Virus record (IMG/VR): IMGVR_UViG_3300025000_000008
Direction: 5' to 3' (one strand)
From: an uncultured virus (IMG/VR IMGVR_UViG_3300025000_000008)
Lineage: Duplodnaviria > Heunggongvirae > Uroviricota > Caudoviricetes
Length of the DNA stretch: 64,000 bases
Shown here: one piece after another, positions 1-64,000 of the stretch
How positions within the stretch are numbered: the stretch's first letter is position 1
Layout: each line of letters begins with the position of its first letter
Translations under genes and position numbers: made by a program
Notes under the pieces: model-generated
Told to the model about the DNA's origin: nothing
What the model saw: only the letters and a program-made list of their open reading frames with translations
Database searches by the model: none

Positions 1-1827
1 GAGGAAGATGAACTGATATTTCTTGAAAATCAAATTTTCAAAGGGCTCCGCCGCAGGCTCCGGGGATTATCTTTTGAAGAACTTACCCCATACAAAGAAC
101 GAATTGAAATGGAGATGAAATTGATTATCTCCAAGAAATTCGTTCGATACTTCTTGATTGTTTGGGATCTTATCCAATGGTGTCAACAAAATAATATCAT
201 GACGGGGCCAGGCCGTGGATCAGTCGGGGGAAGTTTGGTCGCCTATCTCTTATTTATTACCGACTGCGATCCATTAAAATACGGGACGGAGTTCTTTCGA
301 TTTGTCGATGAATCGAGAGCGGATCTACCAGATATCGATATGGATTTCGAGGATATCCGCCGGGGAGATGTCCGGAAATATCTTTCTGATAAATACGGCG
401 AGTTCAATGTATCGGGCCTTTCCAATTTCCTGACCATGAAAGGAAAGGGCGTACTTCGCGATGTAAGCCGCGTTTTCGATATCCCTTTGCAGGAGGTCGA
501 CTTTGCCGCCAAGGCAATGGTAGAGGCCGACGAAGGGGAAGAGATTGCGAAGTCATTTAAAGAGGTTGATGAGTGCAAAAGATTCGGCCGGAAATATCCT
601 GAAGTTGTTGAAATCTGCAAATCGATTGAAGGGCAGATACGAGGCCATGGCCAACATGCTGCTGGAGTTTGCATTTCAGAAAAGGATCTCCGGGAAGGTC
701 ATAACTGCAACCTCGTTTCCAGAGGCGGTACAATCGTCGCCAACTGGGATATGCGGAATGCTGAATATTGCGGATTGATGAAACTCGATATCCTTGGTCT
801 TTCTGCCCTGACGATCCTGAATGAATGCCGGCGGATGATTAAGCAGAATCACGGGATTGATATCAACTATAAAACGATTACCTTTGATGATCCCCGGGTA
901 TTCAAGGAGATTTCAGAAGGCAATACGGTCGGTGCCTTCCAGATTGGTTCAAATGGGCTGACCAAGTATTGTAAGGATCTCGGGGTCAATAACTTCCAGA
1001 TGCTCTATGCCGTAACCGCCTTGTGGCGTCCAGGGCCAATGCAATCCGGAATGACTGAAGAATACAAAAGGCGGAAACATAAGAAAGCCAAGGTCGAAAA
1101 GATCCATCCCATCTTTGATAAAATCACTGAAGAAACTTTTGGGGTAATTGTTTATCAAGAGCAGGTCATGAAGGCCATCAATCAGCTTGCCGGGATCGGG
1201 ATGCCGACTTGTAATAAGATCCGGAAGGTAATCGGCAAGAGTATGGGGCATGCGGCCTTTGACAAATACAAGAATGAATTCCTGCAGGGATGCAAAAACC
1301 AGGGATTGATAACTGAAAAGAAGGCTATTCAGTTATGGGATATGATGAGCAAGTTCGGTGGTTACGGATTCAACTTGAGTCATTCTGTTGAATATTCCAT
1401 GATTACCTACTGGGATATGTATTCAAAGACATACTACCCGAATGAATTCCTTGCCTCCTGCCTGACCCTTGGGGATAAGACGAAGAACATTGAATACATC
1501 AGGGAAGCCAGGCGACTTGGTTTAAAGATCAATCTTCCCAAGATAGGTATCAGCGATGCAGTAAAATGGAATTGTGATGCCAAGGGAAATCTCTTTGCCC
1601 CATTCATTTCGATTAATGGGGTTGGAGAAAATGTTGCTCAAAAAATCGCAAATGCTCAGGTATCCAGTAAAATAAGAAAAGGCTTTTTCTCGTCATCGCC
1701 AAGCGAAAAGATTCCAGGGGTAAACAAAAATATAACCGCAACCCTGACCGAGATAAAAGCCTTTGATCCGGAGTATGTGACGACAAAGGAAGATTTGAAA
1801 AAGTTTAAACATCTTTTTATATTTTGA
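1..1827 (+). CDS. dnaE: DNA polymerase III alpha subunit (5'-truncated by the window edge)
   Basis: Frame is open from base 1. Motifs GPGRGSVGGSLVAY, PDIDMDF, HAAGV, KLDILGL, YQEQVM, YGFNLSH. Ends after the HhH region with no OB/CTD. Confidence 0.95.
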   Translation, partial: EEDELIFLENQIFKGLRRRLRGLSFEELTPYKERIEMEMKLIISKKFVRYFLIVWDLIQWCQQNNIMTGPGRGSVGGSLVAYLLFITDCDPLKYGTEFFRFVDESRADLPDIDMDFEDIRRGDVRKYLSDKYGEFNVSGLSNFLTMKGKGVLRDVSRVFDIPLQEVDFAAKAMVEADEGEEIAKSFKEVDECKRFGRKYPEVVEICKSIEGQIRGHGQHAAGVCISEKDLREGHNCNLVSRGGTIVANWDMRNAEYCGLMKLDILGLSALTILNECRRMIKQNHGIDINYKTITFDDPRVFKEISEGNTVGAFQIGSNGLTKYCKDLGVNNFQMLYAVTALWRPGPMQSGMTEEYKRRKHKKAKVEKIHPIFDKITEETFGVIVYQEQVMKAINQLAGIGMPTCNKIRKVIGKSMGHAAFDKYKNEFLQGCKNQGLITEKKAIQLWDMMSKFGGYGFNLSHSVEYSMITYWDMYSKTYYPNEFLASCLTLGDKTKNIEYIREARRLGLKINLPKIGISDAVKWNCDAKGNLFAPFISINGVGENVAQKIANAQVSSKIRKGFFSSSPSEKIPGVNKNITATLTEIKAFDPEYVTTKEDLKKFKHLFIF

Positions 1828-1829
1828 TT

Positions 1830-2453
1830 ATGAGAGTTCTTGTTGCTTGTGAAATGTCCGGAATTGTCCGAGATGAATTTTTAAAACTCGGGCATGATGC
1901 CATCTCTTGTGATCTTCAGGATTCGCTTTTGCCGGGGCCACATATAAAAGCGGATATATTCAGTATAATAAATGACGGATGGGATTTACTTCTCGCATAC
2001 CCCCCTTGTACTTATCTTTGTAATTCAGGGGTTCGATGGCTTTATGAAAGGAAGGGGAGAATAATCGATATGGGGTATGCAATTGAATTTTTCAATAATT
2101 TGTTGGATTGTGATATTCCAAAGAAATGTATTGAGAATCCAATTCAACATATGATCGCTCAGAAACTTATTAAAAGGCGACCATCGCAAGTTATTCAACC
2201 ATATCAATTTGGTCATCCTGAAACGAAAGCAACTTGTCTTTGGTTAGAGAATTTACCAAAACTTGAAGAAACGAATAATGTAAAAGAGCAGATGTTATTG
2301 CTTCCAAAAAGCGAAAGAAATAGAATTCATTTTGCAACTGGAATGACAAGAGAAAATCGCTCAATTATGAGGTCATTAACTTATCCAAATATCGCCAAAG
2401 CAAAAGCAGAACAATGGGGCGGTGAATTGAAAACAAAAGGCTTTGGCCTATGA
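1830..2453 (+). CDS. Phage DNA cytosine methyltransferase-like protein
   Basis: MRVLVACEMSG, AYPPCTYL (PC motif), IENP, QPYQFGH, K.TCLWL. Confidence 0.75.
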   Translation: MRVLVACEMSGIVRDEFLKLGHDAISCDLQDSLLPGPHIKADIFSIINDGWDLLLAYPPCTYLCNSGVRWLYERKGRIIDMGYAIEFFNNLLDCDIPKKCIENPIQHMIAQKLIKRRPSQVIQPYQFGHPETKATCLWLENLPKLEETNNVKEQMLLLPKSERNRIHFATGMTRENRSIMRSLTYPNIAKAKAEQWGGELKTKGFGL

Positions 2454-2713
2454 AAGAACTCTACTGGTCCATGAATTGCCGGGATTGCTTCAATTGTAAA
2501 CAGAAGACCTTCAAGCGGTTTACCGATCTCCGGCAATTCACTTATGACAAAGAAATTGTTCTGCGGAAGCAATGGGCCGATAGATTGGAGAATAATGGTC
2601 GGATCGACCTTTTCTGGTGTGCGCTGGAAAAGAATCCGAAAATAAAGGGTATCTCTCCCGGATTAGGTCAGAAGCGCGAGCCGGGTAAATTTTGTGCTTT
2701 TATTGATAATTGA
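2450..2713 (+). CDS. Hypothetical Cys-rich protein
   Basis: ATGA overlap with the upstream gene; CxxCxxC. Confidence 0.6.
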   Translation: MKELYWSMNCRDCFNCKQKTFKRFTDLRQFTYDKEIVLRKQWADRLENNGRIDLFWCALEKNPKIKGISPGLGQKREPGKFCAFIDN

Positions 2714-2722
2714 GGAGCGAAA

Positions 2723-3184
2723 ATGACATCCGTAGTTAAAGAATGGGTCGGCAAACATTGTACCTGGAAGCAACAGACTGTTCTTCTTGCCTCATTTCGG
2801 GGGTGTGATGGATTGCCAAAACATGACCCGAGCAAAGTTTTCACAAAGAAAATGCGCTCAACTCTTCTTAAAAATGCTGATCTTAATAGCACATTTATGG
2901 CTGAATGCGCCTTTGTTTTGAATGATTTGAATAAAGAACCGATAGATGATTTCTTTATCGATTGCTCCAGCGGAAGTATGGATGCATATCCAGTTCATTG
3001 GTTTTTGCACTTGCTTCAGGCTGCTGAAATCGTCGCCTATAAATGTCCAGAAAAATCAATTGCTGAATACTGGAAATATTTTTATCTTTGTGGGATCAAG
3101 GCTATGCATGTAAATCCTGAAACCGAAGAACAACTTGATATAAGATTAGCAGATAAATCACAAGGAGATTTGAATGTCACTTGA
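2723..3184 (+). CDS. Conserved phage hypothetical protein
   Basis: RBS GAGGAG; RGCDG and PVHW..HL..AAEI motifs. Confidence 0.7.
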   Translation: MTSVVKEWVGKHCTWKQQTVLLASFRGCDGLPKHDPSKVFTKKMRSTLLKNADLNSTFMAECAFVLNDLNKEPIDDFFIDCSSGSMDAYPVHWFLHLLQAAEIVAYKCPEKSIAEYWKYFYLCGIKAMHVNPETEEQLDIRLADKSQGDLNVT

Positions 3185-4142
3185 TACGCGAGTCCGCCCC
3201 GGAACCCTGGCGGCAATGGCCGGAAATAAAACTACCAAAGCAGCAGTTGAAAGCCTTTTTGAACGCCGGGAAAACTTTCCCCATGCAATCCTGATTACCG
3301 GACCGACTGGGTGCGGCAAGACGACCCTTGGCCGGATCATTGCCGATATGCTCGGGGCCAAGAGCGATGATTACCGGGAAACGGATAGTGCACAATATAA
3401 TGGGATTGATACCGTTCGGGAAATTCATAATCAAATGCGTTTCAAGCCCCGTCATCCGGAAAGTAAATGTCGAGTATGGCTTTTCGACGAATGCCACCAA
3501 ATTGGCCAAGGTGGAGATAGTGAAAAGAATCGGGCGCAAAGCGGAATGTTGAAAATGCTTGAGGACGCTCCTGACCACGTTTACTTCATCCTCTGTACCA
3601 CCGACCCTCATCGCCTTTTAAAAACCGTCAGGGGGCGTTGTACGACGCTTGAGGTATCCAGATTGGACGAGGATACCATGACCGCCCTCATTAAGAAAAC
3701 TGCCAGGCGGGAAAAAACGGTTATATCCGATGCCGTGACCGAAATGATTGTCGAAAAAGCCGATGGTCACCCCCGGAATGCAATGAAGCTGCTGGAGAAG
3801 GTTATCGGCCTGACTGAAGAGCAAGCGCAGGAAGTAGTTGATGAAGAAGAGCGGTTGCAGTCTGAGGGAATAGAACTTTGCCGGGAACTTCTTTCCATAA
3901 AACCAAACTGGAAAAAAGTGGCGGGGATATTGACCGGGTTAAAAGATCAGGATGAAGAAGGTATCCGCCGGCTGGTTCTTGGGTATTGCAACTCGATCCT
4001 GTTAAAGGGAAATAATTTCAATGCATTCCTCATCATGGATGAGTTCAGCCAGCCGTTTTATGATATTGGGACGCCTGGTTTGACCCTTGCTTGTTATAAA
4101 TCGGTTTTCAACGAAGAAAGAAGTGATGATGTTCCTTTTTAA
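3174..4142 (+). CDS. Clamp-loader AAA+ ATPase (DnaX gamma/tau-like)
   Basis: Walker A GPTGCGKTT, DECH, LKMLEDAP, FILCTT, SRC-like RGRC, GHPRNA. Confidence 0.9.
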   Translation: MSLDTRVRPGTLAAMAGNKTTKAAVESLFERRENFPHAILITGPTGCGKTTLGRIIADMLGAKSDDYRETDSAQYNGIDTVREIHNQMRFKPRHPESKCRVWLFDECHQIGQGGDSEKNRAQSGMLKMLEDAPDHVYFILCTTDPHRLLKTVRGRCTTLEVSRLDEDTMTALIKKTARREKTVISDAVTEMIVEKADGHPRNAMKLLEKVIGLTEEQAQEVVDEEERLQSEGIELCRELLSIKPNWKKVAGILTGLKDQDEEGIRRLVLGYCNSILLKGNNFNAFLIMDEFSQPFYDIGTPGLTLACYKSVFNEERSDDVPF

Positions 4143-4189
4143 AAAATTAGGAGCATTCGAGTATAATAGGTTAGAAGATTTTAAATGAG

Positions 4190-4220
4190 CTTGGTCTTGG
4201 TCTTGGTCTTGGGTCTTGGT
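4190..4220 (+). repeat. Tandem hexamer (CTTGGT)x5, one copy CTTGGGT
   Basis: Read directly; lies between a TATAAT (4162) and the next RBS. Confidence 0.9.
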
Positions 4221-4245
4221 TAAGAATATCCAAAAGGAAATAATT

Positions 4246-4815
4246 ATGGAAGAAACGAAAGAAATTGCTGAAATGTTTGGGCTTGATCCAAACGAATTGG
4301 AAATCAACTTCGACCAACTCGATGTTGAATGGGGCCGGCAGGATAATCTTCTCAATAAGTATCTCAAGGCCTCTGCCTATGCTGAGAAACTGGCCACCAA
4401 GGCCGAAGAAAAAGTGAAATTGACCCGCTCCAAACTGATTCTTGATATCAGTAGCGATCCCGAAGGCTGTCTTGGTAAGGGTCAGAAAGCGACTGGCCCA
4501 ACCATTGAGGCATATTATCGCTGCCACAAGGATCATATTACCGCCAAGGATGAATTGATTGAGGCTTGCCATATCCGGGATTTGATTGTCGGCCAGAAGA
4601 GCCGGGCATATAATCGAAAATCGATCCTTGAAGAAGCCACAAAGCTTTCTCTTGCTGGCTGGTTCTCCGCGCCACTTGTTCCCCGGCCGCTGCAGGAACT
4701 CGTTCAAAAGATCGAAGAGCAGAAAATGAAAGCAACAGATAGAATGATCAGGACCGCCGTAGTTGAAAAACGCCAGGAGAGGAGGGCGAGAAGAAACAGG
4801 GAAATGAATGAATAA
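4246..4815 (+). CDS. UvsY-like recombination mediator (helical)
   Basis: RBS AAGGA; LEIN..QLD.EW..Q, T...IEAY, R...LE..KL...GWFS pattern; sits next to SSB and RecA. Confidence 0.55.
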   Translation: MEETKEIAEMFGLDPNELEINFDQLDVEWGRQDNLLNKYLKASAYAEKLATKAEEKVKLTRSKLILDISSDPEGCLGKGQKATGPTIEAYYRCHKDHITAKDELIEACHIRDLIVGQKSRAYNRKSILEEATKLSLAGWFSAPLVPRPLQELVQKIEEQKMKATDRMIRTAVVEKRQERRARRNREMNE

Positions 4816-4984
4816 CTGGGGGTGGTATTTGATAATTGCGATTTGCGCTTGGATTCTTTTCCCGATCTGGGTACATGTCGTAGTTAGAGCAGCCTCATTT
4901 GCCTGGGCCATTGGCCGGTATGGGGCTTATATTTCAATCGAAAAGGAGATTCAAAAAAATGGCAAGAAGCAAAACAACCCGTAA
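4808..4984 (+). CDS. Small membrane protein (58 aa, not in ORF track)
   Basis: MNNWGWYLIIAICAWILFPIWVHVVVRAASFAW...; overlaps both neighbours. Confidence 0.55.
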   Translation: MNNWGWYLIIAICAWILFPIWVHVVVRAASFAWAIGRYGAYISIEKEIQKNGKKQNNP

Positions 4985-6206
4985 ATATGGCTCGGCTGCG
5001 GCTCGGGCAAAACAAGCAGCCGCCCAGGCCGGACCCGGAGGGGGAGGAGGGACGATGTTTAATATCCCTCAAGGTATCCAATTCTATAAGCCGGAAGAGG
5101 GCAAAGCAACCCTGCGCTTGCTTCCCTATGTCGTAACTGATCCCAAGCATCCTGACGGTGAGATGGCACCGGCTGGCGATATCTGGTATAAGCGGCCGGC
5201 AAAGCGTATCCGGAATATCGGGGTCGAGAAGAAATCCTATATCTCACCCAAGTCCATTGGTAAACCTTGCCCCATTCTCGAATACTACACGGCAGCTAAG
5301 GCTGATCCGAATATTCCGGATAAGGAAGCCAATCGCGCCAAGCCGCAGGATATCGTCCTATATAATGTCCAGGTACTCGATCCAAAGACAAAAGAGTTTT
5401 CTGATCCGATGTTCTTCTTCTACAGCTACCATAATTTTGAAAAGGCGCTGAAGAAAGAACTCCTTGATCCTGATAACGAAGAATATCTGGCCTTCATGGA
5501 TCTGGAAGGTGGCTTTGATATCCGGGTCCGCTGGGAGAAAGAATCTTTCGAAAAGAATGACTTCCTCGTTGCCGGTAATATCTCCTTTATTGAGCGGGAT
5601 GATATCGATGAAGATATCCTTGATCAGGTCGTCAATCTCGATGAATGCCTGGTCATCAAGCCATACAAGGAATTGCAGAACATCTTCCTTGAGATCGATG
5701 ATGACGATGATAATGGTGCGGAAAATGGTGGTGAATCCAAGGAAAAAGAGACTCCAGCCAGTCCCCGCCGTCGGAAATCTGCAGAACCGGAGCCCGAACC
5801 TGAACCCGAGAAATCCAGCCGGCGGAGCCGCAATAAAGAGCCGGAACCTGAACCTGAACCGGAAAAGACCTCTTCAAGGCGACGGAGGCCCGAACCCGAA
5901 CCCGAGAAACCAAAGAAAGATGAATGCCCGCACGGATTCGTTTTCGGGGATGATTGGGATACCAAGCGTAAATGCGAGAAATGTGAGGTATTCGACGCCT
6001 GCGGAAAGGCTTATGATGCAGCCCAGACAAAAGCGGATGACAAACCCGCCGGCAAATCAAAAGGCAAGGCCGCTGGTAAGGATGATGCCAATGAATGCCC
6101 ATCTGGTTATGTTTTCGGCACCGACTGTGATACCAAGAAGGAATGCAATGACTGCCCCAAGTGGGACGAATGTATGGATCGGCAGGAAGAACTGGAAAAA
6201 AAATAA
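4959..6206 (+). CDS. Single-stranded DNA-binding protein (gp32-like) with charged linker and two C-terminal Cys modules
   Basis: RBS AAGGAG; LRLLPY, PCPILE, YNV, F.DLEGGFDIRV; position in the recombination cluster. Confidence 0.7.
   Translation: MARSKTTRKYGSAAARAKQAAAQAGPGGGGGTMFNIPQGIQFYKPEEGKATLRLLPYVVTDPKHPDGEMAPAGDIWYKRPAKRIRNIGVEKKSYISPKSIGKPCPILEYYTAAKADPNIPDKEANRAKPQDIVLYNVQVLDPKTKEFSDPMFFFYSYHNFEKALKKELLDPDNEEYLAFMDLEGGFDIRVRWEKESFEKNDFLVAGNISFIERDDIDEDILDQVVNLDECLVIKPYKELQNIFLEIDDDDDNGAENGGESKEKETPASPRRRKSAEPEPEPEPEKSSRRSRNKEPEPEPEPEKTSSRRRRPEPEPEKPKKDECPHGFVFGDDWDTKRKCEKCEVFDACGKAYDAAQTKADDKPAGKSKGKAAGKDDANECPSGYVFGTDCDTKKECNDCPKWDECMDRQEELEKK
5783..5910 (+). repeat. Intragenic GAACCN repeats encoding three EPEPEP tracts
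   Basis: Read directly. Confidence 0.85.
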
Positions 6207-6234
6207 TCAGTTTTTGCTGACATAACTGTATAAT

Positions 6235-6270
6235 AAAAAGGGGTGGGAGAATAAACTTCCTCCCCTTTTT
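6235..6270 (+). terminator. Rho-independent terminator, possibly bidirectional
   Basis: AAAAAGGGGTGGGAG-aataaa-CTTCCTCCCCTTTTT. Confidence 0.7.
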
Positions 6271-6294
6271 TAATAACTATCAGTTAGGATAATT

Positions 6295-6630
6295 ATGGTA
6301 GATCAAAAACAATCCCCGCCTACTCTCAAGATCGAACGAGAAATAATCAGCGCCTCAGTTTCTAAATCCCAGCGTGAACTCCTTGATCTCGTCGCCCTCA
6401 AGAATGAGACGACCCGCAGCGATATGTTCAGTCGTTTGCTTACTGAGCAAGTTGATGCAAACCAAACCATCCGGGCCATTGCCGAGCGCCTTGTAGCTAA
6501 TTACTGCGAAGCCAATGTCGGGATTGATGTTTATCTCCGGGCCGCAAAAACCTGGCTGGAACAAAAGAAAATAAGCGCATACTACATTGAAAGAATCATT
6601 CAGGAGATAAGGCACCGTTATGAGGCGTAA
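6295..6630 (+). CDS. Ribbon-helix-helix-like DNA-binding protein
   Basis: IISASVS....ELLD.VA.....TRSDMFSRLL pattern. Confidence 0.5.
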   Translation: MVDQKQSPPTLKIEREIISASVSKSQRELLDLVALKNETTRSDMFSRLLTEQVDANQTIRAIAERLVANYCEANVGIDVYLRAAKTWLEQKKISAYYIERIIQEIRHRYEA

Positions 6631-7744
6631 TAATCCATACATCGAAGCGATTGAAAAGAATACCAATGAACCTGTCGAGGCCCCTGAAAAATATGATGGG
6701 GATATCAGCCGGGTAATCTCGACGGGCTCTACTCTTCTTGATCTGGAAATAATGGGGAAGAGAGTCCGAGGTGGTGGAATCCCTGGGGGTATCCTCGTGG
6801 AAGTCTATGGTCCCAACTCAGGCGGCAAGACGGTCCTCATGAGTGAACTTGCCGGGGCAATTCAGCGGCAGAAAGGCAAGGTAAAATTCCTTGATGCCGA
6901 ATCCCGTTTGAGCAAAAAGTTTGCCGAGATTTTTAACTTCAGTGTGGATGATTGTGAATTCGGAATACCAAATCAGGTAGAGGATGCTTTCAAGCCGCTC
7001 ATGACTTGGCAACCCGATGGGCCTGAATGTATCGGTCAATATAATCGTCGTAAAAAGAAATGTCGGGATTGTGGGAATCAGGATGATTGCGAAGCCTTTG
7101 ATTTAAACGATCGTCCGATACATGGCGTATTTATTGATTCCCTGGCCCAGCTTTGCGGAGAACTCGAAAAGGGTGATGAAGAGATTGATAAGCGGGGATC
7201 TGCTAGGGCAAAAGAGTTCAGCCAATGGATGCGGAAACTTGCCCCAAAAATTACGGCCAATAATTGGTTGATTGTCGGCAGCAATCAGATCCGGGATAAC
7301 CAAAAAGCCAAGACGGATTTCGATCCCAAGTATATTACCCCTGGCGGGAATGCGGTCCCCCATGCTTCTTCTCTTCGCCTGGAAATCACACCGGCTTCGA
7401 GGTTGCGGGATGAAAAGACGATCAATGGAAAGAAGGTCTTTGTTGAATATGGTCATTGTTCAAAGGTCAAGATCATTAAGAATACGGTTTCCGGCCAGAA
7501 GGGATCAGCCGAGATACAGATTGTTATTGATTATGGCATAGATGATATTACGGCCAATCTCCAATACCTGAAGAAGTTTACCCCAGGAGGCAAATATTGG
7601 ACCGGGGACGATAGCATTTCGGATGCGGTAGATACTATTGAGCGGGATGATCTGGAAGGGGATCTCCGGGAAGCGGTTATTGATATGTGGGAAAATATCC
7701 AGAGTCAGTTTAAGCGGGAGCGGAAAACAAAAAGGAGAGACTGA
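6620..7744 (+). CDS. recA: RecA/UvsX recombinase with a Cys4 insertion
   Basis: ISTGSTLLD, VEVYGPNSGGKT, FLDAE, IDSLA, NQIRD, TPGGNA, IIKN, YGID. Confidence 0.93.
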   Translation: MRRNNPYIEAIEKNTNEPVEAPEKYDGDISRVISTGSTLLDLEIMGKRVRGGGIPGGILVEVYGPNSGGKTVLMSELAGAIQRQKGKVKFLDAESRLSKKFAEIFNFSVDDCEFGIPNQVEDAFKPLMTWQPDGPECIGQYNRRKKKCRDCGNQDDCEAFDLNDRPIHGVFIDSLAQLCGELEKGDEEIDKRGSARAKEFSQWMRKLAPKITANNWLIVGSNQIRDNQKAKTDFDPKYITPGGNAVPHASSLRLEITPASRLRDEKTINGKKVFVEYGHCSKVKIIKNTVSGQKGSAEIQIVIDYGIDDITANLQYLKKFTPGGKYWTGDDSISDAVDTIERDDLEGDLREAVIDMWENIQSQFKRERKTKRRD

Positions 7745-8172
7745 TGCTATCCAATACCAATCTTAAAATAAATGATGCACTCTATGTCTTCGAAGAAAAA
7801 GCCGAGGCGGTCGCAAAAGAACGTGGGTTAATTGTTATATATCCAAAAAGCAACGAATTATTTCTCGATATCGATACTGAAGAACAAAGAAGTGATTATT
7901 ATCGAAGGAAAGAAGAACTCTTAGATATGATTGATAATTGCCTTTTTGACGGAATTGAAGAAGAAGTAACCCCGTCAAGTAGTGGATATCCTCATTGTCA
8001 TATTGTATTGCAATTATTCAAAGATGGCCGGGCCATTTCTTTAAATGATTGGCAAAGAGTTGCTTTACAATTTGTTCTTTCATCCGATCCGGTTAAAGAA
8101 ATTTTGAGCGTTTATAGAATATTGGCTGATGTAAAAAATCCGTCAATTCTTTTTGAGAAGAAAGAGGGTTAA
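7744..8172 (+). CDS. Hypothetical protein
   Basis: Translationally coupled ORF; LFLDID...SSSG.PH.H. Confidence 0.6.
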   Translation: MLSNTNLKINDALYVFEEKAEAVAKERGLIVIYPKSNELFLDIDTEEQRSDYYRRKEELLDMIDNCLFDGIEEEVTPSSSGYPHCHIVLQLFKDGRAISLNDWQRVALQFVLSSDPVKEILSVYRILADVKNPSILFEKKEG

Positions 8173-8173
8173 A

Positions 8174-8383
8174 ATGATTTCAATAGATGATCCAAAGGGA
8201 TTAATGAAATTAAAATTTCGTTGTCCTCAGTGCGGTGGGTCTTATTTCGGGACAAGTAATGCAGGCAATATTAATTCAACGGGGCATTGTCACACTTATT
8301 TACCAGATGGGAAAAGATGTAATTATACTTGGATACGCAACGAAGAAACGGATGCAAAGCATTTTATTAAAAAAGAGGATTGA
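8174..8383 (+). CDS. Zinc-ribbon protein
   Basis: CPQCGG...C...C; RBS GAGGG. Confidence 0.6.
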   Translation: MISIDDPKGLMKLKFRCPQCGGSYFGTSNAGNINSTGHCHTYLPDGKRCNYTWIRNEETDAKHFIKKED

Positions 8384-8385
8384 TT

Positions 8386-8592
8386 ATGTCGAAAAGAATA
8401 TCTTTTGCCTGCCTGTATCAAAAAGAAATTGATCGACTCAAAACAAAAATGGCGGTTGCTTCAGCCGATGGGATCAAGGCAAAATACTTGGTTGCAGCCC
8501 TCAAGGATGCTATCGATAATGCCGAGAAGGCAAAAGAAGTAGGCAATGAATACGAAATGCTTCAGGCCCACCAGCAGATGAAAATACTATAA
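8386..8592 (+). CDS. Hypothetical protein
   Basis: RBS GAGG; coupled to the next gene. Confidence 0.55.
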   Translation: MSKRISFACLYQKEIDRLKTKMAVASADGIKAKYLVAALKDAIDNAEKAKEVGNEYEMLQAHQQMKIL

Positions 8593-9440
8593 TGAGAATC
8601 CCCAGACCCGCAAAGCACCTCGGCTTCGACGTCAACTTCTTCTGTTGGCGCAGTTTTCATGCAACTGGAGATATGTCATATAATGGAAGCGGAACCGGGG
8701 CGATCAATGGGCTCCTGACTGCCATCTATTTCCATTGCAAGAACTTCGGTATCAACTCCCCTCTCTTTGCCTTTGACTCCCGTAAAAACTATCGTAAACA
8801 GATTTATCCAGGCTATAAGGATCGTCCACCAAAAGACGAAAAGGATGCCGAGAATCGGAAGGAAATCTTCAGACAGATAATCGATATCCGGAAGATCATC
8901 CTGCCAACAATCGGATTCTCCAATATCTATCAGCAGACTGGTATTGAAGCCGACGATATCCTTGCCAAGCTGGTGAGGGATAATCCCCATGAACTTATTG
9001 TCATCACCGCCGATGAGGATCTTTTGCAACTTGTTGACGAGTGTACTTGGTATTCTCCTGCGACAAAAACCTTGATGAATGAAACAACTTTCCGAAAGAA
9101 ATACGAAATCCCCCCTCGGGAATGGGCTTTGGCAAAGGCATTGGCTGGCTGCAACTCCGATAAAATAAAGGGGATAAGCATGGTTGGTATGGCTACCGCC
9201 ATTAAATTCCTGAATGGGAAACTCGGCAAGGAAACTATTGCGTATCAAATCATTGATGAAGAAAAAAGAAAGATGAGAAAGCAGAATGGTATCCTTGTGA
9301 ATCTCCCATTCCCGAAAACAGAATCGGTCGAGATCCGGGAGAATCAATTCAGCCGAGAAGGGTTCGAAGCCATCTGTGATCTGTATAATTTAACAAAACT
9401 TTCAGAAAAAGCTGATGAATGGGAAATGATGTTTAAATAA
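8592..9440 (+). CDS. 5'-3' exonuclease / flap endonuclease (T4 RNase H, PolI N-terminal-like)
   Basis: AFDS...YRK.IYP.YK.R, EADD, TADEDLLQL, ALAG..SDKIKGI..VG. Confidence 0.92.
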   Translation: MRIPRPAKHLGFDVNFFCWRSFHATGDMSYNGSGTGAINGLLTAIYFHCKNFGINSPLFAFDSRKNYRKQIYPGYKDRPPKDEKDAENRKEIFRQIIDIRKIILPTIGFSNIYQQTGIEADDILAKLVRDNPHELIVITADEDLLQLVDECTWYSPATKTLMNETTFRKKYEIPPREWALAKALAGCNSDKIKGISMVGMATAIKFLNGKLGKETIAYQIIDEEKRKMRKQNGILVNLPFPKTESVEIRENQFSREGFEAICDLYNLTKLSEKADEWEMMFK

Positions 9441-9441
9441 T

Positions 9442-9972
9442 ATGAATACAACACAAAGAGAATTAAAAAGAATATTCAGATACGATAAAGAAACCGGCTT
9501 TTTCACCAGGAAGAAAAATACTAGCAGCCGGGGTATTGCTGGTATAGTTGCCGGTTCAAAAACAAAAGCTGGATATATTGAGATATATATCAATGGGGAA
9601 AGATGCTTGGCGCATAGAGTAGCATTTCTATATGTTCTTGGTTATCTCCCTGAAAACCACATTGACCATATAAATAGAAAAAGGGATGACAATCGTTGGG
9701 AAAATTTAAGAGAGGTATCTGTCTCATGTAATATGAGAAATTGTAAACTTAGCCGAAATAATAAATCAGGAATAACTGGAGTATATTTTAATAAAAAGAT
9801 AGAAAAGTGGATTTCGCAAATTACATTGGAAAATGGTAAAACTAAACACTTAGGTTCTTTTTTACTATTGAAGGATGCGGCGCAGACAAGATATGATGCA
9901 GAAGTTAAATTTGGATATCCTGACTGTGATATTAATTCAACCGCAAAACAATATTTGGATTCTTTTAAATGA
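9442..9972 (+). CDS. HNH homing endonuclease with AP2-like C-terminus
   Basis: AHRVAFLY, IDHINRKRDDNRWENLR, NKSGITGV, KHLGSF. Confidence 0.9.
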   Translation: MNTTQRELKRIFRYDKETGFFTRKKNTSSRGIAGIVAGSKTKAGYIEIYINGERCLAHRVAFLYVLGYLPENHIDHINRKRDDNRWENLREVSVSCNMRNCKLSRNNKSGITGVYFNKKIEKWISQITLENGKTKHLGSFLLLKDAAQTRYDAEVKFGYPDCDINSTAKQYLDSFK

Positions 9973-10448
9973 TCCGCCAGCTTAAACACTCAGAAATCCC
10001 CCAACTCCGGGAAGCCCTGCTTGATGAGCAAGGGGGCATCTGCCCGCTTTGCCGGCGGGAAATAATGCAGGGGGAAGCCTGTCTGGATCATGAACATAAG
10101 CGGCGGATAAAAGGGACCGGTCAGCTTCGGGCCGTCCTTTGCCGCAATTGCAATACCTTCGTTGGCAAGCTCGAAAACAATAGCAGGCGATGTAATATAA
10201 CCCTCAGGCGTTTACCGATGATCCTGCGCCGGGTATCGAAATACCTGCAGGAAGATCATAAGCCGTTTATACACCCAAACGAGAAAGAAAAACCACCGAA
10301 ATTGCAGGTATTGTCGTATAATAAATTAGCCAAGCTATATTCAGGCAAGGCGAAATTCCCAGAGTATCCAAAGACTGGAAAGTTAACGGTAAGGTTAAAA
10401 GCCTTGTTTGAACAATATGGAATTGAACCGAAGTTTTATTCTAAATAA
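9969..10448 (+). CDS. Recombination endonuclease VII (Holliday junction resolvase)
   Basis: QGGICPLC, CLDHEH, G.LRAVLCRNCN. Confidence 0.88.
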   Translation: MIRQLKHSEIPQLREALLDEQGGICPLCRREIMQGEACLDHEHKRRIKGTGQLRAVLCRNCNTFVGKLENNSRRCNITLRRLPMILRRVSKYLQEDHKPFIHPNEKEKPPKLQVLSYNKLAKLYSGKAKFPEYPKTGKLTVRLKALFEQYGIEPKFYSK

Positions 10449-10459
10449 GGAGAGGGAAA

Positions 10460-10675
10460 ATGAAAAAGAAACCACAGTTTAAATTTGAGATAGGCCAAAG
10501 AATTTTTATCCTTGGAAGGACAGGTATATCTGTAATAACCGGTAGAGGCCAAATGAAGTTTGCCTCGGGTGGAAAAATGAATTGGTACTCACTTGAAGGT
10601 GGACATCAAGGTTTTCATTCGGAAGCCTCATTAATTACTACAACAGAAGCAAATATCCTTAATCGCGCAAATTGA
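10460..10675 (+). CDS. Small SH3-like hypothetical protein
   Basis: RBS GGAGAGG; KFEIGQRI...ITGR...Y...SEA.L. Confidence 0.55.
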   Translation: MKKKPQFKFEIGQRIFILGRTGISVITGRGQMKFASGGKMNWYSLEGGHQGFHSEASLITTTEANILNRAN

Positions 10676-10679
10676 ATCA

Positions 10680-10901
10680 ATGACCAAAAGCGAACTCCTC
10701 AAACGGATGTGGATTCCAATCAGTAAGCGAATCCCGCCGCCCGACCAAGACAAATGGGTTCTTATCTGGAACTATAGATGGAAAGAACCAATGGTGCAAA
10801 GCGCCTTTATTGCGAATCTTGGGGCTCAAGCCCTTTTGAATAAAGAAGAAATATCTGAAGACCGAATATACTCACATTGGATCGAAATTATAAAGCCATG
10901 A
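10680..10901 (+). CDS. DUF551-like hypothetical protein
   Basis: WIPISKRIP...VLIW...SHW. Confidence 0.55.
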   Translation: MTKSELLKRMWIPISKRIPPPDQDKWVLIWNYRWKEPMVQSAFIANLGAQALLNKEEISEDRIYSHWIEIIKP

Positions 10902-11938
10902 TCAAATCACTTCGAGTTCAAAACTTTGAGAGCCACGAGGACAATCTCCTTGAATTCTCCCCCGGATTGAATGTTTTTATCGGAGAATCCGACCGAGGGA
11001 AGTCCGGGATCTTCCGGGCATATAAACTCCTGATCCAGAACAAGCCCGGTGGGGACTGGATGTTTCCTTTATTCTGGGATGGCACTTCAATCATTACCGG
11101 GGAATTTATTGAACCAGAGTTTACTGTAAAGAGGATCAAAGGAAAATCTGAAAACTCTTATATCCTCAACGAAGATAACCCAATTAATGCCGGGACTTCC
11201 GTTCCCAATAATATTGCGACTCTTCTAAATCTTGACGATGTAAATCTACAGACTCAGGTCGACCGGGCATTCCTTATGTTTGAAACGGCAGGAGAGCGCG
11301 GCAGGATCTTGAACCGCTTTGCCGGCCTTGATGAAATTGAATCCACCCTGGACAATGCAAAGAAGGATGTTGATAAACTTACCGGCCTTTGGAAAACGGA
11401 AAAAGCAACCCTGAAGACCAAGGAAAAAGAGTTAAAAGAGTTTATTGATATCGAGGAAATGGAGCGGCGGGTATCCTTGATAGATAATATGCAAAAACTC
11501 CTTATTCAATCCGGCTCCCGAGTAAACATCCTGAAGAAACTTAGCGGTAGCATAAAAACGCTTGACGATGCGATTACTGAGAAGGAGGGGTTGCTTGCAG
11601 CCGAATCTATCCTTGAGGATTTAAAAGCCCGTCAGCAGGAAGTTACGGCGGTACAAAAGCGAATTACGAAGCTCCGGGGGCTGGAAAATGACCTTGGCGA
11701 GGTTGAAGGGGATTTGCAGGGCGAAAATTACGAAGATATCGAACCAATCTTCCAGCGGATTAAAGAAGCCTCTGTCGAGCTACGGAAATATGAAGACCGG
11801 GTAAAAAAATTGAAAAGATTATCATCAGCATTTCGTATAATAGAAGCAGATATACAAGTCGCCGAGGATGAGTTGAAAGACCTGCAGGCAAAGATCCCTA
11901 ATATATGCTCAGAATGCGGAGCGGAGTTGAAACGATGA
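10898..11938 (+). CDS. SbcC/Rad50/gp46-like ATPase, N-terminal half ending at the zinc hook
   Basis: IKSLRVQNFESH, Walker A GESDRGKS, Q-loop QTQVD, coiled coil, terminal CSECG. Confidence 0.88.
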   Translation: MIKSLRVQNFESHEDNLLEFSPGLNVFIGESDRGKSGIFRAYKLLIQNKPGGDWMFPLFWDGTSIITGEFIEPEFTVKRIKGKSENSYILNEDNPINAGTSVPNNIATLLNLDDVNLQTQVDRAFLMFETAGERGRILNRFAGLDEIESTLDNAKKDVDKLTGLWKTEKATLKTKEKELKEFIDIEEMERRVSLIDNMQKLLIQSGSRVNILKKLSGSIKTLDDAITEKEGLLAAESILEDLKARQQEVTAVQKRITKLRGLENDLGEVEGDLQGENYEDIEPIFQRIKEASVELRKYEDRVKKLKRLSSAFRIIEADIQVAEDELKDLQAKIPNICSECGAELKR

Positions 11939-12177
11939 TAATAACTAACGATACTTTACTTCAAAGTCAAGCCGTAGTTTTTATGGACGGGAAAGAGGGA
12001 TGGTTTCGCCAAACGCATAAAGTTTATGTCAATGGCGAGGAATCAAAAATTTCTTTTGAAGTCTCCGGAAGCAGAAAAGAAAAGGTAAAAAGGATTTTTT
12101 ATTTCGCCGGAAAGAATTATGATAATATGCAGGATGCTTTTCTCGCCGCCGGTTATTGTTGGGCAAGAACTATATGA
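11935..12177 (+). CDS. Hypothetical protein
   Basis: ATGA overlaps at both ends. Confidence 0.55.
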   Translation: MIITNDTLLQSQAVVFMDGKEGWFRQTHKVYVNGEESKISFEVSGSRKEKVKRIFYFAGKNYDNMQDAFLAAGYCWARTI

Positions 12178-13103
12178 AAAAAGCAACCGCCATCCTGACC
12201 GCCGATATCGAATTGAGGGCCTTTCAGCCGACTTGCCGGATCGATGATCATTGGTCTGCGCAGGAAAGGAAAATAGCCTGGCTCCGGGGATTGGCTGAGA
12301 AGCATGATTGCCCGATTCTTGATGCCGGGGATCTTTTTGATAAACGCTACAAGATTAATCCGAGCCATTGGTTGCTTGGATGGGCTATTCAGAATCTCCC
12401 CCGGCCATTCTATACCATTCCGGGAAATCACGATCTTCCTGGCAAATCAATCGATAATTACCAGAATTCAGCAATGGCGGTTCTTGAGGGGGCGGATGTT
12501 TTATCTTCCGTTTATAACATTTGGGATAAAAGCATTTCAAGACTAGATTTTTATTTAGAGGGATTTGCTTGGGGGCAAGAATTAATGAATGCTCCAGATA
12601 GTTTAAAAAATACTCCAGAATATAAAAAAGTTGCCCTCATACATGCAATGGTATACGAAGAGTTCGAGCCATTCCCCGGATGCGATGGTTATTCCGCCAA
12701 GGAAGTTATGGATCTCCTCCCGGACTTTGATCTTATCGTCACGGGCCATAATCATCAAACATTCACCCGAGAAAAAGGTGGACGAGTTCTGGTCAATCCC
12801 GGCTCCTTGATGCGGAATGATGCTGATCAGTTTGATTTCAAGCCCAGTGTCTTTTTGTGGTATGCGGAAGATAATTCAATCGAGCGGGTATTCGTGCCGA
12901 TTGAGGAAGGGGTAATCGGCCGGGAGCATATCGATATCAAGAAGGAAAAGGAGAATCGGTTAGATGCCTTCGTAGAAAAACTCGGGGAGCAGGTTGTTTC
13001 TGGGATCAATTTCCATGATAACTTAGAGGCGGCTTGTGCGGATGAAGCGGTGGTCGATGGGGTGAAGGATAAAGTCTGGCTTTACTTTGAAGGATTGAGA
13101 TAA
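12174..13103 (+). CDS. SbcD/Mre11/gp47-like metallophosphoesterase nuclease
   Basis: TADIE, AGDLFD, PGNHD, GHNH, NPGSLMR. Confidence 0.92.
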   Translation: MKKATAILTADIELRAFQPTCRIDDHWSAQERKIAWLRGLAEKHDCPILDAGDLFDKRYKINPSHWLLGWAIQNLPRPFYTIPGNHDLPGKSIDNYQNSAMAVLEGADVLSSVYNIWDKSISRLDFYLEGFAWGQELMNAPDSLKNTPEYKKVALIHAMVYEEFEPFPGCDGYSAKEVMDLLPDFDLIVTGHNHQTFTREKGGRVLVNPGSLMRNDADQFDFKPSVFLWYAEDNSIERVFVPIEEGVIGREHIDIKKEKENRLDAFVEKLGEQVVSGINFHDNLEAACADEAVVDGVKDKVWLYFEGLR

Positions 13104-13300
13104 TGCATGATAATTGCAAAATATGCAAACATTTATTGACTTATGTTACAAAACAGAAAAGAAATAAGGTGTCTTTTTGTACTGGTGATGCAGCAGGCCC
13201 ATATATAATTTACGGAGTTCGTGTGGGTTTTCATGAATTTAATACAAAAGATTTTTTCAAATTTAAAAAATGCCTAGGCTTTTCTGATAGGGGGTTTTAA
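13103..13300 (+). CDS. Small Cys-rich hypothetical protein
   Basis: CxxCxH...C...C; coupled. Confidence 0.5.
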   Translation: MHDNCKICKHLLTYVTKQKRNKVSFCTGDAAGPYIIYGVRVGFHEFNTKDFFKFKKCLGFSDRGF

Positions 13301-13531
13301 ATGGAACGAAAAATAGCTGATATGATCAAAAAGGTCGCCAGCCGGAAAACTGAACTGGCTGAACTCCGGGGCGAGCGGACGCAGATCCTCAAGCAGATGC
13401 AGGAAGAGGGATGTGAGACCCAGGAAGATATCGAACGCGAGATATCCAAGGAGGAGCGGAAAATCAAGAAACTCACCGGCGGGATTGAGGCCGATGTTGC
13501 GGCCTTGGAAGCCGATTATGATTGGTCATGA
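13301..13531 (+). CDS. Coiled-coil protein, possible third SbcC segment
   Basis: Heptad pattern throughout; lies between SbcD and the SbcC C-half. Confidence 0.6.
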   Translation: MERKIADMIKKVASRKTELAELRGERTQILKQMQEEGCETQEDIEREISKEERKIKKLTGGIEADVAALEADYDWS

Positions 13532-13534
13532 GTC

Positions 13535-13678
13535 ATGAATAAGTTCGAAAAATTTCTAAATAGATGTGCAAGAAAATATACTGGCCTTCATTTTCTTCTT
13601 ATATTAGTCGGTATTGTTATTATTGCATATTTTGCCCTTATATTTTTGGCCATAAATGGATATATCTATCGGAGCTGA
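13535..13678 (+). CDS. Small membrane protein (47 aa, not in ORF track)
   Basis: ...LHFLLILVGIVIIAYFALIFLAINGY... Confidence 0.5.
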   Translation: MNKFEKFLNRCARKYTGLHFLLILVGIVIIAYFALIFLAINGYIYRS

Positions 13679-13680
13679 TT

Positions 13681-13869
13681 ATGGCAAAGAAACCAACATA
13701 TAGATTGAAAATCCTCAATAAAGAAACGAATACAAGATGCAATGATGCTGGAGCCGCTTGGGTAAATAAGGATGGATCAATCAGCCTCGTTATCAATCCT
13801 GGTATTGTTTTGAAAGAAGACAAGAATCTTGTTTATAATTTGTTTCTTCAAGAGGATAAAGAATCATGA
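13681..13869 (+). CDS. Small beta-sheet protein (DUF736-like, putative ssDNA-binding)
   Basis: RBS GGAG; P.YRL...AGAAW.NKDGSISL.I. Confidence 0.5.
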   Translation: MAKKPTYRLKILNKETNTRCNDAGAAWVNKDGSISLVINPGIVLKEDKNLVYNLFLQEDKES

Positions 13870-14513
13870 ACCTACAACCCTATAAAGATAAAATCCAGCA
13901 GCTCCGAGGCCAGCGAGATAAACTCCAGAAAGAAATCTCCGCCTCTAACCGCGCCAGCCGAGAATACCGCCGTGAACTCCGGAATGCTGAACGGGCGCAA
14001 GTCCTCGTCCAGATTACAGCGCAGCAAACACAGGATCAACTGAAATACCAATTATCGGAACTTCCGAAACTTGCCCTTCAATCCGTCTTTGAAGACCCGT
14101 ACGAATTTGATGTTTCATTCGAGATTAAGCGGTCAAAAGTCGAGGTCGATTTCTGGTTCGTCCGTGATGGCGCCCAGATATGTCCAAAAGATAATACTGG
14201 CCTCGGAGCGGTTGATATTGCCGGCATGGCCCTTCGCCCTGCTCTATGGTCCCTGCGATCCCCTCGTAACCGCGCTTGTATATGGCTTGACGAGCCATTC
14301 AAGCATCTCAAGGGGGCAGAGGCCAATAAGAGGGCTTTGGCGATGTTAAAAGAGATTTGCCGGCCCAGGCCAGAAAGGAATTGGCCTGGCTTGCAAATTA
14401 TTATGATTGCCGATGAACGAGCCAGCCGGGAAGATATTCAAGAGGTTGCCGATAAATTATTCGAATTCAAGATGAAGAATCGGCGAACGATTGTAAAGGA
14501 AATCCCATGTTAA
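13866..14513 (+). CDS. SbcC/Rad50-like ATPase, C-terminal half
   Basis: Coiled coil, ALQSVFE.PYEF, signature-like TGLGAVD, Walker B WLDEPF, GLQIIMI, ADKLF. Confidence 0.82.
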   Translation: MNLQPYKDKIQQLRGQRDKLQKEISASNRASREYRRELRNAERAQVLVQITAQQTQDQLKYQLSELPKLALQSVFEDPYEFDVSFEIKRSKVEVDFWFVRDGAQICPKDNTGLGAVDIAGMALRPALWSLRSPRNRACIWLDEPFKHLKGAEANKRALAMLKEICRPRPERNWPGLQIIMIADERASREDIQEVADKLFEFKMKNRRTIVKEIPC

Positions 14514-14684
14514 TTAATGGGGATGCTCTTCTTCCTCTTTTACAATTCTAAGGCATCGACGGATTGTCCTGGCCTCAATAGTTGCTTCAAATCCTGCTGG
14601 CGTTATAATCTTCCCGGAAGCATCTTTCAAGGGGATCTTCTCGGTGTCAGCAAGATATTGCTCTAAACGATTGGTTATATTCAT
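14514..14684 (-). CDS. Hypothetical protein (56 aa, not in ORF track), last gene of the late arm
   Basis: MNITNRLEQYLADTEK...; stop abuts the convergent SbcC stop. Confidence 0.5.
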   Translation of the reverse strand: MNITNRLEQYLADTEKIPLKDASGKIITPAGFEATIEARTIRRCLRIVKEEEEHPH

Positions 14685-14693
14685 TGAGATATC

Positions 14694-15143
14694 TTATTCC
14701 CGGGTCTTCCGTATTTCGCCAATGATTGTTTGGACGTTTGTTTCCTGTGACTCTTTAATATCCCTGATATCTATCTCAATGCGTTCGATCCTTCCTTCTA
14801 CTACCCCGAATCTTGCATTACCGGCCAGCAGCTTTTCGGTCACCACATCCCGGCAATGCCCTTGTTCCCCTTTGCAGGCCGAAACGGTGATATACCTCGG
14901 ATTGCCATCAACGATAAATGATGCGGCCAAAGTCTTCATTGCTTCTTCAAGGCTATCAAGTTTTTTATCATGCTGTTCGAGCTTTACGGTCGTTCCTTCA
15001 AGACCCTTCAATTGCACAATGGCGGTATCAATTTTCTGATCGCGCTTCCCTTTGCCGATCAGGGATGTTGCTACCCCACCAAGAAAACTCAACCCCCCAA
15101 TAAGTACCCCGACCACCGCCGCTCCATTAACTTCTGGTGCCAT
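14694..15143 (-). CDS. Membrane-anchored coiled-coil protein (lysis region, holin/spanin-like)
   Basis: One TM (AAVVGVLIGGLSFLGGVATSLI) then coiled coil; start could be 15218. Confidence 0.5.
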   Translation of the reverse strand: MAPEVNGAAVVGVLIGGLSFLGGVATSLIGKGKRDQKIDTAIVQLKGLEGTTVKLEQHDKKLDSLEEAMKTLAASFIVDGNPRYITVSACKGEQGHCRDVVTEKLLAGNARFGVVEGRIERIEIDIRDIKESQETNVQTIIGEIRKTRE

Positions 15144-15248
15144 TATCTTCAACCTTTCCGGCATCCAGCCGGGGAATATATTCTCAGCAGGAATACCCGC
15201 AGGCCGGGCAGACTCCATTGATTAAACGATTGCTGCAGTCAGGACAAA

Positions 15249-15506
15249 TCATTTTGGTTTACTCCCGAGCTTTCTGGAAGTGATTATGGCACGGTGATTA
15301 TTAAAAAGAATCCATGCTGCAGCGATTACACCCGAAACATAGATGATAACTTCATTCGGGACATTCGGGATCTTAACTCCCGCAGCAACAAGGGCTGGGA
15401 TAAGCACAGCCAGAAAGGCTGCTATCTTATTCTGCAGGATTGTCTGTTCTTTTACTTTCGTCGGATTATCTACAATTTCGCCAAATTCCGTGGGATCATT
15501 TGCCAT
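15249..15506 (-). CDS. Putative holin (2 TM, basic C-terminus)
   Basis: IAAFLAVLIPALVAAGV and VIIYVSGVIAAAWILF; ends TSRKLGSKPK; RBS AAGGAGG. Confidence 0.6.
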   Translation of the reverse strand: MANDPTEFGEIVDNPTKVKEQTILQNKIAAFLAVLIPALVAAGVKIPNVPNEVIIYVSGVIAAAWILFNNHRAIITSRKLGSKPK

Positions 15507-15795
15507 TCTTTGCCTCCTTGGGTTTGCATTTAAATCCATCATAAAAGTGTCGAAAACATTCGCATTTGCCTTCTTCTAAAATCCATCCTTTCCTGGCAAT
15601 AAAACACCAACTATCAAGACATCTCGGACACTCCATATCGAGTACGTATTCACAACCATCTTTTCGGAAAATGGTTTCAAGATTATCATACTCGATATGG
15701 CGCATAATAGTCTCCTCGGATGCCGGTTTATGCATTCCACATATGGGGCAATGCGATTCCGTATATTTGCGGCCGCTATGCCAACAGGTTATCAC
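15496..15795 (-). CDS. Cys-rich hypothetical protein
   Basis: CPIC, CPRC, CEC. Confidence 0.5.
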   Translation of the reverse strand: MITCWHSGRKYTESHCPICGMHKPASEETIMRHIEYDNLETIFRKDGCEYVLDMECPRCLDSWCFIARKGWILEEGKCECFRHFYDGFKCKPKEAKNGK

Positions 15796-16578
15796 TTACC
15801 ACTCCATCTTTACGGTCTTGCTCTTGTTTCCGTATGGAGCATGCAGATAGATCCCGCCATGAGCCGTGCCGATATTCGTCTCGCCTTCACCGTTCGGCAC
15901 CCCATTACCCGGCTTGAAAACAAAGCCATCTTTCTCAGCGGAAGAATCTCTATTACAGGTATCTTCCCGATCCCGACAGTTTCGAGCAGTAGACTTGACA
16001 ATGAACGTCTGGCCATTAGAGAAGGTGAATTTCACCGGACCGGGTCCAAGAGAGTCACCCCTCTTTGGTATCCGCCAGGTCATCCTGCCTCCGTTGCGCT
16101 CCCCGTAGCTCGTATATTCTGCGCTATTTTTGTAACTGCCGGTGGGATTGGTCGGGCTAGAAGATCCAGAAGTAGCAGCATATACCCCGCCGTCAACCGT
16201 CTTGATAATGAACTTCAGCGGGCGAGAATACTTGTCGCCGGATTTGGTCAAAAGGAAGACAGAAGCACCTTTATAGGAGACCCCTTTTCGTGCAACCTCT
16301 CCATTGACCGAGACATAGTTGACCCAGTTATCAGGGCTCGCCCGGAATAGGATGGCCGCAGCACCATTGCCTTGGTCCGAGTCTTTTTCAAACGTAATGG
16401 TATGCGGAAATGCTTTTGTGGTGCTCGGTGGAGGTTTAACCGGATCAACCGGGCCGACTGGGTAATATTGATCACAAAGGGCCAGGCATTGCCCCCGGGT
16501 TGCGGGCAGATCAATTGCCTGAGCTTGGCTGAGTGTAAAAGCAAGGAGCAGGGTGAGTAAACTTGTGAGCGTCTTCAT
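15796..16578 (-). CDS. Secreted protein with signal peptide
   Basis: MKTLTSLLTLLLAFTLSQAQA|ID; Cys pairs; Pro linker. Confidence 0.75.
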   Translation of the reverse strand: MKTLTSLLTLLLAFTLSQAQAIDLPATRGQCLALCDQYYPVGPVDPVKPPPSTTKAFPHTITFEKDSDQGNGAAAILFRASPDNWVNYVSVNGEVARKGVSYKGASVFLLTKSGDKYSRPLKFIIKTVDGGVYAATSGSSSPTNPTGSYKNSAEYTSYGERNGGRMTWRIPKRGDSLGPGPVKFTFSNGQTFIVKSTARNCRDREDTCNRDSSAEKDGFVFKPGNGVPNGEGETNIGTAHGGIYLHAPYGNKSKTVKMEW

Positions 16579-16579
16579 T

Positions 16580-17032
16580 TTAATCCTCTTCAACTATCGG
16601 ATTGTCCTCGGGGATATCATCAACATTGTCAACCTCATCGACTACACCGAGTTCTTCCTCAACTATCGGTGTAGGCTCAGGTTTCACTGGCTCAGGATTA
16701 ACTACAGAGTTGTCAGAATTATCAATTTTTACTGGTTTGAGAACGTTCGGGGTTATCCGATCAAGCAAACTACCTGCAGCGCCGACGGAGCCGTCTCCAA
16801 CCGGAATCGTTGCGTTTTGCTCTCCGTCAAGTTCCCCCTTGCTGTCAGCCGCGGCAATAAGTGTTCCATTACCTTCATTATGATTCTCGACATCAACAAT
16901 ATAGAACGTCCCGCACCCGCCGAGAGAGATAAGGGCCAGGATTATAACCAGCCCCCACAGACAAAAGCCGATCAGTTTTGTCCAGTCCATATTACCAGTC
17001 GAACATCGAAAAAATCCACTACTTGCATTCAT
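16580..17032 (-). CDS. Lipoprotein (o-spanin-like or surface protein)
   Basis: Hydrophobic stretch then lipobox LGGC; acidic Pro-rich tail. Confidence 0.65.
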   Translation of the reverse strand: MNASSGFFRCSTGNMDWTKLIGFCLWGLVIILALISLGGCGTFYIVDVENHNEGNGTLIAAADSKGELDGEQNATIPVGDGSVGAAGSLLDRITPNVLKPVKIDNSDNSVVNPEPVKPEPTPIVEEELGVVDEVDNVDDIPEDNPIVEED

Positions 17033-17040
17033 GCTTCACC

Positions 17041-17214
17041 TCATTGGTTAGGGTTTGATTTATACAACTCCTGATAACGTTCTGCCGATTGTAACATTAC
17101 CGCGGCGGAAACTTTTTTCGGTCCGCAGCATTGCTCCATAAAAAAGACATATCCACCGAAAACAAAAAAGATAAGGAAGGATATAATCGCAATTGTTTTG
17201 ACCTTGTCTTTCAT
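17041..17214 (-). CDS. Small membrane protein (57 aa, not in ORF track)
   Basis: MKDKVKTIAIISFLIFFVFGGYVFF...; ATGA overlap. Confidence 0.55.
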   Translation of the reverse strand: MKDKVKTIAIISFLIFFVFGGYVFFMEQCCGPKKVSAAVMLQSAERYQELYKSNPNQ

Positions 17215-19457
17215 TGCATGCTCCCGCTAAATGAATTAGGTATGCTGGTTCGCCAGGGTTCTGGGCCAGGTTCAGGGGTAATGTACGGCTCCTCAGTTCC
17301 GACTTCAATCTCATCAAGCCACATCGTTTCGGTTATAGGGGCTCCGTCGCCGATCCATGGTGATAAAACAAATTGACTCCACATTTTGGTAGCATCTTGT
17401 CCTGTCCGATATTGCACATCCAGGTGATTCAGAACAAGTTCGCCATCAATCCATTCCCTCATAACCCCATCCCTTTGACCTACTCCGTCATCGATAGTAT
17501 TCATTTTTAAATATACCTCAACGCGACGCCAATCATTTGTCAATATTGGGATATTTGAACGCCAGGAGTTTGCAGAATAATATGGATTATCAGGATAGCA
17601 AATTCCAGTCGCCCCAGCAGGAGCCGGCTGATTGCAATATGTTACGCTCCTATTCTCCGTAGTTGCCGATAAATCGAGGGGAAGTGAACCGGAGGTTGTA
17701 TTCACCCGCTGTTGATCCTGAATAGCTATAACCGGATAAGTGGTATATGGGGCTCTAAGATCGGTATTATATTCGATATATGTGTTCAGAAAATTATTCG
17801 CCAAAGGCGTATAATCAACATCAATATTAGAGGGGATCGTGATCATATGTGGATGATAAGTCTGTTGACTTCCTCTCCACCCGGTCTGAAATTTTACATA
17901 GAATGAGACATATAAACTATCGGTTTCGGGGAAGAGATGTCGCATACTTCCGCCATTAACTGGCTGTGCTTCCCCCTGAGTCCAAGTCCATTGTAAACAA
18001 TTACCAGAGTAACCGCCGGAAACTATTGTTCCGTGATTAGTATTGTCATACCAGTCTCTATCAGCAAATTGATTATTATCAAAACTCTCAATGAAATAAG
18101 TTTCCCCTGGCTCAGAAGTCAGAGTATAGTTTGCTACGATGCTATCATATCCCCAATTTTGAGCGGCATCATAACAACCGACATAAACAGTACTTCCATC
18201 AGAAGGGAAGGAATTAACAAATCCTGACCATGCCGTAGTTCCGGTTAAAGCAACCCCAGAAGTTGCATCTGGCTGGGCGTTAATCCTGGCTTTGCAACCT
18301 ACTACTCCGGTTGCATCCTGCGCAGTCCCTGATAAAAACTGCGGGGTTGTGGTAAAATTCAATGGGTCGTCACCACTTATTACCACTACGGGAGAAACCG
18401 TATCTCCTGACCCACCCGACATGGTATAAACCGCGCTTACTTCTTGTAGATAGTTCTTGACCCGGAGTCGATAAGCGCCGACCGATAAGGTAGGTAATTC
18501 GGCGGTTACCGTAATAGATGTTTCCGATAAAGAGGTAGGGGGTTGCCATTTCCAAGTCAACCCGCCGTCGCCACTTATTTCAATGGTAGATGATGGATAA
18601 ATCCTACCTGTATGGCCGAATGCCAGATTATCCAACCATTGATTAATATCAGCAACTACCGAGGTCGAAGCGAAGTTAATAATGCCGAATTGAGGATAAG
18701 CATTATCTGGCATAGCCACGCCAGGAGATACATTAACTAATCGTATGCCATCGACATAAAGTTGATATGTTCCAGGGGATAGCCATATCCCTTCGATACA
18801 ATACCACCGATTATTCTGCAGGTTCAGTGAAGGGCTTGGGCCGCTGATCGAACCATATTTGGTCGTCAATGCAGATGGTAATTGACCCGGCATTGCCCCT
18901 TCAAGATCCAAGTACCACATAGCCCCGCTTCCGGCCGGCTGGGTAACCGTCATTTTTGTATAATTGTCCGGGTAGTTTCCGTTATTTGTTCGGTATCTGG
19001 TATAATATCGGAAATAAAAATTTCCAGAAGTCGACCCTGGATAAACTTGCACTGCTGATCCGCCATCATTATTCTCACCAGGATTCGTCCCGCCCCGGAC
19101 TCGACAATTCATTGCCATGTTGCCGGCAAGTTTAACGGTAGATTCAAACTTGCAATCCATTGCAATAGATCCATCTGGTTCCCCTGCTGGGGCCGAATTC
19201 GGACCAAGATGATAGCCGTCGGTTTCTGGCCATGTCTGCAGGGCGGTACCACTCGATACCGCCGATTCAAAACCATACATCGCTGAGATGCTCTGAAATT
19301 TTGAATCCCAGAGAGTATTATTCTCGTTGATCATATTGGCCCCGGAGATGGTCAAAGTCTGACCATTGGTTACCGTCCCGGCGACATATGTTACGGTTGG
19401 TGTTGCGGCATTAGCCTCGACAGAAAACAGGAGAATTATCGCAAGGAGAAATATCAT
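17211..19457 (-). CDS. Signal-peptide protein with two jelly-roll (ConA/polysaccharide-lyase-like) domains and Ig-like linkers
   Basis: MIFLLAIILLFSVEANA|AT; YFRYY...RWYCIE...LYVDG; LYVSFYVKF...WRRVEVYLKMNT...DGVMREWIDG...WLDEI. Confidence 0.75.
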   Translation of the reverse strand: MIFLLAIILLFSVEANAATPTVTYVAGTVTNGQTLTISGANMINENNTLWDSKFQSISAMYGFESAVSSGTALQTWPETDGYHLGPNSAPAGEPDGSIAMDCKFESTVKLAGNMAMNCRVRGGTNPGENNDGGSAVQVYPGSTSGNFYFRYYTRYRTNNGNYPDNYTKMTVTQPAGSGAMWYLDLEGAMPGQLPSALTTKYGSISGPSPSLNLQNNRWYCIEGIWLSPGTYQLYVDGIRLVNVSPGVAMPDNAYPQFGIINFASTSVVADINQWLDNLAFGHTGRIYPSSTIEISGDGGLTWKWQPPTSLSETSITVTAELPTLSVGAYRLRVKNYLQEVSAVYTMSGGSGDTVSPVVVISGDDPLNFTTTPQFLSGTAQDATGVVGCKARINAQPDATSGVALTGTTAWSGFVNSFPSDGSTVYVGCYDAAQNWGYDSIVANYTLTSEPGETYFIESFDNNQFADRDWYDNTNHGTIVSGGYSGNCLQWTWTQGEAQPVNGGSMRHLFPETDSLYVSFYVKFQTGWRGSQQTYHPHMITIPSNIDVDYTPLANNFLNTYIEYNTDLRAPYTTYPVIAIQDQQRVNTTSGSLPLDLSATTENRSVTYCNQPAPAGATGICYPDNPYYSANSWRSNIPILTNDWRRVEVYLKMNTIDDGVGQRDGVMREWIDGELVLNHLDVQYRTGQDATKMWSQFVLSPWIGDGAPITETMWLDEIEVGTEEPYITPEPGPEPWRTSIPNSFSGSMQ

Positions 19458-20941
19458 TACAGTGCCTTAAATGTCATGAATATTGAAAGATAAGAATCCT
19501 CTGAATCAATCGTTGCGACAGTTCCCCCAGGGAAAGTCCCAGTCGCAGAAACAACCTTGTCAAATAAACTTGATTGAACGGCTTGTTCAGTTCGGCGAGT
19601 AAAACCTTGCTGCGCAGTGAAGGTATGTGTAGCATCCCAAGGGAGAACAAAAAAGACCAATAATTCAGCATCCACCGCTGTGGTTTCAGTATCAACCGCT
19701 GTCAAGTTCGTTGACGGCCCACTCAAATAGAGGCAATCAGCATCATTACAGGTTGATTTATCAAGGGCGGATGAAGTGGCGATTCCTGAGTAAGCTGCTG
19801 CCGCAAAATTTCTATATACTGATCCTGCCGCAAAAGTCGCTGTGCAGGTCCCGGTATAGGCAGAAGCATTCAGTTTATACCAACCCTCAAATGCGTAGCC
19901 GGCTGCAGATCCATCGGCAAGAATGGCTTTGCCTAGTGTAAGGGTATTTGATCCGCAAGTTACTCCAGTAATATCTGCGCCGCCTTCAGCATAACCACCA
20001 ACCGATGCAACGATAGCATTTCCAGATGCAACCACAAGATTAGTCGCGGTGACAATAGTTGATGCCTCCGTATCCGCAACGGCAACAGCAACGGACTCAA
20101 ACTCAGGACCGCTCGGAGCAGAATCAGCAGTATATGTTCCTTCAAATTTTGTAGTTCCGCCAGCTTCCCGGACATTGAGTGTATGATCGGTTGAATTGTA
20201 CCAGACGTCATTTGTATCTGGACCGACCGGATCTGAGGTCACAAAATCAATGCCGGTTCCAGATCCGCCGCCGGGTGACCAGAACTCGATCGAACCTCCT
20301 GGCCCTTTCCCGTAACATGTGCCGATAGCTGCAGCTCCCGCCCCTGCTGCTATGACAAGGTCAGCGTCCCATGGCTGTATCAATGTATTGATGTCGGAAG
20401 CGAGCAGAAAATAATCATCCCAGTCAGTACCGTCGGCCCAATATAATCTGCCGCCGTATCCTGAAAATCGCCCAAGAGTTGGAGTTGCGGTTATTGCAAC
20501 ACCATTATAGAAATCTCCATAATGAGTGCCATCAGCGCCCGTTCCGATAACCGATGGGGACTCTATGGTCCCGCCAATCGTCAGCTTATTCGTGACTGGA
20601 TCATAAACCAGCCCCGCATCACCGACGAACTCTCCCCCTATATATACCTGGACTTGCCCTTCTGATCCGCCTGGGATTCCCGTACCGCCTTCAGGCAGAG
20701 GAAAAAGCAAACTTTCAAATGCAGATTGTGTCGCAATCTTATTCAATACATAGGTTGCAATATTGTCTGAGCTGGCATATTTCGTTACCCAAGATGCAGC
20801 GGAATCTTCGAGTAAAAAGATATCATTCGCAACAATCGTTGTTTTTTGGCTTTTGTCAGCATGGAGTCTGAATGATGATCCAGCTCCATAAGAATTTCCA
20901 GCTAGCGCCAAAATAAGAAAGAATGGAAGTAGTCTTTTCAT
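19457..20941 (-). CDS. Signal-peptide protein with tail-fibre-like motifs
   Basis: MKRLLPFFLILALAGNSYG|A; PGGSEGQVQ...FVGDAGLVYD, QPWDADL, TSDP...DVWYNST. Confidence 0.7.
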   Translation of the reverse strand: MKRLLPFFLILALAGNSYGAGSSFRLHADKSQKTTIVANDIFLLEDSAASWVTKYASSDNIATYVLNKIATQSAFESLLFPLPEGGTGIPGGSEGQVQVYIGGEFVGDAGLVYDPVTNKLTIGGTIESPSVIGTGADGTHYGDFYNGVAITATPTLGRFSGYGGRLYWADGTDWDDYFLLASDINTLIQPWDADLVIAAGAGAAAIGTCYGKGPGGSIEFWSPGGGSGTGIDFVTSDPVGPDTNDVWYNSTDHTLNVREAGGTTKFEGTYTADSAPSGPEFESVAVAVADTEASTIVTATNLVVASGNAIVASVGGYAEGGADITGVTCGSNTLTLGKAILADGSAAGYAFEGWYKLNASAYTGTCTATFAAGSVYRNFAAAAYSGIATSSALDKSTCNDADCLYLSGPSTNLTAVDTETTAVDAELLVFFVLPWDATHTFTAQQGFTRRTEQAVQSSLFDKVVSATGTFPGGTVATIDSEDSYLSIFMTFKAL

Positions 20942-21237
20942 TATGCCCTCTGTATTTGTTGTCCAGCTTCTTTACTCATTTGCCTGAAATTGAACTCTGT
21001 CCAATCGGGGCATTTTTCAAAATACCACGTTACCGGCACGGTTATTATGCGGTCATCTTTAGTTTTTATTCCCCAGCATATTGGTTGGCCAAATTTATAT
21101 CCAGGCGTATCCCTCTGTTCTCTACTTGCCATATCATCAAGCCAGTGAGAGACGACCTTTTTTATCTTCCTGGGGAATGGCCACCATGATCCTGGATCTC
21201 GATATTTTAATGTGTAAAAATCTTTTACTTTTGCCAT
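20941..21237 (-). CDS. Hypothetical tail-fibre-associated protein
   Basis: Coupled ORF directly downstream of the tail fibre. Confidence 0.55.
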   Translation of the reverse strand: MAKVKDFYTLKYRDPGSWWPFPRKIKKVVSHWLDDMASREQRDTPGYKFGQPICWGIKTKDDRIITVPVTWYFEKCPDWTEFNFRQMSKEAGQQIQRA

Positions 21238-21239
21238 TA

Positions 21240-22034
21240 TTACACCTGTATTTTGTAGAAACCTGATAGGAATTTAGCCCTGTTTTCGGTATTGCTTGCC
21301 GGGCCAGAAGTGGTCGATGGAGGATTAACCGTGTGCGAATGGGGATCGCCTGACCCTGATGATTCTGTTGATACATCATTTCCATCGTACTTCGTATTGC
21401 CTGTATAGCGATATGTTCCAGAACCATCCCCGTTAGACAGTATAACATGGTCATGTGGGCCGTTTTGTGCCGCAGTCAGCTCAGTTCCTCCTGAATCGAA
21501 CGAGGCAATGTCAACGGCATGCGTGTGAGCCATAGTGTTACTACCACCAATCACGCCCGCAACAGTATCCCCTTGGAAGAAGCGATCGTCGGTAAGATTT
21601 GGAAGGTAACGACCTGTGCCATCGTAATAGTCAGAGCCAGCCACATTACAGGCTGCACCATTGCAGAAATATTCCCTGCCGGGATTGATCAAGGCATTAA
21701 TTGCTGCAGCCGTCAGCACCGTTGAGGTATATCCGCCATTTGCATTATTGGTAAAATAGCCTGGGAGAAATGCTGTAATTGTTCCAGCTATTGGCCGGTA
21801 GTCGGTTGCTCCCGGCTGAAGTATCCATCTTCCATCACCAGCATTAGTCACAGGTGCAATGATGGTCGTTCCATTCGCTACAAGGCCGGAATTAGCGTTG
21901 TATTTAAAAAACTTCACATTACCATCAAGAACTACTGCAAATGCGCCATCGGTCAAACCGGCGCCATCTTCTGCATCAAGAGCCCCGGCGAAGCCACCGG
22001 TTGCCGCCGTATATCCCCAACCCTGATAACTCAT
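21240..22034 (-). CDS. Tail fibre protein with collar domain and HxH tip motifs
   Basis: GTITAF, FCNG, LPNLTDDRFFQG, GGSNTMAHTH, LTAAQNGPHDH, PHSH. Confidence 0.85.
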   Translation of the reverse strand: MSYQGWGYTAATGGFAGALDAEDGAGLTDGAFAVVLDGNVKFFKYNANSGLVANGTTIIAPVTNAGDGRWILQPGATDYRPIAGTITAFLPGYFTNNANGGYTSTVLTAAAINALINPGREYFCNGAACNVAGSDYYDGTGRYLPNLTDDRFFQGDTVAGVIGGSNTMAHTHAVDIASFDSGGTELTAAQNGPHDHVILSNGDGSGTYRYTGNTKYDGNDVSTESSGSGDPHSHTVNPPSTTSGPASNTENRAKFLSGFYKIQV

Positions 22035-22822
22035 CAGATAACCTCCTCGAACTCAAAATTTATAATCGAATGCGTACTATGATCATGAATCCCATCGGGC
22101 ATAGTTTCCATAGATCCATAAATTACCCAGTTATTGTTTTCGTTGTCTGATAAATTTATCATCATGGGGGCAGATCCTCTCTGATATGCTATATCCCTCA
22201 TGAGTAAATAAAAGTCATCGCGGTTGCATCTTATCGTTCCGCCAAATGCCCGTAGCCGCCCTCTATCTGCTCCGCGCCATTTTGCGCCGTTAGAAAGCTG
22301 CCTTTTTATTTGGAGGTCGATGGGTCTTTCTCTTATTGGGTATTGTAAGCCAGGAATTTCAAATGCTCTGCCGCAGACAAGTTTTCCTGCTGATAATTGA
22401 TATGGATTTGTATTTGACTTTCTCAGTTCAATTGTTACTTTTACTGGGGCCTCAAATTGAGGGAAATCAACCCATAGTTGCCCCATAGTATCACCGGTGT
22501 GCTTGATAAATATTGTAGTTGTAGATAGATCAAGCACTGATGGTACCTGCCAGTCAATGTTTTGCCAAATAATGTTCTGCCAAATAATGCCGCTTGGATT
22601 TTCAATTGTGACTGTGGCCGACTCGGCAACTATACCGACCAGTCCAAAGCCCCCGGTTAAACCCCTGGTGAAAACTTCGAGACTAGCATATGTAACTCCA
22701 GAAGTAGCAGCCTTCCATCCTTTCTTGATCGATTCATTGAGGAGATTTTCTGGTCCAAATCCGGATTGTGAACTGGATGCTGTTATACTGGTGATTGCAT
22801 CATCAAAAATAATTTTCATCAT
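22034..22822 (-). CDS. Distal tail / tail-tip protein
   Basis: Position; ITASS...PENL...W; ends FEFEEVI. Confidence 0.6.
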   Translation of the reverse strand: MMKIIFDDAITSITASSSQSGFGPENLLNESIKKGWKAATSGVTYASLEVFTRGLTGGFGLVGIVAESATVTIENPSGIIWQNIIWQNIDWQVPSVLDLSTTTIFIKHTGDTMGQLWVDFPQFEAPVKVTIELRKSNTNPYQLSAGKLVCGRAFEIPGLQYPIRERPIDLQIKRQLSNGAKWRGADRGRLRAFGGTIRCNRDDFYLLMRDIAYQRGSAPMMINLSDNENNNWVIYGSMETMPDGIHDHSTHSIINFEFEEVI

Positions 22823-24345
22823 GCGGCTGAAATGGCCCCCTCGCCAGTAACAATACACTGTTCTTGATCCCAGTCATAAATGATTTCAGCCACCCGCCCC
22901 CAAACATTCGAGGCCACCGGCATGCTTTCGTCAAGTAGTTCTATTCTCTGGCCAAACTTAGGAACTCCAGAGAGTGGCTTTGATAACTGGATTTGCATTC
23001 TCTCCATGATATTTTTGATATTTGTCAATGCCGGCTTAATAAGAGCGCTCGTTGTTTGGCAAACCGGGGAAATATCAATTGTTTCACCGTAAGAATGAGA
23101 TCCAGCAACAATTACCTCCCACTCTGGATTAGTCAATGCAAATGTTCGCTCTTCCCCAACTTCCCAATCTGCTTCGGTTTCAAACTCAGTTATCGTTCTC
23201 CAGGTGCTTGTCTCAAGATCATATCCTTGCCACTTCCAGGTTGTGATCATTCGATCAGCATTTACCCCTGGAGCCCGAAGAACGAGTTCGACTGGGATTC
23301 GAGTCCCCCCATAGGAAAGTTGTATATAAAGACTATTTGACGGACCTGCTGTGGAAACCCACAATGATGTATTGCTGTTATCAATAAGATTTCCGGCAGA
23401 ACTATTCCCAGATGATGCCGTGACCATAGCTGAACCAGAAATATCAGCCCCATCTTTTTTTGTACGAAGTTGAATTTCCGCAATAGCGCAAACTGTCGCC
23501 CCCTGATTGCCGGTACATACAATACGAAAATCCCTAATTTGAGCCTGATATTTTGCGGTAATTCTTTTAATTGGATTTGGAGCTGGATATGCCGAAGGGA
23601 AAATATCAAACTCAGTATATTCAAGTACCGGTCCATTATCTCTCAAGCAATCAATGAGATACATTGTTCCATCTTCTGGCACAGCTCTATGGCCAAAAAA
23701 CTTCGCCATATCATTCAAATTGTCAATCAATAAGCGCTCTCCTTCTGCTTTGTAATTGACAACAGGAGAAACTGCGCGAGCATAAGTATAGTTGAAAGCC
23801 AGCCCAAGAGTTACGCAAGCAGCCGCAAACTCTTCCTGTAAAGTACCGGTATACTCCGCATCTGTTACCTTCGTCTTAAACTGAGGGCCATAAATATCAT
23901 ATATTACAGCGTCTCTTGATGGTTCTCTCAAGTGTGCGGTTCCTTTTACAATCAACTCAATAGTGGAAGGATTTTGAATGATCCCAAGAGACTCACCATC
24001 GTCTATAAGGAAATCGCCATTTTCATCCGTTAAGAAATCGCCATTCTCATCTGTTAGCTTACTCCCAGGAAAAGAAACTACAGAAGAAGTCCCTGGCGCA
24101 CCAATAGAAATTTTAATTGGACAACTTATTGGTGGAGGCCAATTTCCTGGAAGAAGAAACGGGGTTGGAAGAAGGTCAAGCTGACCATAAGATGCTTCAG
24201 CTATTCCGCCATAGACTTCTCTCGTTGCAATTCTAAGCTGACCAAGTGAAGCAATGTAACCATCATAAAAGCCCTCGGGTAGATCATGATGGTCGTTGCT
24301 CAACTTATGCCAGGCGTTGTTTATTTTCATTTCAACGAGAAGCAT
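22819..24345 (-). CDS. Tail-tip/hub protein with an F5/8-type-C-like insert and LTDENGDF repeat
   Basis: Directly after tape measure; IAEIQL...TASS...AGNLID...W...WKWQG...W. Confidence 0.6.
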   Translation of the reverse strand: MLLVEMKINNAWHKLSNDHHDLPEGFYDGYIASLGQLRIATREVYGGIAEASYGQLDLLPTPFLLPGNWPPPISCPIKISIGAPGTSSVVSFPGSKLTDENGDFLTDENGDFLIDDGESLGIIQNPSTIELIVKGTAHLREPSRDAVIYDIYGPQFKTKVTDAEYTGTLQEEFAAACVTLGLAFNYTYARAVSPVVNYKAEGERLLIDNLNDMAKFFGHRAVPEDGTMYLIDCLRDNGPVLEYTEFDIFPSAYPAPNPIKRITAKYQAQIRDFRIVCTGNQGATVCAIAEIQLRTKKDGADISGSAMVTASSGNSSAGNLIDNSNTSLWVSTAGPSNSLYIQLSYGGTRIPVELVLRAPGVNADRMITTWKWQGYDLETSTWRTITEFETEADWEVGEERTFALTNPEWEVIVAGSHSYGETIDISPVCQTTSALIKPALTNIKNIMERMQIQLSKPLSGVPKFGQRIELLDESMPVASNVWGRVAEIIYDWDQEQCIVTGEGAISAA

Positions 24346-27300
24346 GAACCAACCTCTTACTTCCTTGATTGCGGATATTCTTCTGAGTGAAATGAGCGTC
24401 ATTGTATGGAAGTGTTGCCCTGAACACTTCTTTCCCATCAATCTGAACTACTGTATCCCCAGACCTTCCATTACTCAATATTGCTGACAACATCTGTTCC
24501 ATTACATCAAGTCTCTTCTCCTGCTTAGAAAAGAAATCTGGACCACCAGGGATAGGCAAAAGGGCTTCTGTTCCGCCTTCTCCAATATTGTGATTACCAA
24601 ACCAAGTGGATCTTTGAGTAACGAAACCTTTAGCATGAGCAAATGTTTGGCCGGTATCAGGGCCAACGACATACCCGGCGCCGAATGATTTTGCATCGGC
24701 AGAAATATCGCCAATTGATGCCCATGCTCCTGAAATCTGATTCGCTGCCTGTTGAGAGATTGACCCCATGTCCTGAATAGTGGAGGCCATGATCGATGTC
24801 GAATTAGCTGCATTCAAGGCGGCTGCGCTCAATCCTTCGCCTTCGACGGATAAGTTGCCTGCTGCATCTGCCGTACCATTCAGCGTGTCAGACAGCCAAT
24901 TCATCGCATCTCGCTCGACATAGGCGATTTCCGCTGCCTTGCCCATACCCTCAGCTGATTGACCAAGAGAATTTGTAAATTCATCTGCGGCAATAATCGC
25001 TTCGCGTGCAGCCTCACCACCAACATGCATAACCATTTCCCATTGATGGCCAGCCTCGGCTGCTGCATCATATTGTAATGCCAGCGTTGAGGTTGCAGAT
25101 GTCGCAACGAGTAGTCCGGAATTTGCATCATATAGGGCTTGCTCATATTGACTAATGCCTGGAATTGTCTCAACGATGGTGTCTTTGATCGATCGCCAAC
25201 CTTCATAAAACTGACCGAGGTCACCGGGAGTGATTCCCATTTTGTCGATTTCGTTCTCCGCCTGTGGTCGCTGGGATTTATTGTACGCTCCCATCGCGAC
25301 CAAGACGGCTGCAGCTATTGGTACCGCGTATGCTGCTGCGCCTGCTGCCGATGCCCCATAACTACCGGCTGATGCCCCAGCGGTAGAACCAGCCTGAGAT
25401 GCTGTGGACGCCGCCTGAAAAGTGCTATAAGAGGTCGCTCCAGATCCGGCGGTATACGAACTTGTTGCATACCCAGCAGCGGCCTTGCCTGCAGCCGTAT
25501 ATCCCATTTTTGCGGCCGCCCACTTTGCCGCTTCGGTTGCCGCGCCTTTTTCTATCAACCCGAGGGTTACTGCGCCCTGATACGTTGATGCCGCCCCGAG
25601 CCCCATTTGTACAGCTCCGGCACCGGTATTGCCTTTCTTCATATTTTTATAACCGGAATACATGCCGTAGGCCCCTGCCCCTACGGCCACAGCACCCATG
25701 GCCTTACTAAAGTATCCAGCCACAGCCTCCCCGAACACTTCTGATACCCAACTTTTTGCAGCAGTGCCACCGAGCCCTGATATTATTCCTCCGCCAGAAC
25801 CAAGACCCCCATTATTCGTTACATAAACATTCATGGCCCCACTTGTATAAGTAGCACCACCAATTCCTGCAAACAGATCCCCAAAGACTCCGCCGAACAA
25901 TGAACTAGAACCATCAAAAAGGGAACTGAGTATTTTACTCGAAGCCTTATCTGCTAAGAAAGTGAGGAGATTGTCCTTCATTCTGGAAAGCAGATCCTTC
26001 CAATTGTTTCCTATCTCATCAAACTGGCCCTTCATTACATTGACAAGAGTACCAGATAGAGCGTAGTGAAGGTCACGAGCAACTTCGTGACCGAGTTGAC
26101 CAAGCGATTTCAATTCTTTCTCTGCATCTCTTACTCCCTGAACAAAACCGTTCCACATATTGGTTCCGGTTCTGGCCAGAGTTTCATCATCACGGATAGC
26201 CTGTTGTCTTGCTGCTTCGATCTTTTTGAGTTCAACATAATACTGCTTTGATTGGCCCCATAACTCTTTGGCCTTTTCTATCTGGGAATCATACGCTTTA
26301 TTTACACTTTTCAGTTCTTGTTCATATTCACTTAATTTAGCGTCAGAAAAACTCTCATTGAGTTCTTTAAGTTCTTTTTCAAAGTCAGTAAGTACTTTAG
26401 TTTCAAAAGCCTTCTTTAATTCTGGTTCAAGCTCCTTGGACTTGTTAATAAGGACTTGAACACCTTTGGCGAGGTTTACAACTTCAGGTTTGGTGCTGCC
26501 AGACAATTCTTTGCTTACTTCGGCTGCTGAATCTCTCCATTCGTCAAATCCCGACTCTATGTCCTTAATTCCTTTTTGAACCTCAGAAAGAGAAGTATCA
26601 TCCAAAGCGTCAAAAGAAGCCGAAAGCTCCTTAACAGAATCCTTGTATTGCGACATCCATTGAGAAGTTATCTTTGCGGCCGCTTCAGTCTTCGACCCTC
26701 CGAGTGATTCATAATATTTCTCCGCAGCTGCCTGACCAAGCCCTTGTGATTCGGCGATATCTTTTATATCCGCAGAATAATCAAGATTGAACTGAGCAAG
26801 TTCTTTGTCTAATCCATCGGGCATAAAGTCAATTTTCAGTTGACTCATCCTTTGGATTATGGCCAGCCTTTCTTTTTCTGCAGCAAGCAATTCTTTAGTA
26901 TCAACTAGGCCGGCGTCGTCATTTTTTAAATTTTCCCTTAATTTGGCAAAGCTGCCATCAAAGCGCATTGCCTCTCTTTCCGCATCTCTCCAAGGATCGC
27001 CAAAATTTTCCTTGATAGAAGCCCCAACCCTATCGTCAACAAGAAGAAGTTCACCGGTATTGAAATCCCTTTTGCCAATAACGACATCCCAAATATTTCC
27101 AATGCTTTCAGCAAACCCTTGATATGCCGAAACCCCCTGCTGAATACTCCCTAATTTTAAATCATCTAATGCGTTGTTAAGCGTTAATACCCCGGCAGCG
27201 GCAGTAGCCGCTTGTGGGCCAAACTTAGCAAGAATACCACCAACAATAGCAATCTGAAATATCCCTGGGGTATTAAATGCATCAGAAAGTTTTTGAACGC

Positions 27301-28132
27301 CTTCCGCAAAAGAAAGGGTATTCTTTAAAGCAACATCAAGACTGCTTCCCCATTCCCTGATTGTCTTCTCATCAAGGCTGTCGTTGAAATCTTTAATGCT
27401 CTTGGTAATTCTGTCAACAAGAGTCCCAAAAGCAGGCTGAAACAATCGGCCCATAAGAACTTGGGCATTGGAAACATGGCGATTTAATGAAGTCCACTTT
27501 TTCCCCGCCATTTCCATAGAAGCGGCATAGGTTCCTTGAATCTTGGCCCCTTCCTTAACTACTGCGGATACCCTTGCTTGAGTCTTCTCATATGTCGTAA
27601 GTTCTTTTGAAGTCTTCCCTAAAGTGGCTGCAGCCTCCTCATAGGCTTTCTCGAAATTTACCTGCAAACCGATGTTTCTGAGTATCTCTACTTCGCCGGC
27701 CTGAAGGCCATGAATCATTCTTTCAAAAGCTTCTGAGGAATCGATATTACCAATTACAGCCGCATCCTGAGCAATACGAGCAAGGTCGGTGGCCTTGGAA
27801 AGATCAATTTGAGCCTGAGCAAGTTTAACAAGTGTCTGCCGGGTAGAGGTCATTGAGATGCCGGTCTTCTGAACCTGCTTCTCATACGTGGCCATCTCAC
27901 GAGCTGAATACCCAGCATTCTTTCCGACATTATTCATGACCACGCCAAGAGTATCATACCTGGCAGTGGCCATAGTCACAGTCTTGATAGCGTTCGCGAC
28001 GGTAGCGACAGAAAGCATCCCGGCAAAATATCCAGCAGCCCGCTTGGCAAAAGAAGAGATGTCGGTTTCCGCCTTCTTCAGCCCGGTAGTGTCAGCTTCT
28101 ATTCTGGTATATAATGAGCCAAGATCGTTCAT
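24332..28132 (-). CDS. Tail tape measure protein (1266 aa)
   Basis: MNDLGSLYTRIEADT N-terminus; long Ala/Gly-rich helical body; C-terminal GEGGTEALLP, VQIDGKEV; follows the chaperones. Confidence 0.92.
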   Translation of the reverse strand: MNDLGSLYTRIEADTTGLKKAETDISSFAKRAAGYFAGMLSVATVANAIKTVTMATARYDTLGVVMNNVGKNAGYSAREMATYEKQVQKTGISMTSTRQTLVKLAQAQIDLSKATDLARIAQDAAVIGNIDSSEAFERMIHGLQAGEVEILRNIGLQVNFEKAYEEAAATLGKTSKELTTYEKTQARVSAVVKEGAKIQGTYAASMEMAGKKWTSLNRHVSNAQVLMGRLFQPAFGTLVDRITKSIKDFNDSLDEKTIREWGSSLDVALKNTLSFAEGVQKLSDAFNTPGIFQIAIVGGILAKFGPQAATAAAGVLTLNNALDDLKLGSIQQGVSAYQGFAESIGNIWDVVIGKRDFNTGELLLVDDRVGASIKENFGDPWRDAEREAMRFDGSFAKLRENLKNDDAGLVDTKELLAAEKERLAIIQRMSQLKIDFMPDGLDKELAQFNLDYSADIKDIAESQGLGQAAAEKYYESLGGSKTEAAAKITSQWMSQYKDSVKELSASFDALDDTSLSEVQKGIKDIESGFDEWRDSAAEVSKELSGSTKPEVVNLAKGVQVLINKSKELEPELKKAFETKVLTDFEKELKELNESFSDAKLSEYEQELKSVNKAYDSQIEKAKELWGQSKQYYVELKKIEAARQQAIRDDETLARTGTNMWNGFVQGVRDAEKELKSLGQLGHEVARDLHYALSGTLVNVMKGQFDEIGNNWKDLLSRMKDNLLTFLADKASSKILSSLFDGSSSLFGGVFGDLFAGIGGATYTSGAMNVYVTNNGGLGSGGGIISGLGGTAAKSWVSEVFGEAVAGYFSKAMGAVAVGAGAYGMYSGYKNMKKGNTGAGAVQMGLGAASTYQGAVTLGLIEKGAATEAAKWAAAKMGYTAAGKAAAGYATSSYTAGSGATSYSTFQAASTASQAGSTAGASAGSYGASAAGAAAYAVPIAAAVLVAMGAYNKSQRPQAENEIDKMGITPGDLGQFYEGWRSIKDTIVETIPGISQYEQALYDANSGLLVATSATSTLALQYDAAAEAGHQWEMVMHVGGEAAREAIIAADEFTNSLGQSAEGMGKAAEIAYVERDAMNWLSDTLNGTADAAGNLSVEGEGLSAAALNAANSTSIMASTIQDMGSISQQAANQISGAWASIGDISADAKSFGAGYVVGPDTGQTFAHAKGFVTQRSTWFGNHNIGEGGTEALLPIPGGPDFFSKQEKRLDVMEQMLSAILSNGRSGDTVVQIDGKEVFRATLPYNDAHFTQKNIRNQGSKRLVHASR

Positions 28133-28530
28133 GTTTTCCTTTTTCTCTTGTTTGTCCGGCGCGACTGATTTTGATTACTTTTTGCAGCAATGGCCCTCAA
28201 AACGCCCTTCATCTCTTCCATCGACTGTTTTTTCTCCACGACCTTTTTCGGCGGGGAGAGAAGATCGGGAATAAAATCAGAAACTGACCAAAACTTCTTT
28301 TTCCCTTTCTCTTTTGTTCCTGTCAAACTAAAGTTTGCAATTGTTGCACAAACCCGGCCAATTAAATTGGCAATGTATCCCGTTCCAAACGGCTCTAACT
28401 CTGCGTATGCCATCCACTCAGACAACTGACTTGATGTGAGTTGTCTGAGCAAATAATCAGGATGGACTATTCCAAGTTGGAGGCAGAGTCGGAAGGCGAA
28501 TCTTCGTTCGAAACGGGCTCGGAGTTTTTT
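28129..28530 (-). CDS. Tail assembly chaperone -1 frameshift extension (GT-like)
   Basis: The -1 frame from A AAA AAC reads KLRARFERRFAFRLCLQLGIVHPDYLLRQLTSSQLSEWMAY... Confidence 0.85.
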   Translation of the reverse strand, partial: KKLRARFERRFAFRLCLQLGIVHPDYLLRQLTSSQLSEWMAYAELEPFGTGYIANLIGRVCATIANFSLTGTKEKGKKKFWSVSDFIPDLLSPPKKVVEKKQSMEEMKGVLRAIAAKSNQNQSRRTNKRKRKT

Positions 28531-28901
28531 GTTATCTCGGCCTTGGACTCATCCGACATACCGCTGAGTCTCATTCCGGCATTAGTGACTAAGGCAACGG
28601 CCTTGCCGGATTTCTTGGCGAGATCAGGAAGATCCAGATCGGAAAATAAAAGCTTTCCGTCCTCATCGATTACCGTTGCGATAAATACTCGGAGCCGCAA
28701 ACCAAATACCCTCAGTTCCGGGTACTGGTATTTGCCATCATCATCTTTCATATCCCGCTGCACTATCCAGCGGTCGAAGAGATCCCGTTGTTCGGCATCC
28801 ATCTCCTGAACCAAAACATCCCCGCCCCACTCTGGAACTGGAATCGATTCACGCTTCAATGCCGGAGCCCTAAAAATATCTTTCTTACCCAATACTGTCA
28901 T
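28467..28901 (-). CDS. Tail assembly chaperone (G-like)
   Basis: VPEWGGDV, DEDGKLLFS, ends ...KNSE; between tail tube and tape measure. Confidence 0.85.
   Translation of the reverse strand: MTVLGKKDIFRAPALKRESIPVPEWGGDVLVQEMDAEQRDLFDRWIVQRDMKDDDGKYQYPELRVFGLRLRVFIATVIDEDGKLLFSDLDLPDLAKKSGKAVALVTNAGMRLSGMSDESKAEITKNSEPVSNEDSPSDSASNLE
28524..28530 (-). promoter_or_regulatory. Programmed -1 ribosomal frameshift heptamer A_AAA_AAC
   Basis: XXXYYYZ heptamer in correct phase near the chaperone 3' end; -1 frame open to 28129. Confidence 0.85.
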
Positions 28902-28958
28902 GTGGTTTCTCCTATAGCTGGTTGGTGGTTTATAAAAACGGACAAACATCTCAGAATA

Positions 28959-29375
28959 TTACGTGGACAGAATTACCTGACCGGAAATCTTGATCGATAC
29001 GGTGGCCGTGACCTTATTATCCATAGGAATGGCCATACCCAGATCAACGACGAGGCCCGAGAAGTCCAGGGTGGTTCCATCCGGCAGATTGATCTGATAA
29101 TCAACGAGGGTTTCAATCTCGAAGTCATCATTCAGATCCTCGTATCCCTGCCTGGTAAAGTTCATTTCCAGTTCTACCGTGCCGGCATCTCGGAAAGAAG
29201 CAATAAACTCACGATAACCGCCGGCGGAATCCAGTGAGGTAACATCGATAGTCTCCCTGGTTTTGTTTGGGCCGGTGATGGAATTAATCTCGGCAATCGC
29301 GGTAAAAAGCGCAGCCGAGCTTGTCATATCCGACCGTTTAAAAGTTGTTCCTACTCCCGAAAAAGCATCACTCAT
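28959..29375 (-). CDS. Major tail tube protein
   Basis: IAEINSITGP...ETIDVT.LDS.GGYREFI...DAG; IKISG. Confidence 0.92.
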   Translation of the reverse strand: MSDAFSGVGTTFKRSDMTSSAALFTAIAEINSITGPNKTRETIDVTSLDSAGGYREFIASFRDAGTVELEMNFTRQGYEDLNDDFEIETLVDYQINLPDGTTLDFSGLVVDLGMAIPMDNKVTATVSIKISGQVILST

Positions 29376-29385
29376 AACTTCCTCC

Positions 29386-29793
29386 TTATGTCCTTTGAAT
29401 TTGCAGCGTACTGGAAAACATGGGTCTTCCTTTCGAATCGTTTCCTATGTGAAAAACATCCCCTAGCATCCACAGCTGGATATACTTGGTGTTGTTGATC
29501 GTTATGTTCGCCAAACCATGAAGGCAATCGGCTAATGTCTCGGCTTGATCATATGCTGAGGTATATCCGCCGACTTTTCCTCTTGTTAATAGTTGAATGG
29601 TTGGGTTTCTAATGTTATTCGGGTTTGGTGGACTGCCTGGGGTATCCAGTAAAACGGTAGCTATATTATCCGTTTCGGGAAGAACCGATATAAAAAGGTT
29701 CGTTCCGAAAATCAAATCAATGGGGAAAGATGAACTGGAATCACCGGAAAGATCAACCAGATAATCTTTTATATCTTCAGCGCAAGATTTCAT
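29386..29793 (-). CDS. Tail terminator / minor capsid-family protein
   Basis: GTNLFI..LP, DTPG, P.IQ...RG, IG.D..GRP.FS. Confidence 0.75.
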   Translation of the reverse strand: MKSCAEDIKDYLVDLSGDSSSSFPIDLIFGTNLFISVLPETDNIATVLLDTPGSPPNPNNIRNPTIQLLTRGKVGGYTSAYDQAETLADCLHGLANITINNTKYIQLWMLGDVFHIGNDSKGRPMFSSTLQIQRT

Positions 29794-30284
29794 TTCTTTA
29801 TCTTTGCCCACTTAACTAAAATTCTAAGGATTCTGTCTTTATTTTTCAGTAAAGCCTTTTGGAGAAACTTATTACCACCCTGATTGAAGTTATAATGTGA
29901 TGGCATTTCATGAACAAAAAGGGCATAAAAAGCTGTATATCCTACAATTCCAACCAAGCGCCATTTATCGCTTCCAACTATCCCCTTGGCCTGAAACATA
30001 GCTGAAGAATGACCATTAATTAACTTTGCAGTATCATCTTTTAAAACCCCACCTGCCGTTTTTTTCTGTCTAAATTTTGGGGCATTATTGTCTGAATCAT
30101 TTCCGGTTACCATAATAAAGGCGCTTCCCCGGAGATTACTCAGATCGACTGGTGTTCCTTTAACAGAGTCATACTTGACCACCAAGCAGGCTTCGGTCAA
30201 TCCCTCTACGGTATTGAGTTGGATATTGGCTATTTCTTTATTCAGGTTTTTGAGGACATTCGAAAGCCCTTTTAATTCAGCCAT
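29790..30284 (-). CDS. HK97 gp10-like neck/tail-completion protein
   Basis: TPVDLSNLRGS, VGYTA.YA.FVHE, KFLQKAL. Confidence 0.8.
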   Translation of the reverse strand: MAELKGLSNVLKNLNKEIANIQLNTVEGLTEACLVVKYDSVKGTPVDLSNLRGSAFIMVTGNDSDNNAPKFRQKKTAGGVLKDDTAKLINGHSSAMFQAKGIVGSDKWRLVGIVGYTAFYALFVHEMPSHYNFNQGGNKFLQKALLKNKDRILRILVKWAKIKK

Positions 30285-30646
30285 GCTTTCCTCAAGAATT
30301 GATCTGCCTTGATTGTCGGAATCTTTTCAAATCCCTCAATGGTCAATGCCTTCATAGTATCAGGAGTATCATCACTGTCCAAATTAACAAGAAGGCCAAG
30401 TGTCATTCTTCCTTTATATTCAAAGTCGGTTTCTGATAAAACCACGACCTTAGAAAGTAAAGTTTGAATTGCATTCATGGCATCATTCCCCAAAGATCCC
30501 TTGCCATAGGTCAAGAACTCTTCCTGCTTTAACGTCCACCTGACTGAAACTTCTACCGGGGTAAGGTAAGTATAGCCTCCGTATCCATCCGGTGCGTCAG
30601 GGGGCCAATAAATGGCTTTTTGATTAAAGAATTTACCGAGGTTCAT
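30272..30646 (-). CDS. Head closure / head-tail adaptor
   Basis: NQKAIYW....DGYG......PVE..VRW; position. Confidence 0.7.
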   Translation of the reverse strand: MNLGKFFNQKAIYWPPDAPDGYGGYTYLTPVEVSVRWTLKQEEFLTYGKGSLGNDAMNAIQTLLSKVVVLSETDFEYKGRMTLGLLVNLDSDDTPDTMKALTIEGFEKIPTIKADQFLRKAWLN

Positions 30647-31017
30647 TCATGGTACCCAATCGCTGTGATTGAAGCCTTCCTGGGGTATCCGCCCTTGGCG
30701 ATCTTCCCGAGTATCCCGCTTGTATCGAGTAGTATTGCCATCTGACCATAAGAGGTCCCATTCAAGCCCATTCCCCATTGGCCTTGATATGATTCTGATA
30801 GAACATCAACTCCAGTTGACTTGGTCCTGGGATCTCTCAAGGAAAGAACATGAGCTGCTACATATCTCTCAATTTCTTTCAAGGCTTCGTCAGATAAATC
30901 AGCCAATCCAAGATGGGCGGTTACCAGCATATTCGCGGTCGTGATGAAAACCGTAATATCGGTCAAGGAAGTATCGATGATCGCAAGGACTTCTTCTGTC
31001 GTTACTCGATTTGCCAT
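30643..31017 (-). CDS. Head-tail connector protein
   Basis: IERYVAAH, GL..T.YGQ....LD..G.L. Confidence 0.75.
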   Translation of the reverse strand: MANRVTTEEVLAIIDTSLTDITVFITTANMLVTAHLGLADLSDEALKEIERYVAAHVLSLRDPRTKSTGVDVLSESYQGQWGMGLNGTSYGQMAILLDTSGILGKIAKGGYPRKASITAIGYHE

Positions 31018-31018
31018 T

Positions 31019-31690
31019 TTAAACCTTTGTATACAAATGCGGATCAATAAAAGCCCGGCAAAGTTTTTCTTGCCAGGTGAGACCAAAGGATTCAATCAGT
31101 TTTTGAGCGGGTTCGAAATTGCCGGCGATCAATTCTGACGGCCAGAATTCCGTAACATTCAATCCTGCGGTTTTCATTTCGGCAAAACGCCGCTCATGAA
31201 CATCAACCCAAGACTGCCAGCCAGCGGCATCTCTATAGGCCCGCATGAATCTTGTTTTTTGACAACTTGCTACAATCCCGGCATGTTCCCGTTTGACTAT
31301 AACCCACTTTGCCTCCGGGAATGCAAGATGCCACAAATACCAGAGGTGGCAGGACTTTGGGCATTTATAAAACCATTCTCCATCTCGATACCCTTGATGT
31401 TGGATAACGAGTTGAACCCGACCCCGAAAAGCTTTGGCTTCATTGGCAGAGACTTCAAATACCTGCCGATTATTTGGGAGGGGTTTCTGTGCCGATGGGT
31501 CGCAACCAATCTTCTTTAAATGGGGGCGGACTATATTTAAACGGATCTCGATATTTTCGAAAACCCCCTTCTGGCAAAAGGCATTGGCCCCGTACATATC
31601 CCCACCAAAAGCCCCGCAGATGTTAAAAATACCGGCGGTCATGGAGGTTCCGCTTCTGGCGCAGCCAACAATCAAAATGGGATCTTTCAT
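31019..31690 (-). CDS. Sulfotransferase
   Basis: PAPS-binding loop ILIVGCARSGTS; G.FEN; YKCP; FPEAKWVIVKR. Confidence 0.85.
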   Translation of the reverse strand: MKDPILIVGCARSGTSMTAGIFNICGAFGGDMYGANAFCQKGVFENIEIRLNIVRPHLKKIGCDPSAQKPLPNNRQVFEVSANEAKAFRGRVQLVIQHQGYRDGEWFYKCPKSCHLWYLWHLAFPEAKWVIVKREHAGIVASCQKTRFMRAYRDAAGWQSWVDVHERRFAEMKTAGLNVTEFWPSELIAGNFEPAQKLIESFGLTWQEKLCRAFIDPHLYTKV

Positions 31691-32322
31691 TTGTACTCCT
31701 CGTTGACTTTATTCCATAACTCCGGAACCTCAAACGGTCGTGGGTGACCATGGAACACAAGCACTTTACAATCTGCCGGAATCCCCTCCTGGCATTGGCG
31801 TTTCCATGAATAAATACCGGGAAAGGCTTTCTGCAAAATACGGGGTTGAATATTTCTTTCTTTTAATTTTGACAGGGTATAATCTTCTTCCCCGCGCAAT
31901 CGTTTTGATATTTTTTTGTAATCGAATTCTTTATATAGCCAGGTCCAGTGGTGATTATAAACCATGATCCCGGAAATTGTTTTGATCGGTTTCCGCCAGG
32001 AGTGAATCATCCAAAAATCTTCGTGACCACACCTCTCTGCAATTTTAAAAAGAGGATCAATATTCCCAATAATCATTGTATCGACCCCAACTACAATAGT
32101 CGGACCGACATTTCTAAAGACTTCCGGAACCGACCACCAGCCTGGCCAATTCTCCAGAAGGGGGATGCTTATGACCCCTGGCATTTCATCCTGGCAATCG
32201 GTATAACAAACAAAATCATAATCTATTGTCGTATGTTTCTTAACCTGAGCAGCCAGAAGAGTTACATGTTCTGGTTTATAATCTCCGCCAAGTTTCAGGA
32301 CGCAGGCAAAAGTCGGTTTCAT
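31687..32322 (-). CDS. Glycosyltransferase (GT-A-like)
   Basis: CVLKLGGDY.PEHV, FVCYTD, WPGWWS, GVDT, SGIM, FHG.PRP. Confidence 0.8.
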   Translation of the reverse strand: MKPTFACVLKLGGDYKPEHVTLLAAQVKKHTTIDYDFVCYTDCQDEMPGVISIPLLENWPGWWSVPEVFRNVGPTIVVGVDTMIIGNIDPLFKIAERCGHEDFWMIHSWRKPIKTISGIMVYNHHWTWLYKEFDYKKISKRLRGEEDYTLSKLKERNIQPRILQKAFPGIYSWKRQCQEGIPADCKVLVFHGHPRPFEVPELWNKVNEEYK

Positions 32323-32966
32323 TTATTCGCCAGCCTCCAAAGTTTCCTGTCGTTCCAGGGTTTGTGTTTTCCGTAAAAAATCATGACCCGGGGATCTCGG
32401 GCCTTACCCCTGAGATAATGGTCTCTGTAACTATATACTCCCAGAACCTTATCCTGAATCGTCCCGATTGTTACCCCGCGATTTAATAAGGACTGGATCT
32501 GGTAATTTTCATCGCCTCGGTATTCAGCTGAAGCTTTTTCAAAATCAAAGTTTTTATACAACCAGCTCCAATCGCCATTCCAAATCTGCATTCCATTGAT
32601 TACCTGGCCAAGATGCCAGAAGGAAGCCAGAAGAAAAAACTCATTGGGGCTGACGTCGCAAGCAAACTCCAGAATGTGATCAATATTCCCCAGAAATAAG
32701 GTGTCAAGGCCGACGATAATTGAAGGGCCTTGGTGTTTCCAAAGTTCAACGCAGGACCACCAGCCGGGATAATCTTTTTCAAGCCGAATAACAGTTATGG
32801 AATCAAGATGATCAAGTGAATCAGGATCATCGGTATAACAAACAAATTCGCAATCAATAGTTGTATTTTTCAGGACTTGACTATACAAAGCGGCAATATG
32901 CTCGGCTTTATAAACCCCGCCGGTTCGATAACAACAAACTATTGAAGGGATTTGATTCATAACCAT
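32319..32966 (-). CDS. Glycosyltransferase (paralogue of 31687-32322)
   Basis: GGVY..EHI, FVCYTD, YPGWWS, GLDT, GDENY, FYG..KPW. Confidence 0.8.
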   Translation of the reverse strand: MVMNQIPSIVCCYRTGGVYKAEHIAALYSQVLKNTTIDCEFVCYTDDPDSLDHLDSITVIRLEKDYPGWWSCVELWKHQGPSIIVGLDTLFLGNIDHILEFACDVSPNEFFLLASFWHLGQVINGMQIWNGDWSWLYKNFDFEKASAEYRGDENYQIQSLLNRGVTIGTIQDKVLGVYSYRDHYLRGKARDPRVMIFYGKHKPWNDRKLWRLANK

Positions 32967-33448
32967 TCACTCTCCGGAACCCGACCAACCATCGTTTGCT
33001 TACCGCCGACCATCCCCCACTTCTCGCCGGCGGGGATATCCTTACGGACAAATGTACCGGCATAAATAAAGGAGTTAGAACCGATCCTCACCCCTGGGCA
33101 GATAATAGACCCGGCTCCGATCCTTACTCCATTACCAATAATGGGGCCTTGGATATTCGGAATTGTCCGCCCCTGATTGGCAATATTCTTTTCGTTGGTC
33201 ATAATCACTCCAGGGCCGAAGAAAACATTATTGCCGATCTTGGCTTCGCCGGTGATATGGCACTGGCTCTGAATCGTCACGTTGTTACCGATAGTTGTAT
33301 CCCGCTCAACCACGACGCCATGACCAATCACGGTTCCGGCTCCGATCTTGACGTTATCCCGAATGACGCAGAAATGGTAAATCTTTGCCGTCGGATCAAT
33401 CTGGACGCCTTTGTCGATGATTACATGCTCACTGATATTTCCCTGCAT
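32957..33448 (-). CDS. Hexapeptide-repeat (left-handed beta-helix) acyltransferase
   Basis: IGxxxx hexapeptide repeats; FGPGVIMTN; WbpD-like layout. Confidence 0.88.
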   Translation of the reverse strand: MQGNISEHVIIDKGVQIDPTAKIYHFCVIRDNVKIGAGTVIGHGVVVERDTTIGNNVTIQSQCHITGEAKIGNNVFFGPGVIMTNEKNIANQGRTIPNIQGPIIGNGVRIGAGSIICPGVRIGSNSFIYAGTFVRKDIPAGEKWGMVGGKQTMVGRVPESEWL

Positions 33449-34074
33449 ATTTCCTCGAATGGTTTATAAGGAATGATTGTAAGCGCACTGTCTGGCGTAC
33501 AGTTTATAATTTCAAGGCCAATCCGCGCTGCATCTTTGACGATATATGGCCAACCTTTCATAAAGCGGGGATAAGGGTCGGTCAACTTGCCCGGCTTCTG
33601 GAATCTTTTCTCATACTCATTATGCCAATGAGTATTGTCTTTTACATCGGCTGGATTCTTCATATCAAACCCAAGAAGAATAACCCGCTTGGCACCAAGC
33701 CAATAGGCCAAACTTATTGCTGAGGCCCCGGAGTTCGAGTTCCAGGCGACATGTGTTCGTTTGACATATTCAATCCCGTATTGCTTGGATCGATTTACGT
33801 ATTTGATATTGGGGAATCGATTCTGCTCAGTCGCTGCGGAACAGGTGGCGATTATTCCGCCGTATTCCCGTAGTTTCTTAGCATTGGTATAACCCCATTC
33901 CTTATCCCCGTACCAGCAGATATCGACCCAAGGACCGAGCGAGAAGGCGTGATTTACGCCGATTACCCGCTGGGTATGAATAGGGGTCAAATCCTGCTGC
34001 AGAAGCGAAGGCCCACCGCCGATGATAAATACGGTGGAGCCTGGCCATAACTCGGGGATAGTCCAGAGTGGCAT
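33421..34074 (-). CDS. Maf/DUF115/GT42-like transferase
   Basis: VFIIGGGPSL, VIGVN, NSG..AI.LAY.LGAKRVILLGFDM, HWH, IINCTP.SAL. Confidence 0.75.
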   Translation of the reverse strand: MPLWTIPELWPGSTVFIIGGGPSLLQQDLTPIHTQRVIGVNHAFSLGPWVDICWYGDKEWGYTNAKKLREYGGIIATCSAATEQNRFPNIKYVNRSKQYGIEYVKRTHVAWNSNSGASAISLAYWLGAKRVILLGFDMKNPADVKDNTHWHNEYEKRFQKPGKLTDPYPRFMKGWPYIVKDAARIGLEIINCTPDSALTIIPYKPFEEICREISVSM

Positions 34075-34076
34075 GA

Positions 34077-34622
34077 TTATTCCTCGGTCATGGAGGTAAT
34101 AATTGCGGCCCTGAGATCATCCTCGGTTTCGTACTCGTCGAGTATTTCGATCTCGCTTTTTTCCATCATCTCCACGAGCTGATCCCAGTTCATTCCGTCA
34201 AGTTCTTTTTTCAATTCTTCTTTGACGGTCAAGGCGAGTTTGTCGGATTCTTCAACCAACTTCCCGAGGGCCGCTTGTGCTTCTGCTTTTTTCAACGGCT
34301 TATCATTCAAGGGCTTGTCGGGATTATCCGGATTGATAATATCAAACCGGGTTTTGCTCTTACCGTGAGGAATGATTATTGGTCCTTTAGCATCAGGAGA
34401 ATCTAAAGCAGGTCTAGGATTTCCTGAATCATCAATTGGATTCTCGATAGGATCAAGACATTCATAATGCCTGGCTGCACCGCCAAGGGCCGATTCCGGA
34501 ACAAGAACGGGGATTACCATCCCAGACGTAATGGTATATTTCACCCCTTCGTACCAAAACGAATGGGTTCCGGTCCGGTCTTTCTTTTTCCACCTGTGAA
34601 GTTGGTTCATTTTTAACTCCAT
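34077..34622 (-). CDS. Post-capsid protein with C-terminal Rho_N/HeH-like helical domain
   Basis: LDGMNWDQL...EDDLRAAI; position after the capsid gene. Confidence 0.5.
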   Translation of the reverse strand: MELKMNQLHRWKKKDRTGTHSFWYEGVKYTITSGMVIPVLVPESALGGAARHYECLDPIENPIDDSGNPRPALDSPDAKGPIIIPHGKSKTRFDIINPDNPDKPLNDKPLKKAEAQAALGKLVEESDKLALTVKEELKKELDGMNWDQLVEMMEKSEIEILDEYETEDDLRAAIITSMTEE

Positions 34623-34634
34623 ATCTGATTGGTT

Positions 34635-34670
34635 TCAAAAGAATGATGAGAATAAACCCTCATCATTCTT
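34635..34670 (-). terminator. Terminator after the major capsid gene
   Basis: AAGAATGATGAG / CTCATCATTCTT inverted repeat with a T-run on the - strand. Confidence 0.7.
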
Positions 34671-34698
34671 GATATGTTCTTGCATTTAATCGATCAGC

Positions 34699-35754
34699 TT
34701 ACGACAACAGGCAGATGCCGCAGTTGCCGTTCTGGTCAGCCCGAATCTGCGGGACCATGATTGTCAGGACTTTGTAGTTGGTGACGAATCCGCCGCCTTC
34801 CTGCCATTCGACCGTATTGATCGGCAAGCCTTCAACCATCCGGACCGTCTCAGGATTCATCTCAACCAACAGAACCTTATCAATCGGCAGGTAATCAAGG
34901 ACTTTTACATCGGCGATATTACTGATACCAAGGATGCGCTCCCGAATGGTCTTGTCGCTTTCGCTCTTGTAGTCATCGTCAAGAACCGTTTCGTAATTCG
35001 GAGGAACATACAGGACATACGGGCCGTAGTGATGGGCGTCGATGTTTGCCTGTTTCATGGCGCGAACATCATCAAGGATATCTTCACCGGTCGTGCCGGA
35101 GGCATCCCAATGAGCAGCAAGGGTCACATCATTATTCTGCGGGAAATCAACATACCCATAAATGGTGCCGCCACCATAGGTATATGAACTGGCGCCGTTG
35201 ACGAGCATGTTCTCAACTTTCTCAGCGACAACTCGACCGGCGGCAGCAGCAGAAGTAACATCGATTCCATTGCCGAGTCTCCGACCTTCAGCCAGGAAGC
35301 GGCTATTGAAGGAGAAGTCCTTATGGGCAATCGGCAGAGGCAAGGAGTTGAGACCGTATTCCAAGCGATCCTTCTGAGTCTTGGAAATGGCATCCATGGT
35401 CAGCTCCGCCTCGGTGAACTCTCCCATATCCTGGTATTGCAGGACGGTCTGGGCCAGGCCATTACCTATCCGGTAAACCAAATTCCGGGAATAAAGATCG
35501 GCAACGGCGCTGAGTCGTGCTTGTGCGGCCATGAGAACCGCCGTATCCATTTGAATCCACTCATCCTTACGAAGAGTAGCGGTATTGATCCGCATAGCGG
35601 CCGCTTTACCATTTACAATTATCGTCTGGTAAGCATATCCATCAGTCCCGATCCACGGTTTCAGGACATTGACATCCATTCCGCTGTTGAGCAATCTTTG
35701 CGCAAGCGGGCCACCACCGAGGGAGGTAGCATCGAGTACATAACCTTTGTTCAT
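34699..35754 (-). CDS. Major capsid protein (HK97 fold, encapsulin/linocin-like subfamily)
   Basis: LRKDEW..MD.AV, PLPIAHKDF, VAEKVE, YGPYVLY, VPQIRAD; follows protease and decoration genes. Confidence 0.88.
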   Translation of the reverse strand: MNKGYVLDATSLGGGPLAQRLLNSGMDVNVLKPWIGTDGYAYQTIIVNGKAAAMRINTATLRKDEWIQMDTAVLMAAQARLSAVADLYSRNLVYRIGNGLAQTVLQYQDMGEFTEAELTMDAISKTQKDRLEYGLNSLPLPIAHKDFSFNSRFLAEGRRLGNGIDVTSAAAAGRVVAEKVENMLVNGASSYTYGGGTIYGYVDFPQNNDVTLAAHWDASGTTGEDILDDVRAMKQANIDAHHYGPYVLYVPPNYETVLDDDYKSESDKTIRERILGISNIADVKVLDYLPIDKVLLVEMNPETVRMVEGLPINTVEWQEGGGFVTNYKVLTIMVPQIRADQNGNCGICLLS

Positions 35755-35803
35755 TTCTTTCTCCTATTCAAAGTTTGACCGATAAAAATCGAATCGAATA
35801 TTA

Positions 35804-36289
35804 TTAGATGATTTCGACTGCAAAAAGCCCAGTCGGATCTTCCCCGGTAGAGCCAGACATATCGCAGGCTTCGGCAGCCTGACCAATAATAGCCTCGGGG
35901 TAAATAATCGGGGTATCGCTGGAGCTATTCGCATTCAGGATTGGATCATGTTTGCGAAGCTCACCGCCACCTGCTGATTCAACGAAGTCGCCAGCAACGA
36001 CCGATTCCCCATCTGCCAGCCGGCAAAGAATTTCCGCACCGCGCTGGGGGATGATGCAACGAATGAGAGAACTGTTTGCATAGGCGTCGGTAATCGTCTT
36101 GCCCTGGCCTTCATCTTCCATGGCAAACATCTTCACGGCGTTTCCGCCAGCAGTAGCATGAACTCGAACGGTTCCGCCAGTGATGACCTCAATCAAATGG
36201 CCGGGCTTAATAGCAGCGGCAGTTGAGGTTTTGAATTTGGTAAGAACATCCCCCAAGAGAGGGATTGTTTTTCTACGTGTATCAGCCAT
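35804..36289 (-). CDS. Capsid decoration/cement protein
   Basis: AIKPGHL, H.TAGG, GD.VES.G.G.LRK; directly upstream of the capsid gene. Confidence 0.7.
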   Translation of the reverse strand: MADTRRKTIPLLGDVLTKFKTSTAAAIKPGHLIEVITGGTVRVHATAGGNAVKMFAMEDEGQGKTITDAYANSSLIRCIIPQRGAEILCRLADGESVVAGDFVESAGGGELRKHDPILNANSSSDTPIIYPEAIIGQAAEACDMSGSTGEDPTGLFAVEII

Positions 36290-36349
36290 TTTATTGCTCC
36301 TTTCAAAAGGGATTTTTGTTTAAATCGGGCCGTAGTCAGACCGAGTCGT

Positions 36350-37828
36350 TTACTGCTTCGTGGCGAAAATATCCTCAAGAGTCCGAGGAACATAGGCCTC
36401 TTCGCCGGGGCCTTCACCCTCATTGACTATCGTCTCGCCGGGGCTGCGGCCAGAAAAATTCGGCCGAGATGTAGGCTTGACCGGGATCAAGGCAGCGATG
36501 GATTCCAACATGGAAACATCCATTCCTTTCAGGGCATCTTCCTTGAAGGTATTCTGTTCATTGGCAATAATGCGGGTGATCAGGTTCGCCCTCTTATTGT
36601 CGAGTTCCCGCAGGCCAGAATTCAAGACGGCCCGGATCTCAGGGGGTGCCGAATTCAAGAATCCGGTCAGATCAACCGGTGCGGCGGGAGCGGCTACTGG
36701 AGCTTCCGTTTTCACAGGCTCCGTCGCCACCTCATCATTGGAGATCAGTTTTTCAATCTGCGCATCATTCAGGCTGGTCAACCATTCGCGATCAGTCTCC
36801 GCGAAAGCATTCTTGTCGTTTGCGATGAGGGCGTTAATTTTTGCCTCACAGCATTTCTTTCCTTTTGTCTCTGCCATTGTTCCCTCCTTTAGGGTGTTGG
36901 TATTGGCAAGTTGTACTGCGCCCTCATTGGCTTTTGGTTTATAGGTAATTTCCTCAACGACCTCTGCGGCCGGAGTTGGAAAACTCAATTCGCCATTGTC
37001 ATCGACGGCATATTCCTGTTTCAATAGAACTTCAATTTCTGGTTGGTTCGGTCTTCGAACTCTTTGTTTGTAAATAAAATGATCCGAGTAAATAGCCCGG
37101 GTGAAATTAATAATTATTGACTGATCAGTGTTCCGATCGTATACGTCCATGGAGTCAATATAAATCCGTATTCTCTCCTGCAATGCCATAAGATCGAGGC
37201 TATTGATGAGGATGATATGCGATTCTTTATTCTTCACGGCGGTATTAAAACGAACCCCGCAACCATCATTCCAGGAACATGCCCCAGTCGAATTGGGCAG
37301 TAGGGCCAGATGATCCGGCATCATATCGATTATACTTGCGGAAAACTCTTCGTTATTCCAAATGCCGGCCGTTCCATCATCAAGGGCCATCATGCCGGTG
37401 GATACCTCAAGATTTCCCCCATTCTCGATGAATTGGAGCAGGGCTGGAGAAATAGAAGAAGCCCTGGAAGTATTAATCCAGATATCGGCCTTCAGCTTTC
37501 CATCCTCAAACCTGACATTGGCTATATGACCAATCTGGAATTGCTGACGGATAGTTCCGTCGTGATTGCAGAGAACATGCGTCCCATCAGAAAGAACCGG
37601 ATGACCGACGGTGACTGGCATATTATTCCAAGCAGCAGCGGATCTTTCCAGTACTGCTTGATTATAATAAACCGGGTCTGAACCAATACCGTGATGAACC
37701 CCTTCAACCAACATCACACAAGGGTAAATCTGGTATTCAATATTGCCGACTATCTGCTTGCGAAGGGTCTGTTGCTTCAAGGTGTTTGCGACCGCCTTGG
37801 CGAGCATCATCTGTCTTTCTTTGGTCAT
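36350..37828 (-). CDS. Prohead protease/scaffold (DUF2213-like)
   Basis: WN..PVT.GHP, EVSTG, PDHLALLP...GACS..DGCG; helical scaffold-like C-terminus. Confidence 0.82.
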   Translation of the reverse strand: MTKERQMMLAKAVANTLKQQTLRKQIVGNIEYQIYPCVMLVEGVHHGIGSDPVYYNQAVLERSAAAWNNMPVTVGHPVLSDGTHVLCNHDGTIRQQFQIGHIANVRFEDGKLKADIWINTSRASSISPALLQFIENGGNLEVSTGMMALDDGTAGIWNNEEFSASIIDMMPDHLALLPNSTGACSWNDGCGVRFNTAVKNKESHIILINSLDLMALQERIRIYIDSMDVYDRNTDQSIIINFTRAIYSDHFIYKQRVRRPNQPEIEVLLKQEYAVDDNGELSFPTPAAEVVEEITYKPKANEGAVQLANTNTLKEGTMAETKGKKCCEAKINALIANDKNAFAETDREWLTSLNDAQIEKLISNDEVATEPVKTEAPVAAPAAPVDLTGFLNSAPPEIRAVLNSGLRELDNKRANLITRIIANEQNTFKEDALKGMDVSMLESIAALIPVKPTSRPNFSGRSPGETIVNEGEGPGEEAYVPRTLEDIFATKQ

Positions 37829-37843
37829 TGGATTTTTCTCCTC

Positions 37844-38818
37844 TTAATCTTCAGGTATATACGGCAAAGCCACACAACGACATTGTGGATGAACCGGGAT
37901 TATATATTCAGCCTCTTCGATGCTGTATCTCTTTCCGTTCAATGGGGCGCAAATTGAACAAACCCGATCATCACCGGCAGTTAAATGTTCGGCTTGAATC
38001 TGGATACCCATAAGGCCAGCCGCTTTATACTCCCCGATATTGGCCGAGTGATGCGCCCGAATGACTTCAGTCCTGGCAAGTATTTCCGCCCTTCTCCTGG
38101 CCGGGATCTTCCTCCCAAGGGAATCAATTATCTCAAGGCTGGCTCCATCTCCGGTTATTGCTTTATCTAATAAGCGGGCTATCTCCCTCGGCCCCTTCCC
38201 GTCAGCAATCCCCATGGCCAATACATCAGAAACCGTACTCTCCATTTCGGCCGTAATACTTTTCAATGAAGTATAGGCCCTGGTATAAATCAATCCGACA
38301 CGATCAACATGGACTGGACCATTGAAAGAGACTTGGATTGGATCGGTTTCCAGCCCTTCACTTCCATCATCTATCTCGATCCCCTTACATTTCAATTCCT
38401 GCCGCGCCCTGCGGATACCCCGCTGGTATGCTGAATCAATGAAAGTTGATATCCAAGAGTCTCTGGCTTCGGTTGGATTGGTAAGAAGATTATCGAAAGT
38501 GATATTGATTCCGGTCCTTTTTCTCCTGCTGGATAACAAATATTCTTCAGATTTTCCCCGCAACCATTTAACGAATGCTTCAATCTTCTGGTCGCTTCGG
38601 GGAAAATCAAATTGCTTCGTTGAAAGCCCGGAGGCATTAAGAGAAAGCCGCTGTTGTTCTTGCGACAATGCCAATACATCAAGTTCAATAACCGCTTCCT
38701 TTATATCCGCCATAAGGCGACCGAAACGCGAACGTACTTCGGCGACAAAACGATTACGTATTGTGATTGTTTTAGTCGGGTCAATCGAATTGACTATGAA
38801 GTAGGTATTTACGGTCAT
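37844..38818 (-). CDS. Head morphogenesis protein (SPP1 gp7/Mu gpF-like)
   Basis: RAEILARTE, DDRVC.IC, IPVHPQCRC. Confidence 0.9.
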   Translation of the reverse strand: MTVNTYFIVNSIDPTKTITIRNRFVAEVRSRFGRLMADIKEAVIELDVLALSQEQQRLSLNASGLSTKQFDFPRSDQKIEAFVKWLRGKSEEYLLSSRRKRTGINITFDNLLTNPTEARDSWISTFIDSAYQRGIRRARQELKCKGIEIDDGSEGLETDPIQVSFNGPVHVDRVGLIYTRAYTSLKSITAEMESTVSDVLAMGIADGKGPREIARLLDKAITGDGASLEIIDSLGRKIPARRRAEILARTEVIRAHHSANIGEYKAAGLMGIQIQAEHLTAGDDRVCSICAPLNGKRYSIEEAEYIIPVHPQCRCVALPYIPED

Positions 38819-38868
38819 AAGCCTATCAAATAAATTTAGTATAATTTTTGACTGATAGTAATTTCTTA

Positions 38869-40629
38869 TCAATCACGTATCCGGCCGTTGCCTGGAATAC
38901 TGCGGAGTGCACCTGATGTGCGGAGGTTGCCATAGCGTTGTGGTCCGAAATATCCTTCCCTGATCCAGTCATTTACTGGTCCTGCCATAATTTCCTGGTC
39001 CCAGGAAAATCTGTCCTGTGCTCTAGCCATATTAATAAAATCAGTAATCGTAGCAGATTGCCCTATACTGTCCATGTATGTCTCTATCGACCTGGTGACG
39101 TCGAAAAACCCGGTAGGACCGTGAACAGAGGTGTCTCCAGTCGTAGCCTGCCACGTCTCAAAACTTACACCAACGCCAGATAACTGAAATAGGGAATTTT
39201 CGGCACGATTACTGTAATATTTATTCCAGCTGAACTCAATCCCGGCTGGCGACCTATCAGACTGTATCAGATATCCGGCGTTGTTTTCTGTATATAAAAT
39301 ATTGTCTGCAAATTGGGTATTATCTGTAACGCTGGTTTCTTTAATTTCTAATCCGTTAGAATATACTACGCCATAAACAATGTTATTCAAAATATTTACA
39401 TCTCTACTCACGCCGTTGAGCGTAATAAAAGAGGCGTCGGTGATAATTGGGTCTGAGTTTTTCAACATTAAATTTCCTGTTATTTCCCCACCATCCCAAT
39501 CAAACACGTCTATTCCCCACGCGATATCCTGCCCCGTCGAGTCGGACCCGCCGAGTTCGGTTATCACGTTATTTTTCAGCACAAAATTTACAAACCGTAA
39601 ATCATCAAAAACATTACCCCCTATAGAGAGTCCGACCTTTCCGTACACATATAAATTGTTTTCGACTGTTACATCATGCGAGGATAACCCCTCGTTGTTC
39701 TCGGAAAATTTGTGATGGATGGATGATGGTCGCGACGATATGTTTCCACTAAAAACTGAATCGTACATACTGGCGGTGTATAGATTATGATTGTATACCG
39801 TGGCTGTGCCGGGGGTCCCAGGAGCGGCTGTGTACCAGCCGTTGTGATCAAAAACATTTTCCTCAATTTCCGCAGAAATGTTATATAAATACAACCCTTG
39901 AGCGTGTTGGCCATCCCTGTAGTTATCGAGAAATACTGACCTCCTAACGGTCACACCGGTCAGGATTCCTCCTGTATCAGCCTGAATGGTGTTGTTGGAA
40001 AAAAATCTAAACCTGCACCCCTCAATCAATATTCCGCCACCTGTTGAAGCACCTCCTACAAAAATACTTACCCCGTTGCTATCATTATCCTCATTCACAT
40101 ACGATGGGGAGTCTGGATCACGTGCGGGGGCATAGAAAGACAACCCGAAAACAGCCCAGAACTGAGTGTTGCTACAACATTTTTGTATTGCTGTATGCCC
40201 ACTTGAGGCTCCGGTTTCGATAACTGGAGATAGTCCAGATGAGCCGTATGCCCCCAGGAGAAAAGGCTCAGTTAAACCGCGCCCGTTGCGAATTGAAGAA
40301 CCAATATCCTGCACAAAGGTTTCTCCGCGCTTGAATAAAATCCAGTCGGGGAAATTCGCTCGGGTTTTTGCGAACGCTACTGCGTATGTCTCGCATGGAA
40401 CAATGGGGCCAACCGGGTCAAAAGGGTCAGGGCCTATAACCTCATCGTCATCATCATAGGCGACGCATGTGGTATTATCGCCATCACTGGCAATATATAT
40501 TATCTTACTATCATCAGAGGGGGTGAAAACTGTCCATCCATCTGCATCCAGCGGGAGACCCGTCCCTTGGGCCCCAGATGAAAATATTGAAAATATTAAA
40601 AGAAGTAATAATATTAACAACCATCTCAT
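38869..40629 (-). CDS. Signal-peptide right-handed beta-helix protein (pectate-lyase/depolymerase-like)
   Basis: MRWLLILLLLLIFSIFSSGAQG; ILFKRGETF; repeated I..N.F/V.NN strands; HNGW, NHNLY. Confidence 0.8.
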   Translation of the reverse strand: MRWLLILLLLLIFSIFSSGAQGTGLPLDADGWTVFTPSDDSKIIYIASDGDNTTCVAYDDDDEVIGPDPFDPVGPIVPCETYAVAFAKTRANFPDWILFKRGETFVQDIGSSIRNGRGLTEPFLLGAYGSSGLSPVIETGASSGHTAIQKCCSNTQFWAVFGLSFYAPARDPDSPSYVNEDNDSNGVSIFVGGASTGGGILIEGCRFRFFSNNTIQADTGGILTGVTVRRSVFLDNYRDGQHAQGLYLYNISAEIEENVFDHNGWYTAAPGTPGTATVYNHNLYTASMYDSVFSGNISSRPSSIHHKFSENNEGLSSHDVTVENNLYVYGKVGLSIGGNVFDDLRFVNFVLKNNVITELGGSDSTGQDIAWGIDVFDWDGGEITGNLMLKNSDPIITDASFITLNGVSRDVNILNNIVYGVVYSNGLEIKETSVTDNTQFADNILYTENNAGYLIQSDRSPAGIEFSWNKYYSNRAENSLFQLSGVGVSFETWQATTGDTSVHGPTGFFDVTRSIETYMDSIGQSATITDFINMARAQDRFSWDQEIMAGPVNDWIREGYFGPQRYGNLRTSGALRSIPGNGRIRD

Positions 40630-41192
40630 GGGGCAACCTCAATTAGAATGTTATCCACGTAGATTATTCCGCCAGCCGCGTTGTAATCATTCTGGAAATC
40701 AATAGAATCATTGGAACTGTCTGATGTAAACTGCCCTGATATAGTGGCCCATGAGCCACATGTTGGTTTGCTGCGGTACACCTGTTGAAGCGTGAACGAC
40801 ACTCTAAGCCCCGTGCTTACACCCCCAGAACATGGTAAATAGCAATCAAATGAGTAGTTGTGGAGTGTGCTGGGGGCAAAGTTTGGAGGAGCTACGCGTG
40901 TAAACGCCCTGACCGTTGTTTCGGCATCAGCAACAAGCTTCAGCGAGCCTGTGGCTGAGAGAACGGTATCTCTAGCGTATGATTCCCACGCGTAAGGATT
41001 GGTTCCGTTATTCCATAATGCAGTTTGGTCAGTTCGAAAATCCTCACAGAAAAACGCTCCTGCGTGTGTGTCACAAAAATCACCTGCAGGAGCACTCGCC
41101 GTAACCCCAGCAACAAACCCAGGAGGGAATGCCCACGCCCGAGACGAGATAAAACAGAGCAGTATAGAGAGTGCAATGATAAATTTTCTCAT
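40626..41192 (-). CDS. Signal-peptide protein with a CBM/jelly-roll-like domain
   Basis: MRKFIIALSILLCFISSRAWA|FPPG; FCEDF; W.TISG.FT; IYVDNI. Confidence 0.7.
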   Translation of the reverse strand: MRKFIIALSILLCFISSRAWAFPPGFVAGVTASAPAGDFCDTHAGAFFCEDFRTDQTALWNNGTNPYAWESYARDTVLSATGSLKLVADAETTVRAFTRVAPPNFAPSTLHNYSFDCYLPCSGGVSTGLRVSFTLQQVYRSKPTCGSWATISGQFTSDSSNDSIDFQNDYNAAGGIIYVDNILIEVAP

Positions 41193-41193
41193 A

Positions 41194-42087
41194 TCAGTTC
41201 GCCGTCCCTCCATCAACACTCGCCGCTGTCTCAGAATAGACCGACCATGTATCATCAGCAGTACACATCAGCGTGACCTTGGTCCCCGCCGTTGCCGCCA
41301 TATCCAACTTATTGTTGGCTGTCAATGCCGTTCCTGCAAACAGGTTAAAGTGATCGCCGGAAGCTGGCACAACCTCAATCTTCTCAGCATCCCTCGCCCA
41401 CAGCATGACAAATGCGCCTACGCCTGCTGTCTCGCAATCCCACATAGTCACCTCGTCGGCTGTCGTCATCTGCACTATTGAGGCATTGTGGTCGGCAAAG
41501 GTCAGTGTCTGCGCTGCCGTGTAGGAGTTGATCAGCATCTTGCCCTGCACGGCACCGGATGTTTCTACGTTCTCCGTGTCAATGAGCGGCTGATAGCCTT
41601 CTTCAATCTGCTCATACGTAGGAGCAATTTTTTGTTTGTCGGCTGTCGGGGTGGTATCGCTGATAATCGGCCTGAGCGGAGTAGCTGTGCCTGTCCCGGA
41701 CCCTGCACCAGATGCGGTGAACTCTACCCCGATTGTATTTGCAGATGCCCCGATTGCGGTAAAGTCTGTGGTGCCTACCGAGGCAATCACATATGTGACC
41801 CCTGTTTCAAACGCTCCTGCGGTCTGCGTTGCGCCTGAGATGGTGAGGTCAGCGTAGCTGGCGGCGTTGAAGGCTATGTTTTCTTTCTTCGCAAAAACAG
41901 TCTCTAGCCATGTTTTAATGGTATTCAGCACTGCCCAATTATTTCCAGTGCCATCTGGATTTTCGAGGAAAACCTTTTCAGTGCCTGAAATGCTGGTGTC
42001 TTCATCGTCGGTTGTTTCCCAGCTCGCACCCATTGCTACATGAGCAGATAAAAGGATGGATAGCGCTACTACAAAAATTCTCTTCAT
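41194..42087 (-). CDS. Signal-peptide fibre-like protein
   Basis: MKRIFVVALSILLSAHVAMG|A; AGAFETGVTYVIASVGTTDFTAIGA virion-type motif; C-terminal beta domain. Confidence 0.7.
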   Translation of the reverse strand: MKRIFVVALSILLSAHVAMGASWETTDDEDTSISGTEKVFLENPDGTGNNWAVLNTIKTWLETVFAKKENIAFNAASYADLTISGATQTAGAFETGVTYVIASVGTTDFTAIGASANTIGVEFTASGAGSGTGTATPLRPIISDTTPTADKQKIAPTYEQIEEGYQPLIDTENVETSGAVQGKMLINSYTAAQTLTFADHNASIVQMTTADEVTMWDCETAGVGAFVMLWARDAEKIEVVPASGDHFNLFAGTALTANNKLDMAATAGTKVTLMCTADDTWSVYSETAASVDGGTAN

Positions 42088-42557
42088 GGGTTTACCTCTA
42101 TTGGTGATCCATCTGTTCGTAAAATGTTTGTTCCGTCAACTCGCTGCCAGTAGGTCAATGTCGGTGTGTACCGCCCTAAATAATTTTGGAGCTGGTTCGC
42201 TTTGGCTGCCATACTACCAGTGTAAATAACAAGCCCACCTCTCGTCGGGTGGAATCCAACCCAGACGTGCGTTTCATTGAACAGCGCATACCACTCAGCA
42301 CCTGACCGAACTATTGGCACACCAGCACTAAACAGCAGTCCGCCGAGGTCAGTATCTGCCTGCGTGGTAACGGCATCAACCGGGAATCCCCACGTTGCAT
42401 TAGGCAAATCTTCAATAGTGCCGGTTGTCAGGGTTATGCTTGATTCGCCGATACTATCAATCAAATCATTTTTGATAAAAGCCGCAAAAACCAGTCCGTC
42501 TTGGGGCAATCGAAGGCTATTCCTTCTGCTGATAGTTAAACCCAGCGACAAATCCAT
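42084..42557 (-). CDS. Putative minor head / fibre-anchor protein
   Basis: MDLSLGLTI N-terminus; ends WQRVDGTNILRTDGSPIEV. Confidence 0.55.
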   Translation of the reverse strand: MDLSLGLTISRRNSLRLPQDGLVFAAFIKNDLIDSIGESSITLTTGTIEDLPNATWGFPVDAVTTQADTDLGGLLFSAGVPIVRSGAEWYALFNETHVWVGFHPTRGGLVIYTGSMAAKANQLQNYLGRYTPTLTYWQRVDGTNILRTDGSPIEVNP

Positions 42558-42829
42558 TACATCACCGCGAGAACTACCGCTTCGGGGAATGTAAATGTTT
42601 GCCCGGCCCGGATTCCCATCACCTGCCCTTGCATTAAATTTACATACACATCCTCGGAATCGCCGGCACCAAGCGTAAAGGTAGTATCGGCAGAAGAAAA
42701 GAAAGCAACATCCCCTACTGAAGGTTCCCACTCAGTATATGCCGCAACCTCCACGATCTTCTTTGGGGCGAATACCGGAATCTTTTCCCGGATAATGATT
42801 TCATTTGGGGTATTGTAAGGATCAGGCAT
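42557..42829 (-). CDS. Small putative virion protein
   Basis: RBS GAGGG after the portal gene; beta-rich. Confidence 0.55.
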   Translation of the reverse strand: MPDPYNTPNEIIIREKIPVFAPKKIVEVAAYTEWEPSVGDVAFFSSADTTFTLGAGDSEDVYVNLMQGQVMGIRAGQTFTFPEAVVLAVM

Positions 42830-42840
42830 TAGTTTCCCTC

Positions 42841-44268
42841 TCAGGTATTTGTTTCGGTAACTTCATTCAGTTCATCATCGCCCTGGCCATCTGGGGTCGT
42901 CATAGTGGCCATAAGTTCGTCGATCATCAACATCATTCGTTCGACCTTCTGCTCGGGGAGTTCCATTACTTCAGCCAGGAATGCTTTCAACGGCATCTGC
43001 AACTGAGCATCCGGGGAGGTGAAGTATTTCGATAAAGCCTCAGCGCGAATCCTACCGGTCTCGGCTTTATCCTTATCGCTTGGGGCGGAAAGGTCTGGCC
43101 ATTCAATATCGTAGCCATTTGTAGGTCCCTGCAGGACTCCGAATTCAATCAGCCGATCTATCAGGGGGCGAAGGATCACCGGCTCGTTAAAATTCAAACG
43201 TCGGCCATCCATAAGATCATCCCAAGCCTCGGTGTCTTGGCTGCTGGAAAGTTCTCCACGCTCACTCCCTTCAAAGATTCTTTTGGGGATGCCGGTTGCA
43301 ATGGAAATCATTTTCAACTGGATATCAGCATGGGCGGTAGGATCAGCAATCGTCGGGGCAAGGGACTTAACATCGATCCCTTGGAGCTTGAGGTATCGTT
43401 CCAAGTTATGAACGTATTTTTTAATCTCATCCTCAAGGGCTTCTTTATCCAGTTCGACGTTTGCCTCCGGATCAGCCATGAAAGCCAGGCCGGGGAATGC
43501 GCCTTGCCAAAACATTTCAGCAGATCCACCAACGATCAACTCCATATTGAGTAGTCGATTAAATACCCGTTCGAGTCTCGGCATTCCAAATACATTGGAC
43601 TCAAGCAGTCCCTCAGCGATATGAATAATCCGGGTGTGATGGACTTGGGTTTCAGCCGTTGCTATTGATCCAGGGGTATTGGTGATCTTCAGACCATACA
43701 TTACCGGCAGGCCGAAACGAGGACTTGCTTTATCGGTTTCAAAAGTCTTGATCGGGGAATTATCTTCGCTGAATGGTTGGATGTACAGAAGTTCGGATGC
43801 CTTTGTAACCGGTTCCGCAAAAGTCTCAGCCCCATCATTGAACCCCAGAAGGAGAACCCCATATTTACCAATGCCGGTTACTTTATCCCCACGAATCAAG
43901 ATATTGTAAATGCCAAGTCGTGTCTGTAATGCTTCCCAGGCAAGTTTAAAAGTTTCGCTCTTTTCGTTTGCTTCCCTGATAATCGGGAGTCTTCGCCATG
44001 AAGCATCTACGGGCTTCTCAATGATCTTGGCGGCTATATCCTGCCGGCGGAATCTTTTGTAATAGTCCGAGTATTTGATTTTATCGAGATCAGGATAACC
44101 CAAGGCAACATCAACATCCCGCAAGCCATCAAAAGTCGTAGTATTGCCAGAAGTCAACCGGGAGGTCATGAGATTGGTGGTCAAAGCCCGGTAAAGGGAA
44201 ACCCGGCGGATCTGCTCGCTTTTCTCGGCATCTGATAGCAATTTATTTGTTGGCTTATTTCGTCTCAT
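42841..44268 (-). CDS. Portal protein (DUF1073/HI1409-like)
   Basis: R.DIAAKII..P.D.SWR, SPRFG.P..Y, VHHTRIIH, IP.RI..GSERGELSS.QD. Confidence 0.9.
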   Translation of the reverse strand: MRRNKPTNKLLSDAEKSEQIRRVSLYRALTTNLMTSRLTSGNTTTFDGLRDVDVALGYPDLDKIKYSDYYKRFRRQDIAAKIIEKPVDASWRRLPIIREANEKSETFKLAWEALQTRLGIYNILIRGDKVTGIGKYGVLLLGFNDGAETFAEPVTKASELLYIQPFSEDNSPIKTFETDKASPRFGLPVMYGLKITNTPGSIATAETQVHHTRIIHIAEGLLESNVFGMPRLERVFNRLLNMELIVGGSAEMFWQGAFPGLAFMADPEANVELDKEALEDEIKKYVHNLERYLKLQGIDVKSLAPTIADPTAHADIQLKMISIATGIPKRIFEGSERGELSSSQDTEAWDDLMDGRRLNFNEPVILRPLIDRLIEFGVLQGPTNGYDIEWPDLSAPSDKDKAETGRIRAEALSKYFTSPDAQLQMPLKAFLAEVMELPEQKVERMMLMIDELMATMTTPDGQGDDELNEVTETNT

Positions 44269-44271
44269 TTA

Positions 44272-44490
44272 TTACGACCATTTAAGGGCAGCACGAACAA
44301 AACAATCTTTCGCTTCCAGCAGCTTGCGAAGCCCCTCGGCCTTTTCCGGGCCATTGGGGAGTTCATCCATCATCTTATCAGCAAGTTCGGAAATGGGTTT
44401 TGCCACCACCTGTAAGGATGGGGATAAATGGTCGTATTCGAAGTATCGATATACCGGGAATAAATGGATTGCTGCCGGATTCTTTGCCAT
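44272..44490 (-). CDS. Small helical-hairpin protein (Acb2/Tad1-hairpin-like)
   Basis: YFEYDHL...LQ.V.KP..ELA......LP.GPEK..GLRKLLEAKDCFVRA. Confidence 0.55.
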   Translation of the reverse strand: MAKNPAAIHLFPVYRYFEYDHLSPSLQVVAKPISELADKMMDELPNGPEKAEGLRKLLEAKDCFVRAALKWS

Positions 44491-44492
44491 GT

Positions 44493-45893
44493 TTACCAAA
44501 CCCCTACTCTTTTTGTTGTATTCAGTTCATCAAAAGCATCTGCGGCCGCATCGATCTGATCCTTGAATTTGCCATCTGGGAAGTTCTCGGCCTCCAGTAG
44601 GAAGGCTTCGTTCCAAGGCCCTCGTACCAACTTTACATTGCCTGCTTGAGCCTGGCTTGATAGAGGTGTGGCCCTGACTTCTTTCGATCCAGTAACCGGC
44701 AATGCTCGAATAACAAACCCGGCCAACTCTTTAATAAAGGACTTTGCCTGGCTCTTGCCGGCCTGGCCGGGATCTTGAGGAAGCCTGATTGCCACCTTTT
44801 TACCATCCTGGGTGGCAATGTTCTTTATCCCCGATAATACTTTCGAGGCATCGGTCTGGAATCTGGAAACATCCTCAATGTAAAATACCCCGCCTACTTT
44901 CGCCATCTTGACCCCAGCGGTGAAGGCGGGGCCATCCTTCTCCTTCTTTGCCTTCCGGTCGTCAGAGTCGCGGTCAGTGCCTGCAAGATCCCATGCCCGC
45001 ACCCTTCGAGCGCCTGCCGGGATTGCTTCGACGGTTTCAAAGTCTGTTCGCTTGAAATAACTGCCGGCGGTGGGCCTGATATTCCAGTTGCCGTACTTTA
45101 ATTGTTCCTGCTCCACCCGGGGGAGGGCATTTAGTTTGGCTCGATACCCCGGGTCTTTCTGCAATAAGATTTGATTATCATCCAAAGTAGAGCGGATGAA
45201 GGTAAAACTCATGGGGAGGATTTCATCCCTGGAAGTTTCCTGGAATCTATCAATCAACTCCCGTTTCGTATCGCCCCAGAAAACCTCATCCCCGACGAGA
45301 ATAAACCAGCGGATAACGCCAGACCTTTCTGAGAGGACATAACCATCTGGGCCGATCCACCAGTCGATGAACTTCCTGACCCAACTATCCGGGTCTGGAT
45401 TGCATGCCCCGCGAATTTTGCCAGTGACTCCCGACATGCTTCTATTCCGAGAGAGCATGTAACTAAACTGTTTCCAAGTGAAGTGGCAGATTTCATCGAA
45501 TCCTATCCATGGTATTTGTGACCCTTGCCAATCGAACCTGTTCTTCTCGTATTCCATGTGGGCAAAAGAAACTTTCATGCCGGATGGAAACTCGCACATT
45601 AACGAAGGGGATTGTTTAGGAATCCCACCAATGGAGGTATAGAGTTCAAGAGAAGTATCCCACAATCCACCTTCTGAGGTAATTTGTTTGGTGGTCCTGC
45701 GGAATATGACTGCGCCGAATAGGGGGTTGTTGACATGATAAAGGGGATCGAGAAGAAGCGCGTATGTTTTACCGCCGCCTGCCGATCCCCCGTAAAAGAC
45801 GACATCGGCATCACAAGCAAGAAACTGAGTCTGCGGTCCAGGCTGAGGAGTAATCCGGATGAGTTCAGTTTCTTGTTGCAATGCTCGCCCCAT
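44493..45893 (-). CDS. terL: Terminase large subunit
   Basis: PQPGPQ, YGGSAGGGKT, IGFDE, CNP, RAWDLA, QDPGQAGK, DQIDA. Confidence 0.95.
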   Translation of the reverse strand: MGRALQQETELIRITPQPGPQTQFLACDADVVFYGGSAGGGKTYALLLDPLYHVNNPLFGAVIFRRTTKQITSEGGLWDTSLELYTSIGGIPKQSPSLMCEFPSGMKVSFAHMEYEKNRFDWQGSQIPWIGFDEICHFTWKQFSYMLSRNRSMSGVTGKIRGACNPDPDSWVRKFIDWWIGPDGYVLSERSGVIRWFILVGDEVFWGDTKRELIDRFQETSRDEILPMSFTFIRSTLDDNQILLQKDPGYRAKLNALPRVEQEQLKYGNWNIRPTAGSYFKRTDFETVEAIPAGARRVRAWDLAGTDRDSDDRKAKKEKDGPAFTAGVKMAKVGGVFYIEDVSRFQTDASKVLSGIKNIATQDGKKVAIRLPQDPGQAGKSQAKSFIKELAGFVIRALPVTGSKEVRATPLSSQAQAGNVKLVRGPWNEAFLLEAENFPDGKFKDQIDAAADAFDELNTTKRVGVW

Positions 45894-46618
45894 TATTCAA
45901 CCTCTACTTTTGGAGGTAAAACAACAACAGAAGCCAACTTCTCCCCGCCGGAGGTAATATCAATCTCCTGCTTGTCGTTCCATTGTTGATCTTTGGGGAG
46001 GGATTTTGTTCTGTTCCATAATACAAACTTGGCGGCGGATACATCAGCCGCAACATGTTTGATTTTCTTTTTCGTCAAAGCAAGTTCTTTTACCACAAAA
46101 CCATCTTCATCGAACAGATATTTTTTAGGGTTTTGAGGATCTTTTACAAGAACCGCCTCGTATTCTTTCTCTTCATACTCAAATCCGCATGCTCGATGAT
46201 ACATGCTTTTCACTATATTTGCATTGGCCAGATCACGGCCTTCATAGATTGCTTGTACGAACTTTGGATATTTGTTCTTCCATATCATCAAGCATTCCAG
46301 ACTGATTTCCAAATTCTCAGCCAATCTTGTATCAGCACAACCCAACAAACAAAACTTGAAAGCCAATGATGGATGGAGATCATTATCATAGGAAGAAGGG
46401 CGACCAATAGGATTCGGTCCAGATGATTGTTCATCTTCTATAGGGGGATTCATGGCTCTCATCTTGTTGTAGCTTTTCTTTCCCCTGTATTTTTTTTCAA
46501 TGGATTCAGTATACTTACCATCAGGAACGGCCTTGATGGTCCCTTTGCCGGCTGGTTTGAATTTCAGTCTCGGTTTGGTTACATTGGATGTCCCTCCTGG
46601 GGTGGTTTGTCGTACCAT
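45893..46618 (-). CDS. terS: Terminase small subunit
   Basis: GRPS.Y, CLLG..D..LA, WK.KYP.F, SMYHRACG, DV.AA.F.L.NR; coupled to terL. Confidence 0.85.
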   Translation of the reverse strand: MVRQTTPGGTSNVTKPRLKFKPAGKGTIKAVPDGKYTESIEKKYRGKKSYNKMRAMNPPIEDEQSSGPNPIGRPSSYDNDLHPSLAFKFCLLGCADTRLAENLEISLECLMIWKNKYPKFVQAIYEGRDLANANIVKSMYHRACGFEYEEKEYEAVLVKDPQNPKKYLFDEDGFVVKELALTKKKIKHVAADVSAAKFVLWNRTKSLPKDQQWNDKQEIDITSGGEKLASVVVLPPKVEVE

Positions 46619-46860
46619 GATCTTGTTTTTGTTCGGATGTTGTTTTGATTCTGTAGAAATTTGTTCTCGGTGGGACTGGAATTGTGTTCCTTATGCTTGA
46701 GATATATATGATTGTAGATTTAAGTTCAAGTTTAAAAGGAGCAAAAATATATTTCTTAATTACTTAATAAAAATTAGGACTTGAAGAATTAAGATATTTA
46801 TATTAGGATATTTGAATCAATTTCGTTCTATTCTATCGTCAAAATCAAAAGGAGAAAATA
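46619..46860. promoter_or_regulatory. AT-rich divergent control region between the late and early/replication arms
   Basis: Non-coding, very AT-rich, strand switch. Confidence 0.55.
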
Positions 46861-47409
46861 ATGAAGAAAAAACTTACCAGGCGGGAATTAAGGCGAGTTT
46901 TCAAATATGATCCGAAAACTGGAATCTTTACGAGAAAAGTAATAAAGAAAAAAGGACACAAAGGCCAAGGAGGAAGAACCAGAGTAATGGTTGCCACAGA
47001 AAATGGTTTTGAAGAACAAATAAGGTATGCAACATATTGTGTGAACGGCAAACAATATACCGGTCAAAGATTAGCATTCCTCTATATGGAAGGATATCTC
47101 CCTGAAAATGACGTTGATCATATCAATGGGATTAAAGATGATAATCGCTGGTGTAATTTAAGGGAAGTAAGTCGAGGTTGCAATCTGAGGAATAGCATAT
47201 CGAGAAAGCCGGGCAGAACGGGGGTAGTGGGGGTTGCGTGGGCCGAAAAGGCACAAAGATTTGTGGCCAGTCTCGCCAGCAAGCATATCGGTAGTTTTAA
47301 AACTCTCCCGGAAGCAGCCAAAGCAAGATGGGAAGCCGAAGTTGAAGCTGGTTGGCCGGGCTGTCAAACGACTTCTCCAGCCAAAAAATACCTAGATAGT
47401 CTTTTATAA
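46861..47409 (+). CDS. HNH homing endonuclease with AP2-like domain
   Basis: RLAFLYM.G.LP, VDHINGIKDDNRWCNLR, TGVVGV, HIGSF. Confidence 0.9.
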   Translation: MKKKLTRRELRRVFKYDPKTGIFTRKVIKKKGHKGQGGRTRVMVATENGFEEQIRYATYCVNGKQYTGQRLAFLYMEGYLPENDVDHINGIKDDNRWCNLREVSRGCNLRNSISRKPGRTGVVGVAWAEKAQRFVASLASKHIGSFKTLPEAAKARWEAEVEAGWPGCQTTSPAKKYLDSLL

Positions 47410-47559
47410 CAATAAGTTATGCATCTTTTTACTAATTTTCTACCTCCTTGTTTTTTATTAAGATCTTAATAACTTTTTCCTTGTCTTTTGAAAAAGGATT
47501 GGTTAAGATAAAATTGTAGGATAAAGATTGAGACAAAAATCCAACCAAAGGAGACCCCC

Positions 47560-47976
47560 ATGACCAGAATCAATGTAGTCCCACCCGCAGAGATTTGCGA
47601 CCAGCAGCTTATAGCTGAATGGCGCGAGCTGACCAGAATCCCCAATGGTATTGTTGCCGGGAAGTATATAATTGATTTGGAACAGATCCCCGCGCAATAC
47701 ACCGTCAGGACTGAAGATAATCCGGATGGTGGCAAAGGGCATATGAAATTCTTCTTCAATAAGTTAAAGTTCCTGTATCGCCGATATGAAGCGATCAGGG
47801 ATGAGCTTGCCCAGCGGGGAATGCCAAGACGGAGTATGTGGCCGGTTGATTATTATTTCGTCATACTTGATCTTTGGAATGATTATGAACCGACCCCGGA
47901 AGCAATGGCTCTGAACAGAAAACGGATTGCGGAGAAGTTCCCCAAGAAACCAAGATATGCAGGAGAAGCGCTATGA
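47560..47976 (+). CDS. denV: Pyrimidine-dimer DNA glycosylase (T4 endonuclease V-like)
   Basis: MTRIN, DQQLIAEWREL.R, GKGHMKFF.NKL.FL..RY. Confidence 0.92.
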   Translation: MTRINVVPPAEICDQQLIAEWRELTRIPNGIVAGKYIIDLEQIPAQYTVRTEDNPDGGKGHMKFFFNKLKFLYRRYEAIRDELAQRGMPRRSMWPVDYYFVILDLWNDYEPTPEAMALNRKRIAEKFPKKPRYAGEAL

Positions 47977-48128
47977 GCAGAAATCAACGAGATTCAAATT
48001 TGTTCTGTTTATTTATCGGCTTTTGTCTGTGGGTCGCGGTAATAATGATTGTCATCTATAGCGATGATATTGCCAAGGCCCAGGCGGGAATGAAAAGTCA
48101 TTTCTCCCATGCTCAGGTAATGCCATGA
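47973..48128 (+). CDS. Small membrane protein (not in ORF track)
   Basis: LFCLFIGFCLWVAVIMIVIY; ATGA overlap. Confidence 0.5.
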   Translation: MSRNQRDSNLFCLFIGFCLWVAVIMIVIYSDDIAKAQAGMKSHFSHAQVMP

Positions 48129-48133
48129 ATACC

Positions 48134-48256
48134 ATGAAAAAGAAAATCAAGATCGTCATTGCGATAATCCTTTTTCTCCTCCTTTTTGGTCTGGCGGGGA
48201 CCATGGATTATAATGATAAATTCGAAGAAAACGATACCATTGAAGTAAAATATTAA
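48134..48256 (+). CDS. Small membrane protein (not in ORF track)
   Basis: MKKKIKIVIAIILFLLLFGLAGTMDY. Confidence 0.5.
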   Translation: MKKKIKIVIAIILFLLLFGLAGTMDYNDKFEENDTIEVKY

Positions 48257-48274
48257 CATCAGCCGGAGACGAAA

Positions 48275-48793
48275 ATGATTGCCGAAGATATCAAAACCCA
48301 GAATGAATTGATTGAGAAGCATCTTGGTCAGGTAAATAAAATGGCATGGTCCTTTGCCAAGACGACCGGAGCGGAGTTTGATGAACTGAAGAGCGAAGGA
48401 ACCCTGGCGTTGATCAGGGCTATCCGAAACTGGGACCCGGATAAGGGAATTCAGCTTTCAACCCTCGTTCAGATTGTTGTCCGGAATCAGATGATTTCGT
48501 ATTTGGCAATCAAGAAAAAACATTCCCCGGTAGAGCCGGTCGATGTAACCTGCCGGCATGCATCTGGGGTTCAGAGGTATGAGTTTTTGGATACCCTGGC
48601 TTCAATGGGGAATGAGGCGAAGGAAATTATGAAAATAGTTTTTGAGGCTCCGTGTGAAGTCCTGGGGATCGCCTTGGATAGTTCTCCATGCACGGTTCGG
48701 GTGGCAATCAAAAACTTCCTTTTTGAGATGGGGTTTACCAGGAAGGAAATCAATCACGGTATCAATGAAATCAAAAGTGTATTGAGGGGGTAA
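48275..48793 (+). CDS. Sigma70-family RNA polymerase sigma factor (region 2)
   Basis: NELIEKHL..V..MA, FDEL.SEG.LALIRAI..WDPDKG.QLST. Confidence 0.82.
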   Translation: MIAEDIKTQNELIEKHLGQVNKMAWSFAKTTGAEFDELKSEGTLALIRAIRNWDPDKGIQLSTLVQIVVRNQMISYLAIKKKHSPVEPVDVTCRHASGVQRYEFLDTLASMGNEAKEIMKIVFEAPCEVLGIALDSSPCTVRVAIKNFLFEMGFTRKEINHGINEIKSVLRG

Positions 48794-48796
48794 GTT

Positions 48797-48997
48797 ATGG
48801 CAAAGAAAACCAAGACTGAAAAGATAATCGATATCATCATGAGTCGGGGCTGTGTGGAAGTCATTCCTTCAAAATCGCGGAAATATCGCCAATTTAGTAT
48901 ACTCGCAAGCAAGGAATTCTACTGGATCGGTAAGGCAGGGGCATGTCGGCGTGGGTTGACTTCCTCATCTTCTATGGCTCAATACATAATGGTATAA
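48797..48997 (+). CDS. Small basic hypothetical protein
   Basis: RBS GAGGGG; TAATG coupling to the helicase. Confidence 0.55.
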   Translation: MAKKTKTEKIIDIIMSRGCVEVIPSKSRKYRQFSILASKEFYWIGKAGACRRGLTSSSSMAQYIMV

Positions 48998-50913
48998 TGC
49001 AACTCCGACAACTAATCAAAAATGATCCTCAGTATACTATTGCCGCCCTGCTCCATCTATTCGGGGGTGATAATGACTTCAAGTGTACTGAGCAAAAGAT
49101 CCTCAAGATCCTGGCGAAGCAATACGAGCGGAATGGTTTTCTTTCCCCGGAGCAATTAAATGCTGTCGCCAGGATCTTGCCAAAGTATCACGATAAACTC
49201 GAAGGTCTCGTTTTTGAATCCATCCCTGCAGAAAAAAAAGAAGTCGCCCCATCAAAGTTTGACAAATCAGCCTGGCTTGATGGAGAACGAATCCGGTTAA
49301 AATCCGATGATCTTGCCGATGCAATCCGCACAAAACAACTCTTCGACCGCAGGTATTCCAAAAATACCAACACCTATAGTTGCCAATTTACCCTTGATAA
49401 TCTTCTTAATCTCCGGGAGTGGGGCTTTAAATTCAGCCAAGAACTCCGCCGGAAACAGCGAAATATCTGCAGGAAAGCCAGTACCATATCTGGTGAAATA
49501 GAAATCCCTGACCTTCCCGGAACCCTCCGTGATTACCAAAAAGAAGGGGTCAACTTCCTGAATATCAAAAACGGCCGGGCTTTGATTGCTGATGAAATGG
49601 GGGTCGGTAAAACCATTCAGGCCCTGGCGTATTGTCAGCTCGTCAAAGAAGAAAAGCCAATCCTGATCGTAACAACCGGAGGATCAAAACTCAACTGGAG
49701 GAATGAAGTCCGGATCTGGCTCCCGAATTGCTCGACCTATATTTGCGAGGGTCGAAAACCAACAATCGGGAAGATCGATGCCGAGGTTTATATAATAAAC
49801 TACGACATCCTCAAAGGGTGGGAAAAAGTATTATTGGCAACCGAGTTCAAGATCCTGATTGGTGATGAGATTCATAAAATCAAAAACCCCACTACCCACC
49901 GATCAAAATCATTTGCAAAGCTCGGGGTATCGATTGAGAAATTTATTGCCATGAGCGGCACCCCTTTTGATAACCGACCTATCGAGTTGTTTGCTTCCGT
50001 ATCGCTTCTAGCCCCTTGGCTCTTCCCTTCTTATTGGGATTATGCAAAACGCTATTGTGCGGCCTACGAATCGCCTTGGGGTTGGGATGTATCCGGCAAG
50101 AGTCATATTGACGAGTTATACGACAAACTCGGGTATATTATGATCAGGCGAAAAAAGTCGGATGTCCTGAAGGAACTCCCGGAAAAGAACCGGCAGATCA
50201 TCCCGATTCAATACGAAGAAAGGGTTTATAAACAAGGATTGAAAGAATACCGAGATTGGGCCAGGCGGGAATGGAAAGAAGATGATGACGGATTCATGCA
50301 ATATTTCCGGGATAATCCAGCGGCAGCTATGGTCGAAATTGAGAAGTTAAAACTTGCTGTTGCCCGAAGTAAAATACAATCTGTTTATGAATGGATTGAG
50401 GATTATCTTGAAAACGAAGATAAGCTCGTTGTCTTTTGCGAACATCGAGAAATTCAGGAATTATTGTTGCAAAAATTCAAAGGGATTTCTATCCATTCAA
50501 AAGAAAAGAATTCAGCTCATGAATTCCAGAAATGTACTACTTGTGGGATTGATCAGGATAAACATAGTACCAATCCTGATTCCTGTGAAAAGTATTCCCC
50601 GAATATGAAAACCAGATTGTTTATTGCTGGTCGGGATGCTATCGAGGCAATTACCCTAACCGCGGCGCGAGCGACATGTACGGTGGAATTCTGGTGGGTG
50701 TGGGCCAAACATGCGCAGGCTGAAGACCGGGTGCATAGGATCGGACAAGAGCATGATTCGGTTGATGCCTTCTATTTGATTGCTGACGGCACGATTGAAA
50801 ATGATATAATCAAGATACTCGATAAGAAAAGGCGAACATCTGACGAAGCCCTGGATGGGATAAAGACCGAGAAAGATGATTTATTGGCAGGTTTGCTCGC
50901 CAGTTTGGTATAA
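48997..50913 (+). CDS. SNF2-family helicase (SMARCAL1/HARP-like)
   Basis: LRDYQKEGV, IADEMGVGKT, DEIH.IKN, SGTP..NRP, QAEDRVHRIGQ. Confidence 0.92.
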   Translation: MQLRQLIKNDPQYTIAALLHLFGGDNDFKCTEQKILKILAKQYERNGFLSPEQLNAVARILPKYHDKLEGLVFESIPAEKKEVAPSKFDKSAWLDGERIRLKSDDLADAIRTKQLFDRRYSKNTNTYSCQFTLDNLLNLREWGFKFSQELRRKQRNICRKASTISGEIEIPDLPGTLRDYQKEGVNFLNIKNGRALIADEMGVGKTIQALAYCQLVKEEKPILIVTTGGSKLNWRNEVRIWLPNCSTYICEGRKPTIGKIDAEVYIINYDILKGWEKVLLATEFKILIGDEIHKIKNPTTHRSKSFAKLGVSIEKFIAMSGTPFDNRPIELFASVSLLAPWLFPSYWDYAKRYCAAYESPWGWDVSGKSHIDELYDKLGYIMIRRKKSDVLKELPEKNRQIIPIQYEERVYKQGLKEYRDWARREWKEDDDGFMQYFRDNPAAAMVEIEKLKLAVARSKIQSVYEWIEDYLENEDKLVVFCEHREIQELLLQKFKGISIHSKEKNSAHEFQKCTTCGIDQDKHSTNPDSCEKYSPNMKTRLFIAGRDAIEAITLTAARATCTVEFWWVWAKHAQAEDRVHRIGQEHDSVDAFYLIADGTIENDIIKILDKKRRTSDEALDGIKTEKDDLLAGLLASLV

Positions 50914-50937
50914 TAGAAGAAAATTTTTGGAGGATTT

Positions 50938-51150
50938 ATGAAAGAACTTTCGGCAGAAAAGGCAAAGGCATTGAGACTTGAAAGAACTTCAAAAGGTCTT
51001 TGCGACCGCTGCGGAAAACCTGCAGAAGAAGGGCTTCATCGCTGCAACAAATGCGGTATAACCCATAGGATAAAAGAACGGAATAGAAGAGGACTTGATC
51101 CTTGGAATAAATCAGGTAAGGGGCAAGCCTGGAGATATCAAGGCGAATGA
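50938..51150 (+). CDS. Zinc-finger protein
   Basis: GLCDRCG...CNKC. Confidence 0.6.
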   Translation: MKELSAEKAKALRLERTSKGLCDRCGKPAEEGLHRCNKCGITHRIKERNRRGLDPWNKSGKGQAWRYQGE

Positions 51151-52094
51151 TTGATATCCTCAAACTCTACCGTGATTACCGAATTGAATACCGGGATCAT
51201 GGACACAAGCATTGCCGGTCAGGTTGGGTGCAGATTGAATGCCCATTCTGTTCCGGCAATGCTGGTTTTCACCTCGGCTATTGTGTCGATTCCCGTAGCA
51301 AATTTGCCGGGGTTTTCGTCTGCTGGCGCTGTGGCGGTCACCATGAACAAAAAGTCCTGAAAGAGATCCTCAAGGACCATAAACCGCGCCATGACCACAA
51401 AGAAATCCTCAAGCAGTATCGGATATCCGGCTTCGCCGGCCCTTCCGTCGATACACAACTCAAACTCGTCAAAACCTCTTTCAAATATCCCAGCGGAACG
51501 GATATTATGCAGGACCATCACCGCCGGTATCTCCTGAAAAGAAACTTCGATCCTGACTATATCGAAAGCGAGTGGGGAGTTCTCGGGACCGGCCCAATCT
51601 CTTCTTTAAGTGTCGGCCGAGGGAAAGAGAAGAAGTATATCGATTATCGCAATAGAATCATTATCCCCATAGAGTGGGATGGAAAAATAGTTTCTTTCCA
51701 AGGTAGGGATATTACAAACCGTCACAAAATGAAGTATCTCGCTTGCCCTGAAGAGCGGGAAATCATTAATCTGAAAACCATCCTTTATGGGAAATCGAAT
51801 GGTAAAAGAGGGGTCCTTGTTGAAGGTGTTACCGATGTTTGGCGTTTAGGATTTGGCTCTTTATCTACTTTTGGGATAAAATATACCCTGAAGCAAATAA
51901 AATGCCTGAGCAAGTTTGAAATGGTATTTATCTTATTTGATCCGGAAGAGCAGGCCCAACAACAGGCGGAGAAGATCGAAGCGGCATTAAATTTCAGGGG
52001 CGTGAAAACCAAGATTTTGACAGATATAACCACAGATCCAGGAGAAATGAAGCAGGATGATGCAGACCTTTTGATGGAGGATTTGGGCTTATGA
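51147..52094 (+). CDS. DNA primase (Zn ribbon + TOPRIM)
   Basis: CPFC...CWRCG, RIIIPI, SFQGR, VEGVTD, LFDPE, DPG. Confidence 0.88.
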   Translation: MIDILKLYRDYRIEYRDHGHKHCRSGWVQIECPFCSGNAGFHLGYCVDSRSKFAGVFVCWRCGGHHEQKVLKEILKDHKPRHDHKEILKQYRISGFAGPSVDTQLKLVKTSFKYPSGTDIMQDHHRRYLLKRNFDPDYIESEWGVLGTGPISSLSVGRGKEKKYIDYRNRIIIPIEWDGKIVSFQGRDITNRHKMKYLACPEEREIINLKTILYGKSNGKRGVLVEGVTDVWRLGFGSLSTFGIKYTLKQIKCLSKFEMVFILFDPEEQAQQQAEKIEAALNFRGVKTKILTDITTDPGEMKQDDADLLMEDLGL

Positions 52095-52279
52095 AAAAGA
52101 AAATCGGGGAGGAAGTGAAGATACAAAAAACAAGGAGAATTCAAGTAAAAACTGAACAGTATGGGTTATCGAAAGAAATTGTTGCTTTAATTCCGGATCA
52201 AGGGGGGCTTGAGGCCAGAAAGTATTATGACCACATGGAGAAATATCGACAGGAACGTGAAATGTTCGATATTTTTTAA
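52091..52279 (+). CDS. Hypothetical protein
   Basis: ATGA overlap. Confidence 0.5.
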   Translation: MKKKIGEEVKIQKTRRIQVKTEQYGLSKEIVALIPDQGGLEARKYYDHMEKYRQEREMFDIF

Positions 52280-52305
52280 GACAAACAAATCAAAGGAAAA
52301 TAACC

Positions 52306-53154
52306 ATGAAAATCATCAAACCAGAAGTACAGTTTTTTGGAGAAGTCCCGACAGAATATAATGCTGCGCTCAAGTTTATCGAGATGGCCGGGCGAACCTG
52401 TTACAAATCAGAGGATAAGATCACCGAGACCAGCGCCGAGGGATTCGTCCGGAAGCTGATCAAGGCCGGGCATCTGGCTATGGTTGAGCATTCGAATTTT
52501 GTGGTTAGATTTGATAACCCGAATGTAAATGTTATTCATGTTTTGGGTAATTTTCTTAATATGCACAGCGATAACCATTTTACTTACGTGGGTGGAAGTC
52601 TTACGGCGTGGTATAACCAGCTAAAAGCAATTAAAAGTTATGCACCTGTATTTTTTCCATTTATAAAGCTGTACAGTGGATTATTTAATTTATTTGATTT
52701 GTATGCAGATTCTTGGGAAGTATGCCCCCATGACGAAATCCCCAAAGAACTCCACCGCTACTCAGCAAAGTTTATCTGTGATCGCGGGGTCAGTCATGAA
52801 CTGGTGCGGCATAGGCCCTGCTCGTTTGCGCAGGAGTCAACCAGGTATGTAAATTACGCCGGCAAGGATATGGAGTTTATTGCCCCGGATGAATATGATT
52901 CTTTTACTTTGGAACAATTATATTTGTTTGAAAGAATGTGTGTCACTTCCGAAAACTTCTATAACAAAATGATCAGGCTGGGACAGACACCTCAACAGGC
53001 TCGTGCGCTTTTGATAAACGCCCTGAAGACTGAGATCGTAGTCACGGCAGATGCAACTGAATGGAAACACATCAAGAAGTTGCGGACGGCGAAGTCAGCC
53101 CACCCTGACATGCAGCGGGTAATGAACATGATGCCTTGGGATTCATTCCTGTAA
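52306..53154 (+). CDS. thyX: Flavin-dependent thymidylate synthase
   Basis: GRTCYKSE, GHLAMVEH, RGVSHELVRHR..SFAQESTRY, AHPDM. Confidence 0.95.
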   Translation: MKIIKPEVQFFGEVPTEYNAALKFIEMAGRTCYKSEDKITETSAEGFVRKLIKAGHLAMVEHSNFVVRFDNPNVNVIHVLGNFLNMHSDNHFTYVGGSLTAWYNQLKAIKSYAPVFFPFIKLYSGLFNLFDLYADSWEVCPHDEIPKELHRYSAKFICDRGVSHELVRHRPCSFAQESTRYVNYAGKDMEFIAPDEYDSFTLEQLYLFERMCVTSENFYNKMIRLGQTPQQARALLINALKTEIVVTADATEWKHIKKLRTAKSAHPDMQRVMNMMPWDSFL

Positions 53155-53184
53155 AATAAATATTAACAACTGGAGGAAATCATC

Positions 53185-53376
53185 GTGATTATTTGCTGTT
53201 GTAATCAAGCCCTGTCTTTATGCTCAGATACCTGCATTCGATGGTGGCGCCGGACCCATAAACCAAATGAGGTAATACGGGTAAAGGCATGGTCAAAACA
53301 CCCTAAAGAATCTCCATCGATACAAGCAGCAATTGATTATGCAAAGGGGTTAAACTGGCCGGAAACAGATGATTGA
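53185..53376 (+). CDS. Hypothetical protein
   Basis: RBS GGAGG; GTG start. Confidence 0.5.
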   Translation: MIICCCNQALSLCSDTCIRWWRRTHKPNEVIRVKAWSKHPKESPSIQAAIDYAKGLNWPETDD

Positions 53377-53447
53377 AATAAATAATTAGTTGATATAAAA
53401 ATAACACTTTTATTTCTAATCTAATTATATTATAAAGGCTTTTAAAG

Positions 53448-53540
53448 GGTCGCGCCTTTTACTCGGTTTGAAATATTGATCCCCCTGGAATGTGAGTAGG
53501 TAACCGACCTGCGCGACCTCATTTTCCAGGGGGATTTTTT
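53448..53540 (+). ncRNA. Structured leader RNA, C4/CI-antisense-like, with terminator stem
   Basis: 12-bp stem ATCCCCCTGGAA/TTCCAGGGGGAT plus T-run; internal AACCGA and GCGCGACC are complementary to upstream TCGGTT and GGTCGCGC. Confidence 0.65.
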
Positions 53541-53554
53541 GTTTTGGAGTCAAT

Positions 53555-54130
53555 ATGAGATTTGAAAACGAAAGAGAATTGGTAAAAGCCTATTTAGAAA
53601 AATGTGAAAAGACTAAATATTGCGAAATAACAGAACAAGACCTCCCATGTAAAAATAGATTTGTGGAATTTATACTTCCCGGATTTGGAAGAATAGATTT
53701 AATTGATTTTTCTTTTGGGGCTAATCCATTTGATGGTATTTTATATGGAATAGTTCATATATTGGAATTCAAAAATAATAGCCTTTGTAGAGATGATGTC
53801 GTCCAAGTCAATAGGTATTATCAAGGAATAAAAAATATAATAAAAGATAAATTTAACATCTATGATATAAATCAAAAAAAGACATCGATTCATATTGGTT
53901 TATATTTAATTGGATCTGAAGCAAATTTCAATCCCGATACAATGTTGCTCATTGATTCGATTCCTGAACTACAAATTATGACACATAAAATAGTAAATGG
54001 GAAAATAGAAATAGATTTTGATCCTCTAAAAGGAGTAGAATATCCAGCAGATACCAACCCGGTGTTAGATAAACACCTAACTGCCGCTAAATATGAATGG
54101 GATAATATTCGTAAGGCAGGGGGTAATTGA
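53555..54130 (+). CDS. PD-(D/E)XK nuclease-like protein
   Basis: E.ELV, GRIDLI, ILEFK, QVNRY; AT-rich. Confidence 0.6.
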   Translation: MRFENERELVKAYLEKCEKTKYCEITEQDLPCKNRFVEFILPGFGRIDLIDFSFGANPFDGILYGIVHILEFKNNSLCRDDVVQVNRYYQGIKNIIKDKFNIYDINQKKTSIHIGLYLIGSEANFNPDTMLLIDSIPELQIMTHKIVNGKIEIDFDPLKGVEYPADTNPVLDKHLTAAKYEWDNIRKAGGN

Positions 54131-54132
54131 TT

Positions 54133-55020
54133 ATGCCAAATACCATTGAAGATAAACCCAAAAGAAAAACTAAAGGTATTTGGATTCCTATTGAAATTTG
54201 GGAGCATGAAGATTTAAGTTTGCAAGAGAAGGTATTTCTTGCGGAAATTGATAGTCTTGATAATGATGATGGGTGTTGGGCTTCCAATGAATATTTCGCC
54301 AAACACTTTGATTTATCCAAAAATAGGATCAGCGTCGTAATATCTTCTTTAGTGAATAAAGGTTTTCTCACAAATCATCTTATCTATAAGGAAAATTCCA
54401 AAGAAATTTATAGAAGAATTCTTAGAATAACAAGTAGTTTATATCCATCAAAACATTGCCCCCCTATATCTGAAAACGCAAATACCCCCTCCCTTTGGAA
54501 ACGCAACGAGGGTATCCTTGGAAGTAAAGATACCCCTCCCTTTGAAAACGCAAAGGATAATAATCTATCTTTTAACAATCCAAAAGAATATCTTTTAAAA
54601 GATATAGGCGCTCCTTCGGAGCTGCCGTCTTCTAGTTCTAATACTTCCAAAAATAATCTTATAGCAAAAGCAAATAGAATTATAAAACATCTAAATAAAG
54701 TTACCTCCAAAAATTTAAAATTACTCCCCGCAAATAGACAACCAATAATCGCCAGACTCAAGGTTTATACTTACAAAGACTGTATCGAAGTTATCAATAA
54801 AAAATCCAAACATGAATGGTTCGTCGAAAATGGCAATATGACCATTGATACTTTATTCCGCCCAAAGAATTTCGACAAATACCTTAACGAAGATCCCAAA
54901 CAATTCAAGAAACAAAACAAAGGCCCAAGTAATGGTTCTGGAGTTTCCGGCACAATGAACTACCAAAAAGGGAAAACTATAAAAGTTGAATGGGTAGACT
55001 TAGGAGAAGATAATGAATGA
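54133..55020 (+). CDS. Replication initiator (lambda O-like: N-terminal wHTH, conserved phage C-terminal domain)
   Basis: GIWIP..IW...LS..EK..LAEI.SL....GCWASN.YFA; II.HLN; TLF.PKNFDKYLN; followed by DnaC. Confidence 0.88.
   Translation: MPNTIEDKPKRKTKGIWIPIEIWEHEDLSLQEKVFLAEIDSLDNDDGCWASNEYFAKHFDLSKNRISVVISSLVNKGFLTNHLIYKENSKEIYRRILRITSSLYPSKHCPPISENANTPSLWKRNEGILGSKDTPPFENAKDNNLSFNNPKEYLLKDIGAPSELPSSSSNTSKNNLIAKANRIIKHLNKVTSKNLKLLPANRQPIIARLKVYTYKDCIEVINKKSKHEWFVENGNMTIDTLFRPKNFDKYLNEDPKQFKKQNKGPSNGSGVSGTMNYQKGKTIKVEWVDLGEDNE
54459..54556 (+). repeat. Iteron-like direct repeats inside the initiator (putative origin)
   Basis: ATACCCC(C)TCCCTTTG(G/A)AAACGCAA at 54482 and 54530; partial TGAAAACGCAAA at 54471; AT-rich sequence follows. 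Confidence 0.75.
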
Positions 55021-55717
55021 TGTTTTTGATGATTTTGACATAATCGAATTTCCAAATCAAGAACAGGTATTTTGTCAATGCGGGGATAAAGTAAGTTTTG
55101 GTTGCGAGGATCAATGCCGGGTTTGTTTCTATTCAGCCAAATTCAAGGCCAAAAATATTCTTACCCACCTGAGCGAAGCTAATGTCCCGCCTAAATCTGC
55201 TCGTAGAGCGTCAAAACTGGCTCTACGCTTCAAGGAAAATAAAAAGGCTTATCCTGGGTCGCTTATCCCCGAAACATTTAGTCACAGCCTGTTTCTCCCC
55301 GGCAAAGCCGGAATAGGGAAAACATCTTTTGCCCTCCTGACTATGATGTATCACATGGAGCAGTTCAATTGCGTAAAAGGGAGATTCCAGAAGGGGAAAA
55401 CTTTTTTATTTGAAACAACTCAAGATATGATCCAAATTTTACGGCATGCCATCCGGGGTTCCGTCGAAGATGAAATTGCAACAATCGACAAATACAAAAA
55501 CGTGGACTTCCTGATCCTTGATGATTTTGGGGTGGAGAAAAGTACCGACTGGGCATTCTCGGTTTTGTATCTGATCATCTCTCACCGATATGAAGAAGAT
55601 AAGCAGACGATCTTCACTAGCAACTTCGATCTGGATCAATTGGCCGAGAAGAACAATGACGAGCGCCTGACCCGTAGAATTTCCGATTGGTGCAAAATAA
55701 TCCACTTGACAAGATAA
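55013..55717 (+). CDS. DnaC/IstB-like helicase loader ATPase
   Basis: GKAGIGKT, LILDDFGVEK.TDW, II..RY, TIFTSN, RL..RI. Confidence 0.92.
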   Translation: MNDVFDDFDIIEFPNQEQVFCQCGDKVSFGCEDQCRVCFYSAKFKAKNILTHLSEANVPPKSARRASKLALRFKENKKAYPGSLIPETFSHSLFLPGKAGIGKTSFALLTMMYHMEQFNCVKGRFQKGKTFLFETTQDMIQILRHAIRGSVEDEIATIDKYKNVDFLILDDFGVEKSTDWAFSVLYLIISHRYEEDKQTIFTSNFDLDQLAEKNNDERLTRRISDWCKIIHLTR

Positions 55718-55789
55718 ATTGAATCAAAATGCTGGTCATTGAAGTATAATATGTCGAACGGTTAAAACAAAATCAGGAGGGGAAATAAA

Positions 55790-56095
55790 ATGTATCTATG
55801 TTCAGAAAAATGCCCTTTAGAGACAAATTGTGAAGGGGTATGTTTTTATCCAAATTTTAGAATAAAAACGCCAACACCAAATACCCCTGAGCCTGACCCG
55901 GTCAAAAATAATCACCCGGCGGTTTGGGATCTCGTCTTGAAGGATATGGCCGAGCGGGATGCAATCGGGGAGCAGAAATACGGAACCAGACTTCAGCCGC
56001 ATAATGGCCGGGATGCTTTGGTGGATTTATATCAGGAACTTTTAGATGCGGTCGTTTATATCCGGCAGACAATTTACGAACGGGATAATAAATAA
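55790..56095 (+). CDS. All-alpha NTP pyrophosphohydrolase-like phage protein
   Basis: RD.IG..KYGT.LQ..NGRD.L.D.YQELLD.VVY. Confidence 0.55.
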   Translation: MYLCSEKCPLETNCEGVCFYPNFRIKTPTPNTPEPDPVKNNHPAVWDLVLKDMAERDAIGEQKYGTRLQPHNGRDALVDLYQELLDAVVYIRQTIYERDNK

Positions 56096-56096
56096 C

Positions 56097-56270
56097 ATGA
56101 TCCCAATAATTCAGCGAGACTGCGGAAAATGTCGGGAACTGTATATAGAAAATCAGAAAACGCTTTGTCGTAAATATCCCGGTCGGATACTCCTCGGAGA
56201 AAGGTTGCGGGCTTGCAAGAACGGAGAAATCAAACCTGTTCAAATTATTTGTCCAGTTTGCGGCAAATAA
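56097..56270 (+). CDS. Small Cys-rich protein
   Basis: CxxC...C...C...CPVCG. Confidence 0.45.
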   Translation: MIPIIQRDCGKCRELYIENQKTLCRKYPGRILLGERLRACKNGEIKPVQIICPVCGK

Positions 56271-56305
56271 AACAATTTACAATGAGTAAAAAGCGAGGGA
56301 TTGAA

Positions 56306-56617
56306 ATGAAAAGATATCTACTAGCAATATTGATCCTTTTAAGTATCCCGACGGTATCTTTTGCAGGAGAAAAATGGGAAGAAAAATGTGCCGTAATTTC
56401 TAATCTTGCTTATGTAATAATGGAAGCCCGGCAGAACGGAGCACCAATGCAAAAAATTATGGAAAAGGTAGTTGGGACAAAAATATACGAGCGAATGGTC
56501 TTTGAAGCGTATGAGACTCCAAGATTCAATACAGAAGAATACCAGACTGATGCAGAGAATGATTTTCGCGATCGGTGGTACTTGTTATGTTCTAAAAATT
56601 TAAGCGAGGGGAAATAA
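56306..56617 (+). CDS. Small secreted protein
   Basis: MKRYLLAILILLSIPTVSFA|G; C..I..LA..IM.ARQ.G...AY..P...C. Confidence 0.7.
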   Translation: MKRYLLAILILLSIPTVSFAGEKWEEKCAVISNLAYVIMEARQNGAPMQKIMEKVVGTKIYERMVFEAYETPRFNTEEYQTDAENDFRDRWYLLCSKNLSEGK

Positions 56618-57231
56618 TGATCGATCTGAAACAAACAATGCTGAAAAATTGGCAGGAGAAGAATTTTCCCCGCAGCAGATATGAAGCGATGACCAAGGAT
56701 GAACTTATTGATATGATTTTGATCATGCAGTTTACCCTTGGCATGGCAGAAGAAGTCGGAGAGATTTGCCACCATATCCTGAAGGGGGTACAAGGTATTC
56801 GCGGTGGAGTTAATGGAATAGATAAGAAACAAGTCGCGGATGGATTTGGTGATACAATAGTATTTGGCGAACAACTTTGCTCTGCTCTTGATATTAATGC
56901 TGAAGAAGAGGTTTCTGAAGTAATTGATGCGGTATTGAAGAGAAACTGGAAAGAAGATCCGAGCGGCAAGAAGATGAAAACCCCAATTCAGGAATATTGT
57001 ACCTGTTTAGCGGATGGGGTATTTACTACGACTTCATATGATAGGAAGAAAGACCGCTATATTTGTGATGAATGTAAGAAAATGCAATCATTTGTTTCAT
57101 TAATGGGTCAATATAAAGAATATTGCGACTGTAAACAAAAAGGAATATTGACCTCTTCATTTCATGATAGAGAAGGTAAACCCATTTGCTTTAATTGTTA
57201 TTTGCCTAAAAAGCCTTATCAGCCGGTTTGA
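56617..57231 (+). CDS. MazG-like nucleotide pyrophosphohydrolase with Cys-rich C-terminus
   Basis: WQ..NF, LGMAEEVGE..H..LK..QGIRG, D..GD; two Cys-rich repeats at the C-terminus. Confidence 0.8.
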   Translation: MIDLKQTMLKNWQEKNFPRSRYEAMTKDELIDMILIMQFTLGMAEEVGEICHHILKGVQGIRGGVNGIDKKQVADGFGDTIVFGEQLCSALDINAEEEVSEVIDAVLKRNWKEDPSGKKMKTPIQEYCTCLADGVFTTTSYDRKKDRYICDECKKMQSFVSLMGQYKEYCDCKQKGILTSSFHDREGKPICFNCYLPKKPYQPV

Positions 57232-57234
57232 TCA

Positions 57235-58767
57235 ATGAGTGAAAAATTCATTGAGCGCCGGATTGCAATCGGCCTCATCACCAACGAAAAATACCTGCGT
57301 GAAGTATCCCCCGTCTTCTCCCAGGATCTTCTGAAAGACGATGCCGCCAAAAAAATATCCTCATGGTGCATCCGGTATTTCAATAAGCACGGGAAAGCCC
57401 CGCTTGAAGATATTGCCATCATCTATGAATCCTATATCAGGCGCGGGAAACTGGCCCATGACGAGGCGGAAGACATCGGGGATATCCTAGATAGCCTATC
57501 TGATGAATATCAAAGTCAGGCCGAGAATAACCCCGACGTATTGATTGATGAAACCTTTGCCTACTTCGATGAAAATAGATTAATCAGACTTGCCGATGAT
57601 ATCAAAGCTGAAGCCCAGCGAGGAAATACCCTTGAAGCGAATGCCCTTATTGCCGAAAACAGGCAAATCCAAAGACAAGCAAATATCAACTACGACTTCT
57701 TCGCCGATGATGTTGAAAGAACTAAATCGATCTTTGAAAATGTCCAAGAACCGATTATTGAATATCCCGGAAAACTAGGCCAACTTTGGAATAGGCATTT
57801 TGTGCGGGGAGGATTTATGGGCCTCCTTGGAGGAGAGAAAGTCGGTAAAACATGGATACTAATGGATATTGCTTTCCAGTCCCAAAGATCCGGACGAAAA
57901 GTAGCATTCTTCGCGGCCGGGGATATGAACCGGGAAGAAATGGAACTCCGGAAATATATCTACATGGCCAGGCGTTCCAATGAGTATGAATATTGTGGAA
58001 ACCTTATGATTCCGGTCATTGATTGCTTCTGGAATCAAAATGGGTCATGCTCAACGGGCTGCGGAGAAGCCCCGATCCGAGGCGATAAGCCACCAGCCTT
58101 CAAGGATATGCAGAAGGTTTATACAGAAGCCTTTGAACAATACGGGGCAGATCATGAGCCATGTACCAAATGCATGGGGAAGAAAGAATTCCTTGGCTCC
58201 CCATGGTTCAAGACCCGGCCGAAAGTTGATCCCTTGACTTGGAAAGAAGGATATGAAATTGAACGAAAATTCAGGAAGAGATTCCGGAATGCCGGGTGGA
58301 ATTTTGCGGATTATACTTCTGATACCCTGACGACGAGGATGATCGATAATCAACTTGCTATCTGGCATGAGCAGGGATTTACTGCCGATATCATCTTGAT
58401 TGACTATCCGGATATTATGGCCCCAGATGATGAGGATCGAAAACTCGATTTCCGGCAGAAAGAGAATCGGAAGTGGTTGAAACTCAGGGGACTTGCCCAT
58501 AAGTGGCATTGCCTCGTAGTATGCCCTACACAAGCCGATGCCGGGTCCTATGGGAAGGATTGGTTGGACCTGAGTAATTACAGCGAGGACAAGCGAAAGT
58601 ACAGCCATGCAACAGCATTCTTTGGATTGAATCAAACCGATGGGGAGGCAGAACTCGGGATCTTCCGAATAAATCAATTGATTGTTCGTAGCGGAAAACG
58701 AGGGAAGAAATACGCAACTATTTGTCAGCGGCTCGAAATGGGTCGTCCATTTTTGGGGTCATATTAA
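57235..58767 (+). CDS. DnaB-like (SF4) replicative helicase with a Cys-rich insertion
   Basis: GGEKVGKTW, ILIDYPD, LRGLA, PTQ, SEDKRK..HAT. Confidence 0.85.
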   Translation: MSEKFIERRIAIGLITNEKYLREVSPVFSQDLLKDDAAKKISSWCIRYFNKHGKAPLEDIAIIYESYIRRGKLAHDEAEDIGDILDSLSDEYQSQAENNPDVLIDETFAYFDENRLIRLADDIKAEAQRGNTLEANALIAENRQIQRQANINYDFFADDVERTKSIFENVQEPIIEYPGKLGQLWNRHFVRGGFMGLLGGEKVGKTWILMDIAFQSQRSGRKVAFFAAGDMNREEMELRKYIYMARRSNEYEYCGNLMIPVIDCFWNQNGSCSTGCGEAPIRGDKPPAFKDMQKVYTEAFEQYGADHEPCTKCMGKKEFLGSPWFKTRPKVDPLTWKEGYEIERKFRKRFRNAGWNFADYTSDTLTTRMIDNQLAIWHEQGFTADIILIDYPDIMAPDDEDRKLDFRQKENRKWLKLRGLAHKWHCLVVCPTQADAGSYGKDWLDLSNYSEDKRKYSHATAFFGLNQTDGEAELGIFRINQLIVRSGKRGKKYATICQRLEMGRPFLGSY

Positions 58768-59537
58768 TGCAAACTAAAATAATAATTCCGGTAAGTGGTG
58801 GCAAGGATTCACTTCTTTGTTTGTTACTGGCAATCGAAACACATGGGAAGGAAAATTGTATTCCATTATTTAACGATACTGGTTGGGAACATCCGGAAAC
58901 ATATTCTTATTTAAAAAGATTGGAAGAAAAACTTGGAATTGAAATAACCAAAACAGAAAATGCAATTTATTGGAATAAAGTTTATTGCGATATTCCGAGT
59001 TTAATTATAGCAATGCAAAGATTTCCATGGGGCAGGGGTCGATTTTGTTCTAATTATTTTAAAATACAACCAACAAATAAATGGATAAAACAGATAATAA
59101 AATCAAATCCAAATATAATTTTTGAAATATGGTATGGGATGAGATCTGCCGAAAGCACCAATAGAAAGAAAAAATACGGCAAATTAGATATGAATTCCAC
59201 CTATGATTTTAATGAGATATTCCCCAAAAGATTTTCTAAAAAAGATTTAATTACTGTCAAGGTGAAACTTCCAATCCTTGAATTATCCACCGATCAAGTT
59301 TTTAAGGAGATCAGAAATCGCAAAATCGAACTAAATCCTCTTTATTTTGAGGGTACAAATGATCGAGTCGGTTGTTATCCATGCTTCCTTGCTTCAAAAC
59401 CAACACAACAAAAGATGTTCAATACTGAATTCGGAAAAATTCAGCTGGCAAAAATAAGAAAACTTGAAAAAATCATCGGGAAGAAATATGAGAATATTCA
59501 AGATGAAGATGCCCCTTGTGGATTCTGTTTAATTTAA
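58767..59537 (+). CDS. PAPS-reductase-family (adenine nucleotide alpha-hydrolase) protein
   Basis: PP-loop SGGKDS, DTGWEH..TY, RFC...K..P, GMR.AES..R, RVGCYPC, CGFC. Confidence 0.88.
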   Translation: MQTKIIIPVSGGKDSLLCLLLAIETHGKENCIPLFNDTGWEHPETYSYLKRLEEKLGIEITKTENAIYWNKVYCDIPSLIIAMQRFPWGRGRFCSNYFKIQPTNKWIKQIIKSNPNIIFEIWYGMRSAESTNRKKKYGKLDMNSTYDFNEIFPKRFSKKDLITVKVKLPILELSTDQVFKEIRNRKIELNPLYFEGTNDRVGCYPCFLASKPTQQKMFNTEFGKIQLAKIRKLEKIIGKKYENIQDEDAPCGFCLI

Positions 59538-59549
59538 AAAGGAGAGTTT

Positions 59550-59924
59550 ATGTCATCGATTACCGTAACCAGAAAATTTGAATTCAGCTACGCCCATCAC
59601 CTGCCGGAATATCAAGGAGACTGCGCAAATCACCATGGACACAATAGTAATGTGGAAGTGGAATTCGGCCAGTCATCCAATTTGCCGGAAGCATATACCG
59701 GTATGGTCATCGACTTCAAAGATATTAGCAAACATGTTCAGCCGGTGATTGACGAGCTTGATCACAAAGATCTGAATGAGGTCTTTGGTCCCGGGTATAC
59801 CCCTACCGCCGAACATATAGCCAAATGGATTGCCGCTGAAATTCTGATTACACCAATTGGTTCCGGCCTGATCAGGGTCCAGGTTTCCGAAACCGATAAC
59901 TCTTTCGCGACTTGGAGAAGATAA
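59550..59924 (+). CDS. queD: 6-carboxytetrahydropterin synthase
   Basis: AHHLP.Y.G.C...HGH, GMVIDF, LDH..LN, PTAE, V.ET. Confidence 0.95.
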   Translation: MSSITVTRKFEFSYAHHLPEYQGDCANHHGHNSNVEVEFGQSSNLPEAYTGMVIDFKDISKHVQPVIDELDHKDLNEVFGPGYTPTAEHIAKWIAAEILITPIGSGLIRVQVSETDNSFATWRR

Positions 59925-60640
59925 TGGAAACCCCAAATAGTTTACGGATCATGTCGGTTTTCTTTTCTATCTCCGGGGAAATCAATGCCTGGCCACAAGG
60001 AACCCCGACGGTGTTTATTCGTCTAGCTGGTTGTAATCTCACCTGCAAATTTTGTGATACCCCACAGAGTCGCCCAGCAGAGGCCGGCGAGGAAATGACT
60101 TTTTCAGAAATCCTTTTCAAAATAAAGTCGTTTGGATTTACCGATTTCTCCCGGGTAAAATTTCTGATCACCGGGGGAGAGCCCCTGACTCAAGCCCCCG
60201 GCGTGGATGCCTTGATTCTTAACTTGCGCCGGGCTTATTCATTCTGTGAAATAGCCATTGAAACAAATGGGTCTTTCCTGATAGATTGCCTGAAGAATCA
60301 GCCCGATTGCTGGGTGATTGATGTTAAACCAAAGTCCTTGGGGATGGATATTTTCATGGTCCCGGTTGATACTCAGATTGAATCAACCAAGATTCCTTCT
60401 CATATTCTCAAGGGTCGGCCATCAACCATCATATTCAAATGGCTGGCTTGTAGCCTCCCGGATGATATCCTCCCCCTGGCTTTCTATCTTCTGAAAAAGG
60501 GCCAGCAGGAAGGGGTCACACATGCCGTATCTCCTATTGCCCCAGTCAAGCCGGCGGAGCTTTGGGAAAATATGAGGATTTTCAGGAATCATCCAGTTGC
60601 CCTAAATTGTCAGATTCATAAGCTTTTAGAGTTTGAGTGA
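59924..60640 (+). CDS. queE: 7-carboxy-7-deazaguanine synthase (radical SAM)
   Basis: F.SISGE, FIRLAGCNLTCKFCDT, ITGGEPL, IETNG, QIHK. Confidence 0.93.
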   Translation: METPNSLRIMSVFFSISGEINAWPQGTPTVFIRLAGCNLTCKFCDTPQSRPAEAGEEMTFSEILFKIKSFGFTDFSRVKFLITGGEPLTQAPGVDALILNLRRAYSFCEIAIETNGSFLIDCLKNQPDCWVIDVKPKSLGMDIFMVPVDTQIESTKIPSHILKGRPSTIIFKWLACSLPDDILPLAFYLLKKGQQEGVTHAVSPIAPVKPAELWENMRIFRNHPVALNCQIHKLLEFE

Positions 60641-60789
60641 TATTTCTTTGATATTTTTTTACTAAAAGGAAATAATTTTTGAAGAAAAAGTACAGCGGTT
60701 CTTGTATAATAGTTTGAAAGCAAGATTTGCTTGCTGATATAGAATTTAATTGATCAAGATTTTCAACCAGAAGTAAAAAGGAGAATGCC

Positions 60790-61662
60790 ATGACTGAAAT
60801 CAAACGAATCCAACTGATTGCCGCAGCCAAGGAGCTGAATCACCTGCTCGATGCCGATCCCAAGATCCGAACCGTCGGAATCAAATCTGAGGATATGATC
60901 GGCCCCATCAAGACCGCTGCCGGACTGCTGGAAGACGGCGACAAGCTCACAACCATCACCAAGAATATCCTGGAAGGCCTCGGGATCGTCTTGCCTGAGG
61001 GGATCATTATTGACGATGACGGTGGTCCGCCGGCAGATGATCTCAGCAGCGACGAGGCTGGTGAGCCCGCAGCAGAAGCAACCGTCGAAGAATTGACCGC
61101 CCTGATCGAAGAAATGAATGTCGTCATGTCCCTGGACCCGGTCATTGAGATCCCCGAGGATGCCGATGTCGCCAAGCTGAAGGCACTCATTAAGGAAAAC
61201 TGCTACGACAAGGGGGAATGCCAGGTTTTTGACAACGACAAGTTTTCTGAGGCCTCATGGAAGCTGCTGGCCGGTCTCGACGTGAATCCAATCATCACCG
61301 AGAAGAAAAAGCCGGCCAAGGAAAAAGCTGGCAAGGAAAAGGTCCCAGCAGCAAAACCAGCCAAGGCCGGGAAAACTGAAAAGCCAGCCAAGGAAAAGGC
61401 CGCCAAGCCGGCCAAAGCCCCTGCCGAGAAGAAGGAAAAGGCCTTCAAGGGTCCTGGCGTTATCAAGAGTATCGCCACCATTATCAAGGAAAAAGGGCCG
61501 ATCACCAAGGAAAACATTCTGGCTGAACTGGTTAAACTCTTCCCAGACCGTGACAAAGACGCCATGAAAAACACGATCAACGTCCAGATTCCGAACAGGA
61601 TCAATAAGGAACAGGATTTTCAGATTGAAAACACCGACAAGGGTTGGAAGGTTAAGAAATAG
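60790..61662 (+). CDS. Putative DNA-binding protein: acidic N-terminus, Lys/Ala/Pro-rich linker, C-terminal winged-helix-like domain
   Basis: RBS AAGGAG; KPAKEKA repeats; GVI.SI...I...GPITK..IL..L...FP.R. Confidence 0.6.
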   Translation: MTEIKRIQLIAAAKELNHLLDADPKIRTVGIKSEDMIGPIKTAAGLLEDGDKLTTITKNILEGLGIVLPEGIIIDDDGGPPADDLSSDEAGEPAAEATVEELTALIEEMNVVMSLDPVIEIPEDADVAKLKALIKENCYDKGECQVFDNDKFSEASWKLLAGLDVNPIITEKKKPAKEKAGKEKVPAAKPAKAGKTEKPAKEKAAKPAKAPAEKKEKAFKGPGVIKSIATIIKEKGPITKENILAELVKLFPDRDKDAMKNTINVQIPNRINKEQDFQIENTDKGWKVKK

Positions 61663-61685
61663 CTACCGACCAACAGTCTGGAGTC

Positions 61686-61722
61686 AAGGGTCGGATGGTT
61701 ATATTATCCGACCCTTTCTTTT
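61686..61722 (+). terminator. Rho-independent terminator
   Basis: AAGGGTCGGAT...ATCCGACCCTT followed by TCTTTT. Confidence 0.75.
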
Positions 61723-61741
61723 ATCAATAAGGTGATAAAAT

Positions 61742-62401
61742 ATGAAAATGGTAATCTCCCTTTCCGGCGGGCTGGACTCAGCGGTTCTGCTCGGTAGAAT
61801 GAAAAATATCGGCTATGATGTCCATTGCGTGACTTTTGATTATGGATCAAAGCATGGTCATTATGAAATCGATGCCGCCAGGAAACTCGCCGCTTGGTAT
61901 TCAATCCCCTGGCAGGTTATTGATGTCCGCGGGGTTTTCTCCGGCTTTGCCTCCGCCTTGCTCAAAACCGATGAGCGAATGATCCCCGAGGGGCATTACG
62001 AAGACTCGTCAATGTCTCAGACCGTCGTCCCCGGCCGTAATATGATCTTTGCCTCCATCCTGGCCGGGCTCGCCCAATCAATCGGTTATGATAGCGTTGG
62101 GCTTGGAATTCATGCCGGGGACCATGCTATCTATCCTGATTGCCGGCCCGCTTTCTATGCCGGTATGGGGGCGGCAGTCTCTGCTGCTACGGAGCAAAAT
62201 ATTGAATTGTACGCCCCCTTTTTGGATATGACAAAAGGCGAGATAGTTGCTGAAGGGGGTCGATACAAAGTCCCCTTCCGGTTAACCAGAACCTGTTATA
62301 AGGATCAGCCATTACCTTGTGGCCTTTGTGGATCATGTACCGAACGCCTTGAAGCCTTTGCCTTTGCCGGTCTCGTCGACCCCGTCGAATATGCAAAGTA
62401 G
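61742..62401 (+). CDS. queC: 7-cyano-7-deazaguanine synthase
   Basis: SGGLDS, FDYG.KH, VVPGRN, YPDCRP, TCY...CG.CGSC.ER..AF. Confidence 0.96.
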   Translation: MKMVISLSGGLDSAVLLGRMKNIGYDVHCVTFDYGSKHGHYEIDAARKLAAWYSIPWQVIDVRGVFSGFASALLKTDERMIPEGHYEDSSMSQTVVPGRNMIFASILAGLAQSIGYDSVGLGIHAGDHAIYPDCRPAFYAGMGAAVSAATEQNIELYAPFLDMTKGEIVAEGGRYKVPFRLTRTCYKDQPLPCGLCGSCTERLEAFAFAGLVDPVEYAK

Positions 62402-62599
62402 AAAAGGTTCGGCCCTGGAAGCCGCGATGAATATTGCTTCCGGCTTCGTCATTTCCTGGGCGCCCCCCCTCCAATCCTCCTGTTATTTGGTTATTCAATA
62501 TCAGGAAGCAAGGCGTTTGGGATGACTTTAATATATACCGTCATCTCGTTTATCCGGTCGTATATCTGGCGACGGTTTTTCAACAAGAGGAAGATATGA
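62391..62599 (+). pseudogene. Small two-TM phage protein gene, frameshifted at a C7 tract (62463-62469)
   Basis: MQSRKGSALEAAMNIASGFVISWA continues in another frame as PILLLFGYSISGSKAFGMTLIYTVISFIRSYIWRRFFNKRKI*, whose stop overlaps the next ATG. Confidence 0.75.
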
Positions 62600-63471
62600 A
62601 AAGAATTATCACGAACGAGGAAGTAGAAAATAAATGCCGCTGGCTTTTTAATAACAAGCCGTGGACTTCCGGTCTTTTTTACGGAGTTCCTCGCGGTGGT
62701 ATCGCTCCGGCATATATGCTTGCCGGAATGGCTGGAGGTCGCGTCACAAATACCCCTGACGAGGCCGACTATATCATTGATGATCTAATTGATTCCGGCA
62801 GAACGAAAGAGCATTACGAATCCCTTTATCCATATGCCGATTTTATTGCCCTTTTCGAAAAGCAAGATCCTATGGAATGGTTGGTCTTTCCTTGGGAGGT
62901 AACCGCCAAAGGGGAAGATAAATCAGCTGAGGATATTTTTACCCGTTTCCTCGAATTCGTCGGCGAAGATCCCCAGCGTGAAGGTCTGATTGAAACCCCG
63001 GCCAGGATGGCCAAAGCTTGGAAATTCTGGACAAGCGGTTATGGTCAGAATCCAGATGCGGTTTTTAAGGTTTTCGAAGACGGCGGGGAGAATTACGATG
63101 AAATGGTAATCGTTGATCCAATTCCATTTTTTTCCCACTGCGAACATCATATGGCGGCAATTTTTGGTCAGGTTCATATTGCTTATGTTCCATCCAAAAA
63201 GATTGCCGGACTTTCAAAGTTTGCTCGCCTCGTTGATATCTTTGCTCGCAGGTTGCAGGTCCAAGAACGGATCACCGTCCAGATTGCCGATACCATTGAA
63301 AAGAATCTTGAGCCCCTCGGAGTTGCGGTTTTCATCAAAGCGACCCACTTTTGTATAGCCAGTCGTGGGGTCCAGAAGGCCGGGACCTTCGCCAAAACAT
63401 CTGCCTTGCGCGGCATCTTCAAGGAGAATCCTGCAGCGCGGGCAGAATTTTTCTCGTTATTGAAGGTCTGA
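62596..63471 (+). CDS. folE: Phosphoribosyltransferase-GTP cyclohydrolase I fusion
   Basis: N-terminal GVPRGG, IIDDLIDSGRT, WLVFPWE; C-terminal REGLIETPAR, SHCEHH, GLSK.AR, RLQVQER, HFC..SRGV. Confidence 0.92.
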   Translation: MKRIITNEEVENKCRWLFNNKPWTSGLFYGVPRGGIAPAYMLAGMAGGRVTNTPDEADYIIDDLIDSGRTKEHYESLYPYADFIALFEKQDPMEWLVFPWEVTAKGEDKSAEDIFTRFLEFVGEDPQREGLIETPARMAKAWKFWTSGYGQNPDAVFKVFEDGGENYDEMVIVDPIPFFSHCEHHMAAIFGQVHIAYVPSKKIAGLSKFARLVDIFARRLQVQERITVQIADTIEKNLEPLGVAVFIKATHFCIASRGVQKAGTFAKTSALRGIFKENPAARAEFFSLLKV

Positions 63472-63483
63472 TAGTATAATACA

Positions 63484-63652
63484 ATGAAGATATTTTTGGC
63501 CGGCAATACTCCGGGTCGGGTCGAGGAAGAAAAGTTATTTAAGAAACACGGGATAGACCCCCCCCCGGCGACTAATGGCCTTCCATTATCTTCTTTGTGA
63601 CAAATCGGTATTATTAATGTTCAACTATTTCATCAAAAAGGAGAAATCATGA
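63484..63652 (+). pseudogene. Small gene (MKIFLAG...RRLMAFHY), frameshifted at a C9 tract (63558-63566)
   Basis: As read it stops at 63600; removing one C extends it to TGA at 63650-63652, overlapping the yhhQ ATG. Confidence 0.65.
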
Positions 63653-64000
63653 AGTATACTTGGCCCGCATTATACCTGACAAGCATCCTGCTCGGCAATT
63701 TCTTTGTCATGTGGTTCGGCATCGTTCATATTGCCGGATTGACCTTTCCGGCTGGCGTCGTTTTTGTCGGATTGACTTTCTCGTTCCGGGACTTTGTTCA
63801 GCGGCAGTGGGGTGATTATGCCTGCTGGATTTGGATGGCTATAGCCACCGGAATAACCTTTTTCCTGAATCAACAGATTGCCCTGGCTTCGGTATCGGCC
63901 TTCCTCGTTTCGGAAGCGGTTGACTGGGCCTCTTTCAAATATTTGAAGTTCTCATTCAAAAAACGAATATATATTTCAAACCTCTTTTCATGTCCGCTGG
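63649..64000 (+). CDS. yhhQ: VUT/YhhQ-family preQ0/preQ1 transporter (3'-truncated; not in ORF track)
   Basis: RBS AAGGAG; MKYTWPALYLTSILLGNFFV...PAGVVFVGLTFSFRDFVQ...IALASVSAFLVSEAVDW. Confidence 0.88.
   Translation, partial: MKYTWPALYLTSILLGNFFVMWFGIVHIAGLTFPAGVVFVGLTFSFRDFVQRQWGDYACWIWMAIATGITFFLNQQIALASVSAFLVSEAVDWASFKYLKFSFKKRIYISNLFSCPL

Follow-up and report, generated by a model that had tools for sequence, protein, structure and literature searches.

To our knowledge, textbook tailed phages build every part of the particle in the cytoplasm and release soluble depolymerases by lysis only. Known tailspikes possess an N-terminal particle-binding domain, and we know of none that starts with a signal peptide. 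According to PMC9586334, Llp of phage T5 is a periplasmic protein with 61 modelled residues that is encoded downstream of the receptor-binding gene pb5 and acts on the receptor of its own phage. In Cellulophaga phage phi18:3 (NC_021794), gp085, gp086 and gp087 are consecutive, large proteins with textbook signal peptides, and the record annotates them as structural from MS/MS. Our literature search found no paper describing an export-then-dock route for parts of tailed phages.

The window (i.e. the whole stretch of 64,000 nucleotides analysed here) derives from an uncultured siphovirus of roughly 69 kb. The original prediction held that six genes of its virion operon encode fibre or adhesin proteins that carry Sec signal peptides and possibly mature in the periplasm and join the particle during or after lysis. 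All six open reading frames are found at the coordinates given for them, on the minus strand, and are real late genes; all are preceded by a ribosome-binding site of the GAGG type, and every one of them starts against or within the stop codon of the gene before it (ATGA or TAATG), in agreement with the claimed coupling to the late operon. Together they span 7,737 nt, and about 12% of the window encodes late proteins predicted to leave the cytoplasm before lysis, some of them with virion-fibre architecture. The gene labelled ‘gp7’ in the original prediction encodes a Mu F-like minor head protein (MuF; PF04233, Pfam). The annotated ORF 42084-42731 has its true start at 42557, and a seventh exported-type protein, beyond the six predicted, is encoded at 16580-17032. 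The genes discussed are listed below, with a slash marking predicted cleavage.

42557..42829, minus strand: 90-aa protein without a signal, encoded by the conserved gene that opens the portal-MuF cassette (translation MPDPYNTPNEIIIREK...)
42084..42557, minus strand: 157-aa signal-less protein, true start MDLSLGL from start mapping
41194..42087, minus strand: 297-aa predicted exported fibre-like protein with a signal, a 55-aa fibre repeat (residues ~84-140) and a gp9/gp10-type knob (residues 182-294)
40626..41192, minus strand: 188-aa protein containing 6 Cys and predicted to be exported, signal MRKFIIALSILLCFISSRAWA/F scoring 6.39
38869..40629, minus strand: 586-aa protein predicted to be exported, of putative beta-helix type, from a family of secreted proteins of cells
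21240..22034, minus strand: 264-aa signal-less tail fibre candidate, from its position and HxH motifs
19457..20941, minus strand: 494-aa predicted exported fibre-like protein, signal MKRLLPFFLILALAGNSYG/A
17211..19457, minus strand: 748-aa predicted exported two-domain polysaccharide-lyase-like protein, from model and signal
16580..17032, minus strand: lipoprotein-like, proline-/acid-rich protein, probable start M15, ...LISLGG/C
15796..16578, minus strand: 260-aa predicted exported protein of the lysis-proximal module, with a signal
14694..15795, minus strand: end of the late operon, encoding a Cys-rich 99-aa protein, a 97-aa protein (two hydrophobic segments) and a 174-aa protein (TM segment and coiled coil)

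Signal peptides of the late-operon proteins

Signals were scored with a heuristic of our own that looks for an N-region of positive or at least non-negative charge, 7-15 uncharged residues that form a hydrophobic core, and a cleavage site ahead of residue 35 with small residues at its -3 and -1 positions; the cut-off was a score of at least 5.4. All six proteins carry a Sec/SPase I signal of textbook form, as had been claimed, with scores of 5.45-7.14. The predicted N-termini of the head-side proteins are MKRIFVVALSILLSAHVAMG/A (41194-42087), MRKFIIALSILLCFISSRAWA/F (40626-41192) and MRWLLILLLLLIFSIFSSGA/Q (38869-40629), and those of the tail-side proteins are MKRLLPFFLILALAGNSYG/A (19457-20941), MIFLLAIILLFSVEANA/A (17211-19457) and MKTLTSLLTLLLAFTLSQAQA/I (15796-16578). 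Among the late-operon proteins 7 of 37 score positive, namely the six and the lipobox-like 16580-17032. Of the 286 controls, which are homologues of terminase, portal, MuF, scaffold, capsid and further cytoplasmic proteins from related loci, 0 do so, as do 22 of the 695 ORFs of at least 100 aa in those loci. The signals are conserved in relatives: 12/12 relatives of the 748-aa protein have one, a hydrophobic leader precedes the shared mature motif in 98/119 relatives of the 586-aa protein, and 35/46 holders of the knob domain have a signal or a lipobox. As these are ordinary bacterial export signals, the six proteins almost certainly leave the cytoplasm. The close Cys pairs of the original prediction are conserved in two families (C218/C275 in the knob family; C608, nearly invariant, and C620, invariant, in the 748-aa family) and, with the retained signals, support folding outside the cytoplasm.

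We regard it as very improbable that the hydrophobic segments go unused for export, whether as chance features, mis-called starts or uncleaved inner-membrane anchors for assembly. The N-region of 17211-19457, which has zero basic residues, would suit such an explanation, but the clean set of controls does not, nor does the persistence of leaders while the mature parts diverge. Orthologues moreover switch between SPase I sites and lipoboxes, secretion is the rule among the cellular homologues, some of which have T9SS domains, and no credible in-frame restart is found just behind any of the signals.

Folds and families of the encoded proteins

The jelly-roll domains predicted earlier are seen, two in number, in the model of 17211-19457 (mean pLDDT 68.7). 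Residues 452-723 match the PL14 alginate lyase vAL-1 (Z 19.9, rmsd 3.0, 212/243 aligned), residues 49-291 match the PL20 glucuronan lyase 2zzj (Z 16.6, 201 aligned), and over most of the domain the modelled fold is a jelly roll of the PL14/PL20/PL36/PL7 type. The family profile matches CIP1 (E 8.3e-5), and the family alignment has invariant R506, Y560, E562, Q580 and D581 and nearly invariant K522, H535, H537 and Y549. Pfam PL14 (PF21294) scores 17.0 bits on the window protein, below its gathering cut-off of 27, and among ten relatives scanned PF14099 is passed by P0132 only (37.6 versus 29.9 bits). Owing to the scores below cut-off, we file the protein as lyase-like and not as a family member; lyase activity is only probable, since lectin-like toxin Hc domains also score Z about 15.

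From its cleavage site onward 38869-40629 is collinear with >300 cellular secreted proteins. The 306 homologues found at E<=0.001 share about 40% identity with it across 91-100% of its length, the cellular ones occur across many phyla, and some homologues have T9SS sorting domains; the sole part added in the window protein relative to the cellular homologues is a tail of about 20 aa. The beta-helix of the original prediction is a candidate fold for the family: 17 of 120 listed homologues have a precomputed Pfam family and 13 have PF13229 (Beta_helix), whereas the window protein itself matches no Pfam family at E<=0.01. EPS-type clusters, with GT2, GT4, WecG, flippase, pyruvyl- and sulfotransferase neighbours, hold 5 of the 15 cellular loci examined for the family, and the 46 of 108 neighbour ORFs that were scanned include no phage-type Pfam family. 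The family may be comparable to AlgG-, AlgL-, PelA- and PslG-type enzymes, and 38869-40629 is likely a polysaccharide-active enzyme. The adjoining 40626-41192 has no family in Pfam or PHROG; its relatives are an identical copy in locus L001 and otherwise only L148:10807-11553, similar over 37 residues (the signal and a few more).

Fibre-type motifs in the mature part, as predicted, are found in 41194-42087. Its repeat recurs in giant proteins, the longest having 7,522 aa, in a set that is mostly signal-less (93/103 without a signal). The knob (residues 182-294) is modelled with pLDDT above 90, and all nine of its top PDB matches are proteins of virions (Z 9.2-12.0), led by the Pa223 capsid spike (Z 12.0), CBA120 TSP4 (Z 11.5) and the KP1 baseplate (Z 11.2); T4 gp9 gives Z 9.7 and the next unrelated match Z 7.0. 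A BFVD search returns 409 viral matches at E<=0.001, named tail fibres among them. Lipoboxes occur in the knob-family members P0154, P0196, P0212 and P0254, two of them also flagged in the survey of knob holders. The signal-less neighbour 42084-42557 has relatives of 55-66% identity in L144, L148, L155 and L157; in L155 the domain makes up residues 437-564, at the C-terminal end of a tail protein of 585 aa whose gene lies downstream of the tape measure. In the window and five further contexts signal-bearing genes follow this domain within one or two genes, a placement that fits a docking platform equally well as a receptor-binding module. The product of 42557-42829, for which Pfam and PHROG return no family, resembles the 90-93-aa first cassette genes of L005, L009, L010, L016 and L021.

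On the tail side, 21240-22034 has no family in Pfam or PHROG; its HxH motifs, which we take to be tail fibre motifs, together with its position make it a candidate for the canonical cytoplasmic fibre of this phage, and its homologues in L144 and L145 (46-50% identity) lie before signal-bearing genes. In L144 the orthologue of 19457-20941 (52% identical, directly after the fibre gene) has the lipobox LASC. Both L149 and the portal-MuF cassette of L016/G002 hold further relatives of 19457-20941, and its nearest Atlas clusters are viral hypothetical proteins, every score under 0.8. In L157 a homologue of 16580-17032, which may be o-spanin-like, directly precedes a homologue of 15796-16578. Members of the latter family begin with a signal peptide (window, L157), a lipobox (L020, L146) or no signal (L155). 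No match to 15796-16578 is found in Pfam, PHROG, PDB profiles or the Atlas, and no muralytic domain is recognised; it is a candidate lysis or envelope factor. For a Sec-exported or SAR endolysin the arguments are its lysis-proximal position and a window with no recognisable endolysin. Within 14694-15795 the 97-aa protein is a holin-like candidate, and in L147 an SLT-type endolysin (phrog_669, E 9e-32) comes after the homologue of 14694-15218.

Cassette variability and the role of the exported set

The portal and MuF genes are separated by <=451 nt in 34 of the 48 related loci holding both, and the other 14 carry cassettes of 1-5 kb with differing content (signal or lipoproteins in 5/14). The complete relatives G002 and G004 have other exported sets at this junction. 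A member of the 19457-20941 family, which lies at the tail end in the window and L144, is found at the portal junction in G002, and in relatives beta-helix and SGNH-esterase proteins that lack a signal occupy the same cassette position. Both cassettes are hypervariable and dispensable in relatives, being absent from most. Conversion genes usually sit beside tyrosine recombinases, and the cassettes of L148, L155 and L157 adjoin one. In the window, promoter-like sites are at background (10 versus 12.7 +/- 3.4; 13 versus 8.7 +/- 3.0) with zero at the cassette borders, and no promoter or terminator of their own is found around the cassettes, which are thus not classical morons; the overlap or abutment of neighbouring genes likewise speaks against that identity. 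A C-terminal tag (RTSG...GNGRxRD / ...SGxGSMxxQ), the pattern of which was defined after it had been noticed, is present in 6 of 1,124 ORFs scanned, all six signal-bearing and from three unrelated families; the RTSG form is absent from the cellular homologues listed.

The reading that we favour, and to which we give about an even chance, is that these late-made, exported proteins bind and degrade glycans of the host envelope or matrix. The host Sec pathway would export the six products and signal peptidase I would cut the signal. Made together with the virion proteins, they could build up on the envelope or in the periplasm, a setting that allows disulfides to form, and there, as well as in the matrix after the burst, would strip, cut or mask host surface polysaccharide or receptor. 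Two members of the set would be enzymes, namely 17211-19457, polyuronate-lyase-like and with two domains, and 38869-40629, a beta-helix protein that the phage took over from exopolysaccharide loci of cells. Both 41194-42087 and 19457-20941 would be fibre-like and bind glycans or a receptor, 40626-41192 would be a small protein rich in Cys, and 15796-16578 would belong to the lysis-proximal module. As to benefit, we infer that progeny would escape the matrix and that fewer would be lost on debris or on already infected cells. The cassettes would be accessory and horizontally mobile, with products aimed at envelope or matrix glycans and not obligatory virion parts. The lipoboxes in the L144 orthologue, the four knob-family members and the L020 and L146 proteins argue for envelope anchoring in relatives and support this glycan-directed reading. 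Of the original interpretation, Sec export and folding outside the cytoplasm are supported, and the alternative it offered, of matrix-degrading enzymes or receptor decoys, gains ground for 17211-19457 and 38869-40629; the label of fibre or adhesin suits two of the six, the others being two enzyme-like proteins, one unassigned and one lysis-proximal.

A virion role, in which the exported proteins (the fibre-like ones at least, perhaps the enzymes too) fold with disulfides in the periplasm and bind cytoplasm-built particles when the envelope breaks, is possible but the less probable account. Docking could proceed via the signal-less 42084-42557-type domain, or linkage via the C-terminal tag shared by otherwise unrelated signal-bearing proteins. 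Such a role would agree with a knob that matches only virion proteins at the top of its list, with a repeat common to giant phage fibres, with the six genes being translationally coupled within virion operons and with the recurrence of a tail-borne signal-less domain ahead of signal-bearing genes. It would also agree with non-exported relatives that fuse the same N-terminal peptide to an SGNH esterase, exported versions needing a separate stub, and with the MS/MS annotation of the signal-bearing phi18:3 proteins, although detection in a virion preparation may reflect co-purifying envelope material. Lipoprotein orthologues, however, would remain in the membrane, relatives do without the cassettes and have them shuffled between the head side and the tail side, the stub gene is absent from the L016 and L020 cassettes, and the L155 homologue of 15796-16578 is without any signal. 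Moreover, 38869-40629 has gained no domain over its cellular homologues bar the short tail, and a signal-less canonical fibre candidate (21240-22034) is already present, which we count for the glycan-directed reading. That tailed-phage morphogenesis in general has a second, extracytoplasmic arm, by which fibres and glycanases exported by Sec undergo oxidative folding in the periplasm and are clipped onto finished particles at lysis, via a signal-less tail or neck stub or the C-terminal tag, we hold to be similarly doubtful; the window would then be one siphovirus case of a widespread route. We consider it improbable that the proteins serve superinfection exclusion or lytic conversion only, acting from within on the receptor or its biosynthesis with no part in release; in temperate relatives expression would come from the prophage. 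The proximity to receptor-binding-type genes (as with llp beside pb5), the lipoprotein variants, the recombinase-linked cassettes of L148, L155 and L157 and a hypervariable content as expected of an arms race are in line with exclusion, but these are late genes without promoters of their own, in a phage in which no integrase is found, and exclusion that late protects little; enzyme and fibre architecture is also at odds with the small Llp/Cor lipoproteins.

If the proteins do act on envelope or matrix, they would represent lytic-conversion or release factors of a new, glycan-directed class, and polysaccharide lyases fit for secretion could be drawn from them. Should they become part of the particle, a new branch would have to be added to the way tailed phages are assembled, and host-range prediction would need to count genes that annotators dismiss as host-like and secreted. 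Phage phi18:3, as a cultured proxy, makes the question directly testable either way.

Comparison with known systems

Like T5 Llp and Cor, the window proteins are phage-encoded, predicted to be exported and located beside a receptor-binding-type gene. Llp and Cor, however, are lipoproteins of small size and a single domain, and they block a TonB-dependent transporter, whereas the window proteins are mostly predicted SPase I substrates of 188-748 aa with lyase-like, beta-helix-type or fibre architecture in a late virion operon, and no relation in sequence or fold to Llp/Cor was found. We therefore do not place the six in the class of exclusion lipoproteins, despite the adjacency, given their SPase I sites and size; a lipobox is confined to 16580-17032 and some orthologues. 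With virion depolymerases and tailspikes (CBA120 TSP4, Acinetobacter phage Solidus gp83; PDB 7rej, 24qj) the set shares lyase-like and knob folds, including a gp9/gp10-type domain, and a putative beta-helix, but unlike tailspikes its members start with a leader predicted to be cleaved, and they show no identifiable particle-binding domain. The gp085-087 proteins of phi18:3 lie upstream of lysis genes, as does the tail-side cassette, and have no similarity to the exported window proteins (BLASTP, E<=0.01); phi18:3 is a podovirus of Bacteroidota with structural status from MS/MS, whereas the window phage is uncultured. Chlorella virus vAL-1 (PL14; PDB 3gne, 3a0n) is virus-encoded like 17211-19457, and this lyase and the Trichoderma PL20 enzyme (2zzj) are the best fold matches of that protein, at a sequence identity of 10-11%. 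Periplasmic or secreted polysaccharide enzymes of EPS clusters are the counterpart of 38869-40629, the cellular homologues of which carry leaders and sit in such clusters at a third of the loci examined (5/15). We propose that the exported set may play, at the level of glycans, the part that T5 Llp and receptor-destroying enzymes play.

Sec leaders in the late operon

Read as ORFs with their Pfam and PHROG assignments, the window contains a single siphovirus late operon that extends from 46618 to 14694 on the minus strand. Its principal features, together with those outside it, are as follows.

46618 to 14694, minus strand: late operon, running from terminase large subunit, portal, Mu F-like minor head protein (MuF), scaffold/protease-like protein, decoration protein and major capsid protein, through a glycosyl-, acetyl- and sulfotransferase block, connector proteins, tail terminator, tail tube and chaperones, to tape measure, distal tail proteins and a fibre candidate
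42084-42557: signal-less stub, 157 aa
41194-42087, minus strand: signal-bearing protein, 297 aa
40626-41192, minus strand: signal-bearing protein, 188 aa
38869-40629, minus strand: signal-bearing protein of beta-helix type, 586 aa
31019-34074, minus strand: transferase block of five genes between capsid and connector genes, namely MptE-like/sialyltransferase-like, hexapeptide acetyltransferase, two phrog_1962 glycosyltransferases and sulfotransferase (Pfam, PHROG)
21240-22034: signal-less fibre candidate
19457-20941, minus strand: signal-bearing protein, 494 aa
17211-19457, minus strand: signal-bearing lyase-like protein, 748 aa
16580-17032: lipoprotein-like, with a lipobox-like N-terminus
15796-16578, minus strand: signal-bearing protein, 260 aa
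Outside the late operon: DnaE-type polymerase, clamp loader, RecA, primase, SNF2 helicase, sigma factor, ThyX and 7-deazaguanine synthesis genes
56213-56617, plus strand: small protein of the replication/early region, with a textbook leader (MKRYLLAILILLSIPTVSFA, then G; score 6.59)
57235-63471, plus strand: 7-deazaguanine-type cluster of PAPS-reductase-like, PTPS/QueD, radical-SAM QueE-like, QueC and GTP cyclohydrolase I genes

All six signal-bearing late ORFs are present as originally predicted. Each has a GAGG-type ribosome-binding site and a textbook Sec leader at its N-terminus, and their coupling is borne out in that each abuts or overlaps the preceding stop codon; their combined length is 7,737 nt. 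Leaders were scored with a purpose-written heuristic (positive at a score of at least 5.4), by which 7 of the 37 late-operon proteins are positive, these being the six and the lipobox-like 16580-17032. Applied to 286 homologues of head and packaging proteins that are cytoplasmic, the same heuristic detects none; of all ORFs of at least 100 aa in 70 related loci it flags 22/695. Export of all six proteins, as predicted from their sequences, is well supported. Dual isoforms arising from internal starts were rejected: immediately after the six leaders there is no in-frame start codon preceded by a ribosome-binding site. Gln occupies the +1 position in two of these leaders.

The phage genome is roughly 69 kb, the window's proteins appearing in the homologue tables on a 69,194-base contig, and the nearest cultured capsid, from Brevundimonas phages, is 33.5% identical. 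The window holds no integrase, and no tRNA that could give a host clue; the homologues come from too many phyla to indicate one. The 7-deazaguanine-type cluster suggests modified DNA. The transferase block, of which the complete relatives G002 and G004 retain three to four homologues at the same place, may serve virion-protein glycosylation or host-glycan remodelling. Sulfotransferase genes are found, too, next to the homologues of 38869-40629 in cellular genomes.

Conservation of leaders and shuffling of cassettes

The leader of the 748-aa protein, together with a common mature start (TPTI..V.GT), is found in 12/12 relatives. For the 586-aa protein there are 306 matches at E<=0.001; among the 119 listed (query left out), 103 show GW[TS], the mature motif, within 110 residues, preceded in 98 of these 103 by a hydrophobic segment. 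An exhaustive HMMER search with the 297-aa protein gave 1,973 matches, and in the best 149, which were examined, the C-terminal domain is present in 46. By the heuristic rule 33 of these have a signal peptide and two a lipobox; the remaining 11 comprise six fragments or mid-protein starts, one homologue (P0212) with an evident lipobox and four apparently truly signal-less proteins. The leader is absent from 93 of the 103 proteins that have only the 55-residue repeat of the 297-aa protein, among them fibre-like giants as long as 7,522 aa. Homologues that start downstream of the hydrophobic segment, which the original prediction had named as contrary evidence, are a feature of 15796-16578 and not of the other five: its homologue in contig L155 has a Cys-rich, signal-less N-terminus, and those in L020 and L146 have a lipobox. 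In these two lipoproteins (L020:12113-12631 and L146:9777-10265) acidic residues directly follow the lipidated Cys (C-SSDDDQ and C-DGGGDE), a stretch that we take to resemble the surface-export signal of Bacteroidota lipoproteins.

Portal and MuF genes occur together in 48 related loci; the gap between them is at most 451 nt in 34 of these, and in the other 14 it is occupied by inserts of 1-5 kb that differ in content. Five inserts (L016, L018, L020, L021 and L038) encode signal or lipoproteins; some encode signal-less proteins, such as one that joins the N-terminal peptide MNLSLGLIGGRR to an SGNH esterase, and a beta-helix protein of 615 aa. Signal-positive ORFs number 7/100 in G002, four of them at the portal-MuF junction, and 4/85 in G004, all at the junction. 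The junction cassette of G002 includes a relative of 19457-20941, a gene whose place in the window and in L144 is behind the tail fibre gene. Five of the six families have relatives, variously combined, on other, unrelated phage contigs (L144-L149), with five signal-positive ORFs in a run in L149. The leaders of 40626-41192 (41130-41192) and of a 248-aa protein of L148 (L148:10807-10920) are near-identical (73% over 37 residues) and their mature parts are unrelated; leaders may be recombination joints between cassettes. Autonomous moron transcription units were rejected as an account of the cassettes, since no promoter or terminator signal rises above background at their borders. In three contigs the stub and exported-protein cassette adjoin a tyrosine recombinase of 280-288 aa, which could be an integrase with adjacent cargo or a cassette-shuffling enzyme:

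L148:8105-8971: Xer-like tyrosine recombinase (PF00589, E ~1e-20)
L155:10186-11028: Xer-like tyrosine recombinase (PF00589, E ~1e-20)
L157:10678-11520: Xer-like tyrosine recombinase (PF00589, E ~1e-20)

Folds and relatives of the exported proteins

The label of fibre or adhesin originally given to all six proteins suits two of them. The protein 40626-41192 matches no Pfam or PHROG family. The structure model of 17211-19457 (mean pLDDT 68.7) contains two jelly rolls. In the model, residues 452-723 match the PL14 alginate lyase vAL-1 of a Chlorella virus (Z 19.9, rmsd 3.0 over 212 residues), Aplysia PL14 (Z 18.2) and the PL36 enzyme Aly36B (Z 18.1), whereas generic lectin-like domains score ~4 Z units below the lyases. 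Modelled residues 49-291 match PL20 glucuronan lyase (Z 16.6) and Cip1 (Z 15.7), and the family profile also matches Cip1 (E 8.3e-5). Pfam lyase models score under their cut-offs on this protein, and PDB sequence searches with three of the proteins and the profiles of three families returned only a fibronectin domain, CIP1 and a weak vAL-1 match. The beta-helix-type protein 38869-40629 has no match among cultured phages. It shares ~40% identity, over nearly its full length, with secreted proteins from many phyla, of which some carry a T9SS sorting domain. Around 15 cellular loci of these homologues, 46 of the 108 neighbour ORFs, the larger ones being chosen, were scanned and gave no phage-type Pfam family. 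Five loci (L074, L079, L080, L082 and L084) are exopolysaccharide-type clusters with GT2, GT4, WecG, flippase, and pyruvyl- and sulfotransferases; in others the homologue sits beside carbohydrate-active enzymes.

The model of 41194-42087 has a fibre-like N-terminal half of low confidence and, from about residue 180, a knob with pLDDT >90, whose nine best PDB fold matches are without exception virion proteins of phages (Pa223 capsid spike, Z 12.0; CBA120 TSP4, 11.5; KP1 baseplate, 11.2; Solidus tailspike, 10.3; T4 gp9, 9.7). This protein has 409 viral matches in BFVD at E<=0.001. The sole match in the cultured-phage search is a 42-residue repeat match to a structural protein of cyanophage S-TIM54. 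Relatives of 19457-20941 are few, the word-indexed search giving one, and its nearest Atlas clusters are viral and all below 0.8 (best 0.78), which is no usable lead; Atlas gave none for 15796-16578. Viral-contig scans with these two proteins returned the phage's own fragment or nothing, and no paralogue of the signal-less fibre was found among the exported proteins of the genome. The companions of 15796-16578 at the end of the operon are a lipoprotein, a Cys-rich protein and membrane proteins, and in L147 an SLT-type endolysin comes next after the homologue of 14694-15218. No endolysin was recognised in the window by Pfam and PHROG scans of the late-operon proteins or by Pfam scans of a further 34 ORFs, nor did tblastn with the L147 enzyme match it; ~5 kb of the ~69-kb genome lies outside. 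No muralytic signature was found in 15796-16578, which is therefore at most a possible candidate for the missing endolysin.

A short C-terminal tag (~18 aa) recurs on unrelated signal-bearing proteins, at 38869-38930 and 17211-17255 in the window, at L147:13391-13450 on a beta-helix protein (RTSGNLAPRTGYGWMRD) and at L148:12926-12985 on a 484-aa protein (RTSGNLAPRTGNGRMRD). The corresponding ending in the window is RTSGALRSIPGNGRIRD. A second form (...SFSGSMQ or ...SGAGTMGLQ) occurs on lyase-like and beta-helix proteins. The tag may serve in docking or in sorting.

Possible accessory function or docking on virions

The export part of the original interpretation holds as a prediction from the six leaders, whereas docking of the exported proteins on virions at lysis is now a rival. 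We favour, at roughly even odds, the other possibility named in the original prediction, that they are matrix-degrading enzymes or decoys, here in a role directed at the envelope or matrix. In agreement with this, two of the six are enzyme-like, one is of cellular origin without an added domain, the cassettes are dispensable and shuffled, and the same operon encodes a signal-less fibre candidate. Lipoprotein orthologues (LASC in L144; P0154, P0196, P0212 and P0254; L020 and L146) argue likewise, because lipoproteins would remain in a membrane. A precedent is T5 Llp, described in PMC9586334 as periplasmic, with its gene just downstream of the receptor-binding gene.

Attachment to particles after lysis is the less likely of the two but a serious rival, and several observations point to it. 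The knob of 41194-42087 has virion proteins only as its nearest fold neighbours. In L155 the stub domain forms the C-terminal part of a protein of 585 aa that is encoded downstream of the tape measure and whose first 437 residues are 80% identical to a 475-aa protein of L147; in 5/5 further contexts found, the domain is followed within one to two genes by signal-bearing proteins. The C-terminal tag, by a pattern defined after it was seen, marks 6 of 1,124 ORFs scanned, all six signal-bearing and from three unrelated families. Finally, gp085-087 of the cultured Cellulophaga phage phi18:3 have textbook leaders and are recorded as structural 'based on experimental MS/MS proteomics analysis', but this is a record note, the proteins may co-purify with envelope material, and they have no sequence similarity to those of the window. 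A full-text literature search found no description of Sec-exported tail fibres or other parts of tailed phages, 'signal peptide' occurring in PMC3556154 in the reference list only. The nearest published kinds are accessory exported proteins and depolymerases of phages, and the present proteins would be categorically new only if docking were shown.

Follow-up and report, generated by a model that had tools for sequence, protein, structure and literature searches.

In the adaptor-borne or branched receptor-binding complexes represented by G7C gp63.1/gp66 and the CBA120 tailspikes, a modular N-terminal region of the fibre or spike docks onto a dedicated site of a virion protein, which makes the fibres and spikes exchangeable. 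These docking sites are folded domains, and we know of no tandem-repeat peptide or export signal in them. In adenovirus, short linear peptides settle the symmetry mismatch between the trimeric fibre and the penton base, and in the cohesin-dockerin system a duplicated short module provides specific, swappable docking. The adenovirus peptides are part of the trimer and not of the base, and dockerins are 22-residue calcium-binding helices whose sequence and period are unrelated to those of the peptides described below.

In the lactococcal siphophage p2, an 'arm and hand' of Dit holds the trimer of the receptor-binding protein (RBP): a single-chain extension of a tail-tip protein reaches into the trimeric N-terminal ('shoulder') domain of the RBP and so fixes a three-fold fibre to the tail tip (PMC7472080). 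The MAT fibres of Bdellovibrio are signal-peptide-bearing trimers that resemble phage tail fibres and have interchangeable tips (Caulton et al. 2024, PMC10769870). They likewise have a surface-proximal N-terminal domain, for which no partner is described.

In this paper we analyse a window of 64,000 nucleotides from an uncultured tailed virus (IMG/VR IMGVR_UViG_3300025000_000008), in which two gene cassettes suggest a related arrangement. Our main reading, to which we give a probability of roughly 0.55, is that a siphovirus-type phage mounts its fibres by a plug-and-socket device. As plug we envisage a linear peptide with some three units in tandem, usually 8 residues long and each offering one hydrophobic anchor and an acidic or glycine turn, whereas three fibre chains would together build the socket from their first ~50 residues. 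A single plug chain would lie on the three-fold axis with one unit per protomer, so that the one-to-three symmetry mismatch is resolved. The features concerned are listed here.

42557..42829, minus strand: first gene of cassette 1, a small signal-less protein of 90 aa
42084..42557, minus strand: P4, signal-less protein of 157 aa and candidate adaptor, with a conserved body up to YLGRYTP and a variable tail after it
42087..42152, minus strand: candidate Plug A, P4 residues 136-157, WQRVDGTN / ILRTDGSP / IEVNP
41194..42087, minus strand: P5, fibre-like protein of 297 aa, with a leader (1-21), an N-module, a small middle domain and a C-terminal domain with 2 Cys
41878..42024, minus strand: candidate Socket A, P5 residues 22-70 (SWETTDDEDTSISGTEKVFLENPDGTGNNWAVLNTIKTWL...), holding the predicted contact residues
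40626..41192, minus strand: P6, leader-bearing, with the conserved mature start FPPGF(V/I)AG
38869..40629, minus strand: P7, leader-bearing protein of 586 aa with a conserved C-terminal tail ...NLRTSGALRSIPGNGRIRD
22819..24345, minus strand: P26, tail-tip hub by predicted fold (gp27-like / Tal N-terminal), directly after the tape-measure gene
23986..24057, minus strand: candidate Plug B, P26 residues 97-120, LTDENGDFLTDENGDFLIDDG, LTDENGDF / LTDENGDF / LIDDGESL
19457..20941, minus strand: P30, leader-bearing fibre-like protein of 494 aa, its 4 Cys conserved with its relative P0003
20732..20881, minus strand: candidate Socket B, P30 residues 21-70 (GSSFRLHADKSQKTTIVANDIFLLEDSAASWVTKYASSDNIATYVLNKI)
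17211..19457, minus strand: P31, leader-bearing protein of 748 aa, second putatively exported gene of cassette 2

Both described systems differ from this locus. The p2 extension is a folded loop of the Dit galectin domain (PMC7472080), whereas here one candidate plug is a loop in a hub with a gp27-like fold and the other the free C-terminus of a small separate protein; unlike in p2, they have three tandem units, are hypervariable and are swapped with the fibre start, and many of the partner fibres have putative export signals. A Dit galectin origin was considered and rejected: P26 matches hubs, Tal ORF16 of p2 among them, and not Dit, and P4 has no fold match. MAT proteins are bacterial and have one invariant beta-rich N-domain of ~130 aa directly after the signal peptide, according to PMC10769870, in contrast to a phage late operon whose ~45-aa N-modules are of diverse types and have a candidate partner peptide encoded by the neighbouring gene. 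By the same description our fibres fall outside the MAT superfamily, their N-modules being ~45 aa long and of many unrelated types.

The earlier note had described a tandem DG/NG hairpin motif on two signal-less proteins, and the four peptides that it quoted are all found in the translations of the genes named. The repeat is real on both P4, which ends in ...YWQRVDGTNILRTDGSPIEVNP, and P26, but judged from the translations each 'hairpin' consists of some three repeat units in a row, each roughly 8 residues long. At least five identities at one offset were found in 13 of 19 P4-like C-terminal tails and in 8.6% of 314 C-terminal ends of ORFs at these loci, a background that takes in the cassette tails themselves; by this comparison the repeats exceed chance. 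Across 13 family members the conserved body stops at YLGRY(T/Y)P and is followed by unrelated tail types, which form a hypervariable set. A tail of the same type as that of P4 is found on bodies only 41% and 35% identical to it (P0012 and P0016), and P0005 has a body 72% identical with a different tail.

Support for the device comes from modelling. The earlier note had proposed complex prediction, and for the P4 tail with the P5 start in three copies the prediction places one P4 chain in the N-terminal domain of the putative trimer, with a score of 0.80 against 0.08 for the best control. Three runs with P4 and three copies of P5 residues 22-110 scored 0.80, 0.79 and 0.80, and the three controls 0.00, 0.08 and 0.01. 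When the tool was calibrated, 116 of 157 solved complexes and 2 of 215 mismatched pairs reached the mark, although our job is unlike that calibration in using three copies and shallow alignments made for the purpose, with 6 and 13 rows. The runs share at least 90% of their contacts, with partner pLDDT values of 44, 84 and 50; the partner fold is thus uncertain (below 50 in one run), and chains that do not bind can be laid alongside one another in such models. The predicted interface comprises exactly the P4 tail and the KVFLENPDGTGNN stretch of P5. On P4 it falls into residues 137-141, 145-149 and 153-157, each on one P5 copy, and residue 40 of P5 copies 3, 2 and 1 contacts P4 residues 137, 145 and 153. 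The P5 contacts (22-23, 26, 40, 42-43 and 46-49) are the same across the three copies. In the AF2 monomer model of P4 (pLDDT 63.5) the tail shows a periodic strand pattern.

The genomic comparison shows that the two predicted partners are exchanged together. Between the window and the relative L006 the P4 body is 73% and the fibre middle 82% identical, and the tail, leader and N-module between them share nothing, so that these three have been replaced as one block with homologous DNA on both flanks. The DNA common to L005 and L006 starts 71 nt ahead of the stop codon of unrelated upstream proteins and reaches to ~505 nt inside the fibre gene. In both cases where a tail type recurs (L005/L006 and L022/L023) it is paired with the same fibre N-module, and every other tail type is paired with another one. 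Because the P4 tail and the P5 N-module lie side by side, linkage alone could account for their being inherited together. A P4-like gene is absent from L017, though its fibre N-module is common to L016, and is absent from L003 too. P5 itself is a mosaic: its N-part is common to L005/L006, its middle to the long tail fibres of L008-L011 and its C-domain to 199 proteins. A gene of the same kind as the first one of cassette 1 (90-133 aa) lies upstream of every related cassette, and P6 is gene 4 in most of them.

For the second pair, the identification of P26 as a virion tail-tip hub is based on its predicted fold. Its AF2 model (pLDDT 94.4, pTM 0.87) matches hub chains of PVC, Mu gp44, MuSo2, T4 gp27, p2 ORF16 and T5 in Foldseek with probability 1.00 and E-values of 8.8e-9 to 1e-4 (6j0m_A 8.8e-9; 3cdd_C 9.8e-9; 1wru, Mu gp44, 4.9e-7; 2wzp_R, p2, 8.3e-6; 1k28_D, T4 gp27, 4.5e-5), with TM values by target of 0.34-0.60. 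PDB entry 2wzp among these matches is from p2. The gene starts at 24345, beside a tape-measure gene at 24332-28132 (phrog_3779), and the same gene order is seen in the relative G002. P26 belongs to a family of 319 proteins; its searches of Pfam and of PDB sequences gave no match, its sole PHROG match is weak (phrog_10304, E 5.6e-4, residues 315-435), and one relative matches E217_GP41 at E 0.0054, below the cut-off, so by sequence P26 falls in no curated gp27-like hub or Tal N-terminal family. Plug B sits within a rare insertion of roughly 40 aa that 3 of the 64 aligned members of the family have, with three period-8 units in every case, and its block has a pLDDT of 70-86 and a period-8 strand pattern in the P26 model.

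The partner of Plug B is most likely a P30-type fibre start, as judged from gene neighbourhoods in other phages. Scanning DNA for DENGDxxxDENGD yielded 56 foreign loci with 1,064 ORFs, of which only two contain a P30-type module (E 3e-12 and 1.1e-11). Both are the gene directly after a C-terminal DENGD tail, in L050 and L091, two unrelated phage contigs, and the co-occurrence of motifs across phages that the earlier note had suggested looking for is thus seen. In 52 of the 56 loci the DENGD repeats lie inside other proteins, and no P30-type module is found up to 5 kb away; the C-terminal tails number four, and the module comes next in only two.

Taken together, the idea that a repeat on a signal-less protein docks the start of a fibre is partly supported: the P4-P5 model, the block exchange and the DENGD co-occurrence speak for it in principle, with plugs that are pair-specific. 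The single docking code for head and tail that the earlier note had inferred is not supported: at least nine unrelated tail types are paired with different N-modules. Nor do the two fibre starts detectably resemble each other as it had claimed, since the P5/P30 alignment has a BLASTP E of 77, Smith-Waterman comparison against shuffles gives p = 0.06 to 0.8, and P5 is not hit by a profile built for the P30-type module. Pair-specific plugs and sockets would be exchanged between phages together as one DNA block, so that fibres could be swapped with the rest of the particle untouched.

Both P5 and P30 start with a leader of the K/R-hydrophobic-AxA/G type followed by the quoted modules, and neither P4 nor P26 has a leader of this type. 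Putative signal peptides were recognised by visual inspection and with a crude rule, the features of interest being a basic n-region, a hydrophobic h-region and either a lipobox or small residues at -3/-1; the rule finds such leaders in 37 of the 45 best P5 homologues. The leader features of P5, P6, P7, P30 and P31 were seen by eye, and Sec type I or lipoprotein cleavage is putative. Several fibres would carry a Sec or lipoprotein leader exactly ahead of the socket, fold in the periplasm and meet the plug only at envelope breakdown. A preformed trimer that docks onto a linear peptide would need no co-folding, and docking could follow lysis; some of the equipment for host recognition may thus be added to the particle outside the cytoplasm. 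The wider picture is more doubtful: that a group of uncultured tailed phages finishes its particles outside the cytoplasm, by Sec export, periplasmic disulfide folding and snap-on at lysis, using orthogonal three-unit plugs on hubs, small adaptors and exported enzymes with trimeric N-terminal sockets as a swappable docking alphabet of cohesin-dockerin-like logic. In L022, L025 and L050 the leader is missing from fibres that have the same modules, and the only P30 relative, P0003 in G002 (55% identity), has the lipobox LALASC and a linker ahead of the same module; these argue against obligatory export, although the lipobox of P0003 also supports the leader call on P30. The topology speaks against the device as well, since virion assembly is cytoplasmic and the fibres would be exported, and the lipoprotein in G002 would remain on a membrane.

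It is also conceivable, though we consider it improbable, that the plug-socket contact is real and the exported cassette acts away from the particle, at or outside the host envelope, with P4 joining fibres into free complexes released at lysis. The leader-bearing fibres and enzyme-like proteins might, for example, degrade or bind surface polysaccharides, exclude other phages or stick infected cells to new hosts. In all nine relatives examined, cassette 1 lies beside lysis genes, integrase or terminase and outside the head module, contrary to the earlier placement of P4 as a head anchor, and the phages that carry it have head genes unrelated to one another. From this gene context it is a mobile and not a head cassette, and since it moves among such phages no virion site is evident for P4, whose body would have to be attached to the particle under the plug-and-socket reading. 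The lipoprotein homologue of P30 fits an off-particle role, as do the leader-bearing phage-like fibres that Bdellovibrio has on its own surface (PMC10769870), and the exported enzyme-like cassette proteins that also end in three-unit tails, which would put plugs in the exported compartment too. The candidate Plug B is on a tail-tip hub, however, which is a virion protein, the P5 middle domain is common to long tail fibres encoded after host-specificity-type genes (L008-L011), and the leaderless fibres of L022, L025 and L050 do not fit such a role either.

We give clearly less weight to the view that the repeats are functionless replication slippage in tolerant linkers, hitchhiking with the fibre gene through adjacency and its ribosome-binding site, and that the interface is a false positive. 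The uncertain partner fold would agree with this, the P4-like tails are short and acidic with a low-complexity sequence, the P5 Shine-Dalgarno GAGG lies inside the last P4 tail codons, and the P26 repeat is a tandem duplication of 24 nt with copies 91% identical. Yet we read the differences between these copies as synonymous, the 8+8+(3-5) architecture recurs in many, indeed most, unrelated tail sequences and in three hub insertions, the interface is in register with the three units while three controls are low, and P30-type modules accompany DENGD tails in contigs that are unrelated. Least likely of all, in our estimation, P4-like proteins serve in the cytoplasm as dedicated chaperones or export pilots that hold the fibre start until handover to Sec and are absent from the final structure. 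P4 has no leader, is always encoded before the fibre and has no virion-protein fold (no fold match was found, and Pfam and PHROG searches gave none), and Foldseek lists type III secretion chaperones at a weak, non-significant level (TM 0.11-0.17, E about 1). The predicted socket consists of three folded mature N-termini, though, and Sec takes unfolded single chains; P4-like partners also accompany leaderless fibres (L022, L025), and a plug of the same kind is inserted in a structural hub.

If the plug-and-socket reading is true, it would provide a portable rule for fixing fibres, with a carrier peptide of ~22 residues and ~50 residues of fibre start. It would explain how whole fibres are exchanged between unrelated phages with the tail undisturbed, help to predict which fibre goes with which carrier among phages known from metagenomes, and could serve as a small handle for placing foreign receptor-binding proteins on phage particles in laboratory strains. 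Tandem repeats with one unit per protomer would be an unusual answer to a 1:3 symmetry mismatch, and a preformed trimer docking a linear peptide would be a testable answer to why fibre proteins in late operons carry secretion signals.

Pfam searches of P5 and P30 gave no match, including to fibre N-terminal modules such as Mtd_N (PF18454), which is recorded on four other leader-bearing proteins with the P5 C-domain (P0020, P0033, P0036 and P0047). P31 resembles Polysacc_lyase_14 weakly, at E 0.0052, below the Pfam cut-off. Three genes lie between P26 and P30, a point against their pairing, and in P0028, P0077 and P0024 the P30-type module is joined to a P5-type C-domain.

The best reading of our results is that trimeric fibres are mounted plug-and-socket on three-unit repeat peptides. 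The insertion in P26 would be a virion-borne plug for the P30-type fibre, and P4 would serve as a portable adaptor for P5. Fibres bearing a leader (a signal-peptide-like start) would fold in the periplasm, and we infer that they are trimeric and dock at or after lysis. All four peptides on which the earlier note based its proposal are found in translations of the window.

Proteins of the window discussed in the text
42084-42557, minus strand: P4, adaptor candidate with the plug in its tail (residues 136-157)
41194-42087, minus strand: P5, encoded by the next gene, fibre-like
40626-41192, minus strand: P6, leader-bearing protein of the first cassette
38869-40629, minus strand: P7, leader-bearing protein of the first cassette
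22819-24345, minus strand: P26, predicted hub with the plug in a loop (residues 97-120)
19457-20941, minus strand: P30, leader-bearing, fibre-like
17211-19457, minus strand: P31, leader-bearing, 748 aa

The contact between P4 and P5 was modelled with three copies of P5 residues 22-110 and one copy of P4; the input alignments had 6 and 13 rows. The predictions gave scores of 0.80, 0.79 and 0.80, with controls at 0.00, 0.08 and 0.01. In the tool's calibration 116 of 157 solved complexes reached the score mark, as did 2 of 215 mismatched pairs; the P4-P5 job is unlike this calibration. Predicted contacts agree to at least 90% between runs. The pLDDT of the partner was 44, 84 and 50, which leaves the fold of P4 itself uncertain. 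On the P4 side the predicted interface consists of residues 137-141 (WQRVD), 145-149 (ILRTD) and 153-157 (IEVNP), and on the P5 side of S22, W23, T26, F40, E42, N43 and G46-N49, the same in each copy. Residue 40 of P5 is predicted to contact P4 residues 137, 145 and 153 in copies 3, 2 and 1, respectively, so that in the model one tail gives each protomer one unit. The model supports binding of P4 to P5, short of showing it.

The start codon of P4, the ATG at 42557, overlaps the stop codon of the 90-aa gene before it; read from there, P4 is 157 residues long and lacks a leader. The AlphaFold2 monomer is moderately confident, a Foldseek search against the PDB gave no row at E <= 0.001 and the Atlas gave sub-threshold rows only, which leaves P4 unplaced. 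Its 12 relatives (118-183 aa) can be aligned up to YLGRY(T/Y)P, after which come tails of 12-25 residues that are unrelated to each other.

Tails of the P4 family (there are further types besides these five)
WQRVDGTN ILRTDGSP IEVNP (the window's own type)
VNPDDSLM FNPDDSPA YNPA
LTEEQFNA LTEEQFNN LSI
FTFQDSSA YTFQNGTT YDFQ
EGFPYEFPFTLE

Tails and bodies occur in independent combinations. The tail of P4 in the window is found on the bodies of two homologues, P0012 and P0016, that are only 41% and 35% identical, and the body of P0005 is 72% identical to P4, yet carries an NPDDS tail. Larger lectin-like proteins with a tail of the same kind occupy the gene position of P4 in the viral contigs L004, L005, L016 and L020, and the cassettes of L003 and L017 have no P4-like gene. 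At least five identities at one offset are found in 13 of 19 P4-like tails versus 8.6% of 314 C-termini, a background that includes the cassette tails. The repeat is thus a class property of the tails.

The tail also appears to travel with the N-module, the stretch after the leader of the fibre. Between L005 and L006 DNA similarity begins 71 nt ahead of the stop codons of the proteins encoded upstream, which are themselves unrelated, and extends some 505 nt into the fibre gene. The window matches L006 at DNA level in the P4 body (73%) and the middle of the fibre (82%), and between these the tail, leader and N-module have no DNA similarity. Both tail types seen twice (L005/L006 and L022/L023) come with the same fibre N-module each time, and every other tail type pairs with another N-module. 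The single docking code that the earlier note proposed for head and tail is not what we find: plugs come in many kinds, each specific to its pair.

The large leader-bearing, enzyme-like proteins of the cassettes also end in Gly-rich three-unit tails, such as GMGLNGAG SMPLSGAG TMGLQ and GKFSTGT GKRTTGT GKQVNN (P7 and P31 in the window; L004 7049-8917, L016 7594-9447, L022 5760-7631, L017 3339-5903 and L007 212-2800). P7-type proteins with unlike bodies have a common ...LRTSGxLxxxxGNGRxRD. The top ten tandem C-terminal tails of 314 ORFs all belong to cassette proteins, half of them (5/10) to the large enzyme-like class. These Gly-rich tails may be plugs that act in the exported compartment.

P5 is a fibre-like mosaic. 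L005 and L006 share its first 163-251 residues, and L003, L004 and L007 its C-domain; its middle is found again in collagen-repeat tail fibres of 883-1,393 aa (L008, L010, L011) that come after a host-specificity-type protein of about 1,070 aa. Among its 199 homologues the best 45 share the C-domain; 37 of these 45 have a leader by a crude rule, and many alternative N-modules follow it, including Mtd_N (PF18454) and the P30-type module.

A search at E <= 0.001 gave 319 relatives of P26, most of about 320 aa, for which Pfam and PHROGs gave no informative name; neither P26 nor P27, encoded by the gene after it, has a sequence match in the PDB. With 92 relatives aligned, AlphaFold2 gave a model of P26 with pLDDT 94.4 and pTM 0.87, which Foldseek groups with the gp27-like hubs of PVC, MuSo2, Mu gp44, T4 gp27, p2 ORF16 and T5. 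By this modelled fold P26 is thus a tail-tip hub and a virion protein. This speaks against the main rival explanation, in which the contact between plug and socket is kept but the exported proteins function at the host envelope and not on the particle, since P26 is itself a plug carrier.

The repeat in P26 lies within an insertion of about 40 residues that is present in 3 of 64 aligned family members: P26, its counterpart in the related phage contig G002, and P0139. All three insertions have three units of period 8, and their sequences differ. In the AlphaFold2 model of P26 the insertion is a block of pLDDT 70-86 with a predicted period-8 strand pattern resembling that of the P4 tail. The P27 gene has a 15-nt tandem repeat of its own at 22556-22589, encoding IIWQN IIWQN IDWQ.

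Repeat units of the hub insertions
P26 of the window: LTDENGDF/LTDENGDF/LIDDGESL
G002: LVDEGGDS/PTDGTAI/LVDDGAAL
P0139: LADEVDAT/YVEDSGLE/YSDASISP

The claimed link between repeat and fibre start gains support from other phages. A scan of all viral contigs for DNA encoding DENGDxxxDENGD returned the window's own fragment and 56 foreign loci, in most of which the repeat lies inside other proteins. In a few the match is simply an acidic run of low complexity, and in four (L050, L075, L087, L091) the repeat forms the extreme C-terminal tail. A profile of the P30-type module, built from four sequences, had two matches among the 1,064 ORFs of the 56 loci (E 3e-12 and 1.1e-11; next best 0.15), and both are the genes immediately after the DENGD tails of L091 and L050. 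The L091 gene encodes a leader-bearing fibre, in the context of a tape measure, a 485-aa protein and a 183-aa plug-protein, and that of L050 a fibre without a leader. In the window P27-P29 separate the P26 and P30 genes. Pfam and PHROGs gave no informative name for the foreign plug-bearing proteins.

About 30 viral contigs encode a protein of about 180 aa with an internal ...VDENGDPxLDENGDQVVTLGVKS... repeat at residues ~71-83, usually followed by a small membrane-protein gene (L039, L041-L044, L054, L058, L061, L065, L070, L072, L074, L076, L077, L079, L082, L084, L086, L092 and others); the profile over the 56 loci found no P30-type module near this family. Proteins of 1,111-1,273 aa in L045, L055, L062, L073 and L078 have an internal DENGDxxxDENGD about 223 residues before the C-terminus, and the next gene is fibre-like, starting MAQHDYxIANQSG... 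This repeat may be a further internal plug that serves some other partner.

Judged by eye, a basic residue, a hydrophobic stretch and a cleavage site of small residues make up the start of P5, P6, P7, P30, P31 and the protein of 15796-16593. A search of 5.8 billion clustered proteins gave a single relative of P30, P0003 (55% identical), in which a lipobox and a linker of about 40 residues replace the leader and the same conserved module follows. The G002 homologue of P30 is a lipoprotein. P5 has two cysteines and P30 four, conserved with P0003. P30-type modules begin where the mature chain is predicted to start, or at the initiator Met (GTFKI.., SS|GTFRI.., YG|AGSSFRL...), and from these sequences we infer that the leader may be an add-on set exactly ahead of the socket. 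Fibres with the same modules and no leader occur in L022, L025 and L050, so export is not obligatory. The starts of P5 and P30 had been regarded as similar; this likeness lacks statistical support (BLASTP E = 77; Smith-Waterman against shuffles, ten pairings, p = 0.06-0.8; P30-type profile against P5, E above 1), and we reject their homology at the sensitivity available to these methods.

Leader-bearing phage-like fibres are known in Bdellovibrio, with a conserved N-domain of about 130 aa and unknown partner (PMC10769870). A limited search of open-access full text turned up no account of either a tandem-repeat fibre plug or exported tail fibres.

The late operon is of siphovirus type and occupies 14-46.6 kb of the window on the minus strand. 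It starts with small terminase, large terminase, portal and a five-gene insert, followed by a Mu-F-like head protein, protease/scaffold, decoration protein and major capsid protein. Then come a five-gene sugar-modifying island, connectors, tail tube, chaperones (the usual G/T pair) and tape measure, and finally P26, P27, P28, P29, the leader-bearing P30 and P31, and envelope/lysis-type genes. The first cassette had been assigned to the head. This is rejected by gene order in relatives (L003-L006, L016-L018, L020/L021, L022, L023 and G002), where the common order of small protein, optional P4-like protein, fibre, P6-like protein and large enzyme-like protein adjoins lysis genes, an integrase or terminase. 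The cassettes of L005 and L016 continue directly into homologues of the window's 15.8-17.0-kb genes.

A DNA-level search of known phages found nothing near-identical to the window. G002 (43.7 kb) has the window's tail genes and different head genes. Searched singly against viral contigs, P4, P30 and P26 returned fragments of the same phage only, a scan with the P30-module alignment only the same phage and G002, and a metagenome scan with the P4 alignment, beyond contigs already known, two short weak matches only. No prophage relative that would point to a host turned up in a scan of genomes. Shine-Dalgarno sites (GAGG/GGAG/AGGAGG) lie upstream of most window genes, and because of these a Bacteroidota-type host without such sites was rejected.

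The island at 31019-34074, between the major capsid and connector genes, encodes a sialyltransferase-like/MptE-like protein, a hexapeptide acyltransferase, two glycosyltransferases (phrog_1962) and a sulfotransferase, and may modify glycans of the virion or the host surface. On the plus strand at 58722-62401, ORF starts read by eye resemble queuosine/7-deazaguanine genes (QueD-, QueE- and QueC-like). A pair of genes beside the holin-like genes recurs in several of these phages: one encodes a lipoprotein with an acidic tail, the other a leader-bearing protein with the C-terminus ...GTAHGGIYLHAPYGNKSKTVKMEW (window 16580-17032 and 15796-16593; L005 9651-10736; L016 9290-10641; L022 1010-2366).
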